A DNA stretch of 64,000 bases from a virus. Lineage: Duplodnaviria; Caudoviricetes. The translations under genes were made by a program, and so were the position numbers. The DNA lies in the IMG/VR virus record IMGVR_UViG_3300038679_000357, positions 191,143 to 255,142 of that record; one strand, 5' to 3'. Shown here piece by piece: positions 1-64,000 of this stretch. The notes under the pieces were generated by a model. That model was not told the DNA's origin, searched no databases, and saw only the letters and a program-made list of their open reading frames with translations. The first letter of the stretch is position 1. The number at the start of each line of letters is the position of its first letter.

Positions 1-2
1 TT

Positions 3-248
3 CGGTTGTCCGAACGAGATATTCAAGTTTCCACCAGCCTGACGAGTATGTCCTTGAAACGCTCCGTTCGCCGAAACAGACCCAACATAATTTTGATACA
101 CTTCTTCATTTCCGACTAAGGGCTTCAATGACATAGCAGCATTTTTTGCAACTTGCGGAACGTCAGACAATGGAATTCCGCGCCTCGCGGCGCGGAAATG
201 ACTTTCAAGAGATGTGGTTATAAGTGGAACGCTTTCATTGCTGATCAT
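3..248 (-). CDS. N-terminal part of a head-region protein that runs off the window edge (possibly the portal; not in the ORF track)
   Basis: I translated it by hand from ATG at 248-246, downstream of an AAGGGA SD-like site. The frame is open to position 3: MISNESVPLITTSLESHFRAARRGIPL...HTRQAGGNLNISFGQP. The portal identity is only a recollection of similar N-termini in large phages. Confidence 0.5.
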   Translation of the reverse strand, partial: MISNESVPLITTSLESHFRAARRGIPLSDVPQVAKNAAMSLKPLVGNEEVYQNYVGSVSANGAFQGHTRQAGGNLNISFGQP

Positions 249-273
249 TTTCAGTCCCTTTTGATCGTAAATG

Positions 274-933
274 TTAATCGCAGAGTCCGCATTCCGCCCC
301 GAAGCCAGCAAGTTCTTTTTCATTCATTTCTTCACCATCCTTCGGGGATGGCTTTCCGGTCTTGCACTTACTACACTCATTTTCCGGCTCACTTTCCTTA
401 ACGAGTTGATTTCCATCATCAACAACAAGTCCAGGAATGTCAACCGATGCATAGATAGAAGTCAAATCAGGATTTTTTACAGCGATCTCTTCGAGCATGA
501 CAATATCCTCGACCGATACACCAGTCGCCAGAGAGATGGAGGCAGTTTTTCTTGGTGAAAGAGTGTTACCAGCCATAACTACTGGAGAAACCATACAGAA
601 CGCCTTTCCAATAGCTTGTTCTTTAGTTGCCTCAGACTTAAAGTCTGTTGTACTTCCTGGATTGCGCTCCTCTTCCAAGCGACGCTCTGTAGAAAACTCT
701 TCTGGACGAGGGAGAGAAGTTCTCATTTTTTCATCTCGACGCATCGGGTGTCCACCGTCATTGCTTTCCGTGTCGAGCTTTCTTTCTTCTCCAAGTTTGG
801 CATTTCCATACCACTCCATGCGCTCATCAACAGAAACCTCAACGTCTTCATCCTTAACAACAGAAACCTCGCCATCACGATTCACTCTGTCGATGCCAAC
901 TTCATTATGATTTCTGACTGCAAAGATTTTCAT
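274..933 (-). CDS. Hypothetical phage protein with C-terminal Cys cluster (CSKC...CGLC)
   Basis: 219-aa ORF in the minus-strand operon, 2 nt from the upstream TAG; contains an RKTAS motif. Confidence 0.7.
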   Translation of the reverse strand: MKIFAVRNHNEVGIDRVNRDGEVSVVKDEDVEVSVDERMEWYGNAKLGEERKLDTESNDGGHPMRRDEKMRTSLPRPEEFSTERRLEEERNPGSTTDFKSEATKEQAIGKAFCMVSPVVMAGNTLSPRKTASISLATGVSVEDIVMLEEIAVKNPDLTSIYASVDIPGLVVDDGNQLVKESEPENECSKCKTGKPSPKDGEEMNEKELAGFGAECGLCD

Positions 934-935
934 AT

Positions 936-1190
936 CTATGTTCCTTTTTCTTTCTCAACGTACTGTTCAACGCCGATTGCATTTGCGATGATCCCAAGCA
1001 TCACCTCGCACACCTTCGACACGCTCTCATAACTGTCAGAAACTATCACTTCAGTGACGGCATCCTTAATGTCTTCAGTGATGTCATGTCCGCAAATACC
1101 GGCAGCAGTAACAATTTTCCACAAAAATGCTTCAGGATCTTTCTTTACCTCTTGATATAAATCATATCCATTAACAAAAAAATTACCCAC
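936..1190 (-). CDS. Hypothetical phage protein
   Basis: 84-aa ORF tightly coupled to both neighbours (1-2 nt gaps). Confidence 0.7.
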   Translation of the reverse strand: MGNFFVNGYDLYQEVKKDPEAFLWKIVTAAGICGHDITEDIKDAVTEVIVSDSYESVSKVCEVMLGIIANAIGVEQYVEKEKGT

Positions 1191-1191
1191 G

Positions 1192-2157
1192 TCATGACCC
1201 CATAGCTTTCTTCAAACTTTCATAAAACAAATCAGAAACCTTATTTGGAACGCTGGAAGTTTGCGCATCCCACGATCTTCCATCCTCTCTTGGTCGTCTT
1301 ATCGCATTCAATCTTGCTTCATTTTCCTTGCGAATGGCATTAGATGTATCAAGTCTTGACTCATTTTCTTTCTGACTTTCTCCAGGCATAATAGACAGTT
1401 GTCCAATAGGTGGTGTCCAATGACGATTCGTATCATCTCCACCGTATCCGCCAATACCAGTTTTTGGAAGAGAAGCAGTATCGACACCTGCGGTTGTTTC
1501 AGTCTCCCACGCCTCCTTATCAAACGAAATAGACTTTTTCCTTAACTCAGACTCAGAAGAAATGAGATCTTTTGTCGATGGAGTATTGTCATTTATTCCA
1601 GAAACATCCGGCGACACTACAGAAGCCTCTCCAACCCTTGGCTTCATATTAGGAGAAACATTATAATCATCGCCACCACGCACGGACCGGACCGAAGACA
1701 ACATTGACGGAGATTCAGAAAGAGTTTTATGACGAATTGCCGATGCACTATCCCACGACTTATTATTAACGAATGATTCTGGATCAGCAAATCCTTTTTT
1801 CACCACATCGACCATCTCTCTCGACTCAACTTTCTTTGGCGTGTCGATAGACACCTTTTCTACAGACTTGGCGATAGATGGATCGGTTGCTTGTATCTTT
1901 GCAGACGGCAGACCAACAATTTCAGCCATCTCCTTTATTTTCGAAACAGAATCTGCATCCATTCTGGCATCATAATAAAAATTACCACCAGACACAGCAG
2001 CCTTCTGAATCCCTTCCATAACTGACAGTTCATTGGAATCATCAATTTTTCCTGGAGCAGACGCACGCTGCGGGACATCTTTTCCAACCACAGACTGCAT
2101 CATCCACGATGGGATCTCATTATTTCCGTTTTTACTTATAATCATGATAATCTCCAA
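1192..2157 (-). CDS. Hypothetical phage protein, low-complexity Ser/Asp/Glu-rich (head/scaffold-like)
   Basis: 321-aa ORF with GGAG SD upstream; follows a terminator/promoter junction. Confidence 0.7.
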   Translation of the reverse strand: MEIIMIISKNGNNEIPSWMMQSVVGKDVPQRASAPGKIDDSNELSVMEGIQKAAVSGGNFYYDARMDADSVSKIKEMAEIVGLPSAKIQATDPSIAKSVEKVSIDTPKKVESREMVDVVKKGFADPESFVNNKSWDSASAIRHKTLSESPSMLSSVRSVRGGDDYNVSPNMKPRVGEASVVSPDVSGINDNTPSTKDLISSESELRKKSISFDKEAWETETTAGVDTASLPKTGIGGYGGDDTNRHWTPPIGQLSIMPGESQKENESRLDTSNAIRKENEARLNAIRRPREDGRSWDAQTSSVPNKVSDLFYESLKKAMGS

Positions 2158-2197
2158 TAATCCATCTATTCAAACGAAACGCACAATCATCCTATGC

Positions 2198-2209
2198 ATT
2201 GTACAACAA
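2198..2209 (-). promoter_or_regulatory. Extended -10-like motif TTGTTGTACAAT
   Basis: Intergenic and sense-oriented upstream of 2157. The same motif recurs at 22298-22309 (-), 58331-58342 (+) and 63524-63535 (+). Confidence 0.45.
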
Positions 2210-2240
2210 AAAGCCCGGCCCGCACTTGACGGACCGGGCT
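2208..2240 (-). terminator. Rho-independent terminator
   Basis: The minus strand reads GAGCCCGGTCCG-TCAAGTG-CGGGCCGGGC-TTTTTG: a GC hairpin plus U-tract just after the stop of 2260..2913. Confidence 0.8.
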
Positions 2241-2259
2241 CAAAAACACAACTCGACGA

Positions 2260-2913
2260 TTAAGCCTTAAAATCCTTAATCATCAGCTTGACGTACTCGG
2301 GATCATATCCAAGCATCTCGGTCCAATAAGCTTGAACCTGTTTCTTGGTGTCGCCAGACAAAGCGGCAACCCTTACGAAAGTACGCTTATCGCTGGCTAC
2401 GATAAGAGCATCCTCTTCGCTGTCGTCTTCATCTTCAACATCACCAACTGTCTCGGAAGAAAGACCTTCACCCTCTGTCTCGCTGTCTTCAGAAACGTCG
2501 GTCTCGTCGGAAACATCCTCAACCTCGATTTCAACTTCGTCGACTTCCTCAGTCGGAACGTCGCCACTGGCGAGATCGGCAACGTCTTTAACGTCATCTG
2601 CGACATCCTGCAACTTTTCCTGCACGGCAGCAACATCATCGACGACGTCGGCAACACGAGCGGCAAGATCACCACCCTCAGACGGAAGAGACTCATCTTC
2701 CACGGTTCCGGGAATATCGACTGTCGTTTCTTCAGACACGTCAACGGTAGATTCCGGAGAAGTGCCGACTTCAGTTTCCTCAACGTCAACCGTTACAGGA
2801 GCTGCAAAGCCCTTCAATTGCTCGTCGGTGATGGCATCGACTCCGACAAGCTCGTCCTGAGAACGCTTTTCGAACCAATCCATGCGCTTTCCACCGGCTG
2901 ATAGAATAATCAT
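2260..2913 (-). CDS. Highly acidic phage protein (scaffold/internal-head-like)
   Basis: D/E-rich ORF. A strong GGAGGT SD precedes ATG at 2913, so this start is preferred over the track start 2997. Contains an MDWFEK leader and an RVAA motif. Confidence 0.75.
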   Translation of the reverse strand: MIILSAGGKRMDWFEKRSQDELVGVDAITDEQLKGFAAPVTVDVEETEVGTSPESTVDVSEETTVDIPGTVEDESLPSEGGDLAARVADVVDDVAAVQEKLQDVADDVKDVADLASGDVPTEEVDEVEIEVEDVSDETDVSEDSETEGEGLSSETVGDVEDEDDSEEDALIVASDKRTFVRVAALSGDTKKQVQAYWTEMLGYDPEYVKLMIKDFKA

Positions 2914-3059
2914 GTTATTACCTCCATTTAGGATAGTCTTGTTTGTCAAAAACCGTACGTGTTCCGGCATAAAGCCAGCCCAACCACGATTGTACACCGT
3001 CTACGTTTCAATATATCTCATTAAAACTCCTCTTTTCTACAGTTAAAGAATCGGAAACA

Positions 3060-3950
3060 TCATGGTGGCGGCAATGTGTGAATTTCAATTGAGTGCGCCA
3101 CACAACCTCCTGGAATAACAGACATACTGTAGGTCAGATCATCCGGTCCACAATCAACTATAAACGGAGATGTAAACTCCACGCACGGAGAAACACCACA
3201 ATAGACTCCGAATACCCACCTGCTTCCAACCAGTCGAAGAATCCCATTTCCTCCTAAACTTCCATCGTCAAAATACATACATGGAGAAATTCGTTGCATG
3301 CGATGAGAACCAATTAAATCAATACAGTCAATACATCCACCGCAACCACCAACCCCAGTAACCCCATCGAAAACAACATAATATTCTTCACTAAGAGACG
3401 AATCGCAGTAACTACACTGCACCTCAGCCACGTGCGAGCTATGACTGTGAGATGAACTTTCTGGATTATATGACGAAGATGAGCTTGAATAACTGGCACT
3501 TGAGCTTGAGCCAACGATAGACGGATCTCCTCCGACATACTCAACGGACACCTCAAATGTCGCCAAAGAGGAATCAACGTAAGAAGCCTTCGGAGATGCC
3601 GCCATATGAATATATTTCGTCAAACTCGTAGATCTCATTGGTATGGTCAATACCGATCCAATTCCACAAAAATACTGAGTAAAAGAAACTGCAGGATTAA
3701 GAGCATCTAAAATAGCTACGGCAAAAAGACCATCATCACACAATCCGATGGATGATGGTACAGAATTATCTTTATCAACCGATAAAAAACTTAATTTAAC
3801 CGATGACACGGATCGAATTCCGGAAACAGCAATATCAAATGCAATGGCTTCTCCAATACGTCCAGATTGACATACGCCAAAGTCCAGCGAAGAAACAGCT
3901 CCTTCGCATAAACCTGTAGATAAATCATACTTTCTTACAGTTACTTCCAT
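3060..3950 (-). CDS. Virion structural protein with poly-Ser tract and Cys-rich C-terminus; N-terminal domain paralogous to 5579..6016
   Basis: Likely start is ATG 3950, overlapping the upstream TAA (TAATG). VTVRKYDLSTG...SLDFG aligns with IVREYNPTTG...ELEFG. Confidence 0.65.
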   Translation of the reverse strand: MEVTVRKYDLSTGLCEGAVSSLDFGVCQSGRIGEAIAFDIAVSGIRSVSSVKLSFLSVDKDNSVPSSIGLCDDGLFAVAILDALNPAVSFTQYFCGIGSVLTIPMRSTSLTKYIHMAASPKASYVDSSLATFEVSVEYVGGDPSIVGSSSSASYSSSSSSYNPESSSHSHSSHVAEVQCSYCDSSLSEEYYVVFDGVTGVGGCGGCIDCIDLIGSHRMQRISPCMYFDDGSLGGNGILRLVGSRWVFGVYCGVSPCVEFTSPFIVDCGPDDLTYSMSVIPGGCVAHSIEIHTLPPP

Positions 3951-5572
3951 TAAACACCACACGCACAGTTATAGTCAATAATAAACGCAGAGTTAGGCGC
4001 TCCAGATGCCGTAAATCTATATGTTGCGGAATAAATAAATGTATGGTCTACATAGCTATAGCTCCCCCAACTACCATACGCAACCCACGAAGATCCATCC
4101 CAACGCTGAATATCCCACGAGTTATTTATGGCTGTCGATATAAAAACTCTATCTCCATCGTTAAAATATACATCAACAGGCGGTGGAGTATTATTATTTG
4201 TGTCAATCCTAATAAGAATACATCCATTTGGGTCTGGATTGTTACAATATCCAGATGGATACCAATAGTAATGACACATATTTCCGTATGCACATGCAGG
4301 AGCGCCATAAGTTGAACAACATGTATATCCAGGAATATATGGATCAGTTGAACTTGAACTACTAGATGACGAACTTGAACTCGATGAAGAGCTATAGCTC
4401 GACGAACTAGAAAAAGATCCAGAAGAGCTTGATGACGGACTGTTTGATGAACTTGAACTCGGGAAAGATTCATCGACTCCAATCAAATGAAGCCACCTGC
4501 ATTTTCTCCACGGAATCCACTTTGATGAAATATAATCAAAATACGACACCGACAGTCCAGACTCGCCAAGAGAGTAGGCAACTGGACATTTCCAATGTCG
4601 ATGAACTATAACGCCAGATCTATATTCGCATGTCACGCCAGGATCAAACGGGCGAATATTCCCATTCATTGCAGACCATCTTCCGCCAGGCGTACAAACA
4701 GATACCGACTGGCGAAATATATTTTCCTCAATATCGTATGTCACAGACGAAACAGCGGCAGTGCCATCAGTTGAAATATCATACGAATTCCACCTAGACC
4801 ACCTATCCGGATCAGACACATAACGAAACGGCGTTTCTCCATCAAAAGAATAAGAACGAAAGTAGTTGTACGACTCAGACTCTCTTAGAATAAAGAGAAA
4901 GGGGGCGTTACACCAGAATGAATACGTATCTCCTCCAAATTCAACAGACTTAAAACTCTGTTTTGGGTAAGAAACCATCATCTTTGAAGCAAGAATGGTA
5001 ATGTCATTTCCAACCAATAACGCCCCATGAAGAATGTATCCTGACAGAGAAGTGACCATTTGGACTCTCGAACTCATGTCATATACTCTGATCACATTAC
5101 GAGAATCCTGAACAACGAGCATCACTCCACCATCCGGCATATAAACGGGAACAGACACACAGGCTTCTATATTTGGTAGAAGTGAATCATTCCCATAGAC
5201 TGGCTTCCACTCCCTCGGATCGACAACATCTGGCTTGAATCTTTTTCTAACAAGAATAGGAGCATCAAATTCAGAAACGGACGGATGATAAACTCTTGGG
5301 TCAAAGGATGGAACTGAAATAATAGGTTGTGACGCCCTATCTTCTGCTAAAAACGGAGTAGCTCCAGCAATATTTATGTTTTGCCTGACGGTGGATACTA
5401 AATCAACAGACGTTAAGGCGGCAAAGTTCTGATTAGTATACCATACCGCACCAGAGCCATCAATCATAGCGACATGAAGCTTTTTCCCAGAAAACATCCC
5501 CATTTCCACAATGCCAGAGCCGACAAAGTGAAACGACAAATCATAAGAACCACATTGTTCTATAACCGACAT
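3950..5572 (-). CDS. Virion structural protein (beta-rich) with ~40-aa Ser-rich tract and Cys/Tyr-rich C-terminal domain
   Basis: 540-aa ORF; SSSSSNSPSSSSSGSFSSSSSYSSSSSSSSSSSSSS tract at about 4345-4465. Confidence 0.7.
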   Translation of the reverse strand: MSVIEQCGSYDLSFHFVGSGIVEMGMFSGKKLHVAMIDGSGAVWYTNQNFAALTSVDLVSTVRQNINIAGATPFLAEDRASQPIISVPSFDPRVYHPSVSEFDAPILVRKRFKPDVVDPREWKPVYGNDSLLPNIEACVSVPVYMPDGGVMLVVQDSRNVIRVYDMSSRVQMVTSLSGYILHGALLVGNDITILASKMMVSYPKQSFKSVEFGGDTYSFWCNAPFLFILRESESYNYFRSYSFDGETPFRYVSDPDRWSRWNSYDISTDGTAAVSSVTYDIEENIFRQSVSVCTPGGRWSAMNGNIRPFDPGVTCEYRSGVIVHRHWKCPVAYSLGESGLSVSYFDYISSKWIPWRKCRWLHLIGVDESFPSSSSSNSPSSSSSGSFSSSSSYSSSSSSSSSSSSSSSTDPYIPGYTCCSTYGAPACAYGNMCHYYWYPSGYCNNPDPNGCILIRIDTNNNTPPPVDVYFNDGDRVFISTAINNSWDIQRWDGSSWVAYGSWGSYSYVDHTFIYSATYRFTASGAPNSAFIIDYNCACGV

Positions 5573-5578
5573 TCGACC

Positions 5579-6016
5579 TCAAGAAACGTCAAAAATCCAT
5601 TGATATGATACAGTTCCTGTTCCAACCTTATTGGAATTCATTCTGACATTTAAATAAACGTATTGAGACACTCGTGAAGATCTTCCACCAACGGTTACAG
5701 GGGTATTCACTCCTGCAAAAAACCTGGTCAACGTATTTCTAGGCACAAAATCGACATCGTGTTCGATACCAAAATTCCCATTGCCAGCCGATCCATCCGC
5801 CGTGATGTCAGTTGGAGAATCGTTAACTCCGATAAAATCAGAAGCTGTTATTTGAAGCCTCACATTGGAGATAGAATCAACTCCCTCAACTGTCAAATCA
5901 ACAACTCTCACCGGACTATATTTTCCAACTGGAATGTGCCCAAATTCCAATTCATTCACCACGCCGACAAATTTGCCGGTTGTTGGATTATACTCTCTAA
6001 CAATGGTGGTGGGCAT
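5579..6016 (-). CDS. Small beta-sandwich virion structural protein
   Basis: 145-aa ORF with GAGG SD; paralog of the N-terminus of 3060..3950. Confidence 0.7.
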   Translation of the reverse strand: MPTTIVREYNPTTGKFVGVVNELEFGHIPVGKYSPVRVVDLTVEGVDSISNVRLQITASDFIGVNDSPTDITADGSAGNGNFGIEHDVDFVPRNTLTRFFAGVNTPVTVGGRSSRVSQYVYLNVRMNSNKVGTGTVSYQWIFDVS

Positions 6017-6083
6017 GAAATACCTCTTGAAAAAGCTTGTTGTTTAACATATTTTACCGATTATTTTCATAAAACACCTACCA

Positions 6084-7385
6084 TCAAGGAAGCATTGGTG
6101 GAGCCCATGGACCATCGGCAACAACCCTCCAGAAAGAGTACAACGGAGATATTCCGCTGTAAACTGTCGGCATAACGTGAGTGGCAACAACATTAAAAAT
6201 ACGCGGCATCCCTCCCTCAGACGGAGAAACCATAGAGGAGCCGTCAAAGTACATGAATTCAGGTCTGGATAACTCATCATACGAAAAAGCATAATGAACC
6301 AGTGACGTAGAAAGAGGATCTGGAATAAGATCTCCTGGATCAGAAAAATAATCGACAAAATTAGGGCTGGTCCCGTAAATTACCTGTATGTGATAATCTG
6401 TACTCTGCCCAGAAGGAATTGACATTACAATAGACGGCGTATAAGACTGACCAACATCGTCAAAAGACGCCCTTGGAATAAATATCTTCGACGTCCATCC
6501 AGACGATCCTCCAATCCACTTAACCCGACTACACACGTAAAGAGGAGATGAAATCGGGATTGAATTTGTAAAGAGAATCATCTTTTTTCCGGAATAAGAA
6601 GAGCTAACGCCAGAAAAAGGAAATGGCAAAATGGAATAACCATCAAAAAACCTAAACCCGGACGGATTAACACCACTATCGGCGTGAATGATGTAATCTC
6701 CACCAGAAAGATAGTAAGACGGCAGAGGAGACAAACCGACATAGACTTCAGCATGAACATTAAGAGACCACGTTATTCCTTCGCAAATATCAAATACTTG
6801 CGGAAAAACAGCCGATGGATCAAACGTATTCATCGATGGAGATGCATACGAAACATGCCTAATACCAGTAAACGAGCCATTTGCGACAAAAGAATCGGAA
6901 AGATAATATACTGGACGCCAATACACATATAACGGGGAGACGGGGCACGAAAGGTTAAGAATAATGAGTGATACGCTTTTTCCTATCTGACTAGATCCAA
7001 GACCGATATTCGCCCCAGAAGAAGGGAAGCAATATACCGAGTCAGATTCCAAGAAGAAGCCTCCTGCGTCATTGGAAAAACGCTCTGCAACCAACCCGTC
7101 TGTATCCCATCCAGTATACGAAAAATCAGGAGACGTCGAAACAACAACATGAAAATGTACTCTATCATACAATGGATTGTATCCTGGAACGGTCATTCTG
7201 CAATGAATTCCGAATCCGGTAAAACTTGTCAGCGACAAATCAGCCGGTACGAGATCATCAACCGAATCTCTCTTTGATGGAAGTGGACCAAAACCAACCG
7301 TTCCGGCGTTCAAAACAGCGGCGTTAACGCCTCCATCAAACCAAGCGAGCTTGGCATCAACTGGATACATCATGTCCCGCTGCAT
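6084..7385 (-). CDS. Hypothetical structural protein (aromatic/Ser-rich beta protein)
   Basis: 433-aa ORF in the structural operon, coupled to the upstream stop. Confidence 0.65.
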   Translation of the reverse strand: MQRDMMYPVDAKLAWFDGGVNAAVLNAGTVGFGPLPSKRDSVDDLVPADLSLTSFTGFGIHCRMTVPGYNPLYDRVHFHVVVSTSPDFSYTGWDTDGLVAERFSNDAGGFFLESDSVYCFPSSGANIGLGSSQIGKSVSLIILNLSCPVSPLYVYWRPVYYLSDSFVANGSFTGIRHVSYASPSMNTFDPSAVFPQVFDICEGITWSLNVHAEVYVGLSPLPSYYLSGGDYIIHADSGVNPSGFRFFDGYSILPFPFSGVSSSYSGKKMILFTNSIPISSPLYVCSRVKWIGGSSGWTSKIFIPRASFDDVGQSYTPSIVMSIPSGQSTDYHIQVIYGTSPNFVDYFSDPGDLIPDPLSTSLVHYAFSYDELSRPEFMYFDGSSMVSPSEGGMPRIFNVVATHVMPTVYSGISPLYSFWRVVADGPWAPPMLP

Positions 7386-7386
7386 A

Positions 7387-7659
7387 TTACCACCTCCTCA
7401 TCGCCCCGTCTAACGGACATCTTGCTGAGGCAAATTTTGTCTTGATAAGCATCACACAGCCACATACATCGCACATCCCGTTAGAAAATCTTGGACACAA
7501 CTTACACATAGCTTGCCTTCTGGCAGACTCAGAATTACTAACAAACACCACTTTTTTCTTAAAATATGTCTTAAAAACCGATGGAATAAAACTCCATAGG
7601 CTTAAAACCCTCTTTGATATCTGTTTCCAAATACACTTCATGTGATAATTGTACATCAT
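7387..7659 (-). CDS. Small Cys-rich metal-binding protein (DUF6171-like)
   Basis: RRQAMCKLCPRF...GMCDVCGC...KTKFASARCPL pattern. Confidence 0.6.
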   Translation of the reverse strand: MMYNYHMKCIWKQISKRVLSLWSFIPSVFKTYFKKKVVFVSNSESARRQAMCKLCPRFSNGMCDVCGCVMLIKTKFASARCPLDGAMRRW

Positions 7660-8417
7660 TTTTCTACGTCAATGATTCCCTTCTCATAAACAGTAGAAAA
7701 TCTTCCTATGAAATACTCTCCTGGAAATGAAAAATCTACAGATTGAGCGTAAACAATGTCGCCAACTCCATCTTCTGTTGCGGGAACTTCTTCCGTATCA
7801 TCATGATAGGCAAGAACACTCCATTGCGCAGACAAATTATAGTCATACACGGTATTAACCAACGGAATGTCAACATCAGACAACTCAGGAAGATAGAGGT
7901 CAGAGGTTCTTCCAGCGTCCGTCCATACGGTTCTTCCAATTATCTCAAAATTTCTGGACGCAACGGGTATGGTATATCCAGGAGGAACAGCAGAAACCGT
8001 AGCAACTGTCGAAAAATCAAGAAACAGAACCCCCTTTCCAGAATTTACGTAAGACAAAATATTTGCCTTTGACAACGGAGAAATATTATTGTTTCCAGCC
8101 CCTTCGACAATTAAACAATCATACTCATTCAATATGGATGACATCGACAACTTCCCGGCGTCAATCCTTTCTATAGAAACAAAATCAGCCTGAAAAATAC
8201 CAGTATCAACTGAATCTACTCCATCGGCGATATCAACAACGGCGGCGGCAATTGATTCTCCATCTATCTTCCCTGACAACCATCCAAGAAGACGCCTACG
8301 AAACGTTGAGCTAACGGCTTCTCCATTAGTACATACTGCATTCAACCTTCCTGGAATAAAAGCAAATCTACCAGAACCATACGTTGCAACAGCAAGAGAT
8401 ATTGCTCTATAGCTCAC
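7656..8417 (-). CDS. Hypothetical protein (alpha/beta, possibly class I glutamine-amidotransferase-like fold)
   Basis: 253-aa ORF with 4-bp overlaps; YDCLIVEG...ILSYVNSGKGVLF resembles ThuA/GATase-like segments. Confidence 0.55.
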   Translation of the reverse strand: MSYRAISLAVATYGSGRFAFIPGRLNAVCTNGEAVSSTFRRRLLGWLSGKIDGESIAAAVVDIADGVDSVDTGIFQADFVSIERIDAGKLSMSSILNEYDCLIVEGAGNNNISPLSKANILSYVNSGKGVLFLDFSTVATVSAVPPGYTIPVASRNFEIIGRTVWTDAGRTSDLYLPELSDVDIPLVNTVYDYNLSAQWSVLAYHDDTEEVPATEDGVGDIVYAQSVDFSFPGEYFIGRFSTVYEKGIIDVEK

Positions 8418-9364
8418 AAATTCACCTCATTGTTCGTCGGAGCTTCAAACGACAATGCAAACTCATGAATCACCGGAGATAATAGCGAATCATGCGAAGA
8501 TAGTCTTGCTCCAACCTTAAACCTTTTACCAAAAGACGGGGGGATGGACACAATACGGTCAAGATCAATCGGAACGTAATCTTTCCAATCCCCAGACCCA
8601 CCAGGACCGACTCCAAATACAATATCTGTTTTTCTTGGAATAGACATAGAAGCTGTGAGTAACGCATGACCAGGGGTTCCAGACTCTATTCTTATCGCAT
8701 CGCTAAAGAAATACACCGAATGTGCCCCAACATAGGAAATTTCCATTTCAGCAACATATGGTCGATCCACACGTGAGGAGGTTGACATTTCAACCATAAA
8801 TTGCATGAATCTCCCCTTCAAATTAAATCGGTCAAGATCGATAATTAAGCGGTCTCCGTATAGATATGACTCTTCGCCACGATATCTATGCATCCAATCA
8901 GAAGATGCCAACGCCTCTTCGCTATCAGCAACCTTAACATAGATATCAACAAAGGAATTTCCAGGAGTTGTCTGCTTCCAAGAAAAGGTTTTCCAGTAGC
9001 CAAGCCCATCGCCAGCGTTAAGTACATTAGATATGTACCTGCCATATACTACTTCCTTAATGTTTGCTCCATACACATCTCCGGCTGGGAAGGAAACATA
9101 ACTTCCATCTTGATTAGCGGAAATAACTGCGTCAAAAAGGTCATACACCATCGAGAAAGAAGCAACGCCTGTTCGATCTCCATGACCATCATATACCGAA
9201 GAAAATATAGATGTTGGACCATATTTACCATACGATAAAGGAATGCTGGAAACAATATACGTATCGCCAGAGTCAGACAAGGCATAAACATTCCCTCTTC
9301 CAGAGTCATATACGACTGAGGAGAAACTTGAACCATCCTGCGTTGAAAGTATTTTTTTAAACAT
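8414..9364 (-). CDS. Virion structural protein (baseplate/tail-type beta sandwich)
   Basis: 316 aa; WKTFSWKQTTP...YVKVADSEEAL..SDW and RFMQFMVEM segments resemble large-phage structural proteins. Confidence 0.6.
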   Translation of the reverse strand: MFKKILSTQDGSSFSSVVYDSGRGNVYALSDSGDTYIVSSIPLSYGKYGPTSIFSSVYDGHGDRTGVASFSMVYDLFDAVISANQDGSYVSFPAGDVYGANIKEVVYGRYISNVLNAGDGLGYWKTFSWKQTTPGNSFVDIYVKVADSEEALASSDWMHRYRGEESYLYGDRLIIDLDRFNLKGRFMQFMVEMSTSSRVDRPYVAEMEISYVGAHSVYFFSDAIRIESGTPGHALLTASMSIPRKTDIVFGVGPGGSGDWKDYVPIDLDRIVSIPPSFGKRFKVGARLSSHDSLLSPVIHEFALSFEAPTNNEVNL

Positions 9365-9367
9365 AAG

Positions 9368-10264
9368 TTACCCAGGAACCAAATAAATTGATGTATCGTT
9401 TCCAATCTGATCCGGCATTCCATTAGACTTGAACTTGACAGTTGAAAGTGCGACCGATAGATCCGACGATCTTACATACGCCATTTCAATAGTAGGAGCG
9501 TTTCCGCCTCTAGGAACTGTTCCATAAGAAGCAACGCCAGAAGATAGAAGTGCCCCATCATGTAAAAAGTTTAAGCCGCCAGTAAATATGTGCTTCCCAA
9601 GAATATATCCAGACAGATTTGGAAGACCAGAAGGCGGAGTTGCGACGGGCATGCTTCTATTGACGTCATAAAACCAAGAAACAGACCAAGAAAAAGACGA
9701 ATATGACAAACCCCTATCTCCACCATCAACTGCTATAAAAGAGGAAGAAGCCCCAGGAAGAACAGTTCCAGTTGACAATGGAGTGCTGTCATCCATAAAC
9801 GGAGTCCAAACATACAATAAAGAAACAGACGGGTAGTAATCAACGCCGCCAACTACGACCTGTGACATTGATAGGAATGAATCAGACACATACACCGAAT
9901 GTGTCGTATCCATCGAACATATTTCCTGCCGCATGGCGATAAATTCACCAATCTTATATGAATGCGACCTAACAGTAGACGTCCATACCTTTAATTGAAT
10001 AGAGGCATTTTCCGTAACAGAAGAGGTAGGGACAAGTTCGTAAACAACTGACGCCCCCGATGAAGCTGGAATAGACTCTACGTGGAATGGATCAAAATCA
10101 AGAAGATATTTCCCATCATACCTCAAAGTAGAGAAAATTAACGAACCAGCATCAACTCCGATCAAGCAAGGTCCATACTCTTGCGATAAGCCAACACTTC
10201 TTTTTGGAGAGAGTTGAAAATATCTAATGCCGCTAACAGGATCAGGAATTTGTGTTATCGACAC
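9368..10264 (-). CDS. Hypothetical structural protein
   Basis: 298-aa ORF within the operon. Confidence 0.6.
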   Translation of the reverse strand: MSITQIPDPVSGIRYFQLSPKRSVGLSQEYGPCLIGVDAGSLIFSTLRYDGKYLLDFDPFHVESIPASSGASVVYELVPTSSVTENASIQLKVWTSTVRSHSYKIGEFIAMRQEICSMDTTHSVYVSDSFLSMSQVVVGGVDYYPSVSLLYVWTPFMDDSTPLSTGTVLPGASSSFIAVDGGDRGLSYSSFSWSVSWFYDVNRSMPVATPPSGLPNLSGYILGKHIFTGGLNFLHDGALLSSGVASYGTVPRGGNAPTIEMAYVRSSDLSVALSTVKFKSNGMPDQIGNDTSIYLVPG

Positions 10265-11063
10265 TTTTCACCTCCGCATCGTCGCCAACCTGATGAACAT
10301 ACAAATCAGGTCCGACTGCAATAAACAATTGATCAACAGAAGACGACATACTGCTTATCGTCCCTCCAGAAAATCTATATTCCACGGAAACCTTACTTCC
10401 ATTATAGGAATAAACAACTGGATTTTTTACCCCAGAAAAATACATTTTACCACCAACTGACGTCGAGGTTCCAACACCAATTTCGAAATGTGGATTTCCT
10501 GGAATTTCGCTCTTCGACGAAACAAAATTCTTTTTTCCAACGACAAATATCACACCATCATCTTTCATAAACGACCAGGCATTTTCAGAGCGAACTCTCA
10601 CCGTACCATCATCTCTTGAAAAAGCATAAATGCCGCCAGAATAATAGCAAAGAGAAGAGATATCTGTGAATGATTCGTAAATCTTCTTCCACTCATAACC
10701 ATTGAATGATAAAATCATACCGGACGGAGATGTGGAAGCGTACATCGTATCACCATCGTCAACAATGGACGAAATGGAATAGTCGCCAGTTTGCACGTAA
10801 ACGAATCTATTCCCAGTCGAAAAATTATGAATAAGTATAACTCCATTCGGAGAGGTGCCAATAAAGAGAGCGTTCCCAAAAACATGAAGAGACGAAACCA
10901 TTGGGCTGTATGTACGTAAAAATTCATCATAGGATATGCCGTCGATAGTCCGATATACAATCCCATTCTTAGACCCAACATAAGTCCAACCATCGTAAGA
11001 GCAAGAGCATGTTGCTCCACCAAACTGATCAATCGTAAATCTCGCCATCATAGATGTGTTCAT
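10242..11063 (-). CDS. Beta-propeller (WD40/PQQ-like) virion protein
   Basis: Repeated ~40-aa blades (YVGSKNGIVYR; LFIGTSPNGVI; MYASTSPSGMI). Confidence 0.65.
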   Translation of the reverse strand: MNTSMMARFTIDQFGGATCSCSYDGWTYVGSKNGIVYRTIDGISYDEFLRTYSPMVSSLHVFGNALFIGTSPNGVILIHNFSTGNRFVYVQTGDYSISSIVDDGDTMYASTSPSGMILSFNGYEWKKIYESFTDISSLCYYSGGIYAFSRDDGTVRVRSENAWSFMKDDGVIFVVGKKNFVSSKSEIPGNPHFEIGVGTSTSVGGKMYFSGVKNPVVYSYNGSKVSVEYRFSGGTISSMSSSVDQLFIAVGPDLYVHQVGDDAEVKSVDNTNS

Positions 11064-12844
11064 TCTGGTAGCCTCGTTCCTTTTACGACACCAAACGGCA
11101 AATCAGTCGGTCCAAGTATATCGTTTCCATTGCCTTCGGCTTCATTTCTTCCACCACCAGAAAGATCGACGGACAATCGATCGACGTTATACTGTCCGAC
11201 ATTCAGTCCAGAAACAACCTTCAATCCAGAATTAACAGTAGCCGATACGGACGCGCTTGCCGACAAACGACCATAGTTTGCCGCAGGAAGAGAAATAGAC
11301 CCTGAGTAGAATCCTGGAGGAATTCTACATTCCCTAATTACGACACCGAGATAAGAGACCTCATATATTTTCATCGTTATTGCGTCAGCTAAAACAACTG
11401 TATTTACAGCACTCGGGAATGATGCTGTATCACGATACCCCCTACGCACTCCAGCCGCAAAAATTGATGGGCAAACACTCCATTCACCCTTCGGTCGAAG
11501 ATACCAGTCAAACCACTTAACTAATCCATTTACATAAAAGACAAAAACTGAGCCTGAATTTGGCTCGACATCAACTCTCAAAACATCGTTTACCCCGGTA
11601 GAAATTGATTTAACTTGAGACAGACCCTCGTAAAGTCTCAGTCTATTCGACGCCTTATCATGAATATACAACCTACCATCAATAGACGCACCGCCAGAAT
11701 CTGGATCATTCACGATGATTTCTCCAGCAATAGATAGCAACCCCTCAGAGACAAGAGTCGCCGTGCCACTCCCAACATCAAAGATCCAAGCTCGACCATC
11801 AGATATTGGAATAATGCAAGAAACGTCAGAAAAACCACTCATTCTATTGAGTTCTACTAAAAAATGATCAAAAAGAACGACATCAGTTCCATCAGCGACC
11901 CACACATATGGACACCTTCTGATCGATTCCTCATATATTTTCGGATAGTCCATACCATCTATTTGAGTTACGGCGATGCATTTTGGAGATGAAGAAAGTG
12001 TTTTCGTTACGGCACCGCCATCAACCGAATACATTGACACCCACCCATATCCTGGAACCCCTCTGTCAGACACCCAATATATATCACCACTTGTATCGCA
12101 AGAAATCATTGAAAATCTTGAGTCACTCAACACCCCAGTATCACGTAATACAACCTGGTTCGACCACGGATCTGTCAGAACCAATGTATCAGATCTTCTT
12201 GACAGCGAAACATACCCGGTTCCAAAGCGTGTTTTAGAAAGCGAGGATACACCGCCCCTAAGATGCATCGGGACTGAGTCATACGTAAAAATATCTGCAA
12301 TTACGCATTCGTTCTGATAATCCATCCATTCATTATCAAAGGCGGTAAACTGACATCCATAAATACTATCCAATCCAGAAATAGGTGCATTCACTGACGC
12401 GGTACAAACTCCATTGATAAATATTGCGAAAGTAGCACCCTCACCGAGAAATTTTGTAGACCAATCCCAACAAAACTCACACAAAAACATCTCTCCAGCC
12501 TTGATAGAGGATATCGTATCGACGATAGTGTGTTTACCGTCCATTGTCCAGATAGACATTTCTATGCCGTTTCTAGTTAAAGCTGCATAAATGCCAGGTT
12601 GAATAAAATAATATCTGGAAGGATTAACGGCGAACAATAAATAATCAGAAAAATACGTTCCGGGAATACTTCTTGAATATACTCCAGATATGATGTTAGA
12701 CGGCAACGACATCCTTATGCCAACTGCACCAGTCTTCATTGAAAAAAGACGCGAGGAATCGTCGGAGTACATTCTGGTGTCCGACCTTACGTCCTTGACC
12801 AGAAACCTCCTTGTCAGCATCGATTCGGACACGGTTCCAATCAT
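11060..12844 (-). CDS. Virion protein: LamG/ConA-like N-terminal domain plus NHL/beta-propeller
   Basis: FAIFINGV...VIADIFTYD LamG-like segment followed by repeated WV/WI-x-D blades; 594 aa. Confidence 0.6.
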   Translation of the reverse strand: MIGTVSESMLTRRFLVKDVRSDTRMYSDDSSRLFSMKTGAVGIRMSLPSNIISGVYSRSIPGTYFSDYLLFAVNPSRYYFIQPGIYAALTRNGIEMSIWTMDGKHTIVDTISSIKAGEMFLCEFCWDWSTKFLGEGATFAIFINGVCTASVNAPISGLDSIYGCQFTAFDNEWMDYQNECVIADIFTYDSVPMHLRGGVSSLSKTRFGTGYVSLSRRSDTLVLTDPWSNQVVLRDTGVLSDSRFSMISCDTSGDIYWVSDRGVPGYGWVSMYSVDGGAVTKTLSSSPKCIAVTQIDGMDYPKIYEESIRRCPYVWVADGTDVVLFDHFLVELNRMSGFSDVSCIIPISDGRAWIFDVGSGTATLVSEGLLSIAGEIIVNDPDSGGASIDGRLYIHDKASNRLRLYEGLSQVKSISTGVNDVLRVDVEPNSGSVFVFYVNGLVKWFDWYLRPKGEWSVCPSIFAAGVRRGYRDTASFPSAVNTVVLADAITMKIYEVSYLGVVIRECRIPPGFYSGSISLPAANYGRLSASASVSATVNSGLKVVSGLNVGQYNVDRLSVDLSGGGRNEAEGNGNDILGPTDLPFGVVKGTRLPE

Positions 12845-12858
12845 TCAACATTCCTGGT

Positions 12859-13305
12859 CTAAGTTGCACTCGATGGAAAATTCACGTGATTTTTAACAAT
12901 ATCGTCAATCTCTTCAATAGTTGAAGATGATTCAATCATCTCTTTCAACCTATAAAACTCATTTCTGAACGCAGAAACAACATTAAAAAAAGATTGTTTC
13001 TCGGAGTCGCTATAAATGCCAAGAGCTGCATTAACAAGCTTGTAGTCAGGAACAATCTTATTTCGCATAACAAAAGACATCGCAGAAATCTCTTCGATCG
13101 CCTCATTTTTTTTAACAAGGACATCCAACACCCACGACTGCCCATTCCACACACAATAACGATTTGGTCTTTCTGAAACTTCAAAAAATGAAGAAGAGCG
13201 ATTGATGATATCCTTTATGTCCGACTTATACTGTTCACTATCCTCGTCATAACTACTGACATATGGAGTATATTTACCGTTGATTATAAAAAATTTCTTT
13301 ACCAT
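12859..13305 (-). CDS. Tail fibre assembly/chaperone-like protein
   Basis: ERPNRYCVWNGQSWVLD motif; lies directly downstream of the fibre gene. Confidence 0.6.
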   Translation of the reverse strand: MVKKFFIINGKYTPYVSSYDEDSEQYKSDIKDIINRSSSFFEVSERPNRYCVWNGQSWVLDVLVKKNEAIEEISAMSFVMRNKIVPDYKLVNAALGIYSDSEKQSFFNVVSAFRNEFYRLKEMIESSSTIEEIDDIVKNHVNFPSSAT

Positions 13306-13312
13306 GAAATCC

Positions 13313-14407
13313 TCACTTTGCTAACGTAGCACCTAAAATTTCAAACGATGCACTTGCAGCAGATGTAGTTGAAATTTCCAATGTCAATGAAGTCTGTCCG
13401 CTATAAATTGGGACATAAATTAAAGCCTGACCATACTGAGCCTCATTAGACCCACCAACACCAGCGCCGACTCTGTGAATTGCATAGCTTGTTCCAAAAA
13501 TAGTAGCGTACACATATGCATCTCTCATAATAAGATTTGAATCACATACCCCAGTACACCTTACATGAAATCCAGATATCTTACTGACATCAAAACCAAC
13601 TCCGCCGTTAAACTCACTAATATCATAGATATACGTTCCATCAGATGTTTGAGTTAAAGACAAAGTATCATGACTTATAATTTGATAACCAATTGACTGA
13701 GTTATTGCCCCAGAATATTTAGGATCAGTTTTCGTTACATATTCATTTCCAGTACCTGGAGGTCCATATGTTCCGGTAAGCGCTATTTTTTGGTTAGCAG
13801 TCGGGAAGCGAGAATCATTACCAGCCGCCAGTGTATTAGGTACCTGTCCAACATCTCCATTTGTGTTAAGAGCCTCGTACGTCACGTCACCAGAAACAAT
13901 AAACGCAGAAGAATGATAAAGATTCCCATGCGTAACAGGAGTTCTAGCATCAGAATTTCTTGGATCAGTATCTGTAACATACTTATTTAATGCGGACGGA
14001 GATCCATTTGTTCCATTTAAAGCTGCTTTTTCATCTGTCGTTGGAATCCTCGGATCTGAATCGGTAACATACTTATTCAACGCAGATGGAGATCCATTTG
14101 TTCCTGGTAATGCTGCTTTTTCATCTGCTGTTGGAAGTCTTGGATCGTTATCTAGTCCATCTTGAACAGCTTGTTCGACGGCAACCTTTTGTAAAATATC
14201 AGTGGAAGAAGCTACATTATAATCTTCATAACCAAAATATGGCAATACACTCCAATTTGTTACTCCATCGCCAATCTTTATCCGATCATGTCCGTCTGGT
14301 CTACGTTCTACGCCTATTTCACCGTCATAAAGAGCTTCATCGACATTAGTCCATTGCGTGCTTGACCCACGTCGATTCATAAATCTTGCAAATTCAGTTA
14401 TAGGCAT
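13313..14407 (-). CDS. Tail fibre protein with Mtd_N (major tropism determinant N-terminal)-type domain
   Basis: RRGSSTQW...LYDGEIGVE...RIKIGDGVTNWSVLPY N-terminus plus internal 30-aa repeats. Confidence 0.75.
   Translation of the reverse strand: MPITEFARFMNRRGSSTQWTNVDEALYDGEIGVERRPDGHDRIKIGDGVTNWSVLPYFGYEDYNVASSTDILQKVAVEQAVQDGLDNDPRLPTADEKAALPGTNGSPSALNKYVTDSDPRIPTTDEKAALNGTNGSPSALNKYVTDTDPRNSDARTPVTHGNLYHSSAFIVSGDVTYEALNTNGDVGQVPNTLAAGNDSRFPTANQKIALTGTYGPPGTGNEYVTKTDPKYSGAITQSIGYQIISHDTLSLTQTSDGTYIYDISEFNGGVGFDVSKISGFHVRCTGVCDSNLIMRDAYVYATIFGTSYAIHRVGAGVGGSNEAQYGQALIYVPIYSGQTSLTLEISTTSAASASFEILGATLAK
13962..14146. repeat. 90-bp (30-aa) in-frame tandem repeat in the tail fibre shaft
   Basis: GGATC anchors at 13962, 14052 and 14142. 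The unit encodes DPR(L/I)PT(A/T)DEKAAL(P/N)GTNGSPSALNKYVTD(S/T). A third, degenerate copy lies near 13720-13820. Confidence 0.9.
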
Positions 14408-14417
14408 TTTTCAGACC

Positions 14418-17400
14418 TCAATTGGAACTGCTACTGGAGCTGCTGCTCGAACTACTACTTGAACTGCTGCTCGAAGAAACAGAATCGAAAATTAAATCTA
14501 CTGGAACATACGTGTGTCGAGCGTCAACGTGCCAAAATGTTTCTTCAATAGGAAGACCCGTAATTCCTCCATCAAACACTTCAGGATATGGTCTTGTGCT
14601 AGAGGAAGAGGAGGAACTTGAAGACTCAGCCCGATTAAGAGCCAATACAATACTTCCAGCAGTATACGTAACCGAGAAAAAAGCCCCATCAACAGATCGA
14701 ACAATACTTTCACCAACGTAAGAGAATGTGTGCTGCCTTTCAGCCCCACAATCCCACACTGGATAGCCGCCACTCTCGCATATCACAAAATGATATCCGG
14801 AAATGACAACCTCTCCTGTCTCAGGGAACGAATAACGAACGGTAACGCAATAAGAATAATCACCAGAATCGGACGGCAATGGAGGCTTTGGAAGCTCTAC
14901 CTCACTACCAGAATACAAACTGCGACACATTCCAGACGAACTTGAAGAGGAAGTATCATTATCATATCCAGGGAAATGACTCATCACAAATCTTTTCGTA
15001 GTGTATGACGTCCATTCGTCATCATTGCCAACACGAACAGAAACATAATATCTTTGACCTGGCTGTAAATTATTGCCGCCACCATACAATATGGAAGATT
15101 TTGATGTATAGACAATCCCGCTATTCCACAACTCAGAGCCACCAGTAGTATGTCCAACAAGTACCTGAACTCTATCATATTGCATTTCTACATCTAAATC
15201 TGGAGATGCATCATGGCTAAGTAATACTGAAAGAGGATGGGCGATTGACAGTCGGGCTCCAGCAGATAATACTTCCGGTTCAATATATGAATCAGGAATA
15301 GCAGATGTACTTTCTCCAGACGAAGAAGAAGAACTTCCGGCAGAAGACGAACTACTTGAGGAGCTTGATGATTGCTTTTTAGTATATGGTTGATCTATTG
15401 AAATATTTCCATGTACATCGGCATAAACAATCGTGCCATCCTTTAAAGAAATGCCTATCGCCGAATCAGATGGCAGAACGCAGGCGGAGATAGGCTCAGA
15501 ATAAGTTTTAATTGACGAAGTAGTAATTTCTCCGCTATCAATATTGATATATTCAACAACGATCGTTTTGTCGATAACCCCAACTACAGTCCTAGATACA
15601 ACGAACAACGACGACGGGGTTAAAAACCTACTGAACAGCAACTGTTCCGATGGTCCATATTCCCTTACTAAAATATTTCTACCAGTATGAATGTTAGTAA
15701 CGTAAAGATTGTCCCTTCTCCTTGAGGCGCTAATCGAATCGAAAAGGACTCCGGACGACTCTATCGTTGGGATCGCATCATAAGAGACCATACATGATGA
15801 AATAATATCATATACAGCGTCAGAGTCAGCAACTCTGTACCCCTCCATGTTAACGATAACCTGAGTGGAATTATTTAAAACATCCAGCAAGGAAATGGAA
15901 TTTTCGCAAACAACAATCTTTTTCCCATCCGGTCCTTCAATGATGGATGATGGAGCGTCCGTCAACTGTATTCTATCATACCTTCTAATGTCCGATACTG
16001 GCATTCTGTAGACGATGCCACGCGAAGGAGAGAATGACCAAAGATTCTGTTCATCGAAAGAAGAAACAGAAATATCGTCTGCAACACGACAAGAAGCGAT
16101 CAGCGATCCATCAAAAATGTTGTGAAAATAAACATATCCCAGGCATGCGTATGATAATCTATCGCCATATACAGCAACTGATCCAACTCGACCGTTTGCC
16201 TTAATGGGATCGTAAACAATATACCCCTTATCTCCGCGAGCCATTCGTACAACTTCACCAAGTATACCTACGGCAAAAACGTCAGCAATGGAATCTCCAG
16301 AATAATTCCACATAAACACAGGTGATCGTCGTATTTCACCAATCCGAGGATCATCAGAAAGAGCACAGTCTACAGATAATCTCGTGCCCTCCATTCCCAC
16401 GCGGTTAAAATGATACGAATCAACAGATAAAATTTTATCTGGAGTGCTATCACCATCGCCAAAATAATAAAAATCAGGATCTTCTGACGCAACACACTCT
16501 GACTCGTACGGGAGAATTGTACCTGGAGATCCATCCGTAGCGGTAAACGTCCCGGTAAAACCACCAATCACCCCATCAAATTGAGGCAAAGACTGCTTAA
16601 ACATGCCGTCTTGTGCAGACCAATCGGCATCAACAACCATTACGTCGCCGCTAATGATTGAGGATTTTCTCGATAAAACAGAAGCACCCAAGTCAAGCGC
16701 AACCACATACTTGTTTTGCGAGATATCTTCACACGATACATATATGTTCCCGGCATCCATCTCAACACCAAGGGCGGAGAATCCAACCAATCTGGCTGTC
16801 CAACCAGAACTAGACAACGGAACATATGTCACTCCACCAGAAGCAGGAGAGGCATAAATAAAAGCATCAGAAGATGGGGAGTATTTCAGTGTGTATGGAC
16901 TATCAAACCCATCTCTACGAAAAATTGATGAAAGCGGGTTAACGGACGAAATACATGATATTTTATCCCAAGAAGCATCGCGATTGACTATAGATAAAGA
17001 AAGATCAAGAAGAAGAACTTCATTATCTGTAGCAATAAAAAGTTGATCCTCTCTCTCTTGCACCGCCATAAACATGACGTCTTGATAACTCTCATCTGCA
17101 GCATACCCCACGTCAAACGACACTGTATGCACCCCCGTGCGAGAAGAGAATACAGTATACCTGGCTACCTTATCCCCATCGTACGTGTATATCCTGGAAT
17201 TTTTTACTGAGTATGCAAACATGTACGCAGGATCAATTTCAATAGATGCGTAAATAAAGCCGTCAAGCTGATCAATGGCGTGAACATATCCATCGGTAAA
17301 GGCAAGAATCAACAATCTCTCTGGATCTTCAATAATATCTAAAACATCGTCCGTAAGATCGACGGAGAATATCTCCATATTTTCAGCAGAATATTTACGA

Positions 17401-18830
17401 ACAAACTGCCCTGATCTAACAATTAAATCGGATGAAAAAAGCAAGCAAATCGCACCTTCAATACTAACCGGAACGCTAGAAACCTTCATTGTTCGAATCA
17501 TCGCAGTGCCAATATCGTTTCTCATCGCGTAAACGATACTTGAACTCGTTCCTGGGACAATCACCCGAAAAGAAAAGCCAGAATGATCGGCGATAACAAA
17601 TCCAGAAGATGAACCATTTACTCTAACCAAACCTCCAGGATTACCCTCTGGCGTAAAGCCAGCGACGATATCATTCTGTAAAACTGCAAGACAATCTCCG
17701 TGCATTCCACCAATTGCCAGTGACACCGGAGAAATATCTACAAACAATCTTTCCTGTTCCATCCATAGGGATCTACCAGTGAAACTGATCCCGTTTTTTG
17801 ATGATCGACCAGAGTCTCCAATAGCCAGCCCCAACTTAGAATAGCCACCGCAAACATCATCCCACCCCATCTGTGAATCACTATACCGATAACCCTCAAA
17901 TTCACCGCTGGGAGAAAACAAAAAAACAGCCGGAGAAAGAGCATCAGAATGAAATGCCTTAACAGCCATTCTTCCATCACTAGAAGATGCGACAGCATAT
18001 GGGAATCTCATAGCCTGATAAGAAACTACATTATGCCCAGAGTCCGTTAGATCGTTGCGAGGAACCGACACAATGCGGTGGTTCCCGCAATCACAGATAA
18101 ACAGCCTATCTCTGGATAAACAAACGGCACGCGGATGAAGCAGTGATGTACCTCCGACTGATTCAAGCCTACTTCCAGTACCGTCAGTCATTGAAATTCT
18201 AACCAGACTTCCACCATACGCCGCTTTATCGCCATATATTCTAACAGAATCAACAATGTATACGGTAGACGTAAGACGATCGGCAACGGCATGAATTGGA
18301 CGAACTACCTTGACAGAAGAGACAAACGGAGTGAAATCTCCCGTGGCGACATCAAATAACCTCAAAAAACATGGTTGCGCCCCACCTACTGAAAACATTC
18401 CAGCAAGAACTCCTTCACCGTCTCTTACCGGAAGGTAAAAAACAGTCCCATTAAGGTTTGGTACAGTAGAAGGTCCATATTGTACCTTTTTACCATCGGC
18501 GACGCAAAACCGATCGGCGACATCTTCATATCCGTGTGTATCTGTAATATCCAACGGAATCTCAGAAAATGGTGAAAAATATCCCAATTTTTGAACAACA
18601 TCGCCATAATCCGGGTAATCTCCACTCACCGACCATCCAACTAAATCAGCATCAACTGACTGATAATCAAACGCTACAGAAGTAGAAGGGATAGCTCCAC
18701 GTGTATCCACGTACACAACATAATCAATCGTTCCGGAAGAAAGAGAACAACCCGGAATCGGTCCAACTGGTCTCCTCCTTGCCGGAGGATAGTGCGTACC
18801 AGAAGATGGCTCATAAACGCCCATATTCAC
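14418..18830 (-). CDS. Large multi-beta-propeller (NHL/YVTN-like) virion protein with four poly-Ser tracts, one C-terminal
   Basis: 1470 aa; LHPRAVCL...LFICDCGNHRIV NHL repeat, an FN3-like segment (QRYYVSVRV) and an 18-Ser C-terminal tail. Confidence 0.75.
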   Translation of the reverse strand: MNMGVYEPSSGTHYPPARRRPVGPIPGCSLSSGTIDYVVYVDTRGAIPSTSVAFDYQSVDADLVGWSVSGDYPDYGDVVQKLGYFSPFSEIPLDITDTHGYEDVADRFCVADGKKVQYGPSTVPNLNGTVFYLPVRDGEGVLAGMFSVGGAQPCFLRLFDVATGDFTPFVSSVKVVRPIHAVADRLTSTVYIVDSVRIYGDKAAYGGSLVRISMTDGTGSRLESVGGTSLLHPRAVCLSRDRLFICDCGNHRIVSVPRNDLTDSGHNVVSYQAMRFPYAVASSSDGRMAVKAFHSDALSPAVFLFSPSGEFEGYRYSDSQMGWDDVCGGYSKLGLAIGDSGRSSKNGISFTGRSLWMEQERLFVDISPVSLAIGGMHGDCLAVLQNDIVAGFTPEGNPGGLVRVNGSSSGFVIADHSGFSFRVIVPGTSSSIVYAMRNDIGTAMIRTMKVSSVPVSIEGAICLLFSSDLIVRSGQFVRKYSAENMEIFSVDLTDDVLDIIEDPERLLILAFTDGYVHAIDQLDGFIYASIEIDPAYMFAYSVKNSRIYTYDGDKVARYTVFSSRTGVHTVSFDVGYAADESYQDVMFMAVQEREDQLFIATDNEVLLLDLSLSIVNRDASWDKISCISSVNPLSSIFRRDGFDSPYTLKYSPSSDAFIYASPASGGVTYVPLSSSGWTARLVGFSALGVEMDAGNIYVSCEDISQNKYVVALDLGASVLSRKSSIISGDVMVVDADWSAQDGMFKQSLPQFDGVIGGFTGTFTATDGSPGTILPYESECVASEDPDFYYFGDGDSTPDKILSVDSYHFNRVGMEGTRLSVDCALSDDPRIGEIRRSPVFMWNYSGDSIADVFAVGILGEVVRMARGDKGYIVYDPIKANGRVGSVAVYGDRLSYACLGYVYFHNIFDGSLIASCRVADDISVSSFDEQNLWSFSPSRGIVYRMPVSDIRRYDRIQLTDAPSSIIEGPDGKKIVVCENSISLLDVLNNSTQVIVNMEGYRVADSDAVYDIISSCMVSYDAIPTIESSGVLFDSISASRRRDNLYVTNIHTGRNILVREYGPSEQLLFSRFLTPSSLFVVSRTVVGVIDKTIVVEYINIDSGEITTSSIKTYSEPISACVLPSDSAIGISLKDGTIVYADVHGNISIDQPYTKKQSSSSSSSSSSAGSSSSSSGESTSAIPDSYIEPEVLSAGARLSIAHPLSVLLSHDASPDLDVEMQYDRVQVLVGHTTGGSELWNSGIVYTSKSSILYGGGNNLQPGQRYYVSVRVGNDDEWTSYTTKRFVMSHFPGYDNDTSSSSSSGMCRSLYSGSEVELPKPPLPSDSGDYSYCVTVRYSFPETGEVVISGYHFVICESGGYPVWDCGAERQHTFSYVGESIVRSVDGAFFSVTYTAGSIVLALNRAESSSSSSSSSTRPYPEVFDGGITGLPIEETFWHVDARHTYVPVDLIFDSVSSSSSSSSSSSSSSSSSSN

Positions 18831-18834
18831 CTGT

Positions 18835-19473
18835 TTAACAAATAGTTCTGCGGATCAACAACGTGGTTATGTTGGGTAATGCTTCATTCCATCGTTTGCG
18901 GATCAAATCTTCTACGTTCGACCAAGCAACAACAACTGCATCTGGTTTTGTCCTATTTATCCAATCCACAACCCCATCCCTGTATAAGTGGTACAAATGC
19001 TCGCCAGGTTTAAAATGACGCCACCCCATCAACTCGAAGAAACTAGCCACATCTGGTGTCTCCGGAAATGACAACAGACAATATTCCCACTTCATTAAAA
19101 ATAAGTCGTTGATATTTTCAAAGTGTTCAAGAACATCACTCAAAACAACCAGACCCCACGTCCTTGAATAGAGATCGTCCCTACTAATTACATTTTCTCC
19201 AACAACATCATATTCGCAGACCTCCTTGAATTTCCCGCGACAACAGTTGGCAAATATCCCATTCCCGCTTCCTACATCAACCATCGACATTTCTTTAATT
19301 TTCTCGTAAGGAATGTAAGCACACATAAACCCCATCCTAAGATAGGACATCTCTACATTAGTGCTCTGTTTTGCTTTATAAGAATCATCATAGACGATTC
19401 TATGTTGATCAACCTGCTTGATAAAACCATTTTCGTAGGCATACCCAGTAGGAAGATCTAACTCCGCTCTCAT
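18835..19473 (-). CDS. Class I SAM-dependent methyltransferase (glycan-modifying type)
   Basis: Motif I MVDVGSGNG and LVVLSDVLEHF motif. Confidence 0.8.
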   Translation of the reverse strand: MRAELDLPTGYAYENGFIKQVDQHRIVYDDSYKAKQSTNVEMSYLRMGFMCAYIPYEKIKEMSMVDVGSGNGIFANCCRGKFKEVCEYDVVGENVISRDDLYSRTWGLVVLSDVLEHFENINDLFLMKWEYCLLSFPETPDVASFFELMGWRHFKPGEHLYHLYRDGVVDWINRTKPDAVVVAWSNVEDLIRKRWNEALPNITTLLIRRTIC

Positions 19474-19475
19474 TT

Positions 19476-20588
19476 TTACCTAAACTTTTTTATCTCATTT
19501 TCCAGTGCCTTACGCCGCTTCTGCATGTATTCAATCTCCTTCACTGGAATGATATTATTTAACTCACTCAAAGATATACAGCAATCAAATTGCAGATATA
19601 AGAAGAAGGACTGAACAAGATCAAAAACCGACTCCCTTCTCTTCCTACTATTCTGGTCATATTTCCCATCCATTTGAGTAAGAAGTTTCGGTATATTGTC
19701 GTCTTTTAAATGTCGTTCTCCCTTTTCACTAGCCCAATCCCTTCCATGAAACGCCCTAACATGCTCATGGGTTTCAGAGAAAAACATGCACTTCGGTCTG
19801 TATCCACTATCTGTAATAATAGTTCCTTCGGGAAGAGACATTAACCTGGGAAGAAGTGATGTTCTATAAATAGAATAATGAACGTTCGTCCAAAGATGAG
19901 ACGCAAGAACCAACATATTTTCCTTGACGCCATTCTTCAACAAAACAAGGTTCATTGTTTCGAGATCGCCGGTAAACGGCCAGGTGTTATCCATTCCAAT
20001 TTTCAGACGATGATCAAACACATCAAGAAAAACATCACCATACTTCCTCGCATCAATAAACATCGGAGTGTTACAGACAAACTTACCGTCAACTGTATCG
20101 TTTTTGAAAAATGGAGTTCTTTTGTCTCCATCAACATAACATGGGCATGAACCCTTTGTTTGGTCGGTTTTGTAATACCGAACAACATTATCATTCACCG
20201 CGACAACAACCGAAGTATTAGCTGCGATCTCAAACAGTTCTCGAACACCGGAAACGAGAAAAATATCAGTGTCAATAAAGCAAATTGACTTGTATTGTGT
20301 TCCTACTTCAGCCATGATTTTGTAACGGTAATACTTTACCGTCATAACCTTACCGAGCTTGGAATCCTTTGGTAGCGTTACTATCGGTATGAAGCGCACC
20401 TTAGTTTCCATTCCGCAACATTTGTTTTCTATAAACGACCTATATTTCTCCGTAACACTTTCATCATGTATAACAACAACGTCAGCATATTTACCGCACC
20501 CAAACAGTTCAATACTATTTAATAGCGCGTTAAATAAATAGGTGTAATTATCGGTAAGACTTAGAAAAAACGCATGGTCTTTCACCAA
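19476..20588 (-). CDS. Glycosyltransferase, GT-A fold (GT8-like)
   Basis: N-terminal LSLTDNY..LFNALLNSI, KYYRY, DxD in CFIDTDIF, and GDLETMN motif. Confidence 0.7.
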   Translation of the reverse strand: MVKDHAFFLSLTDNYTYLFNALLNSIELFGCGKYADVVVIHDESVTEKYRSFIENKCCGMETKVRFIPIVTLPKDSKLGKVMTVKYYRYKIMAEVGTQYKSICFIDTDIFLVSGVRELFEIAANTSVVVAVNDNVVRYYKTDQTKGSCPCYVDGDKRTPFFKNDTVDGKFVCNTPMFIDARKYGDVFLDVFDHRLKIGMDNTWPFTGDLETMNLVLLKNGVKENMLVLASHLWTNVHYSIYRTSLLPRLMSLPEGTIITDSGYRPKCMFFSETHEHVRAFHGRDWASEKGERHLKDDNIPKLLTQMDGKYDQNSRKRRESVFDLVQSFFLYLQFDCCISLSELNNIIPVKEIEYMQKRRKALENEIKKFR

Positions 20589-20591
20589 AAA

Positions 20592-22280
20592 CTACTCCTT
20601 GTTATGTGTATGAGTCTTCGGACGACCAGGCTCATAGAACCGGTAATACATTTCGATCCTCCTAATAACCTCATCGGCAGTGATCATATCCATGCAAAAC
20701 GGTAACTCCACACCTTCTACTGAGTTGACAACGTATTCGCACATATTCTTACGATCCTTCTCATCATTATCACCAATAGGCTTAATTCTGCTCTTCCAAC
20801 ATCCTCCATTGTCACAGCAAGGAAGAGATCCGCACGTATGGATAAATTGATGTGAGGTATAAGCCTGCCAATGAGAAGGCTCTCGCCCGCCAGCGATAAC
20901 AACACATGGTCTATCTCGCCTACCATTACATGTACCCTGCTTAACTGGAACAGCGGCAGCTAATGTCATAGGATAACTACATGGGGTCAAAACACCAGAA
21001 GACGCCCACACCAATCGGATCAATTGACGGTCATCAGTTTTACCGACAAGATTTATTGTACCATTCAACTCTGGATGATTATGGGATTTATGTCCCATTT
21101 GAACGAACACAACTCTTCCAGCAAAATGATCAATAACTTTCTGATACCGTTCAACTGGCCACATTTTTGCAGTAAAATCATTTTTAAAACCAGCATTAAG
21201 AATCCAATAATGTACATCAGCGGCATAGCCAAACTGAGAAAACCAAGTATTTCTCTCTGTCCATCCCCATCCATCTTCGTTCGAGCCGATAACAATATGA
21301 CCTCGACATAACCTATTTCTTATCCTGACGCCAAGAAGGGTTTCAAAATGATCTGTGAACCCCTCAGAAAAGTGATATGGTCCCTGATTACTTTGATTAA
21401 TCAATGGATATTCAGCACTATACACCTCAACACCAGGTTCTTTTTCATCTAGCTTCGTGATATATGGATTCGATTCCCATATACCCATAGAATTGGTGCG
21501 AACGTCTGTAATAAACTTTCCGGGATGATTCAAATGAAGATCGCGAATTGCCGCAGTCATCATAACGATATCACCAGGCGCTTGAAAATTCTTAAAAATA
21601 ACCTTCCTTTTATCGGAGCCAGACGAAGATACGATAGAGGTAGATTCCACCACTTTTTTAGGAGTATCTACAGATGGGACGGCTTTCTCCCTCTGTTTTC
21701 TAAACTTTTCAAGAGCTGCCTTTCTTCTTTCCTCAATAGACGGCGGATGAGGAACTAAATCTGACGAACGTGTCTCAATAACTTTTTTTTCTTCAGGCTC
21801 TACTACCTTATTTTCAATCAAAGCCGGTTCAGTTGACTTATCTACAGTTGGAAGTTTATCCTTTTTAGGCGGAATATCAGGTATGTCAATTTCACGCTGT
21901 TCATAAACCTGCTGTTCTACGACGTTGGTAAACAAATTTATCCACGACTTTAGCGCCCCATGAGAAATCCACTCTCTTCCACCTATATACTTAGACACAA
22001 CTGACTTACGATCATCTGGAAGAGACTTAAACTCAGATACAAACAAGCTTAAAATAGAGGGGTATTTTGAATTAATATAACACGACGGACACCCTCCTGA
22101 TGGAACATTTTTTTCAGCCGTCGAGCACAACTCTTTTGTCTCAGTAAAATTTTCAGACACTATTTGGTCTGTGTCAATCTTTTTTATTATATCCAACGCT
22201 ACAGACGCTGGAGTAAGAATAGATTGAGGTTGCTTGCGGTTAACTAGCGTACTGATCTTTTTAAGCATATGAATCACCAT
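20592..22280 (-). CDS. GT9-family (ADP-heptose heptosyltransferase-like) glycosyltransferase with ~220-aa N-terminal extension and Cys-rich finger
   Basis: FQAPGDIVMMTAAIRDL, NLVGKTDDRQLIRLV, C-terminal C...CC...GCW...C...CMDMITADEV. Confidence 0.8.
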   Translation of the reverse strand: MVIHMLKKISTLVNRKQPQSILTPASVALDIIKKIDTDQIVSENFTETKELCSTAEKNVPSGGCPSCYINSKYPSILSLFVSEFKSLPDDRKSVVSKYIGGREWISHGALKSWINLFTNVVEQQVYEQREIDIPDIPPKKDKLPTVDKSTEPALIENKVVEPEEKKVIETRSSDLVPHPPSIEERRKAALEKFRKQREKAVPSVDTPKKVVESTSIVSSSGSDKRKVIFKNFQAPGDIVMMTAAIRDLHLNHPGKFITDVRTNSMGIWESNPYITKLDEKEPGVEVYSAEYPLINQSNQGPYHFSEGFTDHFETLLGVRIRNRLCRGHIVIGSNEDGWGWTERNTWFSQFGYAADVHYWILNAGFKNDFTAKMWPVERYQKVIDHFAGRVVFVQMGHKSHNHPELNGTINLVGKTDDRQLIRLVWASSGVLTPCSYPMTLAAAVPVKQGTCNGRRDRPCVVIAGGREPSHWQAYTSHQFIHTCGSLPCCDNGGCWKSRIKPIGDNDEKDRKNMCEYVVNSVEGVELPFCMDMITADEVIRRIEMYYRFYEPGRPKTHTHNKE

Positions 22281-22297
22281 TTTTTAGCAATGACAAC

Positions 22298-22309
22298 ATT
22301 ATACAACAC
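22298..22309 (-). promoter_or_regulatory. Extended -10-like motif GTGTTGTATAAT upstream of the glycosyltransferase block
   Basis: Perfect TATAAT preceded by TGTTG, about 18 nt upstream of the 22280 start. Confidence 0.55.
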
Positions 22310-22323
22310 CACAACAAAATTAA

Positions 22324-22782
22324 TCAAGGAGATGTAGAGGAGCTAGAGCTACTTGAAGAGCTAGAGCTACTTGAAGAGCTACTGAATGTCAACCAACACC
22401 TAATGTACTCTACGTTCAAATATTTTGACGAAGAGCTACTTTGGCTAGAAGATGATATGCTCGAACTGCTTTCACTGGAAGACGACATACTTGAGCTTGA
22501 TTTTGAAGACGAACTGGATCTTCCGTCAATTACAGCGCCAACTTGAACTTCTGAAATACGATTTTCAACATATTTACGGGCTCCAGAAAAATGAAGTTCA
22601 TCTTTAGCTCCATCAAGATCATTCCATGGTCCGTCTCCATTAAATCTAATATGATGAGTAATAAGCGAAGTGGGGTCGATTCCGATAGGATATCGGTCAG
22701 TCGGCAATGAAGATACCACCCCAGTTGCCGACACATCGATCAGCGGGGTAAAAACAAAAACATTCCATGGACCGACTATCAT
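22324..22782 (-). CDS. Small Ser-rich virion-type protein with two poly-Ser tracts
   Basis: 152 aa, about one third Ser, C-terminal S16; translation checked against the DNA. Confidence 0.6.
   Translation of the reverse strand: MIVGPWNVFVFTPLIDVSATGVVSSLPTDRYPIGIDPTSLITHHIRFNGDGPWNDLDGAKDELHFSGARKYVENRISEVQVGAVIDGRSSSSSKSSSSMSSSSESSSSISSSSQSSSSSKYLNVEYIRCWLTFSSSSSSSSSSSSSSSSTSP
22340..22375. repeat. 18-bp tandem duplication encoding Ser6
   Basis: GAGCTAGAGCTACTTGAA x2 (22340-22357, 22358-22375). Confidence 0.85.
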
Positions 22783-22822
22783 TGGAAGGGCACCCTGTTA
22801 AATTAACGAGGAATGAAACCAA

Positions 22823-23818
22823 TTAACTTTCATCACTCTTCCGCTTTCTAGGCGACTCTCTCTTCGTATTCTCAGATAAATATTCAAGAATTGCCTCACC
22901 TTCGGTCTTCCCTTCGTCACGCTTTTTTGCAATTTCATCCCAATATTCAGACATCATATATTGCGAAGTTGAATATTCGGATTTTTTAATGAGCGACTCC
23001 CTTGAGGAAGAAGCTGTAGGCATCTTGTCTAAACTTGGTTGATTATTCCCTGGAGGTTGTGGGGTTGGAGGAACAATCAATCGTCCAGCTCTTGGTCCAT
23101 AAACTTCATAGAGATCATATCCAAGAATACCATTAACGTTAAAGGAGCGAAAATCTCCAAAAGCATGAGAACATTGTCCAACAATCAATGTTCTTCCGTT
23201 TTTTCCCGGCTTTAATTCATACGGAGAAAGAGGAAGCATATAATATGAAGAAACATTACCGTTTGGAAGTTCATAATCAAAGGCAATTGCCAAATTGTAC
23301 TTGTTGGCTATCGGAACAAGATCTATTACCGCCATATTGAGCATAAGATCAGGCATCGGATTTGACATTTGTTTCGGCGGAGATTGTTTGGGTGCAGGTT
23401 CAAACTTATCCTTAGATTCGTCTATTGGCAAAATGTCAGGAACATCATCCAGATACCCCTCATTCAGCACCTCATCATCTGACAATTGCGCCATTATCAA
23501 TCTCGAACCTGGTATGATCCCGTTTCTCGCAAAAAAACCAGAATTTGCTTCAACCGCATACAACACCGGTTCAGAACTGACAACTGATTTTACCGAATAG
23601 GGATGCAGAGGAAGAATCTCAGAAATTACCTTGTCTTCCCGAACGTAGGCAATGTCGAGTGGAATCCTTGTGTCTTTCATCCAAAACGAAAGCTTTCGAG
23701 GGGACGAGAAAGTGAAAACCATCCCGGAATTCATCCCAAGACAGTCACGATGCATCAACCCAAGTGACCTGGAATAGTCATTGGCGGCGGATTCAGCGTA
23801 TAATCTTACCCTTGCCAT
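22823..23818 (-). CDS. DUF192 (UPF0127) domain fused to a WYL-like domain
   Basis: GLMHR..L....GMVF.F......FWMKDTRIPLDIAY...AVEANSG (DUF192); then IAFDY...PYEL......LIVGQC.....FRSFNVNGI (WYL-like). Confidence 0.7.
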   Translation of the reverse strand: MARVRLYAESAANDYSRSLGLMHRDCLGMNSGMVFTFSSPRKLSFWMKDTRIPLDIAYVREDKVISEILPLHPYSVKSVVSSEPVLYAVEANSGFFARNGIIPGSRLIMAQLSDDEVLNEGYLDDVPDILPIDESKDKFEPAPKQSPPKQMSNPMPDLMLNMAVIDLVPIANKYNLAIAFDYELPNGNVSSYYMLPLSPYELKPGKNGRTLIVGQCSHAFGDFRSFNVNGILGYDLYEVYGPRAGRLIVPPTPQPPGNNQPSLDKMPTASSSRESLIKKSEYSTSQYMMSEYWDEIAKKRDEGKTEGEAILEYLSENTKRESPRKRKSDES

Positions 23819-24288
23819 TACGTCTTTTTCTTCCCCAAGGCAAAACGCATTTTGCCTATTTTTTCACTATCAGCCAAAATCTGTCCATATGGCTTGTGTA
23901 CGCGCTTGGACTCAAAGGCGTTTTCTTCATTCAAAACGATCGTTTTTATTACTTGTTTTGCACGCTGAGTAAACTTAACTTTTCTAGTATCTTCACCAAC
24001 AACTAATCCAAGCGTCTTCAGTCTCAATACATCACTATTCGACACGGTATCCGGAAGATCCAGCGTATCGCCCATCGACTCTCCGCTCTCTCTCCATACG
24101 CGAAACAAAAGAGAAGCCTCACTATCGCTTAACTTTATATTCTTTTTGGCGGCATCACTTTTTATAATGCCACCGAGAATAGATACATCAATTCCAGAAT
24201 GAATGTCTTCTGGGGAAGAGGGAGTCTCAGCTTGTTGACGTGCAGGATAACCAATTGGAATGATCGGTGATGGCATATTATTCCTCAA
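23818..24288 (-). CDS. Hypothetical protein (possible winged-helix segment)
   Basis: 156-aa coupled ORF; VLRLKTLGLV...VKFTQRAK. Confidence 0.6.
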   Translation of the reverse strand: MRNNMPSPIIPIGYPARQQAETPSSPEDIHSGIDVSILGGIIKSDAAKKNIKLSDSEASLLFRVWRESGESMGDTLDLPDTVSNSDVLRLKTLGLVVGEDTRKVKFTQRAKQVIKTIVLNEENAFESKRVHKPYGQILADSEKIGKMRFALGKKKT

Positions 24289-26641
24289 ACAATTCGGGAT
24301 TCTCGTCTTTCGCCTTTCTCCAGATATCTTTCAAGCCGGAAAGGTTATACTCCTCCAACATCGACTCTCCATTATCATACCTGGATATTTTCACGTACTC
24401 ATAAGCCAACCGCAACTGAGTAATATTTCCTGTGAAAACACTACCAGAATGTTCTAACATAGCCTCCATAAGCTCTGGAACGATCGTATATCCTCGAAGA
24501 GCCATAATAATAGCTCTAGTAATGATCAATGGATTTCTTGGGATGATTTCTCCAGGTTGGAATATAGTTTTCACAACCTTTGACTTGGCATCCTCAATCC
24601 CCATGCCAGTGATATCGTATATCTTCCCCTTAACAAAATCATAAAGTAGACTATTAGCCGTAAAATCACGAGCATATATGTCGTAGTTTAATGACGTGAC
24701 CTGCACTCCATTTTTTCTCATAAGGTCACGAACATCAACGGGAACAAAATTTCCGCGAAAATCCATTTTCATCCCGTCATAAGAAAAGCTCATCGTCATT
24801 GTTCTTAATAGAACACTCATATCAGTGGCATTTAACTCTTCGGCAAGAAGTCCACCCATTTTTAAACATTCTGTTGGATTTCCAGAGGTAAAATCGATAT
24901 CGTTAACTTCCCTATAATCACCACTGCCAATCATTGTCCTTGGCAATCCACCAACCGCATACACAGAGTTTATCCCGTGCTCGCGACAAACCGTCTTGGC
25001 AACCGTTAAAATATATGAGATCTGGTCAGAAATGCGTGCTGAAGTTCCCATAATCTCATCCACGGAATCTGAATCACCTATAATGATTGCCTTTTCCATA
25101 TTGATAATTGCTTTTTCATCTACATGAGGTGAAACAAGCCATATAGCATCATGATCTCCATGCTCAAACTTGTAAACCCTCATATCGGAACAAGCTCGCT
25201 CTATGGCGTCAGACATATACGAAAAGCAATACATTCTCACTGCCGGGCGCTTTCCAGACTTTACCTGAAACTTGTAGAAGCCTATTTTTCTCATGGACTC
25301 AAGGATGATGTTTTTTGTTTTATCATCAGCCTCTATTGCTGCAGCCTTCCTCCATGGACCGGTAACAATATCCTCACGATATAGAGAACTCCATGTCATT
25401 GGATTGTTATTACAGTAATCAATCATTGTAAAGTTCACGTCATACTGATATGACATACGACCAAAACGATCGGTTTGATAACTGACATTTTCCGGACGAT
25501 ATCGTTTATGCCAATAAGGATCTTCACCTTCTTTGTAGTCAATCCTATCTACAATATCTCGACCATCCATTACGCGAGGAATTGCCTCGTCAATTGCGTA
25601 AAACGGTCCACCAATATTTGGTCCACCAAGGTTAGAGTTGATTCCAGCAGTTTTTCGTACTGGTCGTATGATCGGACGAGGTCTGGCATTTTCCAATAAC
25701 TCCTGTAAGGTCATCCTCTTAACCTCGTCGTCGGTGTAATCGGCAGACAATCCATCAGCCACAGAAAAATCAGGCGGAAGAGGCTTATGATGGTTTTTTT
25801 GTAATATCGTCTCCATACTGTCATTAGGCTTCTTATCAACAGGGAAAAACATGTTGTCAAAATCACTAAAAGATTGCAGCATTGCCTCTGGAAGAACAGC
25901 GTCCAAAAATGGAACGATTTGAGCCTTCTTTATCGGCATCTTAGACGAAGCATTATATATTTCACTACCCATTTCAAATGGAATGCGACCTTGTGACTTT
26001 CTTGTGGAGTTCAGTTCGCCTATTTTTTCATTTGTCCACTTTTTTTGTGCCTGAATTGGAGCAGACTCGTCTTTTGCTCCAAGAGCGTGAACCGACTCAT
26101 GAACAATCGTAGATCCCAAATGAAGAGCCACGAGAAGGTCAAAATCAGATTGATCCAGTGGTTTATATTCACTTCCAGATATCTGCTTGGATAAATCCTG
26201 AAAATTCTTTTTCGCAATATCGAGAATCTTAGCAGCATTTATTCCGATAACAAGACCACCTTTCAAGTCAAGATTACCATACATCTTATCCATTTCGTCA
26301 CGAACCTGATCTGGGTTTTTATCATCAGACCAAGCATACAGGCTACCATTTTCATAGCGAACACTGTACCCCATCTTTTTAAGTTCAGCCTCAACAATTT
26401 TGACTTTAACGGATCGATCTATGTTTGGATCAAAAACTCCAAAAGCACCAGACTCAGAAGAATTATATATATAAGCAATATTGGTTAAATTTCCGCCAAA
26501 CGACGAACTTCTCACCATATCGAGAGCTGTCCCAGCCTGTGATAAAACAGAGGCAATTTCGCCAATATCAACTTTTGATGGCGAACCTATGTTTCCTTCG
26601 ATAGAAGGTACGATCCTATCTATTTCACCGGGCTGATACAT
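24278..26641 (-). CDS. Multidomain protein: HExxH (zincin-like) region plus C-terminal class II nucleotidyltransferase (CCA-adding/poly(A) polymerase family)
   Basis: HESVH at 26087-26101; VYAVGGLPRT...NDIDF, MDFR, ARDFTANSLLYD, KIYDITG.GIED, and RNPLIITRAI in the motif D position. Confidence 0.8.
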   Translation of the reverse strand: MYQPGEIDRIVPSIEGNIGSPSKVDIGEIASVLSQAGTALDMVRSSSFGGNLTNIAYIYNSSESGAFGVFDPNIDRSVKVKIVEAELKKMGYSVRYENGSLYAWSDDKNPDQVRDEMDKMYGNLDLKGGLVIGINAAKILDIAKKNFQDLSKQISGSEYKPLDQSDFDLLVALHLGSTIVHESVHALGAKDESAPIQAQKKWTNEKIGELNSTRKSQGRIPFEMGSEIYNASSKMPIKKAQIVPFLDAVLPEAMLQSFSDFDNMFFPVDKKPNDSMETILQKNHHKPLPPDFSVADGLSADYTDDEVKRMTLQELLENARPRPIIRPVRKTAGINSNLGGPNIGGPFYAIDEAIPRVMDGRDIVDRIDYKEGEDPYWHKRYRPENVSYQTDRFGRMSYQYDVNFTMIDYCNNNPMTWSSLYREDIVTGPWRKAAAIEADDKTKNIILESMRKIGFYKFQVKSGKRPAVRMYCFSYMSDAIERACSDMRVYKFEHGDHDAIWLVSPHVDEKAIINMEKAIIIGDSDSVDEIMGTSARISDQISYILTVAKTVCREHGINSVYAVGGLPRTMIGSGDYREVNDIDFTSGNPTECLKMGGLLAEELNATDMSVLLRTMTMSFSYDGMKMDFRGNFVPVDVRDLMRKNGVQVTSLNYDIYARDFTANSLLYDFVKGKIYDITGMGIEDAKSKVVKTIFQPGEIIPRNPLIITRAIIMALRGYTIVPELMEAMLEHSGSVFTGNITQLRLAYEYVKISRYDNGESMLEEYNLSGLKDIWRKAKDENPELFEE

Positions 26642-27230
26642 CTTTTACTCTTGTTGGAGTTTTAGTTGGTGTCGCAGAAGGAGATTCTTTTTCCTCATCT
26701 TTTTCTTTCTTTTTTACACCAAGAGAAAAATCATTATTGACGAGATTTGCTCCAGTAGGAACGTCAATATCAACGTATTCAATATCAGCAGCACTCCTGC
26801 CTTCATCACTAGTTTCTTGCGGAGGTTCGTTTAGCACCAAATCTTCATCATCTTCTTCAACCGTATATACATCTTTATGCGATTCAAGCCAATCACTTAA
26901 TACCTTGGTCTCCTTTACGTCAAGAGCAGAGATTGTTTCCCATCCAGACCCCAAAGATTTACCTACATTTTTATCAACCATTTCCGTAAAAAATGAAAAA
27001 TCTCCAAGCTCAGATATATGTTTTCCGTCTGGACTTTGATGATCAATTATCATTTTCTTTTCTTCTTTATCTACCAAAAACTTAGTAAGATATTCTACCG
27101 ATATGACAACGGTATTTCCACCAGAATCATCGCCGCCAGAATTATCGTCACTAGACTGGGAAATCTTGACTGGTCTTTTAACAGAAATTAGTTTCCACCT
27201 ATCATTTTCCAAAACTTCATACAGTCTCAT
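26625..27230 (-). CDS. Hypothetical acidic protein
   Basis: 201-aa ORF with overlapping start/stop. Confidence 0.65.
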   Translation of the reverse strand: MRLYEVLENDRWKLISVKRPVKISQSSDDNSGGDDSGGNTVVISVEYLTKFLVDKEEKKMIIDHQSPDGKHISELGDFSFFTEMVDKNVGKSLGSGWETISALDVKETKVLSDWLESHKDVYTVEEDDEDLVLNEPPQETSDEGRSAADIEYVDIDVPTGANLVNNDFSLGVKKKEKDEEKESPSATPTKTPTRVKDVSAR

Positions 27231-28248
27231 GTTTCATCTCCGTCATTAATTGATTCACATATTCAGAAGGAATAGCGGCATTTAACCCATAATTTCCAGT
27301 TGGCTGAACAATCATAGCTGCCACGCCAATAACAACGCCATCCAACACATCAATTATCGGACCGCCAGAACTACCAGGATATACCGCTAAATCGACAAAG
27401 AAATACGACCCCACACTGTCAGTGCCAACACTTCTTCCGATAGATGAGATCATCCCTCTTGAAACATTATTGTCATAGCCATACGGACTTCCTACGCATA
27501 AAATATCAGCACCAGTTTTCATCGCGGAAATCCCCTTCATACCAAGATAGGTGTGTTTTACTGTCTCACACGACATCAACGCCAGATCACGATCGTAATC
27601 TACTTCAATTGGTATAACACGATGACGTCGACCAGATTCAACAAGATAACATGAGACTGACTTAGGATCTTCCTGCCTGCGACTTATTACATGAGCACAT
27701 GTGACAAACAATGTTTCGTCTATAGCAAAACATGATCCGATTTCCATCTTACCATATTTCGACGATTCGCATTCCATTTTGAAGCAAGCCGACATAACGT
27801 CGGCAATCACCGGAATAATATCTTGTTTTTCTCCAGAAGAAGCCTGCCGATCAGGTTTCCTACCACGCCTAGTCATCATAATGTATCTTTTTTTAGACCA
27901 GTCTTTCATTACCTTTTCGTAATCTGAGTCGGGGTAAACATGTTCTTTGTGTTCTACATCAAGAACAATTATCTCAGTTGAATAATTAATGTCTCGATCA
28001 CCACTCTCGATTTCAGTTTCATTTCTGAAAAAACCACCGACAGCGTGAGACACTCCATCCGGCTCTACTCCAATGAATTTATGGTCTCCCCCCATATTGG
28101 AGTCAAAGGTGGTCCGTTCCTTATCCCCAGGTCCACCGCCATACCAAGGAGATTGTTTTGACTTGTCGGTGACAGGAGACAACCCACCATCGAACGGCAT
28201 TGTTGTTCGATGAGCTGCTATTTTATCGGTTATCTTCCTGATTTTCAT
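27217..28248 (-). CDS. Trypsin-like (S1/HtrA-type) serine protease with N-terminal extension, no PDZ
   Basis: Intact triad TCAHV / DRDLAL / YPGSSGGP. Confidence 0.85.
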   Translation of the reverse strand: MKIRKITDKIAAHRTTMPFDGGLSPVTDKSKQSPWYGGGPGDKERTTFDSNMGGDHKFIGVEPDGVSHAVGGFFRNETEIESGDRDINYSTEIIVLDVEHKEHVYPDSDYEKVMKDWSKKRYIMMTRRGRKPDRQASSGEKQDIIPVIADVMSACFKMECESSKYGKMEIGSCFAIDETLFVTCAHVISRRQEDPKSVSCYLVESGRRHRVIPIEVDYDRDLALMSCETVKHTYLGMKGISAMKTGADILCVGSPYGYDNNVSRGMISSIGRSVGTDSVGSYFFVDLAVYPGSSGGPIIDVLDGVVIGVAAMIVQPTGNYGLNAAIPSEYVNQLMTEMKHETV

Positions 28249-28254
28249 TTTTCC

Positions 28255-28632
28255 TCATTCAATATCAACAAATACTGCTGGGTCAAAACTAGGTCCATCG
28301 TTATTTTTTAGAACTCTCACACCATCAAGAATCTCGTACTCATCTTCATTATTTGGCGTATAGACTTCATATTCATTAACGGTAGCCAATTTCTTTCCGG
28401 GAACGACTTCTTGCTTAGGACTTAAATCAACGTCAAGAACGCTATCGCAAGGAGTTTTATCTACCTTTTTCTGTTCCAGACATCCTGTATCAACCTTCAA
28501 AACCCCCCCTGCGATAGCTGCTCCGATTTCGGTGGTCTCCAAAGATGGAACGTAAATCGTACCATTTTTTTGAACAACCGATCCGTTCTGTAAGCAAATT
28601 TTATAATTACTTACGTTCCTCAACAGGGGCAT
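28255..28632 (-). CDS. Hypothetical head-region protein
   Basis: 125-aa ORF in the operon. Confidence 0.6.
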   Translation of the reverse strand: MPLLRNVSNYKICLQNGSVVQKNGTIYVPSLETTEIGAAIAGGVLKVDTGCLEQKKVDKTPCDSVLDVDLSPKQEVVPGKKLATVNEYEVYTPNNEDEYEILDGVRVLKNNDGPSFDPAVFVDIE

Positions 28633-28640
28633 ATCAACTC

Positions 28641-29036
28641 CTACTTTTTACCATTCGCTGGCTTATATTTTCCAGGTTCTTTTCGATCTGCATCAAGAGG
28701 ATGAACTTTCGGAGCTTCTCCACTAGCCGCCGTGCGATGAGCCTTTCCAAAAACAGGCTTTTCATCGTCAAGACGCTTTTCAACGAGAGCATCCCTCGTG
28801 CCTTCACGAAGTTTTTCAAGCTGCTTTTCAGTAGTAACGTTAGCACCACCAGTGCGGTCAGACTCAAGTCCTTTTTCGGTGATACTTTGTTTTCCTGATG
28901 ATGGAGCATTCTCCCTCAACATGTTTTCAAGAGACTTCACTTTTTCCTCGCGCTTTTTAGCTGCTTCAACATGTCTTGCATTGTACATTTTATGTTCTCC
29001 TACGTTATCGAACATTATACATCGGATCTCGCCCAT
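28641..29036 (-). CDS. Hypothetical charged protein with short (T/V)EKxL repeats (scaffold-like)
   Basis: ITEKGL / TTEKQL / LVEKRL and an HRTAAS motif; directly downstream of terL. Confidence 0.6.
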   Translation of the reverse strand: MGEIRCIMFDNVGEHKMYNARHVEAAKKREEKVKSLENMLRENAPSSGKQSITEKGLESDRTGGANVTTEKQLEKLREGTRDALVEKRLDDEKPVFGKAHRTAASGEAPKVHPLDADRKEPGKYKPANGKK

Positions 29037-29052
29037 ATATTCTGATTAACCA

Positions 29053-30834
29053 TTACATAGTCCTACCAACATTTGCCAAAACAGAAGATGGAAGAGAATT
29101 AACGATTCCATAACCGGACGCCATCCAAGTTGCTCCTGCGATACAGTCGGCTAAATCATCCGTCGGAAAATCAGATTTCACATCCTTATCTATCGACACC
29201 CCTCTTGTTGTCGACTTAACCTTTAAGTTAAGTAATTCTCCGTATATGTAATCATCGTGGTACATCCAAAACTCATCGGCATTCATTAGATCTTCAAGAT
29301 TTTTGTAAAAAGAGGCTTTTCCGCCTCTCGAAAACGAAAGTCTTGTTGCAATGATTCCCTTCCCCTTTAAAAACGCTATACTATGAACAGAATTCCATAA
29401 ATCGTAAGAAATTCTCATGGTCTTGAATTTTCGACAGATATCGTAAACTTCCGCATCAATTGCTTGAAAATCAAGCAACTGACCTCCTGGTTTCCACATC
29501 CGATGTGTAGCCAAATAACACCGATGCCTCTTTTCTCCACGACGATTGACATACTTCGTCTTACCTACAACTGCTAATGCATAGTTATCCCTGGTTGAGG
29601 CTGGATCGACATGGATATAATATTCAACATGCGGTTCTGCTCCTGTGCGCATGAACATAAACGTTTTTATGGCGTTAGAAACGGTATCTTTAGCAAAATA
29701 ATTTCTCTTTGATCCGCTCTTTCTCCACATCGACCCATATTCTGTATCGAACGACTCCTGGTCTCTTTTTCTTTCTTTTGTTAGAAACTCACAATCATAT
29801 GGAAGATCCTCGTTTATATCCCATGTAGCCAACCTAAAAGACAAGGTCTTGCGAAATTCATCATCCACACTGTTGCCATTTTCCCATATCTCATAAAAAA
29901 TACCACTAGGATAATTTACTGAAGAAATTTCAACTAGTCTACCGTCACCCTTAATCGTGAATTTTGCGATAGACGGAATGAGTGCGTTGTAAAAAGTTCT
30001 TCCAGAAACGACTGGGTTTTCATCGTAAAATGCCAACTCGTCAAACAAAATAGCAGCAGCAGAATAACCACGTAAGGTATCTGGATTGCTATGTCCGCAA
30101 ACCAATACAATTGATCCTTTTACAGAAATATTGGTGGTCGGATCAGATTTGTTCCGAATATCCGCATCAGTAAGAAGACGGATTTCAGTAGATAAGGCAT
30201 CGCCATCGATTCTACCGCGAAAAAACTTACATTTTCTCAATCGATTTTTGACCTGTGAGAATAAACGTTGTGACTGAGGTCCAGAATTAGCTACATTGAT
30301 AATGGCGATTTCTTCGTCATCAGGAATACCATAAAACTTATACGGATCACCAATCTTTATGAGCTTATATGCCTCATACGCAACAATAATCGAAGTCATA
30401 ATGGTTTTTGATGCGCGACGACCAAGCGCCAGGTGTAATTCATTGAATGTAAAATTCGAAGGTTCTCCTGGATTTTTACCATCCCTCATTTTTCTAAGTC
30501 GATGAATTACGTTATCAAGTTGTTTGTCGTGTAACCATTTTTCCTCTTCCGGCGACAATGTTACGTTTTCATTTCCCCTTGTCCCCATATAGAAGCACTT
30601 TAAAATAACTCGCTGCCCAAGAAAAAGGGGGAAATTATGTTGAGGAAGATCAAGAAAATCTGGATGGTTACAGAAGGTTATTATGTCAACTATATAATCA
30701 AACTGATCAACAGAAGTTTGCTCAACAGATAGTCCGGCATCAGCCCGGACCTTGTTCATCAATACTTCTAGTGGAGCAGAAACTTGTCCATCCTGATGTC
30801 TGTCAGAATGCGTGTTTTTCTTTCTTGGGGGCAT
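29053..30834 (-). CDS. terL: Terminase large subunit
   Basis: LALGRRASKT Walker A variant, ILFDELAF Walker B, VEISS coupling motif, RNase H-like YYIHVDPAS..DNYALAV and TDDLADCIAG. Confidence 0.9.
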   Translation of the reverse strand: MPPRKKNTHSDRHQDGQVSAPLEVLMNKVRADAGLSVEQTSVDQFDYIVDIITFCNHPDFLDLPQHNFPLFLGQRVILKCFYMGTRGNENVTLSPEEEKWLHDKQLDNVIHRLRKMRDGKNPGEPSNFTFNELHLALGRRASKTIMTSIIVAYEAYKLIKIGDPYKFYGIPDDEEIAIINVANSGPQSQRLFSQVKNRLRKCKFFRGRIDGDALSTEIRLLTDADIRNKSDPTTNISVKGSIVLVCGHSNPDTLRGYSAAAILFDELAFYDENPVVSGRTFYNALIPSIAKFTIKGDGRLVEISSVNYPSGIFYEIWENGNSVDDEFRKTLSFRLATWDINEDLPYDCEFLTKERKRDQESFDTEYGSMWRKSGSKRNYFAKDTVSNAIKTFMFMRTGAEPHVEYYIHVDPASTRDNYALAVVGKTKYVNRRGEKRHRCYLATHRMWKPGGQLLDFQAIDAEVYDICRKFKTMRISYDLWNSVHSIAFLKGKGIIATRLSFSRGGKASFYKNLEDLMNADEFWMYHDDYIYGELLNLKVKSTTRGVSIDKDVKSDFPTDDLADCIAGATWMASGYGIVNSLPSSVLANVGRTM

Positions 30835-30835
30835 T

Positions 30836-32191
30836 TTATTCCATGAAGATTTCTACATCATCATCGGTCATCCATACATCTGTAATGAGACCGTTGTCCA
30901 TCTCTATCCTTACCGGAAATTCAACATACGTGTTATAAAATTCCATCCTATCTTGGTCAATTTTACCAGCCATCCCTTCATATTCTGACCCTGGTTTAAT
31001 GACCTTAACCAAGGACGCCCCCTTTAATCTCTCAACATTGTCTTTAATTACATCATTTATTTCTTGCTGATATGAGGCAATTTTCGTAACTGGATCTGTA
31101 ATTTTCACAGTATAACTTGATGATTTTGTTTCTTTTCCGCCAACAGCAGAAAATGTCACCACCTTTCTCGTCTTTCCATCGCCAGAAATGGCGTCAAAGC
31201 TATCTGGTCCCTTAGACATCATCTTAGATGACAATAAGATAATATCATCGACGTCAAGGGGTTGCATATGACCAACCGCCAACAATGACGGAATCATCAC
31301 ATCCATATAGTGAGAATAGCTAAACGGAGACGTTTCACGACACTTTGTAATACCACGGAAAAGCGCGTTTTCTCCAACGTGAACAACAACTCTTTTATCG
31401 TCGGAAATAACATGAACATCATATCCCGTCATCGACGGAATCATGCCGAGTATTTTAGGATCGGTCATCCCTATTGCACCACAAGCCCGGTCTACATAAA
31501 AAGAGGCAAGCTCAGGAAGAAAATCAATATTTTTTGTGTTTGACGTCTTAATAAAACCAATCCACCCAGCCGCCTTTGGCGTTTCAAATTGCATCGGTTC
31601 AGATTTTTCGGTAGTATTTTCAGACTGCATCCAGCGTTTATAATTGCTCGAAATGTATTGAAGGATATCCTGCATTTGCGATTTTAGTTCCTTCAACTTT
31701 ACAAGATTATCATTATTTTTGTCGTCACCTACATCTTTTTCAACTTCCTTGATCATCATATCCATTTCTCCGCCATCCTTGGCATAAGTATCAACATATG
31801 ATTTCAAGGCTGGGACCGTACGATCTCTATTGTTGAATGACTCATTTTCTTCGTCGGAAGCAATTTCTTTTAGTTTTCCACTGCAATAATCTATAATCGA
31901 CTTGTACTTTGATACAATGTTAGCATGGATCATGTTCATGTTATCCATGGCATCGTAAGCAATCCTATTGCGAAAAAGAAAATCAACTGCTGATACAGCG
32001 GCAAGTTCACGGCTAGAATACACACCTCCATCAGATAACCCATACCGCCTAGAGTCAAACGCAACTTTTCCAGAAGCGTTTCTTATTCTAAACCAATACT
32101 GGTTATCTCGACAAGAGATATCAACTAGGTCGTAATACTGCATAAATCCTTCACCTTTTTGAACGAATCGGCTCCAAATAGACTTATACAA
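30836..32191 (-). CDS. Hypothetical protein (real start probably MQYYD); possible internal head protein
   Basis: 451-aa ORF immediately upstream of terL; contains IKTS and KIAS motifs. Confidence 0.65.
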   Translation of the reverse strand: MYKSIWSRFVQKGEGFMQYYDLVDISCRDNQYWFRIRNASGKVAFDSRRYGLSDGGVYSSRELAAVSAVDFLFRNRIAYDAMDNMNMIHANIVSKYKSIIDYCSGKLKEIASDEENESFNNRDRTVPALKSYVDTYAKDGGEMDMMIKEVEKDVGDDKNNDNLVKLKELKSQMQDILQYISSNYKRWMQSENTTEKSEPMQFETPKAAGWIGFIKTSNTKNIDFLPELASFYVDRACGAIGMTDPKILGMIPSMTGYDVHVISDDKRVVVHVGENALFRGITKCRETSPFSYSHYMDVMIPSLLAVGHMQPLDVDDIILLSSKMMSKGPDSFDAISGDGKTRKVVTFSAVGGKETKSSSYTVKITDPVTKIASYQQEINDVIKDNVERLKGASLVKVIKPGSEYEGMAGKIDQDRMEFYNTYVEFPVRIEMDNGLITDVWMTDDDVEIFME

Positions 32192-32916
32192 CGTTTGCCG
32201 TATACACTCCTATCACTTGATAGCGCAGAACAAGACTGATTATGAATACAGATTGTAGGAACTCTTAATAATCCAGACAGATTTGTTAACAAACTATCTG
32301 AACCAATCACCACCTTAGCCGTGAGCATCATCTCCATATATTCAGATAGCATCATTCCTCTAGCATCTATAGATATCCAATCCGGACAAGGATCATCAAG
32401 TGTTCCCATACAGACTGACGAAGATCCTGGTACTGGATCTATCAATGGAAGAATCCTTCTCTCGTTGTTTCTGCTTCCAAAATGATAATAAATCATATCT
32501 CCGCCAATCCAGTTTACAGAGGGGGCTGGAAACTCCACATTATTCGAAGAAGTATCGCCCCATAATCCACCACAATAAGCTAAAAACGCTGCCACATGAC
32601 ACCCAGTAGGAATCCATCGAGGGCAACAATTGTAATACCGATCATAGCCAGGATATAACACTTCCAAAATGGAGGTCGAATATCTGGACATATCTATACC
32701 AGCTACTGCCTCATCCATTGGTGGATTCCACATCTCAGTGCTGATACATTCTCCTATTGGCATTCCGATCTTAGACAACACCGGATAGACTGAAGAAAAA
32801 CGTGAGTTTACCAATATATCTGGAGCCTGACCATTAAGTTTAGTCGCCAACGATGCCGCGAACATCGCCGACACGACATCACCCATCCTACCATAAATTG
32901 CCATAAGAGATTTCAA
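32125..32916 (-). CDS. Second GT9-like glycosyltransferase
   Basis: GRMGDVV N-terminal motif; VIGSDSLLTNLSGLLRVPTICIH (GxDSG-H-like). Confidence 0.7.
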   Translation of the reverse strand: MKSLMAIYGRMGDVVSAMFAASLATKLNGQAPDILVNSRFSSVYPVLSKIGMPIGECISTEMWNPPMDEAVAGIDMSRYSTSILEVLYPGYDRYYNCCPRWIPTGCHVAAFLAYCGGLWGDTSSNNVEFPAPSVNWIGGDMIYYHFGSRNNERRILPLIDPVPGSSSVCMGTLDDPCPDWISIDARGMMLSEYMEMMLTAKVVIGSDSLLTNLSGLLRVPTICIHNQSCSALSSDRSVYGKRCISLFGADSFKKVKDLCSITT

Positions 32917-33398
32917 ACAATCCTCGAAAATTTTCCAGTTTGTTTGCGGAAAAGAACAATTCCTCGCTCTTCAAATTCATTCTGACGAAAGGTTGAAATA
33001 ACCCCCTCTTTCATCATTGCCCTAAATAATGGGAAACGATAGCTTCCAGGTCCATTAATACATAACAAACCGTCATCCTTCAGCAATCCTTCAAGGCACA
33101 TATAAAGAATGGTGGAAAAACTATTTTCATTAAGATCAACAACAACCACATCAGATTTTTCAGTAGTTGGAAAAGACATAGGATCACAACCACACGATTC
33201 AACCCCCAATGGCGGCGAACCCGTATTACCACAATACCTATATTTTACCTTTTTTAGTGTAGAAATAATTGACAGAGCAAAAGCCCAGGCATCATCATTT
33301 CCAAAATATACAAAGGACAACCCATCCTGTTTGCCAAATGTGCTTCCAATCAGCTTTCCAGGATCTAGCTTAGAATTATCAACACGGACTGAAACCAT
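32913..33398 (-). CDS. Divergent Rossmann/methyltransferase-like protein
   Basis: DVVVVD...LLKDDGLLCI resembles MTase motifs IV-VI; lies within the GT block. Confidence 0.4.
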   Translation of the reverse strand: MVSVRVDNSKLDPGKLIGSTFGKQDGLSFVYFGNDDAWAFALSIISTLKKVKYRYCGNTGSPPLGVESCGCDPMSFPTTEKSDVVVVDLNENSFSTILYMCLEGLLKDDGLLCINGPGSYRFPLFRAMMKEGVISTFRQNEFEERGIVLFRKQTGKFSRIV

Positions 33399-34089
33399 GT
33401 TTTTCCCTAAAATATTTAGTGTTAGGTCCTCTTCCAGCCTTCATTTCCGGAGTTCCAGTAGGCGGATGTCTCATATGCCGCGTTACCGACTTACCACTCA
33501 ACACTGATTTATAGCCCTTATTCAAACACATATAAGCAAAATCTGCATCTTCTAACCCCCAAGCCCCATTATACCCCTCATCAAATCCACCGACAGCTTC
33601 CCACGCCTGTATCGGGAATGATATATTTCCTCCATACGCAGACATCCAGTGAACATGTCCTACATCTTTTCCAGAAAGCCATGGACGACGATGATCTTTA
33701 GAGATGAGATTAATCCCCATTTCATCATAATTATCAGTTAACCCAACCGATAACGATTTGTTACTTTGAGAATACGACAAATCGTGTCCAATAAAATAAC
33801 CATTTTCTGGCATACAATCAGCATCAAGCAGCACAATAGCATCGGTATTATCAGACACAGCTTTAATTCCGTTATTTCTGACAGTACATAATCGATAGCC
33901 ATCATGTTTACCTGTAGTTACTATCTTGGCAAACAACCCTGACTTTTCAGCCCACTCCAATGTTCCATCTGTTGAACAATCATCACTAAGTATTCGCTCA
34001 ATACTATTATCAATTCGAATAATAGCATCGACTGTCCGCTGTAAATATGACAGCTTATTAAAACTACAGATGACAATGCTATAATTCAT
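33379..34089 (-). CDS. GT2 glycosyltransferase with GT7-type C-terminal motif
   Basis: YSIVICSFN, ILSDDCSTDGT, VLLDAD, GGFDEGYNGAWGLEDADFAY. Confidence 0.9.
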   Translation of the reverse strand: MNYSIVICSFNKLSYLQRTVDAIIRIDNSIERILSDDCSTDGTLEWAEKSGLFAKIVTTGKHDGYRLCTVRNNGIKAVSDNTDAIVLLDADCMPENGYFIGHDLSYSQSNKSLSVGLTDNYDEMGINLISKDHRRPWLSGKDVGHVHWMSAYGGNISFPIQAWEAVGGFDEGYNGAWGLEDADFAYMCLNKGYKSVLSGKSVTRHMRHPPTGTPEMKAGRGPNTKYFREKHGFSPC

Positions 34090-34886
34090 TTTGCTTCTTC
34101 CGGCAGCTCATATTTTACCTTCCCATATAGTCTTGAAATCAGTAATGGATACGAGGAAGGATCGGATGGAACATCATATCCACTTTCATACTTCGACAAA
34201 GCGATTCTTTCCTTTGCCTCACGCGCCTGTGCCTGGTATTCTACATGTCTGGAATAAAGCTTCCCGTGTTCAACCTTTTTGATATCACAATTTTCAGGGA
34301 ACACCCAACCAAGATGATATAGCTTACACGGAATTTTATCTGGACGACACACCGGTTCTATCGATCCCTGAAAATTCCAGGCATCTCCAAGAAATTTGAT
34401 ATCGTGTCGATTTCGAACCATTCTAATTGCCTGATCATAGGCAATCTTTTTCGGTAGCGGCTCCCAAGAGTGGATAAAATGACAAAATTCAAATGATACT
34501 GAATTGAAATTACCGGCAGTACCATTTGCTACCGACTTAATGAATTCAACATTCCCCTCATGAATAACCTCGTCAGCCTGTAAATAATATACCCACTCAT
34601 ATGCACACCGTCTAAAATTCTTTTCAGAGATCCAGGCGATAACTTCTCCGTATTGCGACGGCTTTTCGTTCCAGTTATCACGGAACACCCTAAATTCAGG
34701 TCCGTTTGAGGTTCCGTACTTCGATATGAATTTAGCTATGCATTCAGCCGTTCCATCGTCGGAGCCACCTTCACTAATTACTATCTCATTGGCAAACGGG
34801 AGACAGGATTGCAACGATTCCCAAAACGGATATCCCTGTCTAATTCCATTTTTGATGATAAAACATACTGAAATACCACTTTTCAC
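34086..34886 (-). CDS. GT2 glycosyltransferase
   Basis: ISVCFIIKN, EIVISEGGSDDGT, YLQADEV, LYHLGW. Confidence 0.85.
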   Translation of the reverse strand: MKSGISVCFIIKNGIRQGYPFWESLQSCLPFANEIVISEGGSDDGTAECIAKFISKYGTSNGPEFRVFRDNWNEKPSQYGEVIAWISEKNFRRCAYEWVYYLQADEVIHEGNVEFIKSVANGTAGNFNSVSFEFCHFIHSWEPLPKKIAYDQAIRMVRNRHDIKFLGDAWNFQGSIEPVCRPDKIPCKLYHLGWVFPENCDIKKVEHGKLYSRHVEYQAQAREAKERIALSKYESGYDVPSDPSSYPLLISRLYGKVKYELPEEAK

Positions 34887-35509
34887 TGCACACCTATAAG
34901 ATATGGGTTGTTATATGTAATCCTTCCCGACAATCTCTTAACAGATTTTGGAATATGAGAAGTAAGCTTTGATAGCGGATCTTTTCCGTTAAAGTCGCCA
35001 AAATTAAACTGCCAAATTGGCTTTGGTTGCAATCCCGCAGGGGCTAATTTCAATTTTTTACGACAACTTGACATAACCAGCCCCTCATTATTGATCGAAA
35101 TTAATGGTACTCCAATGAATAATCTCATATCCTCGCAGTCTGAATACAAACACCCATTTTCACCAATTTTTACACCCACAACCCGCAACATAGCGCCATC
35201 AAATTCTTGATGGTTCTTAACTAAATCCCAAAGATAATGATAAGAATCCTCATGAATTACTTCATTCCCATATAGAATGAAGTTCCATCCATTTCTAGGT
35301 AGATTAAAACACACTTCATGAATGGAATCATAATGGTAAATTTGAATACCACCCTTCAATCGTTGATATTCACCACAGACTGTCTGAACATTTTCATTAA
35401 CGCCAAGGTCGCAAACTACAACTTTATCACAAAATGACCTACATGAATCAATAGATTCCCACATGAAATCTTTTCCGCACAAAATAAAAGCTGTTAGCTC
35501 TAAACCCAA
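34883..35509 (-). CDS. Degenerate GT2-like protein
   Basis: Paralog-like to its neighbour (SCRSFCDKVVVCD, ILYGNEVIHE), but the DxD motif is altered. Confidence 0.55.
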   Translation of the reverse strand: MGLELTAFILCGKDFMWESIDSCRSFCDKVVVCDLGVNENVQTVCGEYQRLKGGIQIYHYDSIHEVCFNLPRNGWNFILYGNEVIHEDSYHYLWDLVKNHQEFDGAMLRVVGVKIGENGCLYSDCEDMRLFIGVPLISINNEGLVMSSCRKKLKLAPAGLQPKPIWQFNFGDFNGKDPLSKLTSHIPKSVKRLSGRITYNNPYLIGVQ

Positions 35510-36675
35510 TCCCTCATCTCCATAATCAATGAATTATTTCCGACAATGGAAACGTCAGTAATCCTTTTTATCATACCATTAACATCGGTATATTCATGGT
35601 TTTCCAGGTCAAATTCCATTTGTTTTAACAGATCGACACTTTTACCATCCCGATATAAAAGTTTCATTGCTTTTACAACGCGAGACATCCGGCGACGCCA
35701 TATATCAGATCTCGAAATTTTCTTGTTGGTTAATGATACCAACATTTCAAGAGGCGCTTCAAGAATGATCTTTTCACTATGCGTAGTAAACACTACCTGA
35801 GAGTCGGGGAAACATTTTTCAATGCTCCTTATAAGAGACATGTGCCGGTCTATCTCGACGTGCATTTCAACATTATCAATTAGAATGATTGACGGGATGA
35901 ATTCATGGTTTAGCAATGTGGTAAAATTTTTAATGATTTTCTTCTCGCCATCAGAGCACTGCCTATCAGTGATGACCTCTCCAGGCTTTTCAATGCGCAA
36001 CCCAAGAACGTATTGATCAATAAGAGCCAGGGAGCGAGAATCCGTGTCCTTATCTACTACAGCTTCGTCTTTTGATACTGGAAACCCAGAGACAGCCGTA
36101 AACAGCTCCTTGAATACAGCCCATCTTGATTTAATCAACTGGAATTTATTCAAATCACGATCGTATGTGGTAACATAACACTGAGCGTGAATGTCTTTTT
36201 CAATATCATCCGGATGCCATTTACATGGTGTTACGATCGTCCCATTATGCCACATATACTGGTTAGGATTATTTCCTATCGATACGTCGTATGTGCGTCC
36301 ATCTTCCACGGCAAATTTAGCATCAATACGAAATCTTTCATTTGACGTTTCTCCGAAGCTCCCGCCCTGAACGTTATCATCTTCCACAAGAGCATTACCT
36401 AAACTTCCAGAAACATCAAGAATTTTGACGTTACGAATGTACCTCCGCATGGAGGTTGCTAACCGCTCATGATCAAACCCGCTATACCTTCTGAAAAGCA
36501 GTCCAATAGCATCCAATAGTGTTGATTTACCAACACCATTACGACCAAACAACCCGGTCATACGCTGAACCGACCCCTTACCACTGGTAAAATCGACAGT
36601 ATAATCCTCATACGACTTGAAATTAACCAACCGTATTGAAACGAGTCTTATCCTTTTAGGCATGAAAATCCTCAA
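35500..36675 (-). CDS. ABC/SMC-like (AAA_15/AAA_21-type) ATPase
   Basis: IRLVNFKSY, GRNGVGKST Walker A, CSDGEKK signature, IILIDNVEMH Walker B/D-loop, VFTTHS H-loop. Confidence 0.85.
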   Translation of the reverse strand: MRIFMPKRIRLVSIRLVNFKSYEDYTVDFTSGKGSVQRMTGLFGRNGVGKSTLLDAIGLLFRRYSGFDHERLATSMRRYIRNVKILDVSGSLGNALVEDDNVQGGSFGETSNERFRIDAKFAVEDGRTYDVSIGNNPNQYMWHNGTIVTPCKWHPDDIEKDIHAQCYVTTYDRDLNKFQLIKSRWAVFKELFTAVSGFPVSKDEAVVDKDTDSRSLALIDQYVLGLRIEKPGEVITDRQCSDGEKKIIKNFTTLLNHEFIPSIILIDNVEMHVEIDRHMSLIRSIEKCFPDSQVVFTTHSEKIILEAPLEMLVSLTNKKISRSDIWRRRMSRVVKAMKLLYRDGKSVDLLKQMEFDLENHEYTDVNGMIKRITDVSIVGNNSLIMEMRDWV

Positions 36676-36681
36676 TATTTT

Positions 36682-37092
36682 TCACGAAAGAAGAACAGAA
36701 TTTATTATCACATTATACAACAGACTCGTTCGCATCTTAAATGTCATGCATTTGTTATTGCACCCGAACCCGAAGGTTATGTGATTATTGGAAACGATCT
36801 TCTCATACTCCGTATCGATCATCTCTCGGAAAACCATAAAAAAAGCTGTAATTTTTTTGTTCACGATGATATTCCCAACCACTTCTCTATCACTCCACTT
36901 AAAATCAGAGATTATTTCCTGTCCAGCTTCTGTTAGCGCTTTCGCCAACTCTTCATCTCCATATGCCGTATGTTTAATGGTAAAAGAGATATTCCCCTCC
37001 TGGTCAGGAGGAGATATCTTAATATCCAAATTATCAGGGTTCATCACCGCAAGGACTTGGATTAATCTCGAAGGAATATCTTTCCTGTCCAT
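36682..37092 (-). CDS. Hypothetical protein
   Basis: 136-aa ORF with an upstream TTGGCG-16-TACAAT promoter-like sequence. Confidence 0.6.
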   Translation of the reverse strand: MDRKDIPSRLIQVLAVMNPDNLDIKISPPDQEGNISFTIKHTAYGDEELAKALTEAGQEIISDFKWSDREVVGNIIVNKKITAFFMVFREMIDTEYEKIVSNNHITFGFGCNNKCMTFKMRTSLLYNVIINSVLLS

Positions 37093-37158
37093 AATCTCTC
37101 TTTTTTTATCAGATCAACAAACTTTCTGTAATTGTACCACTAAAAATTATCTCGCCAA

Positions 37159-38421
37159 TCAATGTTGGTGACACGCCATTCCGCACATAATACGAGTTCC
37201 CATTTCCTCTCTCATAAAACACAACTTACATGGATCTGAAATGTTTTCTGTTATCAAATTTCTTTCCCATAAACGATCAATCACACTTATTGCTCTAATA
37301 TCTCCGGCTCGGTAGAGTGATTTCACCCAATTCCACATACCATCATCAGACTTCAATATCGCCAACGCCCGGCAAAAAAGTGAATAATCATTGTTTTCTT
37401 TTTCCTCCATCATAGAAAAAACTGGACAAAACGGATTTTCCGATGTAGCCAAAGCGATGTGTTTCATCACCCCTACACGCAACATTTTTTCAAGTCTTTT
37501 AGTTTGAGCTTCATATTCAGCAGAATAATTCCTGGACGGGCTCCTTGGAATGTCTATATTCTCATGTTGAATGAACTGAAGGTTTATACTCATCCTGGAT
37601 AGACAACGACAACTAATTTCATTGATGGTTTTTATAGACTTTATTTGGTCTAACATTAACTCTTGAGCGATATTTCTATATGTATCCGGCAATCTATTCC
37701 GATACATTTCAAGTGAGGCACTATCGATTTCACTAGGAAGATACAATGGATTTACCAGTCCATGAATCAGTCCAAATGTTGTTTCGTTTATCTTCTTAAT
37801 ACATCCTGTGTCAATAAGATAATTAACACACTTTTTCATTGTCGTCTGAGTAATTCCCATTGCCTTTCTGAACTTCAAAAACGAAGGAATCTCAACTATT
37901 GGCTCTCGATAATTACTCATCGAGTGCATCCATAAAAGTAAAAGCCAAGCAGTATGATCTTTTAACAACAGCGATGCGGCATACGTCACCTGGGGAGAAT
38001 CCTTAAACTGAATTTCTCGCCTGACCGCTTGAGATAGTCTCAATATTGAATTGGAGTCAAAAATTAATAAAGTCCTTAATGAACCATATATAGTCGATCT
38101 TTTTTCTTCCGCATAAATTTTATACTCGGACAAGGAATTACGGATATCAAATTGTTGCCACCGATGTAGAGTCGTCATCGTTTCAATGGTGTCACACCCC
38201 CGATCTACCACCCATACCTTCCGCTTTATTGTTTCCTCAACTTTCACTCCAGAAAGGCAAAAATAAAGAAATCTGGAGTGCATTGGCGGCAAACCAGCCA
38301 TATTAAGCACGAGCGAAGTATATTGGTTAGACCTCATCATGCCAATCTGTGAACCTACAGTTGAATCAATCACACTCATTTTTATCTCTCTTTTGTGCCA
38401 CGAAACATACGATCGAAACAA
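37159..38421 (-). CDS. HTH-containing DNA-binding protein, candidate replication initiator (likely start ATG 38379)
   Basis: FRKAMGITQTTMKKCVNYLIDTGCIKK is a winged-HTH-like segment; the gene lies next to iteron-like repeats. Confidence 0.5.
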   Translation of the reverse strand: MFRSYVSWHKREIKMSVIDSTVGSQIGMMRSNQYTSLVLNMAGLPPMHSRFLYFCLSGVKVEETIKRKVWVVDRGCDTIETMTTLHRWQQFDIRNSLSEYKIYAEEKRSTIYGSLRTLLIFDSNSILRLSQAVRREIQFKDSPQVTYAASLLLKDHTAWLLLLWMHSMSNYREPIVEIPSFLKFRKAMGITQTTMKKCVNYLIDTGCIKKINETTFGLIHGLVNPLYLPSEIDSASLEMYRNRLPDTYRNIAQELMLDQIKSIKTINEISCRCLSRMSINLQFIQHENIDIPRSPSRNYSAEYEAQTKRLEKMLRVGVMKHIALATSENPFCPVFSMMEEKENNDYSLFCRALAILKSDDGMWNWVKSLYRAGDIRAISVIDRLWERNLITENISDPCKLCFMREEMGTRIMCGMACHQH

Positions 38422-38498
38422 CGGAAAACAAGCTAAAAAATGACTTTTTCAACGAAAAAACAGTAGAAAAATGCTGAGAAGTTACACTGATAGGTGTC

Positions 38499-38561
38499 AG
38501 AGACAACACTGCCTACCTGAGAGACAACACTGCCTATCTGAGAGACAACACTGCCTACCTG
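38499..38561. repeat. Three tandem 21-bp direct repeats (iteron-like)
   Basis: AGAGACAACACTGCCTA(C/T)CTG at 38499-38519, 38520-38540 and 38541-38561, with no spacers; followed by an AT-rich tract. Confidence 0.95.
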
Positions 38562-38675
38562 AGAGTTAGCATAAAATTAAAAGTATTAAGTATACTTCAT
38601 TCGTATCTAAAGATACTCATTACGTATCCTTAAACTTTTAGAAAATAGAATTATAAGAGTTTAGTTTTAGTATAT

Positions 38676-38709
38676 TGGTCGCCGCCCCGAGTCCGGGATC
38701 GGACGACCA
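38676..38709. other. GC-rich imperfect hairpin in AT-rich intergenic DNA
   Basis: TGGTCG-CCG-CCCCG-AGTC-CGGG-AT-CGG-A-CGACCA; no U-tract on either strand. Confidence 0.6.
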
Positions 38710-38740
38710 GATTGAAAAAAATTTTAGAATAAGATTTCAC

Positions 38741-38770
38741 TTGAAAACAGATCAACCAACGTGATATTAA
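38741..38770 (+). promoter_or_regulatory. Sigma70-like promoter for the RdgC-like gene
   Basis: TTGAAA (38741-46), 18 nt, then TATTAA with an upstream TG; followed by an AGGAG SD. Confidence 0.5.
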
Positions 38771-38782
38771 GGAGCATTCGTA

Positions 38783-39889
38783 TTGTCCATAAGTAGAGAA
38801 ACCAAAGAGAGGTTGAAAATGTCATTCGATAAAGGTGCAGTGAATTTTTCAGTTCTTCGCACAACATCCAAAATCGATATTGGTTTTGCCAGTGATCTCG
38901 TTCAGGATGCCTACAAGGATGTTCCCATTACATCAGAGGATACAGTTATTGACCTCAGTAGTGGTATTTCTCTTCAACCTCCAAACGGACGTCCTGTAAC
39001 TCAAGATGATTTCCTTCGTGATTCAATCCCGTATCTTGCCGTACGTAAGCGGGAATTGAAGGTTGATTCATCAGTGATGAAAGAAATTATCTCCAGAATG
39101 ATCGAAGAAAAAAAACAATCTGGCATTCCAATCTCCAGAAAAGTCATCAAAGAAATAAAAACTGCCGTTAAACAACAACTATCCGTCAATGCTCCAGTGA
39201 AAACCACTGGAGTTCGAGCTGTTTTTTCTCCTACTGGCTTCTGCTTCGTAGAAGCTTCAACGGTCAAAAAAGCCTTATCCTTCGCTGAAGACCTTTCTTC
39301 GATGGTTCCCATGAGTAAGCTCGGCAGTCTCAATCTCGTTGATTTTAACTATATTGCTGCCGCTCTACAGTACGATGTTGGATCATATATTCCAATGAAG
39401 TTTTCTCCCCATGAAGTTATTTCAGGATTGGGTGAAGATTTTCTTACCTTTATCCTCGTAGCAGCCAATGGTGGATATATCCTTCCAGAAGACGTACAAC
39501 TGTCAACTCCTGGATTAATTGAAATGACTGATTGCTCCACCTCAAACGCTGGGTCTAAGATAGCCCTTCTTAAAGAAGGGATTCCTTGTGCTGGAAGAGA
39601 GATGTCATCCTGTATTGGATCTGGGAAAAAAGTTTCAGCCCTTGATATTGCCGTCCAATTCAAGGATGCCGCTTTCACCGCCACCGTTGACCTTAACTTT
39701 GGAGTTAAAAAATTTACCGCCGTAAAAGGTGATGAAGAGGAAAAAGAAGAGACTTTTATGGATCGGGTTGTATCGATGGATACGTTCGTCATGGGAATGA
39801 CCTCTCTCTTTTCATTCTTCCTCGAAAGAATAAAGAAAGAGAGTGTGGCTGTTCAATCTGCCGTTTCTGCCTGGGCGGAACATATCTAA
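38783..39889 (+). CDS. RdgC-like recombination-associated DNA-binding protein
   Basis: LAVRKRELKVDSSVMKEIIS...ISRKVIKEIKTAVKQQL...FVEASTVKKA and GEDFLTF resemble RdgC N-terminal conserved segments. Confidence 0.55.
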   Translation: MSISRETKERLKMSFDKGAVNFSVLRTTSKIDIGFASDLVQDAYKDVPITSEDTVIDLSSGISLQPPNGRPVTQDDFLRDSIPYLAVRKRELKVDSSVMKEIISRMIEEKKQSGIPISRKVIKEIKTAVKQQLSVNAPVKTTGVRAVFSPTGFCFVEASTVKKALSFAEDLSSMVPMSKLGSLNLVDFNYIAAALQYDVGSYIPMKFSPHEVISGLGEDFLTFILVAANGGYILPEDVQLSTPGLIEMTDCSTSNAGSKIALLKEGIPCAGREMSSCIGSGKKVSALDIAVQFKDAAFTATVDLNFGVKKFTAVKGDEEEKEETFMDRVVSMDTFVMGMTSLFSFFLERIKKESVAVQSAVSAWAEHI

Positions 39890-39890
39890 T

Positions 39891-40208
39891 TCAGTTGATC
39901 AGATCCTTTAGGGTAATGATGTTACCCTTCAGTTTCTGAACCTCTGAAATTATTGAGTCTACAAGTGTTTGATCACCGGCTTTCACCCGCTTCAGGGTGA
40001 AAGCCATATTATCAATACTGTTCATAGCTTCAATAAATGGGGTTGGCTCGTCTTGATTAACAAGATTATTACCGAGATCTTCGACAGGAGTCTGTTTCTG
40101 TGGCTCTACGGCTGCAATCGGTTGAGGAGCCATAACTGTACCTGTCTGAGCTGTTTTGATCGCCCTGGCGATGTTCTTGGATAAAATTTCGTCAAAAGAG
40201 CTTTTCAT
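39891..40208 (-). CDS. Hypothetical protein
   Basis: 105 aa with a 4-bp overlap with the upstream gene; AIKTAQ motif. Confidence 0.65.
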   Translation of the reverse strand: MKSSFDEILSKNIARAIKTAQTGTVMAPQPIAAVEPQKQTPVEDLGNNLVNQDEPTPFIEAMNSIDNMAFTLKRVKAGDQTLVDSIISEVQKLKGNIITLKDLIN

Positions 40209-40942
40209 GGTGTCTTTCCTTGTTGTGCTTTCAAATTAGCTTCCAATAACTTAGTCATTTTGTCAATGCTTGTGTCAAGTTTGACATTCATGTTCTCTAT
40301 TTTCTTTTCTACGTCATCAATCCTCTTTTGATTATACTTGAAATCAGCCAAAAATACGATAATGGCTGTAAGAAGAGTGAAAATTCCTAGAATGAGCCCC
40401 TTACTCATTTCCGGGATAAACTTAAACCATGGGGAGGTAATATCTTTGATCTGGTTCTTTTCACTTATGGCTTTATCGGATGTAGTTTTTTCATTCGATG
40501 TTTTTGTTTTAGAATTGTTTCGCTCTGCCAATTTTTCAAAGAAATTGTTGTTCATATGATGAAGAACATCCAGAGGAACAACTTGAGATAGGAAATAGAG
40601 AAAATTACCATCTCCATCTTTCAAGAGATGAACAGTGACTGATCCCCACACAAGGCGTCCAGATTTCGTAATATATCGCTTGCACATGGAATAGTAAGGG
40701 ACCTCAAACTCACCGTCCTTTAATTGTTTGTGCATCTCCAGGTCTGACATGAGGTCTTCTGGGTGTGTAAGATCCTGCCAGCGCTTACGAAGTAATTCAT
40801 CTTCGGTGTACTCCCAAAAACGTTGCGCCATGGAATTCACATAAATAAAGCGACCGTTTTCGTTCATCAACGCAATTACAATTGGAGATTCACTCCACAC
40901 CGCGTTGATAAAATTTTCGTTGGAAAGTACATCCTGATTCAT
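40205..40942 (-). CDS. PAS-domain protein with a single C-terminal TM helix and coiled coil
   Basis: PAS/PAC signatures (NGRFIYVN, YTEDELL...WQDLTHPED, KRYITKSGRLVW); hydrophobic GLILGIFTLLTAIIVFLA; heptad C-terminus. Confidence 0.85.
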   Translation of the reverse strand: MNQDVLSNENFINAVWSESPIVIALMNENGRFIYVNSMAQRFWEYTEDELLRKRWQDLTHPEDLMSDLEMHKQLKDGEFEVPYYSMCKRYITKSGRLVWGSVTVHLLKDGDGNFLYFLSQVVPLDVLHHMNNNFFEKLAERNNSKTKTSNEKTTSDKAISEKNQIKDITSPWFKFIPEMSKGLILGIFTLLTAIIVFLADFKYNQKRIDDVEKKIENMNVKLDTSIDKMTKLLEANLKAQQGKTP

Positions 40943-40982
40943 GATATTCCCCTACGTGTTCCTTTATAGTAAGATTCACGTG

Positions 40983-41019
40983 AAAATAGCTTCCCTCCTC
41001 CCATCGTGTCAACTTTTGT
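40983..41019 (-). promoter_or_regulatory. Promoter with perfect -35 (ACAAAAGTTGACA) upstream of the PAS gene
   Basis: The minus strand reads TTGACA-18 nt-TATTTT. The same 13-mer occurs at 50003-50015. Confidence 0.5.
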
Positions 41020-41060
41020 ATTAATTTCTGCGTGATGTCTGCCTTTGCGGTATTCACTCA

Positions 41061-41083
41061 GAAAACTCATAACATGATATGAG
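41061..41083 (-). terminator. Weak AU-rich terminator after the tail fibre assembly gene
   Basis: CTCATA-TCATGT-TATGAG followed by TTTTCT on the minus strand. Confidence 0.4.
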
Positions 41084-41088
41084 AAACG

Positions 41089-41637
41089 TTAAAGTCTTGG
41101 GTCGGTCCAGTTTGCCAACTGCTCACAGGTCATTTGCTCAAGGGCTGTCTTTAATACCCAGCCTGTCTGTATTGTATTCTCCATCCATTGGAAGCTATAA
41201 AGTATAAAGTTTATCAAATCTTGTTCTGTGTTCAAGGTGTAATAATTCTCTCCAACACCCTTAAAAACATATGGAAAAGTTACGTATTGTCTTAAATCGT
41301 ATACACCTTTGTATGTGCTCTGGTGTTCCAAATCCATTTTAAATCTGACATTGTCGGAATATGGGTATATAAAACCATTGGCTATCAATTCATCAGTGGT
41401 ATTATCTATCTGATCTCTTATGCCTTGTATTACTCTTGGTCGACAATAAACATATGCCCAGGCATTATATTCTAGTTGAAACTCTGCTTTACGGGCATCC
41501 AACTGTTCTAATGTCATTATTGTGTAACCAGGAAGCGATATAACAGAATCAGCTACTTCATTTACGATAGTTGGATATTCTTCTGGAGCACCTTCAGGAT
41601 TACTGATATCGCCATAAAATTGTACTGCATACTTCAT
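41089..41637 (-). CDS. Tail fibre-associated protein (DUF4376-like C-terminal domain)
   Basis: IRDQIDNTTDELIANGFIY...RFKMDLEHQ; lies downstream of the long fibre gene. Confidence 0.6.
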   Translation of the reverse strand: MKYAVQFYGDISNPEGAPEEYPTIVNEVADSVISLPGYTIMTLEQLDARKAEFQLEYNAWAYVYCRPRVIQGIRDQIDNTTDELIANGFIYPYSDNVRFKMDLEHQSTYKGVYDLRQYVTFPYVFKGVGENYYTLNTEQDLINFILYSFQWMENTIQTGWVLKTALEQMTCEQLANWTDPRL

Positions 41638-41644
41638 ATTACAC

Positions 41645-44600
41645 CTATGTGGTCTGCGTTAATCTTGCAACAGAACCCACTCTCACACTGACAGCCGTTC
41701 CTGTTTCTGACGCAAATCTAACGGCAAGCGTCCCAGAATTATTTCCATTGTCGAGGATACATACCAATCTTCCTCTTAAATTAGTATTGGCAGTTGCACT
41801 CGCTGTGGCAGTTCCTGTATCATAGGCATTTTGATTTCCTACAACTTGTGCCGTGGCGGTTGTCATTATTTGAGTAAAAATTTGTACAGAAGTTGGGGTG
41901 GCTGGTCCATTAACTCCAAATGCGATACCGGTACCTGCAGCAGTGGACTGGTAAATAATTTCACACTCAAGTAGATAACTTGTATTTGCTGCCACAGAAA
42001 AGGTCAATCCTGTGATGTCTGCAAATGACGTACTGGTACTGGTAACTGTTCCTGTAACTCTTGCTACGGTGGTTGGAACATGTTTTAAATCGTAAAATTC
42101 GAGAGCTGTAGCTCCAGAATTAACTCTAACTACATTTAACCCATTGCCAGTATACGAAGTTGGAACGTCATCAAGCTGTGTAAAGTGCCTTGTAGCTAAA
42201 TCAGCCAATGAACTTCCTGTTTTGTCCACCTTGTTCCATGCGATAGCCGTGGCATTCCATGATCCTGTAGTGATAGTTCCCAGAGTGGTAATATTCGTAG
42301 AGCCTGCAAAAGCTCCGACATAAGTGACTACAGCCTTCTGTGTGGAAAGCCTTGAATCCGAATTGGCGGTCATTAAACCATCTGCGTCAAATAAACTGAT
42401 GCTTGCCCCCGTTGTAAACGACAACGCGCCAGAAGCTCCTATGGAAAATAGTTTTGTCAAATTTTCATCATCAATCCTCAGTATATCGCCTGTCTGGGAA
42501 GTGATCCTAATTATATCGAGACCAATTGATGCTGTCTGTTGACAAGGTATTAACACACTTGCCCGAGAAGAAGTACCAATAGCTGTTGGTGCGGCTTCAA
42601 CACTTGTTTGTTGATTTGCCTTGAGTATTAATCCCCACCATGCTTGTATTGCCGACTGACCACCGACAACAGGCTGTAGAGACATATCAGGACCAGTTCC
42701 CATTATATAGGAAGTTGACCTAAAACTATTCTGTAAATAAACTTGTGAAGAACAAACCCAATTTCCACCTACACTTGGCATTCTTGCAATAGCCAGATTC
42801 CCTGATGTTAAGTCAGATGCGCTTCTTGTTTGTAAATCAGCAAGACTTGAACCCGTTTTACTTATATTTGACCAACCTATATTGGTTAAAAGACTAGCGT
42901 TCAACGCCGGAAGATAACCGGAGGAATTTGTTTGTACAAGTTGAGACGTCCCGTTAAATGTATTACCTTGTGCGGTAACATTTGTATCAAGATAGGTTGT
43001 ACCGATCCTGCTACCTGTCCAAGTTCCAGATGTTATCGTTCCAACAGTTGCTATATTTGAACTGCCAGTCCAGGCGGCAAGTTCTGTATCTGTAACCCTG
43101 TCATTCAGCGCATTCTGTAAATCAGTCTGATTAGATAGCGTCCCCGTTATAGAACCCCACGTGACCGAAACTGCTGGAAGTCTTGACCATCCTGTTGATG
43201 TTTTTATAACCCAATCTCCAACCTCCCAAGTAGTTATTCCTCCGAGGTTAGTAGATCCAGCGGTTGTAACTACCCAGAAATATCCAGCAACAGTAGCACC
43301 CGTTATGTCTGGAGTATTTGTACTGGCATTCCAAGTAGTTTGATATTGTAAACCACCAGAAGTAGCTTCGTCTACGTATTTTTTGTTCGGTATATCATTA
43401 TCACTCGTAACGAGATCTTCGTAGTTGGCGATGCCAGTGGAAAGAGTTCCGTCCAATTCCATTTGGAAAATTAAATCATTGTCACCAGAAACATCTTTGT
43501 AAAATTTGATGGCACGATTATATTTATGGCTGATTATTGCATCTATGCCAGTCGTATTGAAATCAATACCACCATACTTAAATAGCGTTTCATAGCTTGT
43601 ATTGTCCCCACCTTGCCTCATTGATATACTAACTGTATCGTCATCATCAACATTCAGTCTGATATTTCTACCAGAAACTGTGGCATTTTCAACGTTAAGG
43701 GTGGTACCAACTCCATCTGGAGCTTTAATAAATACTCTTCCTCCACCGCTTATATAAAAAACAGGTGAATGATCAAGATGCCCGGCGTATACGGCAAATC
43801 TCTTTCCGCCATGAGGCATGATTGCGGAAAAAACTGGCGCGGTGGTCATTACGGTGGAACTTCTAATTCTTATCCAATACAAATCATATTCATCTGGTTG
43901 TCCAGGTATTTGATACGTATTCCAGTCTGTGAGAGAACTACCATTCCATATAATTTGACCAGATTTAGTTAAATTAAATGTAGAATCACTCAATCCATTT
44001 GCACCGGTAATGGCGGTCCATCCATCCCCTGTTTTGTAATATTCAAATACGAGCGTGGCGTTTACGGCAAATACTGTAGAAATAACTAAACAAGAACTAA
44101 AGTCATGTGTTGCGCCAAGGTATATAGCACCCTTATTAGTATCACCATCACCTATTGGCAATCCTGTAAAAGTATTAGCAAACGTTGTACAAGCGTTATA
44201 AGTTACATCTTCAACTTCTGGAGTTGCGGCAGTATAATCAGTTGTTGTTAATACCTCCTTAAACATCATACCGTGAATTGAGTATGATGCATCTGGGTTA
44301 ATTGAAAAAGCCGTAAAGTTCCAGGCATCATCAGTATTATGTCCAGTAACCGCTCCAAATACTACGGTCACTCCATTTTCAAGTTCTATTGGATCAGTAT
44401 CACAATCTATACTACTTGACCATGAAGTCCAGGTGACGCCCGCGTCATATGATCTCCTGAATTTGAATTGATCTACGGTATCTGCCGTGACTATCCTAAC
44501 TTCAAAGGAAGTATTGTATGACATGCTTGATGAATATTCTCCACCAGCATCCATATCATTTAACGAGCCACTAACTCCACCGGTATATGCTACATGATCA

Positions 44601-46525
44601 TTAACCCAATTCGTTGGTTGTAACCAACCATATCTTCCAGCCGCTGTTACAACCTGCAAATCATATTGGCACTCATGACCCCACAGATAAAAATATTCGC
44701 CCCCCTCATTCCTGTACATGTAATGGTCGAATCTTTGAACCCCGTCAAGAGCATATGAAACACCAGAATCTCCATCTGGAACAGAATCAACCTGAAGCAT
44801 ATTGAAAATATTGTCTAAGTCATCCGGAACGGTATTTGTTCCATATAGGTGTAGGAGGTTGGTTGGAACTGGTTGTGTTACTCCAACTCGCCTGTTAGTC
44901 TTATCTATGAACAATATGGAATTTGGGACTGTTTCATCATCAATTACATTGAGATCACCTGTAAGTTCCCAACTTCCTGATACCGGCATCCTCGCAATAT
45001 CGAAATTTCCTGTTTCTATCAACGCAGTATCATGCAGGTCAGTATACTCTTGCGATGTAAGATGAAAATATTCCCCCTCAATGCCACCCTCGATAGAACC
45101 TAAATCATTGTGATTGGTGGCTGGTTGAGTGATAAATGTTTGTATAAAAGCGCTATCAATTTGTGTTGCTGTATCAGAACTTTTTTTAACAATTATTCTA
45201 CCAACTAAAATCGCCATTATTGAAAGAATTGTAGGCGGCGTTGGCGGTTGACTATTTTTAGCTTGAGTTATGTCGTAATCTCCGCTACCAAGAATAACTG
45301 CAATATGCTTTGGCGTTTCAATAAACCTATAAACCCAGTTAACTACATATTTATTGCTTCCCACCGTCTGCAGGTCTGTTCCGTCATCATATTGAAGATT
45401 GTTATAGGCAGTTAAGGCAGATTGAACCCATTCTCCAGAAAAATGATAATAGAGCCAGGAAACATCGACGTCACTTTGAACGGCGTCGAGCGTGTAGTTT
45501 TTGCATCCATAATATACCACACCATAACTTAAATCTATGTGTCTTGTAGGACTTTCAGATAGGGTTAGCCCTGAAGTTCTAACAAACCGTTGTGTTTGAA
45601 TAAGTCTGTCATTAATTCTTGTTGAAGTGGCGGTGGCAAAATTGGCTTGTAATATATGAAGAATTGTTCCCTCTCTCCAGATTCCAGCAACAAACACTCT
45701 ATCGCTGTTATTTAGCGTGGCTGGGTTTGTGGTTGTCGTATATTCTGGAGAACCGCTATTATAATTTACATAGACGTAGTTTATGGAGTTATTGACTAAT
45801 GAAACGTTTGTTCTAGCAGGAATGGTATATTTACTTAAAAAACCAGTCCATCCTGATGCAGAATACAGATAGCAATCGCCAGAGTCTATATTAACGGTGC
45901 CATCTCCGTTATTCGTTACTAGATCTGACCTCAACATACCTACAGTGTGTTGATGATCATCAAGCCTGTCAAAGGCTTTTTGAATAGTATCATCAGAAGT
46001 CAGAAGCAATGATGAAAAATTAGTTGTTGTTACTCCTATGTCAGAGCCAATAAGAGAAATATTAGCATTCAACTGCTTTCCATTTACCGTCCTGGATAAT
46101 GGAACGAAAGCGCCAGCACCATAAGATGCAACATAGGATTTGATTGCTTTCTGGGTCGGTATCCTACTGTTACTATCTGCTGCAAGCAGCACATCAGTAT
46201 CGAATAAATTGATGCTCGCACCAGCACCAAGGGTAAGACCTGCCGCACCAACAGAAGCTATAACTGTATCATCTTCAGTAACCCACTCTTGCCAATTTGC
46301 CGACTGATCTACCGCCCCCTTAATAGTGAGTGGAACGATTAACGCTCCTAAACTATTGATTAATGTTGGAGAACTAAAAATATGAATATCCAAACCAGCA
46401 TCATAGGTATAGGCGATACCGGTAGTGTTTCTGTTAAAAACAATATCGGCATCAGAAAATTCGGCGTTAACAAGCAGACCACCGATTATAGCGGCGTCCT
46501 TTCTGATGATATGCTTGTTTGCCAT
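41645..46525 (-). CDS. Long tail fibre / receptor-binding protein with internal module duplications
   Basis: 1626-aa Thr/Gly/Ser-rich protein; RTVNGKQLNANISL, WNASTNTP and GTITSGTW motifs; duplicated GASI.LFD...DSR..TQKA..YV and KTGSSLADL.TR modules. Confidence 0.85.
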   Translation of the reverse strand: MANKHIIRKDAAIIGGLLVNAEFSDADIVFNRNTTGIAYTYDAGLDIHIFSSPTLINSLGALIVPLTIKGAVDQSANWQEWVTEDDTVIASVGAAGLTLGAGASINLFDTDVLLAADSNSRIPTQKAIKSYVASYGAGAFVPLSRTVNGKQLNANISLIGSDIGVTTTNFSSLLLTSDDTIQKAFDRLDDHQHTVGMLRSDLVTNNGDGTVNIDSGDCYLYSASGWTGFLSKYTIPARTNVSLVNNSINYVYVNYNSGSPEYTTTTNPATLNNSDRVFVAGIWREGTILHILQANFATATSTRINDRLIQTQRFVRTSGLTLSESPTRHIDLSYGVVYYGCKNYTLDAVQSDVDVSWLYYHFSGEWVQSALTAYNNLQYDDGTDLQTVGSNKYVVNWVYRFIETPKHIAVILGSGDYDITQAKNSQPPTPPTILSIMAILVGRIIVKKSSDTATQIDSAFIQTFITQPATNHNDLGSIEGGIEGEYFHLTSQEYTDLHDTALIETGNFDIARMPVSGSWELTGDLNVIDDETVPNSILFIDKTNRRVGVTQPVPTNLLHLYGTNTVPDDLDNIFNMLQVDSVPDGDSGVSYALDGVQRFDHYMYRNEGGEYFYLWGHECQYDLQVVTAAGRYGWLQPTNWVNDHVAYTGGVSGSLNDMDAGGEYSSSMSYNTSFEVRIVTADTVDQFKFRRSYDAGVTWTSWSSSIDCDTDPIELENGVTVVFGAVTGHNTDDAWNFTAFSINPDASYSIHGMMFKEVLTTTDYTAATPEVEDVTYNACTTFANTFTGLPIGDGDTNKGAIYLGATHDFSSCLVISTVFAVNATLVFEYYKTGDGWTAITGANGLSDSTFNLTKSGQIIWNGSSLTDWNTYQIPGQPDEYDLYWIRIRSSTVMTTAPVFSAIMPHGGKRFAVYAGHLDHSPVFYISGGGRVFIKAPDGVGTTLNVENATVSGRNIRLNVDDDDTVSISMRQGGDNTSYETLFKYGGIDFNTTGIDAIISHKYNRAIKFYKDVSGDNDLIFQMELDGTLSTGIANYEDLVTSDNDIPNKKYVDEATSGGLQYQTTWNASTNTPDITGATVAGYFWVVTTAGSTNLGGITTWEVGDWVIKTSTGWSRLPAVSVTWGSITGTLSNQTDLQNALNDRVTDTELAAWTGSSNIATVGTITSGTWTGSRIGTTYLDTNVTAQGNTFNGTSQLVQTNSSGYLPALNASLLTNIGWSNISKTGSSLADLQTRSASDLTSGNLAIARMPSVGGNWVCSSQVYLQNSFRSTSYIMGTGPDMSLQPVVGGQSAIQAWWGLILKANQQTSVEAAPTAIGTSSRASVLIPCQQTASIGLDIIRITSQTGDILRIDDENLTKLFSIGASGALSFTTGASISLFDADGLMTANSDSRLSTQKAVVTYVGAFAGSTNITTLGTITTGSWNATAIAWNKVDKTGSSLADLATRHFTQLDDVPTSYTGNGLNVVRVNSGATALEFYDLKHVPTTVARVTGTVTSTSTSFADITGLTFSVAANTSYLLECEIIYQSTAAGTGIAFGVNGPATPTSVQIFTQIMTTATAQVVGNQNAYDTGTATASATANTNLRGRLVCILDNGNNSGTLAVRFASETGTAVSVRVGSVARLTQTT

Positions 46526-46533
46526 AGATTACC

Positions 46534-47046
46534 TCAATCAATAAGATCCAATAATATGAGCTGGTCTTTCTGGTCAAACCCGTTCGGGAAAGAGGCTCTA
46601 TTTACTCTTACAAGATTCTTTAAAACACTTGGATCAACATCTTTTTGCATAAATTCGTTAAACTTGGCTATCGTGGCGTTCTTCTTGTCGATCACGTCCT
46701 TAAATTCGGCGTCGAGTTTATCACCCTCCTCCTTAATTTTGTCGGCGTTTTGTTCGACGCTATACTGTGTCATATTTCCAATATCAACCTTTTTTAGAAC
46801 TCCATTTTCGTCCTTATCACAATATTTCTCAAGTATCTGACGTCTTCTTTCTTTATGTAACTCTAACTTTTTTTCCTCATCTTCATCAATGAGCTTCATG
46901 GATTCCATAATTTTATATTCCTCAACGAGAAACTTGGCGTTTTTAGCTAAGAAATAGGTATAATCAGTTGATTGATCTTGAGTTACTTTTTTCTTGAATA
47001 GTTCTACGATCTTTTCGGCGATCGCCTTCAATTCATAATTTTTCAT
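46534..47046 (-). CDS. Tail-associated helical protein (DUF1617-like)
   Basis: YFLAKNAKFL..EY...QILEKYCDKDENG; lies next to the fibre gene. Confidence 0.55.
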   Translation of the reverse strand: MKNYELKAIAEKIVELFKKKVTQDQSTDYTYFLAKNAKFLVEEYKIMESMKLIDEDEEKKLELHKERRRQILEKYCDKDENGVLKKVDIGNMTQYSVEQNADKIKEEGDKLDAEFKDVIDKKNATIAKFNEFMQKDVDPSVLKNLVRVNRASFPNGFDQKDQLILLDLID

Positions 47047-47061
47047 TTTATCTCTCCTACA

Positions 47062-48084
47062 TTAATTTATTATGTGTTTGACAATTTGTACGGTCCATCC
47101 GTCGCCACCCGTTGGCGTTACAGTACCTAGTATTTCAACGTTCGTTCCATTTATTCCAACTGACATGTTTATTTTATCGGTTTGCCCAAGATCATTAACT
47201 GAAGTATCATCCCAGGAAACTTCATCAGATGAATTCCAGCATGCGTTCAAAGTACCGACTCTGAGATTGTCTAGTCTCATGGCAGTATAATAAACAATCA
47301 TGGCATAACAGGAATTTTTTGCGAACGTATCGATTATTGCCGTTTCTCCAGCGTTTATTGTTGCAGCTAAGGCAGAAGAAAAATTCTTTCTAAGAAGTCT
47401 AACTTCCCATCCGTTTCCACCCGTACTTAAAACTGTAGCTGTTATTTCAACAATAGTTCCGACTATTAAAACATTAAATCTTAGTTTGCCTGTTTGTCCA
47501 AGATCGTTATTTGACACTTCATCAAATGAAACTTCGTCATTAGTATTCCAACACGCTCTTACTGTTCCAGATCTGATATTTGTCCCATTTTTTATTGTAT
47601 AATCCCACACGCAGGCATAGCTAGAAATTTTTGAAAAAGAGTCGCATATTACTGTGGTGTCTTGGTTAATTCCGGTAGTAACAATTGCGCCTTGTTCTGA
47701 ACTTGATCGAGACGATATCCCGATGTGATAAAAATGAAAAAGAGTTTCTGTTATGGCGACGCCAAGAGGAACCTTTAATCCAGATTGAGGTTCTATATCA
47801 GTTATTTTTCCGCCATCTGTCTGAGATAGATAATAAACGTGTCCTGGAACAAGCCCACTGTATCCATCCACCATTCCAGCTAAGATAATTTTAGCGAGAT
47901 CTTCTTGAACATCTATGGCTATTCCGAAAACATCTGAATGTGATATTTCATCAGCCTTAGCGGGTATATAGATGTCGCCACTAAGGCGTACAAAATCATT
48001 AATAGAAACACCAGAAACTGGACATGATTCCAGCGATAATTGGTTCTCTTCTATTTGTTCAGCTCTGGTGATCGTTCTCGGCAT
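47062..48084 (-). CDS. Virion structural protein with an N-terminal decoration-type domain and a tandem ~100-aa duplicated domain
   Basis: GLVPGHVYYLSQ..GG.I...P; two copies of R.GT..ACWN..DEVS.D....NDLGQT...GG.GW.V. Confidence 0.7.
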   Translation of the reverse strand: MPRTITRAEQIEENQLSLESCPVSGVSINDFVRLSGDIYIPAKADEISHSDVFGIAIDVQEDLAKIILAGMVDGYSGLVPGHVYYLSQTDGGKITDIEPQSGLKVPLGVAITETLFHFYHIGISSRSSSEQGAIVTTGINQDTTVICDSFSKISSYACVWDYTIKNGTNIRSGTVRACWNTNDEVSFDEVSNNDLGQTGKLRFNVLIVGTIVEITATVLSTGGNGWEVRLLRKNFSSALAATINAGETAIIDTFAKNSCYAMIVYYTAMRLDNLRVGTLNACWNSSDEVSWDDTSVNDLGQTDKINMSVGINGTNVEILGTVTPTGGDGWTVQIVKHIIN

Positions 48085-48148
48085 TTGCAGCTATTCCTAG
48101 TGGATTGAGCAAACAGACGGCTGCGTCCATTATTTCCGACAGCCTGTT

Positions 48149-48547
48149 CTATTTCGAGGATATATTCCGCTTTTTACGCGCCGCTACCTCTTGAGAACGA
48201 GCTTCTGGATCGGGACGCTTACCAATATTTTCGCTGTTTTTCTTAATTTTTACCTCGTCGAATTTCGACTTGACGTGGCGAACCACATTTTCAAGCGATT
48301 TAGATACACCTTTTTGATGTATGAAGTTTTCTTTATACTTGGCTGCGTGCCGGTCTAACATTCCAAGAACCAAATTTTTCGCAGATTCATCAAGTCCACA
48401 TAGTTTAATTTCATCTCGTAAAGAAGAAATAGCGGCGGAGCAACCCGAATGGTGTTGCTCCGCCTTCAAACTACTTTCCAACATGTTGTCGATATCGACC
48501 CCTAACCCATGTATTGTGGATAGGATAACATCGGTCTTATCGGTCAT
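48149..48547 (-). CDS. Hypothetical helical protein
   Basis: 132-aa ORF with a GGAG SD. Confidence 0.6.
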   Translation of the reverse strand: MTDKTDVILSTIHGLGVDIDNMLESSLKAEQHHSGCSAAISSLRDEIKLCGLDESAKNLVLGMLDRHAAKYKENFIHQKGVSKSLENVVRHVKSKFDEVKIKKNSENIGKRPDPEARSQEVAARKKRNISSK

Positions 48548-48562
48548 GCTGTTTCTTCTCCG

Positions 48563-49900
48563 TTACTTTCTCTTGATGATTTGAACAACATCACCGGCTT
48601 TGATCTTGTACTCAAAGGCGATAGTCGCACTTGACAGCCAGTAGACGTCATTGTTAGCGGCGGCATCGACGCCACTCAACTGAAGAACACCGTTTACGAA
48701 CACTTCATAGTTATTCACCCAATCAGCGGCAACTGTACCGAAATCCAGTCCATCTGGATTGGTGAAGGTAGAAATGTTGATTGCGGTATTGGCTGCAATT
48801 TCAGTCGCGACCACTCTTGTTGCCTTGTAACTGGCACTAGCCGCTTTCCACCCAAGAACACCGCTACCGTCAGTATAAATAACTTGACCGGCAGTTCCAT
48901 CAGTTGCTGGCAGAGTCCAAATCTGATTTGCACTCAACGCTGGCGCAACAAAGCCAACATAATTTGAATTATCGGTGTCATAAAGACGAAGATCACTACC
49001 GCCAGCGATACCGAAATCAACGCCAGATTTGAGAAGTGTGTTGGCGCGATCGGTCGTCAAATAGACCGTGGAACCGTCAACAATCTCAGCGTTGGCGTTT
49101 GAATTCAGATTGATGGTGTAATCCTTGCCAGAAGCAAGTGAGAACGATCCATCAGTATCGTGATCATACACATCTTGGAGATCAATACTTGCAAGAGCAG
49201 AGGAATCAATAAACGTAATGCTTTGATCGTAAGCTCCTTCCGGCAAGCTGTAGAAATCAGTCCTGATCTTGTAAGCATATTCGATAACCTTGTTCTCGAT
49301 ATCCGCAATGGCTACTGCCGTAATTGCTTCAGTGTCAGGGTTAAAGTATATGAACGAGATTTGACCTTGATCGTCACTAGCGGTATCACCGAACGGATTG
49401 CCGTCCGTGGCATCAGCACCAACTTGCAGCAATCCATAGATTGTATATCCACCCGAAGTAAGAATAGGCTGATTGGTAGCAGCATCTCTGATTTCCATTA
49501 CGTTACCGTTATTGGCGGCAACTGTCGTGGAATGAGATCCGATCGTTCCGACTAGTTGTGCAGTAATGGCACCAAGAGCCGTAGAACCAATGGCAATGTT
49601 ATGACCTGGCTTTGTTGCCCCAGTAAGTGCAACAAAATTTTGGCTATCAGGAACGGTTACATCGTCTGTTTTTTGCATCCAATAAAGCAACCGCTTGTCA
49701 TGGATGGCGGTAAGGTTAAAGTTATCAGTTACAGCGTCGAACCAGTCAGTTTTCCCAAGGAAAGTCTTCAACTGAGTACGAACGTAATTGAGATCTTCTT
49801 CAAGGTTGGTCGCGGTTTCGGCAGCGGACATCGTCAGCGTGTCGTCGTAAACGGTGCTGTTGATGATCTGTGTATCTTGCTGGATGAATGTCCTTGGCAT
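48563..49900 (-). CDS. Virion structural protein (fibre/collar-like)
   Basis: 445 aa; WTLPATDGTAGQVIYTDGSGVLGW fibre motif and EVFVNGVLQ C-terminal domain. Confidence 0.75.
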   Translation of the reverse strand: MPRTFIQQDTQIINSTVYDDTLTMSAAETATNLEEDLNYVRTQLKTFLGKTDWFDAVTDNFNLTAIHDKRLLYWMQKTDDVTVPDSQNFVALTGATKPGHNIAIGSTALGAITAQLVGTIGSHSTTVAANNGNVMEIRDAATNQPILTSGGYTIYGLLQVGADATDGNPFGDTASDDQGQISFIYFNPDTEAITAVAIADIENKVIEYAYKIRTDFYSLPEGAYDQSITFIDSSALASIDLQDVYDHDTDGSFSLASGKDYTINLNSNANAEIVDGSTVYLTTDRANTLLKSGVDFGIAGGSDLRLYDTDNSNYVGFVAPALSANQIWTLPATDGTAGQVIYTDGSGVLGWKAASASYKATRVVATEIAANTAINISTFTNPDGLDFGTVAADWVNNYEVFVNGVLQLSGVDAAANNDVYWLSSATIAFEYKIKAGDVVQIIKRK

Positions 49901-50131
49901 ATTCCCCTCCTGTATATTTATTCATTTCACTGACGGATTGATTTTCGTCTGATGTTTTTATTCCATCTCCTACTCCTGAAATCCTCCCCGCATGAAAAAA
50001 AATGTCAACTTTTGTCGCACGTCGAACTTAATTATGGATCTGGAGCAGATTTCCCTGGTCCTATCCGTATTTTCTTGTTTCCATTCGACTTCATTTTTTC
50101 GAGGAAAGATCCTTTCGACTCCGAAGAATAA

Positions 50132-50713
50132 TCAGGGCGGCGTGGTATTCTTGATGTAAGTGAGCGTGATCACTTCTCCCGAACGGGGAGCCGGAACGTC
50201 TGCGTGTAGTGTTACGCTCCTTTTGTTCGCAGACTCGATAAAATCTGCCGGAGGTAATGTTTGCCCGTTCAGGATGACGGCGATCTTCGCTGTCACGTAC
50301 CTCTGCCCAGCCGGTAGTGTCCACGTCTTGTTGACTCCGTCCGTAGGCTCCACTGGATAGACGTTGATTTCCGCAGAACCGCTTCCGGTTATTATGGAGA
50401 GTAAGTAGGCAACGGTTTCATCTAGCTCAGCATGAGTAACTTCTTCCCCTTTATGAGAATAATTGTACTCCAAGACCTTCAGTAGTCCACGATTGATTGC
50501 AGAGTCGATGTTTTTTAAGTAGCGCCAATGATCAGCAACTTCGACAATCTGTCCGGGCTTCAGAGTTAGGCGGAATACCTCCTCTTCTCCCTGTAACGAT
50601 TCCTGGCTGCTGATATCAAGTCTTCCTGATGTATGTTGGGCCAGCAACCTCATGCCCGGCACTCCTGTCGATATAAACGTTCGCTCCGATCTTGTCTTCG
50701 TCTTTGAACTCAA
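50132..50713 (-). CDS. Virion structural protein (likely start ATG 50653)
   Basis: PTDGVNKTWTLP...AVILNGQTL...VITLTY domain, typical of phage structural repeats; AGGAG SD before 50653. Confidence 0.6.
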   Translation of the reverse strand: MSSKTKTRSERTFISTGVPGMRLLAQHTSGRLDISSQESLQGEEEVFRLTLKPGQIVEVADHWRYLKNIDSAINRGLLKVLEYNYSHKGEEVTHAELDETVAYLLSIITGSGSAEINVYPVEPTDGVNKTWTLPAGQRYVTAKIAVILNGQTLPPADFIESANKRSVTLHADVPAPRSGEVITLTYIKNTTPP

Positions 50714-51314
50714 GATCTCCCTTGATGGAATCAGAGCATGATTTGAATTCCGGTCCGATATCGTTTACGCCTATTTTTCCGTCATAGTAGCGTTCTCGGA
50801 CTTTTTTTGCCTTTTTTACCATTTCATCGTAAGCTTCGGAGGCATCCTTTGCATTGTCTGGTAGGAAATAAACGTTACGCTTCATCATGAACCTACCGAG
50901 ATATCCTTCCCGGACGTAAGCACAGACAAGAAGTAATGATTTACCGTTTTTTGATATGGAGTCTTTCGACACATCAATAAATATATGTGAATCATCCACT
51001 CTCTTTGATGCTATTTTAATCGTCTCGTCTTTTGACCCTCGTCCGTCTTCTTCTGCTGCTGTTTTTTGAAGTTGAGACGCTGCAGCCAGGCGCTTTAGAA
51101 GTTCGCCGATATCAATATTTGCCACGACCCCCATCCCGGCGAGTGCCTCCGCAACTACTTTAAGAACATCTGATTGCCCAGACGAAGCTGTTTTGACTAG
51201 GCTGAGGTCAATAGAACCTATAACGTCCAATATGTGAGCCCCTTTTGCTATGTCGGTAATTTTATGCTTTTGTGATTCACCAAAAGCCCACCCATTGCTA
51301 TTTCCTATGATCAT
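50616..51314 (-). CDS. Hypothetical protein with three K-x-A motifs (candidate internal head protein)
   Basis: LVKTAS, LQKTAA and IKIAS. Confidence 0.65.
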   Translation of the reverse strand: MIIGNSNGWAFGESQKHKITDIAKGAHILDVIGSIDLSLVKTASSGQSDVLKVVAEALAGMGVVANIDIGELLKRLAAASQLQKTAAEEDGRGSKDETIKIASKRVDDSHIFIDVSKDSISKNGKSLLLVCAYVREGYLGRFMMKRNVYFLPDNAKDASEAYDEMVKKAKKVRERYYDGKIGVNDIGPEFKSCSDSIKGDLEFKDEDKIGANVYIDRSAGHEVAGPTYIRKT

Positions 51315-52153
51315 GGTTCAATCATCCTATCGAAGCGTTCAAGTTCGTCTGAATGCATCTTTCCACCTTTCTGACTTCGCTTCTTCTCTCGATAGATGTT
51401 TCCAACTCGCTTTTCAATATTTTGCAAAAGTCGGTAATTATCTTCTACCCATGATACAACGTCATTAAATTCACCACGCTTTCGTTCACGTCCAGTGGCG
51501 TCCGGCGCTACCCATTCTCCGTCTCTTTTTTCAATGACAAAAATCATATCTTTCCTAACAGACGGACCCCAAAAAATTATTTGGTTTTCTTCATCACCAG
51601 AATGGTAAGCGTTTACTCCGCCAGCCCAAAAAACAACAGCATGTTTTCCATATTTTGATTTACTGGCGGCAAAATCAGCGTCTCTCGTTCCAGTTTCAAA
51701 CGCAAAATTAAATCCAGGCTCTCTTTTTCTTGCCTGTTCCGATTTCCACGTTGTTAAACCAAGACCAATGGTGTCTGGATGACCGTACATAAACCCATCA
51801 CTTGCAATTGAGTCTGGATCGTTTGTAAAATGAACCAGCCACCCCGGCTTTTCTATTTTTGCGCCACTGAAGTATTCAGTGGCTGGGCGATCAGCACCAT
51901 ACATTTCATGACTATGCTTAGAAATATATTCTTTGAATTCTTCTAATGTTTTTTGATCGGCATTATCTAACCATGCTTGTTTGTCGAAATCGTCATCATG
52001 TTCGATTCCTTCGGAATCAAGAAAATTTTCCACCTGATCGTAGTATACGTGTGGATCAAATCCAGTATTCAGATATTTATTAAGAAACCCAATATCGGCA
52101 TTGTATGCGTATTTTTCCAGCCAGTCCATTTTTGCAATCCTTGATTTTTCCAT
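51311..52153 (-). CDS. Putative ADP-ribosyltransferase-fold protein with MDWLEK leader
   Basis: LVHFT...I...GF, GFNFAF, KYG, GDEENQ resemble the ART H/aromatic/E pattern. Confidence 0.45.
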   Translation of the reverse strand: MEKSRIAKMDWLEKYAYNADIGFLNKYLNTGFDPHVYYDQVENFLDSEGIEHDDDFDKQAWLDNADQKTLEEFKEYISKHSHEMYGADRPATEYFSGAKIEKPGWLVHFTNDPDSIASDGFMYGHPDTIGLGLTTWKSEQARKREPGFNFAFETGTRDADFAASKSKYGKHAVVFWAGGVNAYHSGDEENQIIFWGPSVRKDMIFVIEKRDGEWVAPDATGRERKRGEFNDVVSWVEDNYRLLQNIEKRVGNIYREKKRSQKGGKMHSDELERFDRMIEP

Positions 52154-52164
52154 AGCTATTCACA

Positions 52165-52199
52165 AAAATAGCCCGCCCACCCTCTTGAGGGTGGGCGGG
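52165..52199 (-). terminator. Rho-independent terminator
   Basis: 13-bp inverted repeat CCCGCCCACCCTC-TT-GAGGGTGGGCGGG followed by TATTTTTG on the minus strand. Confidence 0.85.
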
Positions 52200-52218
52200 A
52201 TTGCAAAAAATGGAGTGA

Positions 52219-52503
52219 TCAAATTCCGTTGAATTCGATGAAACCACTGGAGTTCAAGTATTTAATCAATTCTGGAGTTGCTCTCGCTACAACTGCCGAA
52301 GTGATGATCAGCATATTTCCCTCAGCCTGTATTGTTGCTGGTCTGAATCCAGGCGATTCAAGAGTTATGTGCTCAAGATCACTGCGAGACATTTTAGAGA
52401 CGAGTGAACACATGTCAGAGACCGTCGAAGCGGGAGATCCACTTCGTAAGCAGACCTCCCACTCCATCTTAACGCTTAATCCTGCTGCGGAGTAGTATTT
52501 CAT
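52219..52503 (-). CDS. Hypothetical protein
   Basis: 94 aa with an ATGA overlap with the vWA gene. Confidence 0.55.
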   Translation of the reverse strand: MKYYSAAGLSVKMEWEVCLRSGSPASTVSDMCSLVSKMSRSDLEHITLESPGFRPATIQAEGNMLIITSAVVARATPELIKYLNSSGFIEFNGI

Positions 52504-54923
52504 TCTTCAGTCGAGATTGATTCTTTGCTCGCAGCGATTTTCTCGACACCTTTCTGTGTTGAGAAATATTTGGACTTTTTGAAGAGAGAAACGATGGCGT
52601 CGCCAACTTTGAAAAAGGTTCCTTCTTCAATTTCTAACTTCTTCAAAGCAATCTCCGGATACTTTTGTTTCAACTCGTCAGCGGAAGCAAACATTTCAAC
52701 GGGGACGTCATCTGGCATCAGCCCAGTAGAGCTGACGTAGAAAACGAATGGAGACACGCTATCGCGCCACATTGTATTTTCTGCATCTGCGGCAAGAGCC
52801 TTAACCGCAACCAACTTAGCCGGATTTCTTGATGAAATGGCTTCAGAAAGTCCGTTGATCCCGTATTTTTGTTCCATTTCCTTGATGACTTTGATCGGCG
52901 ATAACCCAACAAGCTCGTCAAAGAGAATCTTTTGGAACTCATCAGCCTTGGTCGTCTTACTCCTGGCGGACAAGACTTTGTTTGTGTACTTAGTTCCAGA
53001 CAACCAGGTGTCAACAACGTTGTCTTTATCTGTTTCAGGAACATAGCACCGCTCAATAAATTCCTTTGTTGACCTGAATTTATCGGTGCTCTGAATGGTG
53101 GTGTTGCCAATTTCAACCGAGAAGATTGTCCTTGAGTCAATTTCACCGTCAGAAATAGCCTGCTTTAAGTCCGTATACGGGTTTGTAGACGGCATATTGA
53201 TATACAGGGCTGGAGACAAGCAATGCGCTTTCAATGCCGCGATTTGTGTCTCGTCATAGTCGGATGATTTTCCTTGACTCATGTAGTCGATGAATTTCGA
53301 CAGCATGGACAGCTTTGCTAATTCCTCGAAGGGTGGCAAAGATGAAATCTTTTCGGAAAAACCACATACCGGCATACCATCAAGAACAATGGTATAATCG
53401 ATTTCCGAAGAAAAGTCACAATCTGAGCCAAAAACACCAATACTTTTCAGCTCTTCAAAAACCGCCTTCGAAGCGATTCGTACAACCAATTTTTTCAAGT
53501 TTACTTCACCGTCTCCAACAACGGTATATTGCTTGAAATCGGTCAGATCCAATCGGATTCCAGCGACGGTCGGAATTTCCTTACGAGTTTTGCGATCAAC
53601 CAATTTCACCTTTTGCGGGATCTTCATATTGACTGTCGCGTTGCTGCGGTTGATGTCAAAAGAGCCAATAGGAACATATTCCGACTTGGAGACGTATTCA
53701 GTATCCACGGTCGGTGGAACAAGGCTACCATCTTCCGCTCTGGTTCCAGCAAGGCGCTTGACACCACGCCTGGAATAGTTGGAAATCGTCTGAGGAAGAT
53801 TGAGGGATATGTGCTTGGTGTTTCTCCCAATAATGCGGATAACATCAAGTACAGAGGCACCACAATCGATTTTAGGGTTCTCTGTGACCTTGTAAACTTT
53901 GTCGGTGAACAAGAAGTTATCGATATCTTCGCACATGTCGGCAATCTGCCTGGAAGACAGTGCCTTATAGTGCTTGGTATAGATTTCACTCAACCCAGTG
54001 GAAAGCATGGCATATTTGGCTTCATTGAGCTTGCCAATCGAAAGAAGATAGCGGCATAACGCCCCCATAACAAAGGCACGCTCGCTTGGATCACCGTTAT
54101 TTGCTCCAGCGTCAACATATTTGATGCGAATGGCAACCGCATCACCTTCACCAGCACCTTTGACGGTCAAATTTCCGTCAGCTCCAACAATTTTGCGGTT
54201 GTTTTTATTGACGTAAAGAATATGATCAGCTCCATTGGATGGCAACTCAATCGGAGTGGAAATACCAGAGGCAAGAGTGCTGCCGGATTGCTTCATTGCG
54301 TCATAAACGTCCTTTGTTTTGGTTGCCTTGACGCACATACCAGAAACGGATGAGGATATTTTCGACAAGAATTGGAAGTCCGAATATTCGGAGTAGGCGA
54401 TAGTGTTGATGAACACGTTCCGCTTTGAAAGGCGTTCGCAAATCGATTCCATCGACTTGAATTCACGACTTGGGCTTGGATCGTTGGCGTATCCATCGCT
54501 GTGCAGTGTAATCGCAGTGACCTCGTCGTCGCGGATCAATCCTTCGGCAACACAAACGGACTGAGAAATACAGGTAAGACAAGTTGCCCTGATCTTTCGA
54601 ATTTGTTCAAGTTGCTTTGAGCCTGTTTTAACAACTGTGGAGACTGGAAGCCGTTCAAAATGAACGGTAACGTCTCCGTCGGATGAGTAGGAAACCAGGG
54701 AGACCAACATGTCAGGTGTTTCGTACTCGGTAACGGTGAGAACCTTAATGACGGTCTCTTTCAAATCTTCAATACTGCCGTGCATGGACCCGGAGCGATC
54801 GGCGATGATGATATGATGGGCTACAGATGGTTTTCCGCCCTGAGATTGCTTTTCAACGCGAGAAATTTCATAAGAGATGTGTTTTTTCGGAGCCCCCGAA
54901 AAGTCATAAATGGTGGCGTTCAT
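52500..54923 (-). CDS. von Willebrand factor A domain protein with large uncharacterised C-terminal region
   Basis: MIDAS DRSGS, ATCLT, TLHSDGYAND. Confidence 0.85.
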   Translation of the reverse strand: MNATIYDFSGAPKKHISYEISRVEKQSQGGKPSVAHHIIIADRSGSMHGSIEDLKETVIKVLTVTEYETPDMLVSLVSYSSDGDVTVHFERLPVSTVVKTGSKQLEQIRKIRATCLTCISQSVCVAEGLIRDDEVTAITLHSDGYANDPSPSREFKSMESICERLSKRNVFINTIAYSEYSDFQFLSKISSSVSGMCVKATKTKDVYDAMKQSGSTLASGISTPIELPSNGADHILYVNKNNRKIVGADGNLTVKGAGEGDAVAIRIKYVDAGANNGDPSERAFVMGALCRYLLSIGKLNEAKYAMLSTGLSEIYTKHYKALSSRQIADMCEDIDNFLFTDKVYKVTENPKIDCGASVLDVIRIIGRNTKHISLNLPQTISNYSRRGVKRLAGTRAEDGSLVPPTVDTEYVSKSEYVPIGSFDINRSNATVNMKIPQKVKLVDRKTRKEIPTVAGIRLDLTDFKQYTVVGDGEVNLKKLVVRIASKAVFEELKSIGVFGSDCDFSSEIDYTIVLDGMPVCGFSEKISSLPPFEELAKLSMLSKFIDYMSQGKSSDYDETQIAALKAHCLSPALYINMPSTNPYTDLKQAISDGEIDSRTIFSVEIGNTTIQSTDKFRSTKEFIERCYVPETDKDNVVDTWLSGTKYTNKVLSARSKTTKADEFQKILFDELVGLSPIKVIKEMEQKYGINGLSEAISSRNPAKLVAVKALAADAENTMWRDSVSPFVFYVSSTGLMPDDVPVEMFASADELKQKYPEIALKKLEIEEGTFFKVGDAIVSLFKKSKYFSTQKGVEKIAASKESISTEE

Positions 54924-55019
54924 TTTGAGGAATTCCCATTTTTAGTTCAAGTGAGACGGAAGTCGTCCACTCAATGTATCTATGGGAACTTGACTTTCAA
55001 CAACAATATGATAATTTTT

Positions 55020-55355
55020 CTATTCGATATCGCCTACCGGAATGTCTTTTTTGAACTTGTTTTCTGCTTCTTCGAGGTAGTCATAGTATTTTTCGTGTTC
55101 AGTAAGATGATCGAGAGAAATTTCTTCACGGATAGCTGGGTCATCGGAATGTTCTTTCTCGACTTCCATCCCTTTTTCTAGTTGCTCTTCAATTTGATCT
55201 GAAGAAACCTCATGTTTTTCAGCTATATCGTTCACATCCATTCCGTCGGCTTCTCCGCCGCGCAACTCGATCCAGTTATTTTCTTTACCGATCTGCTCCC
55301 ATTCTTTGCGAGTTATGGAGAGTGATGACGAATCCTTTGCGATAATAATTTTCAT
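55020..55355 (-). CDS. DUF5661-like protein with a conserved N-terminal leader
   Basis: GMEVEKEH.....EEISLDHLTEHEKYYDYL; leader MKIIIA...SITRKEWEQIGKENNW. Confidence 0.7.
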   Translation of the reverse strand: MKIIIAKDSSSLSITRKEWEQIGKENNWIELRGGEADGMDVNDIAEKHEVSSDQIEEQLEKGMEVEKEHSDDPAIREEISLDHLTEHEKYYDYLEEAENKFKKDIPVGDIE

Positions 55356-55449
55356 TTTTCACCCCTTTTTACTAATTATATGCCTTCTTCGTGTAGAAAA
55401 ATCCTTTTTTCGATGTATAATCAAGCAAACAAAAACCATAGAGAGAAAA

Positions 55450-57603
55450 ATGCATTCATTTAACGGTTTTTTATCATTTGAAAAGTCACCCCTTCCATAT
55501 GATGAAGGCGATAATGATCGTAATATTCCTATTATGGAGAGGATTCCAAAAAGAAAAGACAAATTAATGGAAATGGCGGCGTATCTAAAGACAAAATTTT
55601 TTGGCATTGATCAGCAAATAGATGAAGTCGTATCGATGATGTTTTCATGGTACACTGTCCCCGAAATAATGTTTAGACCAACTATTATTAATTTGTGGGG
55701 AGTGACAGGAGTTGGTAAAACTGATCTCGTTAGGAATATAGTTGATTTTCTTAATATGAATAATCATTATGCTGAGTTAAAGATGTCTAATCATAATGGA
55801 GATAGTGATTCTAGTTTTGAAAATAGACCATTCACGACGAAGCCGGGCGGATTGGAGCGAATGTTGAGAACTATTGATGATTATTGCGGAAGAGGAATTT
55901 TAATGCTGGATGAATTTCAAAGATTCCGCACTAAAACTGGCATGGGAGAAGAAGTAGATCATGGTTCGTATAGCGATATTTGGACATTGATGTCAGATGG
56001 TCGGTTTGCATCAAATCCTTCTGATGATTTCATAGAAGATTTATTTGATCGTCTTGAGAACCGCGATGAAGACGATCAAAATATCTTTACGTATAGTCAG
56101 AAAGACATGACTATAAAAAGATGGCGAGATAAATTTACTGAAACATGTCCATGGATCGACATTGATCGTTATTGTAGAGAGAAGAAATACGTGAATTCCA
56201 TGTATGCTGAATTCATTGTAGATGTTCTCCACGGCGAGAGTGGAGTCGATATACCTCATGATATTCATGATGTTAATGAAATAAATGATTTTTTAATTCA
56301 AGTGAGGTCAACGAAGGTATTTGAAAGAAAAAATGATTATTCAAAATTACTTATATTTGTTAGTGGAAACTTAGATGAGGCATTTCGATTTGCCACCTGT
56401 GTTGAGTCTTGTAATTATGACGCAGATAGCATTTACCGAATGTCTAAAAACGTAAACATTTTAGATATAAAAAAGGCGCTGTCAGAGCGTTTCTCTCCTG
56501 AACATATTTCAAGACTTGGAAACAATCACGTCATTTATCCGACATTGCATTCAGAAGCATTTCGCAAAATCATTTCAACGGAACTGAATAGAGTTTCAAA
56601 AATGATTTTTGAAAAATGCGGAATGATGTTTTTTTTCGATTACACTGTGGAAAATATGTTATATGAAAACGGTGTTTATCCAGTGCAGGGCGCGAGACCG
56701 GTGTTGACGACAATTGGATCATTTATCTCTATTGTCGTCCCAGACCTGGTTATTTCATTCGTGGAATTGGTTGGAGCACTGCCAGATAAAGACCTTATGG
56801 GCAGCCATGAAATATTGGTGTCGTATGAAAAAAATGTTATTACAGCCACATTAAATGGAATTAACAAAACATTCTCGTATGCCCCTCAATTATACGCATT
56901 AAAGAACGGCAAGAATGATTCTGACATTTTGTCCGTTATGTCCGTGCATGAAGCGGCACATTGCGTTTTGAGCGTTGTCGCCCAGGGGCAGTATCCTGAG
57001 TATATTTCAGTAACTCCAGATGGAAAGTCAGCCATTACGGTATGCGGTGGCAGCAGAGCATTTTTGAAGGCTAAAATAGCGCAGTGTGCTGTATCATTTG
57101 CAGGAGTAGCGGCTGAAAAAGCTGTTTTTGGTAAAAATTATGTAACCTCTGGCTCGGCGTCCGATATACATGATGCAACTTCAGTAGTGTGCGATGTCGT
57201 TAGAAGGTTTGGAATTATAGCTGGATTTCAAACGGCAGTAAAATCTGAATACAGCGATGATGCCGATGAGTTTGATACAGAGATATCAAAAACAAATGAA
57301 AAAGTGCAATCCATAATTAACATTATCTCAAGTTGGGTCGATTCAATAGTGCGAAACAATCTTACCCCTATAGTTATACTTGCTGCAGAAATAAAAAAAT
57401 CTGGCGGCATCGTACACCAAAAAAGAATAATTGAAGTTATTGGGGAATATGTCTCAGTTTACGTTAGAGAAAATAAATACAATACGTCATTCATGCTTGA
57501 TGAAGCTATTAAGTGCGTAAAGGGCGGCGAAGGGGATTTTATGAAGAAAGTCAATGAAATGAAAGATCCACTGGATGAGCTGGTGGGACAAATAATCGGT
57601 TAA
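55450..57603 (+). CDS. Clp/AAA_2-type ATPase fused to an M41 (FtsH-like) metallopeptidase domain, no TM segments
   Basis: WGVTGVGKT, LMLDEFQR, FSPEHISRLG, GARPV; then HEAAH, AGVAAEKAVFG, SGSASDI. Start 55450 is chosen because 55306 overlaps an opposite-strand gene and TGTATAAT lies at 55414-55421. Confidence 0.85.
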   Translation: MHSFNGFLSFEKSPLPYDEGDNDRNIPIMERIPKRKDKLMEMAAYLKTKFFGIDQQIDEVVSMMFSWYTVPEIMFRPTIINLWGVTGVGKTDLVRNIVDFLNMNNHYAELKMSNHNGDSDSSFENRPFTTKPGGLERMLRTIDDYCGRGILMLDEFQRFRTKTGMGEEVDHGSYSDIWTLMSDGRFASNPSDDFIEDLFDRLENRDEDDQNIFTYSQKDMTIKRWRDKFTETCPWIDIDRYCREKKYVNSMYAEFIVDVLHGESGVDIPHDIHDVNEINDFLIQVRSTKVFERKNDYSKLLIFVSGNLDEAFRFATCVESCNYDADSIYRMSKNVNILDIKKALSERFSPEHISRLGNNHVIYPTLHSEAFRKIISTELNRVSKMIFEKCGMMFFFDYTVENMLYENGVYPVQGARPVLTTIGSFISIVVPDLVISFVELVGALPDKDLMGSHEILVSYEKNVITATLNGINKTFSYAPQLYALKNGKNDSDILSVMSVHEAAHCVLSVVAQGQYPEYISVTPDGKSAITVCGGSRAFLKAKIAQCAVSFAGVAAEKAVFGKNYVTSGSASDIHDATSVVCDVVRRFGIIAGFQTAVKSEYSDDADEFDTEISKTNEKVQSIINIISSWVDSIVRNNLTPIVILAAEIKKSGGIVHQKRIIEVIGEYVSVYVRENKYNTSFMLDEAIKCVKGGEGDFMKKVNEMKDPLDELVGQIIG

Positions 57604-57605
57604 AA

Positions 57606-58313
57606 TTGAGAGATAAAATGGGCTGGAACGAGAAATTCATAAAGATGGCGGGTGTAATTGATCAAGTCGACGCAGCCGCTGGGCGTCCAATCACGAGGGA
57701 TTATTTACTAAACCTCATGAAAAATGACAAGAAAGGGTATGAGGAATTTATTCAATACGTAAAGAAAGTCGTCATGGAAAAAATAAGACATGGCGATGAG
57801 ACAATTGACAAAGCTATTCTTTCCAAAATGATCAAAGAGGTGGTTGCCAGGTTCTTAAATAGAACTGATGCAGATGTGGCGGCAGCCAAAATGGAAAAAG
57901 AACGAAAGATGGCTGAATTGGCTGAAAAAGCCAAGGCTAAGGAAAGAGAGAATCCATCCGCCCATCTCGACGATCATCAGGAGTATGTTCAATATGGGGA
58001 TAATGACATTAAAAAAATTCGAGATAAGTTTCCACAATTGCCAAAAGGTATTCCGATTGCTACTCCGCTGATTAAAAACCCAACAAGAGGATATCGAGGA
58101 CCGTCTACTCGGGAAAATGATCCGACAATCGTCCTTAAACGAAAGGCAAACAATGAAATATGCCTAAATCATCCAGCAAATGGCAAGCTATGTATGTGCG
58201 ACAATCGCATAGCCAGAGTATGTCAATGTATCGCTGACTCACGTGGAGGGGAGTGCGCTGTCGTTAGATATGTTGATAACGGCGAAATTGACATGGCCAT
58301 TCTTGATTGGTGA
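57606..58313 (+). CDS. Hypothetical protein with MGWNEK leader and Cys-rich C-terminus
   Basis: MGWNEKFIKMAG; C-x-C and C-Q-C clusters. Confidence 0.65.
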   Translation: MRDKMGWNEKFIKMAGVIDQVDAAAGRPITRDYLLNLMKNDKKGYEEFIQYVKKVVMEKIRHGDETIDKAILSKMIKEVVARFLNRTDADVAAAKMEKERKMAELAEKAKAKERENPSAHLDDHQEYVQYGDNDIKKIRDKFPQLPKGIPIATPLIKNPTRGYRGPSTRENDPTIVLKRKANNEICLNHPANGKLCMCDNRIARVCQCIADSRGGECAVVRYVDNGEIDMAILDW

Positions 58314-58335
58314 AGGGATTTTCCCCTCATTTGTT
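58311..58335 (+). terminator. Weak terminator-like hairpin overlapping the promoter-like motif
   Basis: TGAAGGGA-TTT-TCCCCTCA followed by TTTGTTGT. Confidence 0.35.
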
Positions 58336-58343
58336 GTAAAATA

Positions 58344-58733
58344 ATGTTCTTGCACTATGCCCTGGAGGACATTATTATGGTGAACGAATCCTTGCCTGTT
58401 GCCATCGTTAAGCGAGAAGATGATCCGCTACTCAAAAGATTTGATGAAATTGAGCGCTATGTTGGAACGAATTCAGAGTCAGAAAGAATTGCGGAAGCAG
58501 CTAGGGAATGGTATAAAATACGCAAAAGAGAGATCTCTGAGACCTTAATGAAGGCGGTAGCTAATACCGTTAAGGGAAGAAGGCGATTCAAGGTGAGAAC
58601 GAGATCTATTACATTTGGTAGTGGAAAGCTCGCTCAAGAGGTGTTGGATCTGGTAATTGCCGATTTAGCGGCTACGGGATATGAATGCGATCTAAAATCC
58701 AATTATCTGTATTTTCATCCCATCAGGCATTAA
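58344..58733 (+). CDS. Hypothetical protein
   Basis: 129-aa ORF; the true start may be 58377/58380 after GGAGG. Confidence 0.6.
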   Translation: MFLHYALEDIIMVNESLPVAIVKREDDPLLKRFDEIERYVGTNSESERIAEAAREWYKIRKREISETLMKAVANTVKGRRRFKVRTRSITFGSGKLAQEVLDLVIADLAATGYECDLKSNYLYFHPIRH

Positions 58734-59121
58734 CTCCAAAACTGTCCATATTCCATAGGATGATGAAGGCAAGGCGAGATTGTCCATAAGACCACAGCAG
58801 GTGATCGTCTATATCCAATCCAAGCCAGTCGGACCAGTATAATCCCATTGTGCTTCGACATATCGATTGCCCAGACGGACCTTTTGATTCGTTATCGGTC
58901 CAACATAATTTCGGTAAAAATGAGTGATCGTCCGGTGTTTCTGTTTTTAATGTGCCAGATGGACCACCACTTGGACCAATAGCCACCGTACATGATAACA
59001 TTTCGGTCAATAACGACTCAATTCCACTCATGGAAGAATACTTCCATTCCGGTACGCATAAAGAGGAAATTTCCGCTACGTCCTCAATGTCGCAAGAATG
59101 AAGCAACTCCCATACTTTCAT
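58723..59121 (-). CDS. Hypothetical protein
   Basis: 132-aa ORF with no competing longer frame. Confidence 0.55.
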   Translation of the reverse strand: MKVWELLHSCDIEDVAEISSLCVPEWKYSSMSGIESLLTEMLSCTVAIGPSGGPSGTLKTETPDDHSFLPKLCWTDNESKGPSGQSICRSTMGLYWSDWLGLDIDDHLLWSYGQSRLAFIILWNMDSFGVNA

Positions 59122-59956
59122 GATCGCCCTCCACCATTACAAAAATAGCCGCCACCACAATAAATATTTCTTAGTTTTATTGAAAAAAGCCTGTTGGCGC
59201 ATATCTTCCCACATGATATTGAGAGGAAAAAAAGAGAGATTTTTAGGATCTGAAAAAGAGCTATGCGCGTGGTTTAATCAAATCGCGGTTAGCGGTGGTT
59301 GGACTGTTTATCCAGAAACTGCTGGCTGGGATATGCTTCTTGTTCGTGATTTCTGCGGAAAAAAGATTTTTGCTGGTGTACAAGCAAAGTTACATTACAA
59401 CATTCATGTTATCGAACAGGTTCTGCAAAATTCTTCGCAAGTACATCATAAGGTTGTTTTAGTTCCTGATGCCAATAGTTCAATAGTAACAGTGGCGTTG
59501 GGAATGGTGATTATTAGGTGGAAGCGAGATGCTGAATCGGTTTTTTTGACCAATTATGAAAAATTTCACGAGATAGGATGTCCTGAGTTCTACTTCCCTG
59601 TCGATAATGATAAAATTCCGTGGACTCCGGATGTTTGCCCAGACTGGTTGCCGTCTGGAGATTCTTCCCCAAGAAGAATAGGCGTCTGGATGCAAAACGC
59701 TATCAAATTATTGGCTCATGCCAAGTTGAACGGCGGGAAGTTAAGAACTGACGATTTTTTCAGATATAAAATGAGAGCTGGACTATGGACTAGAAATGGT
59801 TGGGTTGAAAAGATCAAAAAAGAAGATGGGCGACACTGGTTATATTCAGTTCCTGAGAAAGGAAATGCCCGCAATCCTCGACCAGATATGATCCATCCTG
59901 AGTACCTAGAAAAAATGATCGAAAAAATGCGAGCAGAAAGTGAAAAATCTAATTGA
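59120..59956 (+). CDS. PD-(D/E)xK nuclease-like protein
   Basis: E...YPETAGWDMLLV.....AGVQAKL pattern; the true start is probably downstream (MILRG). Confidence 0.45.
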   Translation: MIALHHYKNSRHHNKYFLVLLKKACWRISSHMILRGKKERFLGSEKELCAWFNQIAVSGGWTVYPETAGWDMLLVRDFCGKKIFAGVQAKLHYNIHVIEQVLQNSSQVHHKVVLVPDANSSIVTVALGMVIIRWKRDAESVFLTNYEKFHEIGCPEFYFPVDNDKIPWTPDVCPDWLPSGDSSPRRIGVWMQNAIKLLAHAKLNGGKLRTDDFFRYKMRAGLWTRNGWVEKIKKEDGRHWLYSVPEKGNARNPRPDMIHPEYLEKMIEKMRAESEKSN

Positions 59957-60110
59957 GTGCCTTCTCCATCGTTTTGCATGTGTTTTGTTCGGCCATCATT
60001 ATGTAGAAGAGTTTGATTCTTCGGCATGGAGCCGAAGAACAGGCGTCGTGAAATGTGAATTTTGTGGCAAGATCGGTAACTTAAAAACATACAACAGGAG
60101 AGCGTTATGA
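59940..60110 (+). CDS. Small Zn-ribbon protein (DUF1660-like), missed by the ORF track
   Basis: GTG start; MKNLIECLLHRFACVLFGHHY...VKCEFCGKIG...AL*; overlaps the upstream stop and has an ATGA overlap with 60107. Confidence 0.65.
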   Translation: MKNLIECLLHRFACVLFGHHYVEEFDSSAWSRRTGVVKCEFCGKIGNLKTYNRRAL

Positions 60111-60352
60111 ATGACGTGTCCATTAATTCGGAACAAGGAATTATCGCCAAAGAGATTATGCGCGTTCAGGAAGATGAAAAAAAGTTTTCCCTCGCTATGA
60201 CCTCGACTTTGAATGAGGAAAAACAAAATTATTGGAAGAAGCGCGTTCATGATGCCAGGCGGAAAATTGATCGCTTGCAGATGAAGCTGAAAGATGCTGT
60301 TTCTACGACACCGCATACATGCTCGTCTGACTGCTCTCTCCATAGCCATTAA
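60107..60352 (+). CDS. Small coiled-coil protein
   Basis: 81 aa with an AGGAG SD. Confidence 0.6.
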   Translation: MNDVSINSEQGIIAKEIMRVQEDEKKFSLAMTSTLNEEKQNYWKKRVHDARRKIDRLQMKLKDAVSTTPHTCSSDCSLHSH

Positions 60353-60388
60353 AACTGGCATCAGACGGCTCATTTCGGAGTTAATTTT

Positions 60389-60925
60389 ATGCGCAGCGAT
60401 AAGATTGAAAAAAAATCGTACGCCAGTCATGAACCAGTTTTAAAAATGGTGGTTAACTCCATTCGGAATGGCTCTGTTGTCGAGTTCGGGTGCGGGCTGT
60501 CAAGCACCCCTATGCTAAGAGAGCTGTGCCAGAAAATGAGCCGTCGTTTATTCTCATATGAGAGTAATGCATCGTGGCTGGATATCGCTCAAAAAATGTG
60601 TCCACCGAGCGAACTTCACAATTATGTTATAGTGCAGTCATGGACTAACTTTTCCCCAGGCGTTGAAACTTGCCCGATAGGCGTGGCGTTTGTTGATCAC
60701 GGAAGCGCTCATAGGCGTGGGCATAGCGTCAACATTTTGTTGGATATCGCAGAAGTGGTTATTTGTCACGATACAGAGCGCCCTTGTCATGATCGTCCTG
60801 GCGGATATGATCATGATATCATATCGGCTAAGTACAAACGAGATTACACTCACGTGAAGCCGTGGACTACGGTTTGTTCTAATGTCCATGACGTTAGAGC
60901 GTGGGGAGAGCCGGAGTGGTGTTAG
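60389..60925 (+). CDS. Class I SAM-methyltransferase-like protein (glycan-associated type)
   Basis: VVEFGCGLSST motif I, VAFVDHG, VICHDTE. Confidence 0.7.
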   Translation: MRSDKIEKKSYASHEPVLKMVVNSIRNGSVVEFGCGLSSTPMLRELCQKMSRRLFSYESNASWLDIAQKMCPPSELHNYVIVQSWTNFSPGVETCPIGVAFVDHGSAHRRGHSVNILLDIAEVVICHDTERPCHDRPGGYDHDIISAKYKRDYTHVKPWTTVCSNVHDVRAWGEPEWC

Positions 60926-61386
60926 CGATAGCTTCCGATTTCAACTTTGCTTGCTGAAAGAATTTGGGCTAAGGCAATGCATAGGCGATACGCATCTTCG
61001 GCAGTTTCTTTTGCATTACTTTCTGACGAGACGCCAGAGCATAATGTATTCAATCTCGTCCAAGCTCTCTGAAATTTTACAGATTCTTGCATTGGGCGCG
61101 ATGAGTCATCAGCCGAAAGCATTGGACGAAGAAGCTTTTTAACTTCTGATTTGGCTCTTGATAAAAGCCTTAGATCGTTATCGGTTACTCCATGTTGTCC
61201 AATATTTTCAGTTATTTTATCAAATAAAAAGGCGGCAGCATATATCCTATCGCTGATTGACCCCTGTTCAATAAGCGCTTCCCCCTCGGCGGTGGATGTC
61301 CACCCCATTGATACGCCTACTGAGTACCATTCCTTGAAAGATACTTCCAGGGTGGATTTTCCAGATGCTATTTTAATAATCATCAT
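60922..61386 (-). CDS. Hypothetical protein with the same N-terminal leader as 55020..55355
   Basis: MIIKIASGKSTLEVSFKEWYSVGVSMGW. Confidence 0.65.
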   Translation of the reverse strand: MMIIKIASGKSTLEVSFKEWYSVGVSMGWTSTAEGEALIEQGSISDRIYAAAFLFDKITENIGQHGVTDNDLRLLSRAKSEVKKLLRPMLSADDSSRPMQESVKFQRAWTRLNTLCSGVSSESNAKETAEDAYRLCIALAQILSASKVEIGSYR

Positions 61387-61452
61387 CTTCTCCAGTTCGT
61401 ATATGATATCGTTCGGGAAGAGATAGTGTGATTCCTTTGGAAGGATATACCG

Positions 61453-61917
61453 TTGAAAATATGGAATTCCACACGCATGGACTGGTTAACTAAACATTTT
61501 AATTTTTCCTTGCGAAGAATCGCTTCTGATCCGGCGTCGATTTTGTCAGGGTTGCGCGATCATTTAGCTTCTGCCGCAATGACTGTTTATGAATCATGGG
61601 AGCAAGATGAAGATGGTATTGATCCAATGCTTGGCGGCGGCGGAATTTGTGATGAGATTGCCAAGGAAATTGGTAACATTTTAGCTAGAAATGGATTTGA
61701 CATTGGAGATGGCGGGCAGGACGATCATGCATGGGTTGTTGCAGTCATGGATGGGCGTGCATTTTCTGTCGATATTCCATGTCGATTGTACGAAACTGGA
61801 GCTTGGTACTCTTGGACAAAAAAGAAAAATGTACAATTGACTGGTAAGGATGTCGAAATTCACGAAATCCCATACGAAGATGTTGCCGAGATCTTCAATT
61901 CAGACAACTACAACTGA
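61453..61917 (+). CDS. Cys-His-Asp (papain/transglutaminase-like) domain protein with MDWLTK leader
   Basis: GGICDEIA...DHAWVV...SVDIP. Confidence 0.5.
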   Translation: MKIWNSTRMDWLTKHFNFSLRRIASDPASILSGLRDHLASAAMTVYESWEQDEDGIDPMLGGGGICDEIAKEIGNILARNGFDIGDGGQDDHAWVVAVMDGRAFSVDIPCRLYETGAWYSWTKKKNVQLTGKDVEIHEIPYEDVAEIFNSDNYN

Positions 61918-61937
61918 TATCGATAGGAGAGTGTATT

Positions 61938-62195
61938 ATGTTCATGCATGGACCAGCGTTCAATAAAATCTTTGCCTATAAAGAATTTCACGAAGCAATT
62001 GATGTCCCCGAAAGACCGAGTAATGTTCTGGAGGCTCCCGAAGGACTGGTGTTTGTTGCTGTTACTCGATATGAAGCTAGAGAAGAAGCTATTAGAGTTT
62101 CGTCTGATGAAATTCTTTCCGGCGTACCAGAAGAAAACACCGTGTGGTTAATGATGCCCGTTGATAAGGCAGAAAAGTTAGTTCACCCAGTTTAA
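61938..62195 (+). CDS. Hypothetical protein
   Basis: 85 aa with an AGGAG SD. Confidence 0.6.
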   Translation: MFMHGPAFNKIFAYKEFHEAIDVPERPSNVLEAPEGLVFVAVTRYEAREEAIRVSSDEILSGVPEENTVWLMMPVDKAEKLVHPV

Positions 62196-62203
62196 TTTTA
62201 TGA

Positions 62204-63031
62204 GTGGAGACAGGCGCAATGAATAGTTGGTTGATCAGATTTTCTTCTGAAGTGAGTGAAGAATTATCTGATCTTCGCAATAGATGGAAAAATGATGGTA
62301 TCGATTCCTATATCTCCGTTCGCGGGAATGATCTTGTTTTGTCGCAGATAGTCGTACCAAAAGAGCAAAGAGGACAAGGTGTTGGCTCCAGAAAAATGAA
62401 AGAACTGACCGATTTTGCCGATAAGTATAGAATGCGCATTCTTCTTACTCCAACAAAAGATTATGGCGCTTCGTCGGTACAAAGATTACAAGATTTTTAT
62501 AGCGGTTTTGGGTTTGTTTCAAATAAAGGAAAAAACAAAGACCACACCACTCAAGAGGCAATGATCCGTAATCCAGTTTTAGTTGCGCGTGAAAGATCAG
62601 TTTCTGCAGCAACGGATATACTCTCCAAATTGGTTCAAACTATGAAATCTAGGGCATTCGCCGCCGTTCTTGAAGAATGTCCGATGTGTTGCGGTCCGAC
62701 AGATGGTGGTTGCCTGGTTGTTGCGAAAGCCTTGCAAATGGCTTTAGATGGAGGGACGATTGTAAGAATTGTCTCAACACACGATGATGAGAGTGAATTA
62801 ACAGAACATTACGGACTTGAGATTGGCTCAGGAAAAATTATTGATGGTGATGGCGTTTTCCCAGACGCGCATTCCTGGCTTAACGCCTTTTCCGTTGAAA
62901 CACGCATCCTTCCGACAAAGTTACGAATTGAACGCGGCGTGTCTGACTCTCCAGAAGACGACACATATGATGATCCTACGACCGTGAAAAATCTAACGAA
63001 GATTCTTCAACGTGGAATGGGATATCGTTAG
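62204..63031 (+). CDS. GNAT acetyltransferase fused to a Cys-His-Asp domain
   Basis: IVVPKEQRGQGVGS (acetyl-CoA motif A), LQDFYSGFGF; then GGCLVVA...EHYGL...IIDGDG. Confidence 0.75.
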   Translation: METGAMNSWLIRFSSEVSEELSDLRNRWKNDGIDSYISVRGNDLVLSQIVVPKEQRGQGVGSRKMKELTDFADKYRMRILLTPTKDYGASSVQRLQDFYSGFGFVSNKGKNKDHTTQEAMIRNPVLVARERSVSAATDILSKLVQTMKSRAFAAVLEECPMCCGPTDGGCLVVAKALQMALDGGTIVRIVSTHDDESELTEHYGLEIGSGKIIDGDGVFPDAHSWLNAFSVETRILPTKLRIERGVSDSPEDDTYDDPTTVKNLTKILQRGMGYR

Positions 63032-63045
63032 TTTTCACACTTCAC

Positions 63046-63073
63046 TTGACAACTCCTTGAAAGTGGATATATT
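63046..63073 (+). promoter_or_regulatory. Sigma70-like promoter
   Basis: TTGACA-16 nt-TATATT upstream of 63098; preceded by TTCAC, as at 38736. Confidence 0.55.
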
Positions 63074-63097
63074 TAGTCTATAACCAAGGAGCAAGGT

Positions 63098-63328
63098 ATG
63101 AGCCGACAAGAGCATCAGATTTCTAGGAAAATAGTTACATTTCGAGGTGATTTCTGCGATCCATCGTGCCCAAATCTCTTAACTTACCGTTTCGGCACGG
63201 AATACTGCTGTCGAATCTTCTCGAAGGAAATTCCACCCCATCATCACATGAACGGTGGTCTTTCTCTGAGTGATGAGCTGTTGATCGTTCGAGACCCGGA
63301 ATGCGTGAAATCCACAATGGAGGAGTGA
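63098..63328 (+). CDS. Small Cys-rich protein
   Basis: C-x3-C, CC and C-terminal C; GGAG SD. Confidence 0.6.
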   Translation: MSRQEHQISRKIVTFRGDFCDPSCPNLLTYRFGTEYCCRIFSKEIPPHHHMNGGLSLSDELLIVRDPECVKSTMEE

Positions 63329-63373
63329 GGATAGTGTTTTAAGAATTTCATATGCAAACAATGCATACGGAGA

Positions 63374-63431
63374 AATTCATTTGCTTTTAGAGCAAGGAAA
63401 CCCCGACATCTTTAGTGTCGGTGGATGAATT
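63374..63431. mobile_element. Probable left-end hairpin of an IS200/IS605-family (tnpB) element
   Basis: Nested inverted repeats: AATTCAT...ATGAATT, TTGCT/AGCAA, and CCGACA-TCTTTAG-TGTCGG (63403-63421), upstream of tnpB. Confidence 0.6.
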
Positions 63432-63544
63432 GCGACTTGCATTCTCTTGCTCACTCTCCTATGTTTGTTATTTACTATAATTCACGAAAAATATATTTCA
63501 AATCTCAGAAGGATTTCACAACTTTGTTGTAGAATATATGAAGT

Positions 63545-64000
63545 ATGATACTTGCATATAAAATTAAATTAGCACCTTCAGAAGAACAAAACAAAGTTCT
63601 TCTGACTACGGTTGAACAGTATAAATATGCTATCAATGAACCTCTCGTTTTTGGTTTCGCTAATAAAGTTGTTTCTGGAGTAGAACTCCATAAAGCCACC
63701 TACTACCCAGTTCAAGAAAAAGTCAAACTTCCATCTCAGTTGATTTGCTCCGCTAGGTGCAAGGCAACTGAGATCCTTAAATCTATCAAAACAAAAACCA
63801 AAGGTTCTTTTAACACCAAGCAACCGAAATGCCATAAATTTCCTACAATCAGATATGACAGGAACTCTTGTGGTATCACCAAAGAGTTCGTGAAGCTTAC
63901 TACAGAACAGAGAAGAATCAAAATTCCAGTAGTTCAATCCGAATACACTAATAGAATTGACTTTAAACACATTCAAAGATCTTGTGAACTTCAGTACAAA
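63545..64000 (+). CDS. tnpB: TnpB RNA-guided endonuclease, N-terminal part (runs off the window; missing from the ORF track)
   Basis: Hand translation: MILAYKIKLAPSEEQNKVLLTTVEQYKYAIN...ELHKATYY...KLPSQLICSARCKATEILKS...IRYDRNS, a typical IS605/IS1341 TnpB N-terminus. Confidence 0.8.
   Translation, partial: MILAYKIKLAPSEEQNKVLLTTVEQYKYAINEPLVFGFANKVVSGVELHKATYYPVQEKVKLPSQLICSARCKATEILKSIKTKTKGSFNTKQPKCHKFPTIRYDRNSCGITKEFVKLTTEQRRIKIPVVQSEYTNRIDFKHIQRSCELQYK

Follow-up and report, generated by a model that had tools for sequence, protein, structure and literature searches.

The window analysed here, 64,000 nucleotides in full, comprises the last 64 kb of the 255-kb genome of a jumbo phage related to Bacillus phage G. 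An earlier, sequence-only reading had described a recurrent [KR]-x-A-[SAQG] tetrapeptide in its "head-region" and accessory proteins and proposed it as the cleavage code of the prohead protease, used instead of a Glu-ending motif. All 17 quoted tetrapeptides were found in their open reading frames (ORFs); the head-region label is tentative for most ORFs of the window, for which no family annotation was found. The portal ORF exits the window at its left edge and continues to G000:C1:189109; the ORF previously delimited at 3-248 is the portal N-terminus. The relevant features are as follows (residue numbers in brackets).

G000:C1:179952-184820, minus strand, just left of the window: protease-scaffold polyprotein, 1622 aa, strongest motif signal
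3..323, minus strand: start of the portal gene (first 107 codons of 785 aa), encoding a hypervariable N-terminal leader
33..44, minus strand: portal RQAG (94-97); supported, predicted leader removal
538..552, minus strand: RKTAS, 219-aa protein at 274-933; not supported, chance match
2362..2373, minus strand: RVAA (209-212), acidic 245-aa protein at 2260-2997; supported
24278..26641, minus strand: 787-aa protein, nucleotidyltransferase (PolyA_pol head) domain at its C-terminus; three sites, predicted substrate
25340..25351, minus strand: RKAA (431-434), 787-aa protein; supported
25643..25654, minus strand: KTAG (330-333), 787-aa protein; partly supported
25919..25930, minus strand: KKAQ (238-241), 787-aa protein; supported
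27217..28248, minus strand: 343-aa protein, N-terminal leader then trypsin-like serine protease domain (GSSGGP); predicted packaged zymogen
27838..27849, minus strand: RQAS (134-137), trypsin-like protein, leader/trypsin-domain junction; supported
28213..28224, minus strand: KIAA (9-12), trypsin-like protein; partly supported
28725..28736, minus strand: RTAA (101-104), 131-aa protein at 28641-29036; not supported
31073..31084, minus strand: KIAS (370-373), 451-aa protein at 30836-32191; supported, only two homologs
31565..31576, minus strand: KAAG (206-209), 451-aa protein; absent from the earlier list, supported by turnover
40146..40157, minus strand: KTAQ (18-21), 105-aa protein at 39891-40208; not supported
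50616..51314, minus strand: 232-aa protein, ~92-aa disordered leader bearing the three conserved sites, followed by a folded domain at 95-205 (AF2 model)
51006..51017, minus strand: KIAS (100-103), 232-aa protein; supported as conserved
51054..51065, minus strand: KTAA (84-87), 232-aa protein; supported
51183..51194, minus strand: KTAS (41-44), 232-aa protein; supported
57642..57653, plus strand: KMAG (13-16), 235-aa protein at 57606-58313; weakly supported
61363..61374, minus strand: KIAS (5-8), 154-aa protein at 60922-61386; no homolog
61516..61527, plus strand: RIAS (22-25), 154-aa protein at 61453-61917; no homolog

In 120 homologs of the protease-scaffold polyprotein (29-65% identical), [KR]-x-A-S occurred 1134 times versus 192 expected, a 6-fold enrichment, and Ser following Ala was over-represented 3.5-fold. 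Eight polyprotein sites were each retained in 44-59 of 60 homologs. The first site preceded the protease core in 120/120 homologs, with its Ala at median position 28, and at least one site was located 10-80 aa past the core in 81 of 82. A site within the final 80 aa was present in 92% of homologs, compared to 28% of shuffled segments and 57% of random internal windows; the C-terminal site lies about 45 residues from the C-terminus. The AF2 model was confident for the core (33-232), while all the flanking sites were placed at pLDDT <50. As modelled, the N-terminal protease domain (~200 aa) has the T4 gp21/herpesvirus assemblin fold: the best structural match was T4 gp21 (5jbl; Z 10.3, rmsd 2.3 over 123 residues), and the VZV, PrV, HSV and HCMV proteases matched with Z 8-9.8. 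The family has an invariant His and Ser, and its core carries a Cys-rich insert that is probably metal-binding. No Pfam S77 or S78 match was found for the protease, nor any detectable sequence similarity to herpesvirus assemblin.

The portal was identified in 80 loci, the homologs bearing a DUF559 domain at the C-terminus. Of 62 distinct portal homologs (41-77% identical), 54 had the motif 14-21 aa ahead of the conserved core, versus 12% in shuffles, and it was represented by 26 different tetrapeptides. The phage G portal, gp14, carries KMAS55 in the equivalent leader position. The 288-aa capsid protein contained neither a motif site nor a delta domain and is therefore presumably left uncut.

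Among the window proteins, the 232-aa protein is, from its sequence family, the clearest predicted substrate. The family has 17 members, and the model assigned pLDDT values of 36-51 to residues 1-92 and 75-92 to residues 95-205. K[TQRS]A[SG] was found at the KTAS site in 16/16 homologs, within a variable low-confidence loop; at the KTAA site the full motif was kept in 12/16, with K and A invariant; and [KR][IM]AS occupied the KIAS site in 16/16, this one lying not in a linker but where the folded domain begins, on the model's first strand. The 787-aa protein, which matched PF01743 and the PHROG tRNA nucleotidyltransferase, has syntenic homologs in seven TerL loci (24-37% identical). All seven showed K[KRTYS]AQ at KKAQ, where conservation of the K and A columns was 1.00 versus 0.40 for the flanks, and six showed RFA[SGA] at RKAA, which also had the highest score in the genome outside the scaffold with a position weight matrix (PWM). 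The KTAG site falls in an indel-rich linker; RTAS, KKAS, KTAN or KNAQ occurred nearby in about 4/7 homologs, with only 1/7 retained by the strict ±4-column test. The gene for the trypsin-like protein (PF13365 Trypsin_2, E 2e-21, residues 171-309) adjoins TerL in 8/8 loci. Its RQAS site corresponded to R[VIF]AQ or KQAQ in 8/8 homologs, while KIAA was retained as the full motif in 2/8 and as K-x-A in about 5/8.

RVAA marks the junction between an Asp/Glu-rich region and a conserved C-terminal segment of 35 aa in the acidic 245-aa protein, with the [KR]-x-A core present in 7/7 homologs and the full motif in 4/7. In the 451-aa protein, RSAS and KKAS replaced KIAS in the same position in both available homologs (48-52% identical), and both carried KTAS a few residues away from KAAG, within the same variable linker and ahead of a conserved block. 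KMAG corresponded to KLAS in the single homolog (42% identical) of the 235-aa protein. Three other candidates were rejected. RKTAS was retained in only 1/16 homologs; the 219-aa family does conserve an N-terminal MK-KTAG and, around residue 190, K[YF]A[SGAQ], both of them degenerate in the phage studied here. RTAA was found in position in 0/4 homologs, with KFAN nearby in three; the 131-aa protein has a TEKQLE repeat in common with the scaffold. KTAQ, despite a high PWM score, was RTSQ in the sole true homolog (36% identical), the Ala having been lost. No homolog was found in the search for the 154-aa protein at 60922-61386, and none in viral or metagenome contig collections for that at 61453-61917. 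Several window proteins also have in common a separate N-terminal leader, M-D/G-W-x-x-K.

Judged by conservation in divergent homologs, about half of the 17 listed sites appear to be real, and only nine clearly so: portal RQAG, RVAA, KKAQ, RKAA, RQAS, KIAS of the 451-aa protein, and KTAS, KTAA and KIAS of the 232-aa protein. KTAG, KIAA and KMAG were partly supported, whereas RKTAS, RTAA and KTAQ were chance matches. The proposed placement at leader ends or domain boundaries held for the supported sites.

The predicted enrichment over a shuffled background was barely visible in the window as a whole, where 42 matches were observed versus 30 expected (p about 0.02, per-protein shuffles); 3% of randomly drawn motifs with this shape did at least as well. 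The excess in the listed proteins (23 versus 6.5 expected) is circular because these were picked for carrying the motif, and the unlisted proteins gave 19 matches versus 23 expected. Motif density was lower in the window (2.0 per 1000 aa) than in the remaining genome (2.45). Within this genome, the motif was concentrated in the head module (43 observed versus 22 expected), the TerL block (13 versus 4.3) and the region 50616-54923 (10 versus 3.7), as opposed to the block 3060-23818 (3 versus 7.6) and the other 184 proteins (110 versus 101). The loose motif has a low information content. Genome-wide, [KR]-x-A-[LIVM] and [KR]-x-L-[SAQG] were also about 1.25-fold above expectation, and a PWM trained on the scaffold family only had a single-genome false-discovery rate of about 0.7. 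Mean positional conservation was 0.37-0.39 for the real sites versus 0.14 ± 0.07 for 555 decoys of the same motif shape. Sites that are homologous within one alignment are not independent events, so inheritance accounts for part of the conservation. Only 0.2-0.5% of the decoys attained the real-site value; without the scaffold family, the mean was 0.37, attained by 0.5% of decoys.

The cultured members of the same protease clade, phage G gp19 and Myrna gp97, have protease domains 34-42% identical. As in the phage studied here, the motif in phage G flanks the gp19 core on both sides, is found in the portal leader and recurs across gp4-gp13, and the capsid protein lacks a site; gp19, however, is a stand-alone 300-aa protease, not joined to a 1300-aa scaffold part. 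In phage G, the head module was strongly enriched (36 versus 13 expected, P 1e-7) and the replication genes were not (15 versus 11.8); the tail proteins were mildly elevated (13 versus 7.2). Mycobacteriophage Myrna gp97 is likewise a protease-scaffold fusion, albeit annotated as a tape measure, and contained 13 matches versus 5.6 expected, with a C-terminal site cluster. We found no published cleavage specificity for gp19 or gp97, no data from proteomics or N-terminal sequencing of this clade, and no paper describing a Lys/Arg-x-Ala code.

The phage prohead proteases T4 gp21 (MEROPS S77), phiKZ gp175 and SPN3US gp245 have the same fold. In such systems, and by prediction here, one short motif directs the processing of the protease, scaffold, portal and many internal head proteins, typically by removal of N-terminal propeptides, which may contain several sites (PMC10052503). 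These enzymes cut after Glu (L/I-x-E, S/A/G-x-E and A-x-E), whereas the motif described here ends in Ala-Ser/Gln; the T4-, phiKZ- and SPN3US-type motifs were not enriched (0.80-1.07 times expectation). The capsid protein, which is cut in T4 and SPN3US, has no site here. The closest analogy, absent from the sequence-only reading, is herpesvirus assemblin (HSV/PrV UL26, HCMV UL80; MEROPS S21), and the strongest evidence for the code lies outside the window. Herpesvirus proteases form the N-terminal part of a fusion with the scaffold, which they cut after Ala at the R and M sites (PMC4498786). In both cases, the protease domain is N-terminal in a long assembly polyprotein, and sites, predicted ones in the phage, follow the core directly (R-site-like) and recur a few dozen residues short of the C-terminus (M-site-like). 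Both also have Ser next to the Ala and a capsid protein that is not a substrate, here by prediction. In contrast to assemblin, the phage motif has Lys/Arg two residues before Ala and Leu/Met/Ile two further back; there are many more sites (at least eight conserved in the polyprotein, plus N-terminal ones) and many other predicted substrates, including the portal and enzymes; and the core carries the Cys-rich insert.

Three other explanations of the recurrence were considered. It is unlikely, though the best placed of the three, that the motif serves for docking or capsid targeting and is bound uncut, e.g., by the head module's large AAA+ protein, the scaffold or the portal, its conservation reflecting recruitment to the procapsid. 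The enrichment and conservation seen among head-module proteins and N-terminal leaders are compatible with docking and do not prove cleavage, and one of the conserved sites borders a folded domain; the M-D/G-W-x-x-K leader could, moreover, be the real address tag. A docking signal would not, however, be expected to bracket the protease core and recur near the C-terminus, which is the autoprocessing layout of assemblin-type polyproteins. The multiple sites lie in disordered interdomain linkers, and the structurally related enzymes of herpesviruses have Ala-Ser as their P1-P1' pair. Cleavage after Lys/Arg by the trypsin-like protease, with the prohead protease uninvolved, seems improbable. The obligatory Lys/Arg, the conserved position of the gene beside the terminase and a motif copy ahead of the enzyme's catalytic domain, as in a self-activating zymogen, would all fit. 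Phage G, however, has the motif in the matching places (protease, portal and head module), yet no Trypsin_2 protein was found there, either by the search that was positive in 13/14 control genomes or by a direct protein search. Furthermore, the conservation of Ala and the next Ser/Gln matches that of the basic residue, and an enzyme with Lys/Arg at P1 would need neither.

The least probable alternative, to which we give very little credence, is a functionless by-product of composition and helix-forming tendency (Lys, Ala, Ser) combined with selective listing. It draws on the weak signal of the window, the circular listed set, the comparable excess of related motifs, the high false-discovery rate and the three non-conserved sites. 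Against it stand the 6-fold enrichment across the polyprotein homologs, conservation far above the decoys, the portal site maintained within a hypervariable leader by so many tetrapeptides, and, in two distantly related phages, an enrichment confined to the head module. This reading is largely refuted for the core sites; it is the best one for RKTAS, RTAA and KTAQ, and possibly for the two sites without homologs.

The conserved islands most likely represent a prohead-protease cutting code that, like that of herpesviruses, has Ala at P1. This reading rests on the enrichment, the positional conservation, the linker location, the protease fold and the recurrence in phage G and Myrna, from which we infer that the motif is cut. 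It is likely that the phage's own prohead protease, the N-terminal domain of the 1622-aa polyprotein, recognises and cuts [L/M/I]-x-[K/R]-x-Ala-[Ser>Gln>Ala>Gly/Asn]. The scissile bond is probably Ala (P1) | Ser/Gln (P1'), an assignment made by analogy only, since P3 is basic here (Val/Leu/Ile in herpesviruses) and [VLI]-x-A-[ST], the classic herpesvirus motif, was not enriched (1.16).

Inside the procapsid, the protease would release itself by cuts in the disordered linkers flanking its core; the scaffold part would be cut into pieces and its C-terminal tail of ~45 residues removed, equivalent to the herpesvirus M-site, and the variable portal leader would be trimmed, the 288-aa capsid protein remaining uncut. 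Window proteins predicted to enter the capsid as cargo would lose their leaders or have their domains separated. This set comprises the trypsin-like protease, the nucleotidyltransferase-like protein of 787 aa, the acidic 245-aa protein and those of 232 and 451 aa, with the 235-aa protein as a possible further member. The proposal of a basic-x-Ala rather than a Glu-ending code did not extend to the three chance sites; as the head-protease code of this lineage, with cleavage itself predicted, it appears well supported by the comparative evidence from the scaffold polyprotein, the portal leader, several window proteins, phage G and Myrna.

The window (G000:C1:191143-255142) is the final 64 kb of one 255,142-bp virus record. 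It has a GC content of 40-44%, zero tRNA genes and a long run of minus-strand genes, and whole-window megablast against phage records gave no match: deposited phages include no close relative at the DNA level. Pfam and PHROG scans gave no family match for almost all of the approximately 60 window proteins, and the block 3060-23818 yielded a single weak tail-fibre match only. The assigned genes, together with the polyprotein gene discussed below, were as follows.

Assigned genes of the window and the polyprotein gene to its left
G000:C1:179952-184820 (left of the window), minus strand: polyprotein of protease and putative scaffold, 1622 aa
3-323, minus strand: portal N-terminus (785-aa gene, the remainder left of the window)
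18835-19473: methyltransferase-like protein
24278-26641: protein with a PolyA_pol-type nucleotidyltransferase domain (787 aa)
27217-28248: Trypsin_2 domain protein (trypsin-like, 343 aa)
29053-30834: large terminase
55306-57603, plus strand: Peptidase_M41 protein
62204-63031: GNAT, weak match

The product of the Peptidase_M41 gene, a soluble FtsH-type protein of 765 aa, is a second phage-encoded protease. Its gene is kept opposite a DUF5661 gene and a gene for a VWA-domain protein in related contigs (loci L015 and L017), and single-protein locus scans of viral contigs returned no match for it. A 340,706-bp contig carries proteins identical to the phage's own P0001 (the 1622-aa polyprotein), P0121 and P0138, which means that the 255-kb record with the window may not cover the complete genome.

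The sequence-only reading had proposed [K/R]-x-A-[S/A/Q/G] as a prohead-protease cleavage code, and all the tetrapeptides that it quoted were found in their ORFs. The enrichment of this loose pattern was modest in the window as a whole (42 motifs versus 30 expected from per-protein shuffles, p ~0.02), and 3% of random motifs of the same shape did as well. The proteins listed in that reading contained 23 motifs versus 6.5 expected, a circular comparison because they had been picked for possession of the motif; the remaining 55 window proteins contained 19 versus 23 expected. Motif density was lower in the window than in the rest of the genome, and on the window counts alone the finding would be dismissed. 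The regional counts for this genome were 43 versus 22 expected in the head module, 13 versus 4.3 in the terminase block, 10 versus 3.7 in the region 50616-54923 and 3 versus 7.6 in the block 3060-23818, with 110 versus 101 in the other 184 proteins. When the 262 ORFs of the genome were ranked by motif excess, the 1622-aa ORF was far in front (21 versus 6.7 expected).

Within this ORF, the matches tighten to [I/V]-[K/R]-[S/T/x]-A-S, present in approximately 14 copies that lie mostly between recognisable segments. Across 120 homologs (29-65% identity), [KR]-x-A-S was seen 1134 times versus 192 expected; Ser after Ala was over-represented 3.5-fold, and hydrophobic residues were preferred ahead of the basic residue. 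The site logo gave [L/M/I]-x-[K/R]-x-A-[S>Q>A] as a better form of the motif, with Lys (0.75) or Arg (0.25) at P3. Eight sites were positionally conserved in 44-59 of 60 aligned homologs, and the first site was present in 120/120, with a median Ala position of 28. A candidate release site, consisting of at least one motif 10-80 aa past the protease core, was identified in 81/82 homologs. A candidate maturation site was located in the last 80 aa of 92% of homologs, versus 28% of shuffled tails and 57% of random internal windows, and the predicted C-terminal tail after the last site had a median length of 44.5 aa. More than 100 homologs retain the in-frame fusion of the protease to a part of ~1300 residues, which we infer to be the scaffold from its position, its repeats and a capsid protein without a delta domain.

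Inteins and homing endonucleases (precomputed Pfam Intein_splicing, LAGLIDADG_3 and Hint) interrupt many of the protease-scaffold homologs (P0003, P0010-P0017 and others), resulting in protein lengths of 2000-2600 aa, and some portal homologs (loci L012 and L014) are interrupted likewise. The 131-aa neighbour of the terminase (28641-29036, minus strand) has a 'TEKQLEK' repeat in common with the central part of the polyprotein. With much longer homologs (331-548 aa) in related loci, the 131-aa protein may be a truncated version or a piece of a scaffold-like protein.

Herpesvirus capsid proteins are not cut by assemblin and, similarly, the 288-aa capsid protein of the phage (Phage_capsid_4-like, 72-86% conserved) contains neither a motif site nor a delta domain. 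Herpesvirus assemblin is the N-terminus of a protease-scaffold fusion with two sites of cleavage after Ala, a release site that follows the protease and a maturation site close to the C-terminus; this processing detaches the scaffold from the capsid protein (PMC4498786). The predicted site layout of the phage polyprotein, after the core and near the C-terminus, is the same. Unlike the herpesvirus (V/L/I)-x-A|S sites with their aliphatic P3, the phage sites have Lys/Arg at P3, and in the scaffold family the herpesvirus consensus [VLI]-x-A-[ST] barely exceeded expectation (1.16-fold). Prohead proteases cut many head proteins at short motifs and, to our knowledge, every characterised code of T4/phiKZ-type phages ends in Glu. 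Such codes include L/I-x-E in T4, S/A/G-x-E in phiKZ and A-x-E in SPN3US (PMC10052503). The phage scaffold family differs from these phages in showing no Glu-ending enrichment, the motifs of T4, phiKZ and SPN3US type occurring at 1.07, 0.99 and 0.80 of expectation in the 120 homologs. In the same set [KR]-x-A-[SAQGN] reached 2.80 times expectation, which supports the suggestion that a basic-x-Ala motif stands in place of the Glu code.

The AlphaFold2 model of the first 300 residues contained a confident core (33-232, pLDDT about 90), and the motif sites flanking the core were all located in segments with pLDDT below 50. The core aligned with T4 gp21 (5jbl) at Z 10.3 and an rmsd of 2.3 Å over 123 residues, and with the VZV, PrV, HSV-2 and HCMV proteases at Z 8-9.8. 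The first 28 Foldseek matches all belonged to the assemblin / T4 gp21 / HK97 gp4 fold class; as modelled, the catalytic domain is of the assemblin type. The first 230 residues were 34-42% identical to phage G gp19, mycobacteriophage Myrna gp97 and actinophage 'capsid maturation proteases'. No Pfam family, including Peptidase_S77, S78 and S21, matched the protease at E <= 0.01, and a 22-sequence protease profile found no PDB chain at E <= 1. The protease thus belongs, with phage G gp19, to a branch of the prohead-protease fold that has no annotation. Candidate catalytic residues, invariant in the 22 sequences, were H92 (FFTNH), S143 (GVSMG) and H169, although H169 may belong to a Cys/His metal site instead. 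The core also holds the invariant residues C153, C156, C167, H169, C218 and C221 (P0001 numbering), which phage G gp19 and Myrna gp97 share, and this CxxC...CxH...CxxC pattern looks like a metal-binding insert. We know of no such insert in T4 gp21 or the herpesvirus assemblins. The order of the head module (portal, 1443-aa protein, protease-scaffold, AAA+, 167-aa protein, 288-aa Phage_capsid_4 protein) was the same in four related contigs, placing the protease gene between those of the portal and the major capsid protein.

The window sites were compared with homologs from eight terminase loci, three head-module loci, three loci of the 232-aa protein and 80 portal loci, the last found by an alignment scan after a single-protein scan had given none. 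Further homologs came from two protein searches and one exhaustive HMMER search.

Motif sites of the window and their conservation in homologs
Portal, RQAG94: supported; motif 14-21 residues ahead of the conserved core in 54/62 distinct portals
Trypsin-like protein, RQAS134: supported; leader/domain junction, 8/8 homologs
787-aa protein, KKAQ238: supported; 7/7 homologs
787-aa protein, RKAA431: supported; 6/7 homologs
232-aa protein (50616-51314), KTAS41: supported; 16/16 homologs
232-aa protein, KTAA84: supported; 12/16 homologs
232-aa protein, KIAS100: supported; 16/16 homologs
Acidic 245-aa protein (2260-2997), RVAA209: supported; K-x-A core in 7/7 homologs
451-aa protein (30836-32191), KIAS370: supported; RSAS and KKAS in both homologs (n = 2)
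451-aa protein, KAAG206, a further linker site: replaced by a nearby KTAS in homologs
787-aa protein, KTAG330: partly supported; motif recurs close by in an indel-rich linker
Trypsin-like protein, KIAA9: partly supported
57606-58313 protein, KMAG13: partly supported; single homolog, with KLAS
274-933 protein, RKTAS: not supported; kept in 1/16 homologs
28641-29036 protein, RTAA: not supported; 0/4 homologs
39891-40208 protein, KTAQ: not supported; sole homolog has RTSQ

The portal leader is hypervariable and its site was written in 26 different tetrapeptides, with shuffles giving 12%. In the 232-aa protein, KTAS41 and KTAA84 are predicted to lie inside a disordered leader of ~92 residues that precedes a folded domain. 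The supported sites formed conserved islands, in which the K/R and Ala columns were conserved at 0.8-1.0 and the flanks at or below the mean of the protein. The mean positional conservation of the motif was 0.39, or 0.37 without the scaffold family, versus 0.14 +/- 0.07 for 555 decoy motifs of the same shape in the same alignments; 0.2% and 0.5% of the decoys, respectively, reached these values. The decoy test was conservative, since a gap offset caused the portal site to be scored zero. A PWM trained on the scaffold family only had a false-discovery rate of ~0.7 for substrate prediction in one genome, which makes it unusable alone for substrate calling; its top three matches outside the scaffold were validated window sites. 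A complex prediction pairing the protease core with the 232-aa protein's leader scored 0.10 (mark 0.32) and counts neither for nor against binding.

The proteins at 60922-61386 and 61453-61917 had no homologs in viral contigs, and the latter had none in metagenome contigs either. The 232-aa protein was not found in the records behind the TerL loci, contigs only 12-26% complete, and the best match of its C-terminal domain in a fold search, an SPO1 capsid-associated chain (9vel_r, Z 6.8), was tied with unrelated folds. Relatives of the 219-aa protein at 274-933 (minus strand) begin MK-KTAG and carry K[Y/F]A[S/G/A/Q] around residue 190; the corresponding stretches here read MKIFAV and SIYAS, and both family-level sites are apparently degenerate in this genome. 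Seven otherwise unrelated proteins start M-[D/G/S]-W-x-x-[K/R], e.g., MDWLEKYA, MDWLTKHF, MGWNEKFIKMAG and MDWLDRYAQ. They are encoded in the window regions 2883, 52129, 57594, 61477 and 62189 and by two ORFs at approximately -31447 and -28829 relative to the window start, and several have K/R-x-A directly after this start or within 15 residues. Judging by sequence, this N-terminal start may be a propeptide of few residues or an address tag, ending at a cut site.

As the window is nearly unannotated, the tail and replication control sets were taken from the annotated genes of phage G instead. The phage G head module contained 36 motifs versus 13 expected (P 1e-7), the tail and baseplate genes 13 versus 7.2 and the replication genes 15 versus 11.8. 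Phage G gp19, a stand-alone protein of 300 aa, carries KIAG9 and KTAA43 ahead of the core and KVAS248 and KIAS274 behind it. The leader of the phage G portal gp14 contains KQAA18 and KMAS55, and gp4, gp7 and gp11 showed several-fold motif enrichment; the capsid protein gp27 had zero sites. Myrna gp97 (locus L019, record positions 46700-50335; 1211 aa) contained 13 motifs versus 5.6 expected, including a cluster towards the C-terminus. It is annotated as a tape measure, yet its N-terminal prohead-protease domain and the location of its gene, with the portal region on one side and the major head protein on the other, indicate that it is most likely a protease-scaffold fusion.

Several explanations of the motif were considered. 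The trypsin-like protease could cut it after Lys/Arg, as the basic residue would allow; however, phage G has the motif without Trypsin_2, in a search that found this family in 13/14 control genomes, and the Ala and Ser/Gln are as constrained as the basic residue. It is also possible that the motif is a docking signal that is bound without being cut, but this accounts less well for the bracketing of the protease core and for the near-C-terminal site. Chance matches explain RKTAS, RTAA and KTAQ, the noise in an otherwise real signal picked up by the sequence-only reading, and fail to explain the core set of sites. A signal peptidase (A-x-A) was set aside because it needs a signal peptide, none being evident, and a nucleotide-level signal because the tetrapeptides vary freely in sequence.

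Phage G-like phages conserve the motif as a functional element. Most probably it is the cleavage code of their assemblin-fold prohead protease, and the herpesvirus analogy would place Ala at P1; we infer the cleavage, the bond that is cut and the entry of the window proteins into the capsid. We found no published description of a Lys/Arg-x-Ala specificity, and the phage G genome, phage G tail and SPN3US papers and the Myrna literature contained no cleavage-site data for this clade. A wider proposal, which we put forward tentatively and consider somewhat doubtful, is that phage G-like megaphages, and probably Myrna-like actinophages, use a herpesvirus-style self-processing protease-scaffold that cuts after Ala, with the same K/R-x-Ala|Ser code serving as an address-and-release label for enzyme cargo. 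Cargo enzymes, including a trypsin-like protease zymogen and the nucleotidyltransferase-like protein, would enter the capsid in inactive precursor form, and the cut would release them.

For the phage G clade, a conserved Lys/Arg-x-Ala-Ser code would represent a new prohead-protease specificity. Tailed phages and herpesviruses are known to be structurally related, and this code would have its P1-P1' pair and polyprotein layout in common with assemblin, adding a functional link to the structural kinship. Since phage G and Myrna are cultured and mass-spectrometry data exist for the phage G virion, the prediction is directly testable. Combined with conservation, the motif predicts processing, and probably packaging, for individual proteins of uncultivated giant phages, among them here the trypsin-like protease and the nucleotidyltransferase-like protein; if the wider proposal is true, the injected-protein repertoire of such phages could be read directly from sequence.

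Follow-up and report, generated by a model that had tools for sequence, protein, structure and literature searches.

Virion glycosylation has, to our knowledge, been demonstrated in only a few phages. Chloroviruses and mimivirus glycosylate their capsids and fibrils with multi-enzyme machinery of their own, which includes sugar methyltransferases. In the SRRP glycosylation of Gram-positive bacteria, a pair of GT4 enzymes (GtfA/GtfB) initiates the glycan, GT8 and GT2 enzymes extend it and an accessory Sec system carries out the export. In mycobacteriophages, the C-terminal ends of capsid and tail-tube subunits are reported to bear the glycans (Freeman et al. 2023, Cell Host Microbe 31:1216, as relayed in PMC12619734). 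Among the bacterial autotransporter heptosyltransferases (BAHT), represented by TibC and AAH, the glycosyltransferase gene adjoins that of a protein heavily O-glycosylated on serines (PMC4358343), and flagellin O-glycosylation is represented by GmaR of Listeria (PMC9638930).

The stretch analysed here (the window) comprises 64,000 nt, positions 191,143-255,142 of the 255-kb record IMGVR_UViG_3300038679_000357, an uncultured phage of the Caudoviricetes. All Ser-tract and glycosyltransferase genes of the window lie on the minus strand. A search of 50,697 GenBank phage records gave no match to this phage, and no paper describing phage self-glycosylation with poly-Ser and GT9 was found in the literature searched. 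Taken as a whole, the evidence makes it probable that the phage encodes the O-glycosylation of Ser tracts on its own fibre-like virion proteins.

Serine tracts in fibre-like proteins

The tracts themselves were read directly from the DNA. Four minus-strand genes had been singled out in the sequence-only reading for their long Ser runs, which was borne out by the presence of mixed-codon poly-Ser tracts in each. A 152-aa protein with 32% Ser (22324-22782), encoded directly upstream of the GT9 gene described below, is the candidate acceptor. A conserved N-terminal domain of ~85 aa is followed by a poly-Ser tract at residues 89-119 and an NWLY..C-like motif; the C-terminal tail is a run of S16 (residues 134-149), and (SSSSx)n repeats are present as well. 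The 1470-aa fibre- or adhesin-like giant (14418-18830) combines NHL/propeller-like and Ig/fn3-like (Rha78A_N-like) modules with runs of S10, S6, S6, S9 and a terminal S18 at residues 1452-1469; three of its tracts are located between modules, at positions conserved in the relatives L002 and L008 (31-36% identity). The 540-aa protein (3950-5572) has a propeller-like N-terminal part in a low-confidence Atlas model, a Ser tract (S5, S5, S5 and S15 within residues 372-408) and a Cys- and aromatic-rich C-terminal domain. In the 300-aa protein (3060-3962), a p145-like N-terminal domain precedes a tract at residues 147-177 (S4 and S6 within a stretch of 18/30 Ser) and a Cys-rich C-terminal domain. 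The same N-terminal domain stands alone in a 145-aa protein (5579-6016, minus strand) and also precedes the Ser tract of a 422-aa Ser-repeat protein encoded in another part of the genome.

The domains of the Ser-tract proteins (propeller, Ig/fn3-like, Cys-rich ends) look fibre- or adhesin-like. Context for a fibre module is given by a 364-aa protein with a tail-fibre-type N-terminus (13313-14407, minus strand), which matched several tail fibre/spike PHROGs (E ~1e-8) and weakly Mtd_N, and which has a paralogue among giant fibre genes at G000 108622-109161. A 148-aa protein (12859-13305, minus strand) showed a weak tail-fibre-assembly-like match (phrog_105, E 0.004). Domain likeness and the weak PHROG matches of these neighbours suggest that the four proteins belong to the virion, and the "structural-type" label previously applied to them is likewise a putative one.

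Across the genome, 35 Ser runs of S>=5 were counted in nine genes, where shuffling within each protein predicted 1.9 (at most 7 in 200 shuffles), and homopolymer runs comprised 37 of Ser against 6 of all other residues. The tracts draw on all six Ser codons in no regular order and are therefore not slippage repeats. Among orthologues that are 31-36% identical, tract positions are conserved while tract lengths differ. Together with the scrambled codons and the excess of runs, this indicates that the tracts are under protein-level selection.

Glycosyltransferase genes of the phage

The methyltransferase-GT8-GT9 trio proposed earlier from the sequence proved real, with Pfam matches for the first two genes and, for the third, the fold and ~55% identity to PF01075 proteins. 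The 212-aa SAM-dependent methyltransferase (18835-19473) matched Methyltransf_23 above the cut-off (E 2e-7); its orthologues occur in all relatives (the remote L011 lacks the trio) and adjoin a GT9 gene also in L022 and L037. The 370-aa GT8-family glycosyltransferase (19476-20588; PF01501, E 1e-6, 29.1 bits, above the cut-off), a candidate glycan-extending enzyme, has orthologues with 58-62% identity at the same position in the relatives.

The 562-aa GT9-like glycosyltransferase (20592-22280) is the candidate initiating enzyme. It consists of a lineage-specific folded N-terminal domain (1-135), a disordered region (141-220) and a GT-B catalytic domain (222-550). Its score against Pfam PF01075 was 15.9-17.5 bits, below the gathering cut-off of 22, while its C-terminal 320 aa are ~55% identical to homologues that carry PF01075. 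The structural model (pLDDT 80) has a GT-B heptosyltransferase-type fold, with 3tov (E 1e-11, TM 0.62 by target), WaaF (1psw), TibC and WaaC as the best PDB matches. A PGD motif (P235 G236 D237) is invariant in 24 sequences, its likeness to the known catalytic Asp being by position only. In WaaC, the catalytic Asp of the G-D motif, at the start of the N-lobe, is D13; the corresponding residue in TibC is D110 (PMC4358343). Six conserved Cys (459, 488, 489, 494, 514, 529) are located in a C-lobe insertion where the local pLDDT is low. The N-terminal domain, modelled as one strand, five helices and four strands, is found only in ~27 close homologues. The subfamily is discrete and comprises 728 clusters at E<=1e-30 (~730 clusters at 50% identity). 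No NTP_transferase was found.

A second block (32125-35509) was confirmed to lie one gene upstream of terL in the same orientation, with the large terminase at 29053-30834 (minus strand; phrog_2, E 1.7e-24). Of the five assignments made in this block from the letters alone, those of GT2a, a GmaR-like GT2b and its paralogue were supported, that of a 263-aa "GT9" is tentative and that of an "MTase-like" protein was unsupported. GT2a (236 aa, 33379-34089) matched Pfam GT2 (E 1e-13) and has an invariant LLDADC (DxD) motif. GT2b (266 aa, 34086-34886) is a GmaR-like GT-A glycosyltransferase by its profile match (E 7e-7), the sole match in the PDB being to the glycosyltransferase domain of GmaR (chain residues 7-178), a flagellin O-GlcNAc transferase; its QADE (DxD-type) motif is invariant and its Pfam GT2 match is weak, below the cut-off. 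The paralogue (208 aa, 34883-35509; hhalign 98.4%, E 8e-15) has GNE in place of the DxD-like ADE motif, with orthologues in L005, L006 and L008. The compact, tentatively GT9-like protein (263 aa, 32125-32916) carries an N-terminal GRMGDVV and a C-terminal GSDSLLTNLSG..VPT motif. It gave no Pfam, NCBIfam or profile match, including none to the 562-aa GT9 profile; the top nine PDB matches of its poor model (pLDDT 49) were all GT9 (WaaF, 3tov, WaaC; E 7e-5 to 3e-4). The "MTase-like" gene encodes a conserved 161-aa protein (32913-33398) whose best PDB match was spermidine synthase (E 0.17).

Over the whole genome, glycosyltransferase genes number at least 11, with three further clusters of them elsewhere; an NAD-dependent sugar epimerase/dehydratase is also encoded. 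No GT4 gene was found in the window; the three of the genome are located elsewhere.

Conserved gene order and association of GT9 with poly-Ser

The gene order was compared directly with that of related phages. The order Ser-tract protein, GT9, GT8, methyltransferase and Ser-tract giant is kept in six distant relatives (L002, L003/L004, L006, L007, L008 and L017). In every close relative a Ser-tract protein is encoded immediately upstream of the GT9 gene, though this protein is otherwise highly variable: homologues of the 152-aa protein in this position range from 126 to 1616 aa (L002, L003/L004, L006 with an S70 run, L007 and L008). Neither the trio nor the Ser runs occur in the remote relative L011, and some relatives have an additional sulfotransferase or a further GT2.

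Across IMG/VR, a protein with S>=6 was found within 10 kb in 23 of 48 non-redundant loci of the GT9 subfamily (40/1044 genes), whereas the 80 control loci gave 1/933 (odds ratio 37, p=1.5e-10); this ratio may be inflated, as the controls were unmatched for genome module or phage type and both features could favour fibre modules. The excess is present in every protein-size class, the nearest tract lies within 4 kb of the GT9 gene in 17 of the 23 loci, often in the adjacent gene, and on the GT9 tree the association recurs in at least 10 clades and changes state 12 times. The Ser-run proteins near GT9 in unrelated phages are not homologous to one another. All of the PHROG-annotated poly-Ser neighbours are virion parts (major tail protein, tail terminator, tail fibre J, baseplate wedge, structural protein), and at one related locus a Ser tail forms the end of a major tail protein. 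The neighbours of GT9 also include protein- or sugar-modification types (Maf/MptE-like, GT4, GT2 and sugar methyltransferases), with Maf/MptE-like genes among the commonest in poly-Ser loci. A DNA-pattern search gave six or seven poly-Ser viral loci whose short flanks lacked such a GT9 gene. The co-occurrence of poly-Ser and glycosyltransferases expected among relatives was found in the six syntenic relatives and the 23 of 48 loci, but not in about half of the GT9 loci, which have no poly-Ser protein within 10 kb.

These observations bear on an alternative that we regard as rather unlikely, though it survives best among the rivals. The Ser tracts would be plain flexible linkers or spacers, comparable to the polyserine linkers in secreted carbohydrate-active enzymes of some bacteria, and the glycosyltransferases would act on host LPS, capsule or exopolysaccharide (superinfection exclusion, receptor masking) or on free glycan, both merely collecting in fibre or accessory regions. 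The tracts at module boundaries in the 1470-aa and 540-aa proteins agree with linkers, but many others are C-terminal tails that have nothing to link and cannot be linkers. GT9, GT8 and GT2 are by their family descriptions classically enzymes of LPS and polysaccharides; however, no flippase, polymerase or Und-P-type initiating transferase was present among those proteins that were scanned with Pfam, a non-exhaustive annotation. Mere collection in the same regions is consistent with the unmatched controls, with the GT9 loci that lack a nearby tract and with the own-genome test, in which the distance of Ser-tract genes from glycosyltransferase genes was not significantly below chance (P=0.13). 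Against it stand the persistence of the odds ratio in each size class, the tight adjacency, and the Ser-tract protein kept directly upstream of GT9 in all close relatives despite its variability. The proposal of the sequence-only reading, that the glycosyltransferases act on virion Ser tracts, is strongly supported in its core by the synteny, the odds ratio, the spread over clades and the virion-part neighbours, and not by proximity within the phage's own genome. Heptose as the sugar, the O-linkage, methylation of the glycan in place of the protein, and placement on the tail or baseplate gained no such support and are conjectural.

Proposed glycosylation of the virion

In the pathway that we favour, O-glycosylation of the Ser tracts, the tracts would serve as acceptor tags, placed between modules and as C-terminal tails of fibre- or adhesin-like proteins. 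Late in infection, in the cytoplasm, the GT9 enzyme would add the first sugar to serine hydroxyls, after which GT8 would extend the glycan and the methyltransferase would cap it. The second block and the three further clusters may provide other sugars or act on other acceptors. The fibres would thereby acquire a dense, mucin-like brush of glycans, which may stiffen and protect the linkers and alter adhesion or recognition. The tracts, the enzyme families, the kept gene order and the association of GT9 with poly-Ser across phages were observed directly, while the action of the enzymes on the tracts, its order, the sugar, the O-linkage, the location in the virion and the benefit are inferred.

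A broader reading has a near-even chance of being correct. Poly-Ser would be a portable glycosylation tag and the GT9 subfamily its dedicated initiator, such that any virion or surface protein gaining a Ser run becomes a substrate, and many phage lineages and some bacteria would build mucin-like brushes on tails or fibres in this way. A portable-tag pathway of this kind has no cultured model and was not found in the literature searched.

Another possibility, which we consider improbable, is that the virion proteins are glycosylated at other residues or sites and that the Ser tracts in the same proteins are just linkers. Known phage and bacterial protein glycosylation is often on scattered Ser/Thr or short motifs, and GT2b resembles GmaR, a modifier of folded flagellin; yet it is the Ser run itself that travels with GT9 across unrelated phages, in non-homologous proteins. 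Hypermodification of phage DNA, comparable to glucosylated hydroxymethyl pyrimidines, is very improbable, as no thymidylate-synthase-like hydroxymethylase was found in the 255-kb record, the genes are located among particle genes and adjoin Ser-tract proteins, and we know of no role of GT8, GT9 or GmaR-like GT2 in DNA glycosylation. DNA glycosylation is frequent in large phages, and PMC12619734 considers it for jumbo-phage glycosyltransferases.

In dozens of lineages of uncultured phages, codon-scrambled Ser runs together with one GT9 subfamily are a simple sequence mark by which a candidate glycosylation system can be recognised. If O-glycosylation of the tracts is correct, phage surface glycans would be predictable from sequence, and environmental phages would commonly have sugar-coated tails or fibres. 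Such coats would matter for the recognition of hosts, the stability of particles, their stickiness to polysaccharide matrices and the immune recognition of therapeutic phages, and the system would offer a compact tag-and-enzyme pair for glycoengineering.

Comparison with known systems

Giant viruses share the virus-encoded multi-enzyme glycosylation, but have eukaryotic hosts and use other linkages and enzymes. The likeness to flagellin O-glycosylation consists in the match of GT2b to the glycosyltransferase domain of GmaR and in the Maf/MptE-like genes common near GT9 in poly-Ser loci; the phage has no flagellin and lacks the TPR and anti-repressor domains of GmaR. Compared with mycobacteriophage virion glycosylation, as outlined in PMC12619734, phage-encoded glycosyltransferases near structural genes are shared. 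Here they lie within or beside such genes, the trio between two fibre-like genes and the second block near terL, and several Ser tails are C-terminal. The present phage is of another lineage and probably uses other enzyme families, and its long Ser runs are on fibre-like giants known from their genes alone.

The SRRP systems share a Ser-rich acceptor, cytoplasmic GT8/GT2-type enzymes encoded beside the substrate gene, and an adhesin-like fibre with a multi-sugar O-glycan. They differ in their GT4 initiating pair and accessory Sec, whereas the phage has the GT9 subfamily and no export system; a GtfA/GtfB-type GT4 pair beside a Ser-rich substrate is absent from the window.

The analogy to TibC and AAH drawn in the sequence-only reading did not extend to sequence: phmmer detected no homology of either to the 562-aa GT9, and a profile search of PDB sequences gave no GT9 match. 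The N-terminal domain also differs, being a flattened beta-barrel in TibC and mixed alpha/beta in the phage enzyme. The BAHT iron finger has four Cys, C339/C342/C358/C370 (PMC4358343), against six with other spacing in the phage, and the BAHT acceptor is a beta-helix autotransporter in place of a homopolymeric Ser tract. A dodecameric ring and a beta-hairpin thumb are further marks of the BAHT enzymes. The analogy holds for fold and logic. Foldseek matched the GT9 model to TibC (E 5e-7; 3tov and WaaF were better), both enzymes are GT9-related, cytoplasmic GT-B proteins that have an additional N-terminal domain and, in the C-lobe, an insertion bearing Cys (for TibC, PMC4358343), and the phage GT9 gene, too, adjoins that of its candidate acceptor.

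Serine tracts in a divergent jumbo phage

The source record comprises 255,142 bp and was rated 97% complete in IMG/VR; the window forms its final 64 kb, and every gene between 1 and 38.4 kb lies on the minus strand. Because the large terminase (TerL, 29053-30834, minus strand) was only 24% identical to its nearest GenBank phage match (tblastn, 50,697 phage records), and megablast returned no nucleotide match for the region among the same 50,697 records, the source is taken to be an uncultured, deeply divergent jumbo phage. The 562-aa GT9 protein had no tblastn match among the GenBank phages. IMG/VR scans with GT9, PolyA_pol, TerL and GT2a, as single proteins or lineage alignments, retrieved zero or one locus; the lineage is almost absent from that database.

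Translation confirmed the long Ser runs that had been reported in four genes, located at 3060-3962 (300 aa), 3950-5572 (540 aa), 14418-18830 (1470 aa) and 22324-22782 (152 aa). Genome-wide, 35 runs of at least five Ser were found in nine genes, against a mean of 1.9 and a maximum of 7 in within-protein residue shuffles; homopolymer runs of all other residues combined numbered 6. The Ser tracts are real and far from chance. They are encoded by a scrambled mix of all six Ser codons, which rules out replication slippage as their origin and indicates selection at the protein level.

Of the 46 tRNA genes in the record, four are tRNA-Ser genes that jointly read all six Ser codons. Another, detected by ARAGORN outside the window (18373-18447 of the record), has the anticodon CTA of the amber suppressor type. 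Periodic tracts were also observed, namely (SSSSSSL)x7 in a 422-aa protein outside the window (40102-41370 of the record), (SSSSx)x6 in the 152-aa protein (22324-22782), and about 30 units of (S8 R/K) encoded by L033:7778-9886, one of the compared loci.

Ser-tract proteins as predicted particle proteins

From their domain content and gene neighbours, we infer that the Ser-tract proteins are particle proteins. The 1470-aa protein combines NHL/propeller features with Ig/fn3-like features. The adjoining gene encodes a tail-fibre-type N-terminus and has a paralogue among giant fibre genes, and the gene beyond that one shows a weak likeness to a fibre assembly protein. The N-domain of the 300-aa protein is common to a stand-alone 145-aa protein and to the 422-aa protein, which consists largely of (SSSSSSL)n. 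Members of the 152-aa protein family share a conserved N-domain of ~85 aa, followed by poly-Ser, a short motif and a variable C-part that ranges from nothing to ~1500 aa, a layout which resembles an anchor, a stalk and a variable tip.

The domains that follow the tracts in 3060-5572 (minus strand) contain many Cys and aromatic residues, e.g. YTCCSTYGAPACAYGNMCHYYWYPSGYCNN, which is unusual for cytoplasmically folded proteins; they may bind metal or form disulfides after release. Upstream of the packaging genes, 41089-46525 (minus strand) encodes a 1626-aa giant without a family match and then a protein resembling DUF4376, a domain type known from tail-fibre assembly proteins. The two may represent another fibre-plus-chaperone pair.

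The GT9 subfamily and its conserved neighbourhood

Between the genes of the 1470-aa and 152-aa proteins lies a minus-strand trio that the sequence-only reading had assigned to a methyltransferase (18835-19473), a GT8 (19476-20588) and a GT9 (20592-22280). The first two scored above their Pfam cut-offs, while the third fell under its own. The last 320 residues of this 562-aa protein nonetheless share ~55% identity with hundreds of proteins that carry PF01075, and the top structural matches of its model (pLDDT 80) were the GT9 structures 3tov, WaaF, TibC and WaaC. Sequence and profile searches of the family against the PDB gave zero glycosyltransferase matches. The protein is a member of a discrete subfamily, which comprises 728 clusters at E<=1e-30 in a set of 1.84 billion representatives and in which fusions to GT2 or methyltransferase domains are frequent. 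A PGD motif at the start of the catalytic domain is invariant in the family alignment, six conserved cysteines lie within a C-lobe insertion, and a folded N-terminal domain of ~135 residues is present only in ~27 close homologues. Ser runs were absent from all 266 retrieved GT9-family proteins.

Seven syntenic metagenome loci were located through homologues of GT9 and of the 787-aa protein encoded nearby. All loci spanning the site kept the order DUF192, Ser-tract protein, an optional extra gene, GT9, GT8, methyltransferase and giant (the counterpart of the 1470-aa protein), despite protein identities of just 30-60%. The Ser-tract protein beside GT9 measured 126, 127, 185, 654 (with an S70 run) or 1616 aa in the relatives, and the giant had conserved tract positions with variable tract lengths. 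The upstream block was also conserved (AAA ATPase, GT2b paralogue, GT2b, GT2a, 161-aa, 263-aa and 451-aa proteins, TerL), with a further GT2 in some relatives. In some relatives a sulfotransferase gene (Sulfotransfer_3 and Sulfotransfer_1, above cut-offs; L003:8927-9973, L004:5768-6868 and L007:11219-12307) is placed between the Ser-tract protein and GT9; it is absent from this genome and hints at sulfated glycans. At the corresponding site, the trio and Ser runs were both missing from the sole remote relative found (24% identity).

Other genes of the window were also noted. The 787-aa protein (24278-26641, minus strand), encoded between a protease gene and the Ser-tract protein gene, contains an invariant HExxH (HESVHALGD) metalloprotease-like motif and a C-terminal PolyA_pol/CCA-adding nucleotidyltransferase head domain, and is 53-70% identical in all relatives. 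Three genes after TerL, a trypsin-like (Trypsin_2) peptidase conserved in the relatives (27217-28248, minus strand) is a candidate prohead protease of unusual type. A phage PAS-domain protein (PAS_9, E 1e-9) is encoded at 40205-40942 (minus strand).

Association of GT9 genes with poly-Ser genes

An IMG/VR search with the GT9-subfamily alignment retrieved 58 loci, 48 of them non-redundant, with a G+C content of 28-67%. A run of at least six Ser occurred in a gene within 10 kb of GT9 in 23 of the 48 loci (40 of 1044 genes), and the frames carrying these runs were checked to be the sole open frames. As a control, we used 80 IMG/VR loci from a scan for the DNA pattern TCN x8, leaving out the pattern-bearing genes; the scan matches were mostly acidic tracts encoded on the opposite strand. 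Such runs were found in 1 of 933 control genes, giving an odds ratio of 37 (p=1.5e-10) for a comparison in which phage type and genome module were unmatched and loci were partly non-independent. The excess was present separately in small, medium and large proteins. The Ser gene was often directly adjacent to GT9, the nearest tract lay within 4 kb in 17 of the 23 loci (~10 expected), and tracts reached S42 or dozens of S8 units. On the GT9-domain tree the poly-Ser trait changes at least 12 times, and many separate clades therefore show the pairing. The PHROG families matched by the 40 Ser proteins were all virion parts, including a major tail protein with a terminal Ser tail. Maf/MptE-like proteins, GT4, GT2 and sugar methyltransferases also neighboured GT9.

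Half of the GT9 loci lacked a Ser tract in the range covered, and a few poly-Ser loci lacked a GT9 of this kind nearby. Within the phage genome, the proximity of the Ser-tract genes as a set to glycosyltransferase genes was not significant (P=0.13); here the tight pairing concerns the trio. Bacterial GT9-subfamily genes were located in small accessory cassettes, not in LPS-core clusters, and one cassette adjoins a Ser/Thr-tract protein. In the bacterial contig L016 (502 kb; 10001-20990), the genes after a GT9-subfamily gene encode a Mannosyl_trans3+Methyltransf_24 fusion, a Ser/Thr-tract protein of 654 aa that includes a weak trypsin-like domain, and a DUF6603 giant, a bacterial instance of the GT9/Ser-tract pairing.

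The phage probably encodes a system for O-glycosylation of the Ser tracts of fibre-like virion proteins, in which the GT9 subfamily would supply the enzyme associated with the tracts. The main alternative, in which the tracts act as unmodified linkers and the enzymes have a different target, appears unlikely. It draws on tracts that join modules: in the 540-aa protein the tract connects the propeller-like portion with the Cys-rich end, as read from a low-confidence Atlas model and the sequence, and three tracts of the 1470-aa protein fall at module boundaries. Tracts also form terminal tails, namely S18 in the 1470-aa protein (residues 1452-1469), S16 in the 152-aa protein (residues 134-149) and S13 in a 458-aa protein outside the window (residues 444-456). 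A DNA-modification reading was rejected, as no hydroxymethylase-like gene was found in the genome.

The second glycosyltransferase block

The block at 32125-35509 had been read as GT9, MTase-like, GT2, GT2 and GT2-like, and its GT2 portion stood. The gene at 33379-34089 (minus strand) is a clear GT2. The only PDB match to the profile of 34086-34886 was the GmaR domain (E 7e-7), which transfers GlcNAc to flagellin (PMC9638930), and the paralogue at 34883-35509 (minus strand) has an altered acidic motif. The 263-aa protein (32125-32916) carries GT9-like motifs at both ends; its model is poor, yet the best structural matches were all GT9. The methyltransferase-like label for the 161-aa protein (32913-33398) found no support, and neither Pfam nor structure searches could assign a fold. 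Overlapping the start of the block, an AAA_21/AAA_15 (AbiEii/OLD-like) ATPase (35500-36675, minus strand) is regarded as a conserved part of the neighbourhood because it is 66% identical in the compared locus L005. Outside the window, where two glycosyltransferase clusters were checked by Pfam, the genome encodes an additional GT2, three GT4, a Glyco_trans_1_2 protein and another weak GT9, together with an NAD-dependent sugar epimerase/dehydratase.

Comparison with known glycosylation systems

The pairing of phage poly-Ser tracts with a GT9 enzyme was described nowhere in the literature searched, and searches combining polyserine or heptosyltransferase with phage found nothing relevant. Serine-rich repeat adhesins offer a parallel to the proposed phage system in that their glycan is extended by GT8 and GT2 enzymes. 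The proposed system also parallels the virion glycosylation of mycobacteriophages at subunit C-termini (cited in PMC12619734). TibC/AAH, the model invoked by the sequence-only reading, acts in the cytoplasm, is related to GT9 and has an extra N-domain plus a Cys insertion; it hyper-O-glycosylates serines of an adjacently encoded protein (PMC4358343). The phage GT9 falls outside that family on sequence and on its N-domain, but the analogy holds in fold and logic: a predicted enzyme with an N-domain and a Cys insertion is encoded beside a Ser-tract gene, its six C-lobe cysteines being a possible counterpart to the TibC Cys finger.

Follow-up and report, generated by a model that had tools for sequence, protein, structure and literature searches.

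A gene in a 255-kb phage genome (IMG/VR record IMGVR_UViG_3300038679_000357) raises the question of what a nucleotidyltransferase (NTase) of the CCA-adding family does once the residues that template C and A addition are replaced. To our knowledge, every characterised class II nucleotidyltransferase, be it a CCA-, CC- or A-adding enzyme or a bacterial poly(A) polymerase (PAP), keeps the EDxxR template of motif D, and changed specificity in this class has so far come from engineering only. The product of the phage gene, P0001, reads RNPLI at this site. The gene lies at ~216 kb of the genome and was studied in a window of 64,000 nucleotides (positions 191,143 to 255,142 of the record).

Domain Organization of P0001

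P0001 is composed of a zincin-like domain, a linker, a small alpha/beta domain and a class II NTase head plus neck, in this order (Table 1). The sequence-only reading of the locus had considered residues 550-787 by themselves; the NTase is in fact the carboxyl-terminal module of a conserved huge-phage protein of zincin-linker-alpha/beta-NTase architecture. A decaying pseudogene is ruled out because the ORF is intact, the catalytic residues are invariant and the model reaches pLDDT 95.

Table 1. Features of the zincin-NTase locus (window positions; motif coordinates of P0001 verified by script; the close family comprises 25 homologues at 34-73% identity).
Feature	Position	Strand	Remarks
DUF192 protein	22823..23818	minus	331 aa; conserved on the downstream side of the module
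orf156, downstream gene	23818..24288	minus	likely true ATG at 24276, one base past the NTase-gene stop
Zincin-NTase gene (P0001)	24278-26641	minus	787 aa; intact ORF
NTase domain, residues 540-787	24281..25024	minus	head, neck and first body helices; lacks the rest of the body and the tail
Motif E-like RLAYEYVK	24389..24412	minus	R744, E748, K751 invariant; aligned to ERVGEEIEK of 9ns4
Motif D RNPLIITRA (for EDPLRxLRA)	24512..24538	minus	RNPLI at 24524-24538
Motif C region YDITGMGIEDAKSKVV	24572..24619	minus	D676, D684 invariant; G681 nearly so
Motif B DIYARDFTAN (canonical DxxRRDFTxN)	24653..24682	minus	R658, D659 kept
MDFRG with D627	24752..24766	minus	aligns to the Glu of KLEF in the Aquifex A-adding enzyme
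Catalytic DxD, NDIDF	24890..24904	minus	D581, D583: invariant throughout the close family
Motif A glycine loop GGLPRT (canonical GGxVRD)	24935..24952	minus	G564, G565, R568: invariant across the close family
Small alpha/beta domain, residues 441-539	25025..25321	minus	immediately ahead of the NTase
Linker, residues 232-440	25322..25948	minus	pLDDT mostly <50
Zincin-like domain, residues ~20-228	25958..26584	minus	pLDDT >90 (model)
HESVHALGAKDE: HExxH plus E192	26066..26101	minus	kept in 91/94 family members
orf201, upstream gene	26625..27230	minus	17-nt overlap with the NTase gene start
Trypsin-like serine protease (PF13365)	27217..28248	minus	343 aa; syntenic in relatives
Terminase large subunit	29053..30834	minus	indicates a late or packaging block

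The Nucleotidyltransferase Core

Residues 540-787 form the head and neck of a class II nucleotidyltransferase core of the CCA/poly(A)-polymerase type. PF01743 matches residues 561-690 (E 1.7e-9, above the Pfam cut-off) and is found in 73/73 family members; PF12627, the model of the PolyA_pol RNA-binding neck, matches in 24 of the 73. The AF2 model of the domain (pLDDT 95.1) aligns to 4wby, 3h39 and 1vfg with Z 19-20 over 209-217 residues, and the profile of the 73-sequence family matches the Aquifex A-adding enzyme, cca1 and cca2 with E 1e-29 to 1e-32. The Pfam match, the alignments to PDB sequences and the fold matches together uphold the assignment to the CCA family made from the sequence alone. 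The best NCBIfam match of P0001 is to a pcnB subfamily (E 7e-10, far below the cut-off of that model). The same head-and-neck fold is shared, with Z 17-20 over 209-231 aligned residues at 20-24% identity, by the class II tRNA nucleotidyltransferases of Aquifex aeolicus (A-adding; 4wby/1vfg), Thermotoga maritima (3h37-3h3a), Geobacillus stearothermophilus (1miv) and S. pombe (cca1/cca2, 9ns2/9ns4), and the bacterial PAP I (PcnB; 3aqk-3aqn) gives Z 15-16. No other gene with a PF01743 match is present in this genome that could code for a second, canonical CCA enzyme. In BFVD the closest matches were ordinary phage tRNA nucleotidyltransferases, and the best scores of an ESM Atlas feature search (0.75-0.76) are below the 0.9 mark for more than a lead.

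The Gad2-like and other head-only phage NTases (PF26128) are also phage-encoded, stripped-down CCA-enzyme-like cores devoid of tRNA-binding domains. However, the P0001 family matches PF01743 and not PF26128, which has no match in P0001 at E up to 1 and in 0/73 members at E up to 0.1. P0001 is, furthermore, fused to a zincin-like domain and encoded in a late block by the terminase, not in a replication module. Membership in the Gad2 or defence-type NTases is rejected, no PF26128 or PADLOC matches being found.

The head carries the elements of a pol-beta-type enzyme, namely the GGxxR loop (GGLPRT), the DxD (NDIDF) and a third carboxylate (MDFRG), for which D627 is the probable residue. The sequence-only reading had noted the retained NDIDF and RDFTAN and the unusual GGLPRT, all of which are confirmed by script. 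Across the close family the residues listed as invariant in Table 1 for motif A, DxD and motif E, together with D627, R658, D659 and R709, admit no change, and all three carboxylates are found in 30/30 cluster representatives of the query's clade (SH-aLRT 99). P0001 shares with the class II enzymes the GG..R loop, the DxD, the third carboxylate, the RD of motif B, motifs C and E, and the arginine of LRA; the motif C hinge (YDITGMGIEDAKSK) and motif E align to the matching segments of 9ns4. P0001 differs from them by lacking the final Asp of GGxVRD and the first Arg of RRD, since DIYARD takes the place of DxxRRD. The clade has N, S, A or G at this Arg position; over 141 sequences the counts are N 41, A 33, S 33, G 18 and D 5, with R in only 7 and another non-Arg residue in 4. 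The RRD of motif B serves ribose recognition (PMC2910056).

Motif D

The template of motif D is lost in P0001, with N703 in place of the Asp, I706 in place of the Arg and a variable residue at the Glu position, while P704 and R709 are kept. HMMER aligns RNPLIITRAIIMA of P0001 to EDPLRILRGIRFA of S. pombe cca2 (9ns4), to DDPLRVLRAVRFG of the Arabidopsis enzyme (9kma) and to EDPVRMLRAVRFA of E. coli PAP (3aqm), and RNPLI stands opposite EDPLR, DDPLR or EDPVR in all of the alignments, pairwise or by profile. The register is the same by pairwise HMMER, by profile HMMER and by structural alignment; a location of motif D elsewhere in the protein, the outcome that would have undone the sequence-only reading, is thus excluded. 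That reading had placed RNPLI exactly, and the change it described extends to the phage homologues: in the 25 members of the close family the Asp is replaced by N (23) or S (2) and the Arg by I, V, T or L, and P704 and R709 never vary. Among all domain sequences having a residue at the Asp position, 117/146 have N, and the Arg position is I, V, T, L, M or A in 98 of the 137 that also cover motif A. The main pairs are N..I (50), N..V (30), N..L and N..M (5 each), N..T and N..A (4 each), against only 11 sequences with the canonical D..R; EDPLR and DDPLR are confined to outgroup CCA-like proteins. Judging from these alignments, the substitution is kept family-wide, far beyond chance, in a large phage-only clade.

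Normal CCA or A addition by the NTase of P0001 would be unlikely by analogy with studied enzymes, because randomisation of three template positions of the human enzyme followed by selection for CCA repair yielded no substitutes for Asp or Arg (PMC11784652) and because the R215A mutation of E. coli PAP leads to random addition of A, C and U (PMC2532741). The latter mutant resembles the P0001 family in being devoid of the template Arg; PAP itself keeps EDPVR and has a carboxyl-terminal RNA-binding region, both absent from P0001. Engineered template changes alter specificity according to Cho et al. 2007, as cited in PMC3925840.

Relation to tRNA

The P0001 chain ends at residue 787, 85 residues past motif D. 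The structural alignment extends to ~283 of the 372 resolved residues in 4wby and to ~310 in 3h39, leaving a truncated body and no tail, the parts with which class II enzymes bind the acceptor/T arm of tRNA, and the NTase is placed behind ~540 residues of other domains. All of the 46 tRNA genes of the phage, clustered at genome positions 2-36 kb, encode CCA (46/46), and a need for CCA synthesis on phage tRNAs is rejected for this reason. The proposals of the sequence-only reading that tRNA is the target and that cut tRNA ends are repaired find no support in these features, nor in the location of the gene in a late block adjoining the terminase and away from RNA-repair genes. As far as its sequence tells, it is almost certain that the NTase of P0001 does not serve as a tRNA CCA enzyme.

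One of the phage tRNAs has a CTA anticodon, hinting at TAG recoding. Recoding finds no support: sense TAG barely extends ORFs and 34 long ORFs terminate at TAG.

Amino-Terminal and Middle Domains

The zincin-like domain has no Pfam, PHROG or NCBIfam matches, and Foldseek with the amino-terminal 539 residues found nothing significant in PDB and AFDB clusters; VIA-align with the same residues gave weak zincin and small alpha/beta matches only. The model of the domain resembles the YbeY endoribonuclease (1xm5/7y7o), Wss1/SprT (5xbn), the predicted zincin 3e11 and deuterolysin. The match to the first three folds is weak but recurrent (Z 6.0-7.3 over 103-129 residues, the range for deuterolysin too), and an invariant HExxH and a downstream Glu are features in common with them. 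In contrast to these metallohydrolases, the domain has no sequence-family match, and such Z values are common among unrelated folds. The HExxH..E motif is intact in 31 family members with a dead NTase, which are part of the 91/94 that keep it.

The linker has invariant N337, R380 and Y381 despite its low pLDDT, and S336, G339, G340, W377 and G394 are invariant in the close family. Residues 441-539 have their best fold match in 2guk (Z 8.9), the R3H, Jag and KhpB RNA-binding folds giving only Z 5.5-6.2. RNA binding by this predicted domain is a weak suggestion from matches that span Z 5.5-8.9, within the noise range.

Gene Neighbourhood

The terminase gene lies 2.4 kb upstream of the zincin-NTase gene. 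The ends of the genes in the zincin-NTase block overlap or abut, and the order protease, orf201, zincin-NTase gene, orf156, DUF192 recurs in three related loci (L002, L004, L008). A gene like orf156 follows the NTase gene in every examined related locus showing a downstream gene of similar size. At locus L006 a stand-alone NTase of 252 aa has an orf156 homologue (E 2e-13) as its next gene downstream, with DUF192 (E 5e-19) after it, and a separate WYL gene accompanies this DUF192 linkage; BLAST against the L006 WYL protein revealed no WYL domain in the carboxyl-terminal half of the 331-aa DUF192 protein. Fusions join the same partners: P0072 is a Trypsin_2 domain fused to zincin-middle-NTase, also with DUF192 downstream, and P0119 has an orf156-like segment fused to a zincin domain. 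The orf201 product weakly resembles the amino-terminal extension of 1100-aa family members (E 0.0016). The zincin-NTase gene is probably co-expressed with those of the protease, orf201, orf156 and the DUF192 protein. A complex prediction for the NTase domain with the orf156 product (score 0.01) gives no answer either way. PHROGs and Pfam identified no portal or major capsid genes nearby, and P0001 has no Pfam match to MuF or another head-targeting domain.

Family Spread and Catalytic State

The profile search retrieves 110 clusters (50% identity) at E <1e-30 and 647 at E <1e-10, counts that include zincin-only proteins and distant canonical enzymes. Relatives in cultured phages are not found, the only match being one of 28% identity to unannotated 735-kb uncultured phage records. 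At least one catalytic carboxylate is missing in 49 of the 137 related domains (36%), with the Asn-Pro and the zincin motif retained, and the tree calls for at least 7 changes of catalytic state. Since these domains keep both motifs without a complete catalytic set, NTase catalysis is, on the evidence of these relatives, not required for the conserved role of the whole protein, nor does the Asn have to read a base. The sequence-only reading had seen in this Asn a new templating residue, an idea weakened by its persistence: because Asn-Pro survives in 40/49 relatives devoid of catalytic carboxylates, the Asn may be structural, perhaps simply capping the neck helix. R709-A710 likewise persist whatever the catalytic state.

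Possible Functions

We favour, at about an even chance, the reading that the NTase of P0001 is active, has a relaxed or altered choice of NTPs and is no CCA enzyme, in a late protein of huge phages that is possibly virion cargo. The analysis establishes the fold, the motif register, the family-wide conservation, the domain architecture, the synteny and the fusions; catalytic activity, relaxed specificity, RNA as acceptor and packaging are what we infer. The core would probably still perform two-metal-ion nucleotidyl transfer. C and A would not be readable in the manner of CCA enzymes and PAP because Asn and Ile replace the templating Asp and Arg of motif D, and the missing tail and most of the body would leave no canonical hold on tRNA. 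A relaxed or different NTP choice would be expected, on a 3'-OH that is not canonically presented as a tRNA acceptor end. After processing by the protease, the protein would act as cargo in or together with the virion, not in tRNA maintenance; packaging may be proposed from the gene position and one protease fusion.

An enzyme of tRNA 3'-ends with a new specificity, adding U, G or mixed tails that repair phage or host tRNAs or inactivate those of the host, would agree with a catalytic core nearest to the tRNA nucleotidyltransferases, with the heavy investment of the phage in tRNAs (46 genes) and with the specificity changes obtained by engineering (Cho et al. 2007, as cited in PMC3925840), and the Asn could in principle hydrogen-bond the Watson-Crick edge of U or G. 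We consider it quite unlikely nonetheless: the canonical grip on tRNA is missing, all phage tRNAs encode CCA, the gene is far from the tRNA cluster and from RNA-repair genes, catalytically dead relatives keep the Asn, and a hydrophobic residue at the Arg position removes half of the template instead of reversing it. The acceptor of an active NTase could also be other than RNA, such as a protein, perhaps of the virion or the host, or a DNA end (for example that of the packaged genome), or the product could be a nucleotide sensed by DUF192/WYL-type neighbours. We know of no class II (PF01743) enzyme with a non-RNA acceptor, and the neck is conserved together with the RD pair of motif B and motifs C and E, all of which serve RNA 3'-end polymerisation in class II, the RNA-binding neck model still matching in 24/73 members. 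Relatives with the pol-beta fold do, however, include enzymes that nucleotidylate proteins or small molecules (ANT(2'') is matched with Z 8-9), the RRD motif, which recognises ribose, has lost its first Arg (PMC2910056), the terminase adjoins the gene, and a conserved linkage ties the NTase to DUF192 and, in L006, to a separate WYL gene; we regard a non-RNA acceptor as unlikely.

The frequent loss of carboxylates, with its repeated changes of state, the presence of HExxH..E also in members with a dead NTase and the persistence of Asn-Pro and R709-A710 regardless of catalysis would all suit a pseudoenzyme or structural module, that is, a scaffold, a binder of nucleotides or nucleic acids or a virion building block, the conserved activity being that of the HExxH domain. 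For P0001 itself this is improbable: the catalytic and NTP-binding residues are invariant in its clade (30 representatives, 34-73% identity), which is hard to explain without selection for catalysis. The most far-reaching version of an active NTase, which we rate as very improbable, would have the zincin-NTase loaded into the prohead, trimmed by the trypsin-like protease and co-ejected with the DNA to tail the 3' ends of tRNAs or other RNAs of the host with non-CCA nucleotides, halting host translation while the phage brings its 46 CCA-encoding tRNAs. If true, an RNA-tailing effector delivered in the virion would be new in kind, and the enzyme would be the first natural one of class II with a template for nucleotides other than C and A.

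Surveys of huge-phage genomes count PF01743 matches as "CCA-adding enzyme" in the translation toolkit (e.g. PMC7162821, PMC7824862). For the zincin-NTase family this label is very probably wrong. The protease, zincin-NTase, orf156 and DUF192 genes by the terminase form an uncharacterised late-gene module of uncultured huge phages. Their NTases are a natural and old clade that has lost both templating residues and kept those of the chemistry, and so offer a natural test of what sets nucleotide choice after removal of the template.

The final domain of P0001 and its nucleotide template

P0001 is a 787-residue protein of four parts, the last of which is a nucleotidyltransferase (NTase) domain at residues 540-787. 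Residues 561-690 match Pfam PF01743 (PolyA_pol head) above cut-off and the PHROGs matches are to 'tRNA nucleotidyltransferase' families, with scores to the NCBIfam pcnB and CCA models far under their cut-offs. When the AlphaFold2 model of the domain (mean pLDDT 95.1) is superposed on A-adding and CCA-adding class II enzymes, 209-231 residues align at Z 17-20; Foldseek with this model gives hits at E 5e-11. The domain is a class II head-and-neck core with the chemistry residues intact.

Motif D, the EDxxR template that selects CTP and ATP in class II CCA enzymes, reads RNPLI in P0001. phmmer against PDB sequences aligns RNPLIITRAIIMA of P0001 with EDPLRILRGIRFA of S. pombe cca2, DDPLRVLRAVRFG of the Arabidopsis enzyme and EDPVRMLRAVRFA of E. 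coli PAP. The same register is obtained with a 73-sequence family profile against the Aquifex A-adding enzyme, cca1 and cca2 (E 1e-29 to 1e-32). These alignments and the model superposition exclude a motif D elsewhere in the protein, and the rewritten motif lies exactly where the sequence-only reading had put it.

The change is conserved in phage homologues. The entire architecture is common to 25 proteins (770-823 residues, 34-73% identity) in which G564, G565, R568, N580, D581, D583, D627, R658, D659, P704, R709, R744, E748 and K751 are invariant. At the D-equivalent of motif D, 23 of them have N and two have S; the R-equivalent varies among I, V, T and L, and the E-equivalent is unconstrained. 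An exhaustive profile search gave 110 clusters (50% identity) at E <1e-30 and 647 at E <1e-10, counts that take in remote canonical enzymes as well as proteins with the zincin part only. The sequences retrieved in the searches contained 149 NTase domain hits, which were aligned. Of the 146 that have a residue at the D position, 117 carry N; among the 137 that also cover motif A, the R position holds I in 55, V in 30 and R in only 13. The first Arg of the motif B RRD is substituted in 134/141. In a maximum-likelihood tree rooted on canonical enzymes (EDPLR or DDPLR), N followed by a hydrophobic R-equivalent is the state of a clade of 105 rows, outside which stand-alone xDPxR proteins of ~250 residues branch as a separate group. 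The Asp/Arg template is lost family-wide, and this conservation and distribution identify an old, stable trait rather than a local accident.

Features of the P0001 gene and its surroundings
Feature	Position	Strand	Remark
P0001 gene	window 24278-26641	-	single ORF, 787 aa; NTase in 3' third
GGLPRT	window 24935-24952	-	position script-checked
NDIDF	window 24890-24904	-	position script-checked
MDFRG	window 24752-24766	-	position script-checked
DIYARDFTAN (motif B)	window 24653-24682	-	position script-checked
RNPLI (motif D)	window 24524-24538	-	position script-checked
RLAYEYVK	window 24389-24412	-	position script-checked
HExxH plus Glu motif, HESVHALGAKDE	window 26066-26101	-	N-terminal domain
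Linker, residues 232-440	window 25322-25948	-	low-confidence model (pLDDT <50), invariant residues
NTase, ~150-aa protein, DUF192 trio	window 22823-24288	-	255-kb phage
Same trio	L006:6001-8832		51-kb contig
P0072 gene	L009:159-3623		1154 aa
Poly-Ser/glycosyltransferase genes	window 18835-22782	-	directly downstream of module
FtsH-like gene	window 55306-57603	+	765 aa
tRNA gene region	G000 ~2231-36332		255-kb phage genome, outside window

Associated domains and gene neighbourhood

An AlphaFold2 model of residues 1-539 has a confident domain at 1-228 that bears HESVHALGAKDE. Its fold matches are weak and all zincin-like (YbeY, Wss1, predicted zincin 3e11, deuterolysin; Z 6.0-7.3). HExxH..E is retained in 91/94 family members, 31 of which have a dead NTase, and is better conserved family-wide than the NTase catalytic residues. 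The following ~200 residues, predicted to be disordered, carry the motifs AGINSN.GGP, DPYWH.RY.PEN, DRFGR and TGPWRK; this linker may fold on a partner or bear processing sites. Residues 441-539 form a small alpha/beta domain whose top fold match is 2guk (Z 8.9). Matches to R3H, Jag and KhpB folds reach just Z 5.5-6.2, too weak to call RNA binding.

The P0001 gene keeps its position within a conserved module of late genes adjoining terminase. The order terminase, two small genes, trypsin-like protease, orf201, P0001, orf156 and DUF192 is identical on three contigs with homologues at 36%, 54% and 72% identity, and the gene is tightly packed (17-nt overlap upstream, 1-nt gap downstream). Fusions link the same components. 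P0072 has a Trypsin_2 domain ahead of zincin, middle and NTase segments, the last without the DxD motif; after its gene come one encoding 270 aa and then DUF192. In P0119 a zincin domain is fused to a segment resembling orf156, and the N-terminal extension of long family forms weakly matches orf201 (E 0.0016). The 51-kb contig L006 encodes a stand-alone 252-aa NTase, an orf156 homologue (E 2e-13), two genes further on DUF192 (E 5e-19), and then a separate WYL-domain gene. P0001 could tentatively be viewed as virion cargo processed by a protease.

The genes immediately downstream of the module encode a 152-aa product rich in poly-Ser, a GT9-like protein, a GT8 glycosyltransferase and a methyltransferase, and next a 1470-aa Ig/NHL protein; the group resembles a set for glycosylating virion proteins. 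Elsewhere in the window, an FtsH-like protein combines an AAA ATPase and a Peptidase_M41 domain, which is unusual in a phage.

Substrate and nucleotide choice

The rewritten motif had suggested non-CCA tailing of tRNAs or other RNAs. The P0001 C-terminus lies 85 residues past motif D and structural alignments with the Aquifex A-adding enzyme stop at its residue ~283; therefore the tRNA-gripping tail and most of the body are absent. All 46 tRNA genes of the 255-kb record encode their own 3' CCA, and they lie in one 34-kb region (45/46 on the complementary strand, by ARAGORN) about 180 kb from the NTase gene. The genome has no second PF01743 gene and the flanks of the NTase gene have no RNA ligase or other RNA-repair gene. 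A tRNA target is thus unlikely, and a tRNA-tailing enzyme ranks as a rival reading, as does an NTase acting on a non-RNA acceptor. One phage tRNA has anticodon CTA, reading TAG, but the genome shows no evidence of TAG recoding: treating TAG as sense lengthens ORFs little, and 34 ORFs of at least 150 aa terminate in TAG.

Another rival reading takes the domain for a pseudoenzyme or a structural part. At least one catalytic carboxylate is lost in 49/137 related domains, chiefly ~1100-aa sister forms, and the tree requires at least seven changes of catalytic state. P0001 itself belongs to a 30-row subclade (SH-aLRT 99) with the three carboxylates in all members, and in this clade the domain is probably active.

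The proposal of a new templating specificity holds in that the Asp/Arg template is replaced. What replaces it fits less well: Asn-Pro persists in 40/49 carboxylate-deficient domains, so the Asn may be a structural helix N-cap rather than a base reader, and the hydrophobic R-equivalent indicates a template half deleted, not reversed. When the E, D and R positions in the human enzyme were randomised under CCA-repair selection, variants were recovered at E alone (PMC11784652). R215A abolishes the specificity of E. coli PAP, with random A, C and U addition (PMC2532741), and rational mutation of Asp and Arg allows other nucleotides to be added by enzymes of class II (Cho et al. 2007, as cited in PMC3925840). 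Given these precedents and the family's motif D, relaxed NTP choice without crisp new specificity would be the most economical expectation. P0001 is very probably neither a CCA-adding nor an A-adding enzyme; for NTP choice that is relaxed or altered, we consider the chances evenly balanced.

By descent the domain belongs with the class II tRNA nucleotidyltransferases and PAP, and it is predicted to work alike, but three of their hallmarks are missing or incomplete: EDxxR, RRD, and the full body with its tail. The family is not Gad2-like, since none of 73 members matches PF26128. Searches found neither cultured phages with such a protein nor, in the literature, a published description. The P0001 domain represents a class II enzyme that is template-less by nature, and hits of this kind in huge phages call for caution before they are labelled CCA-adding enzymes.
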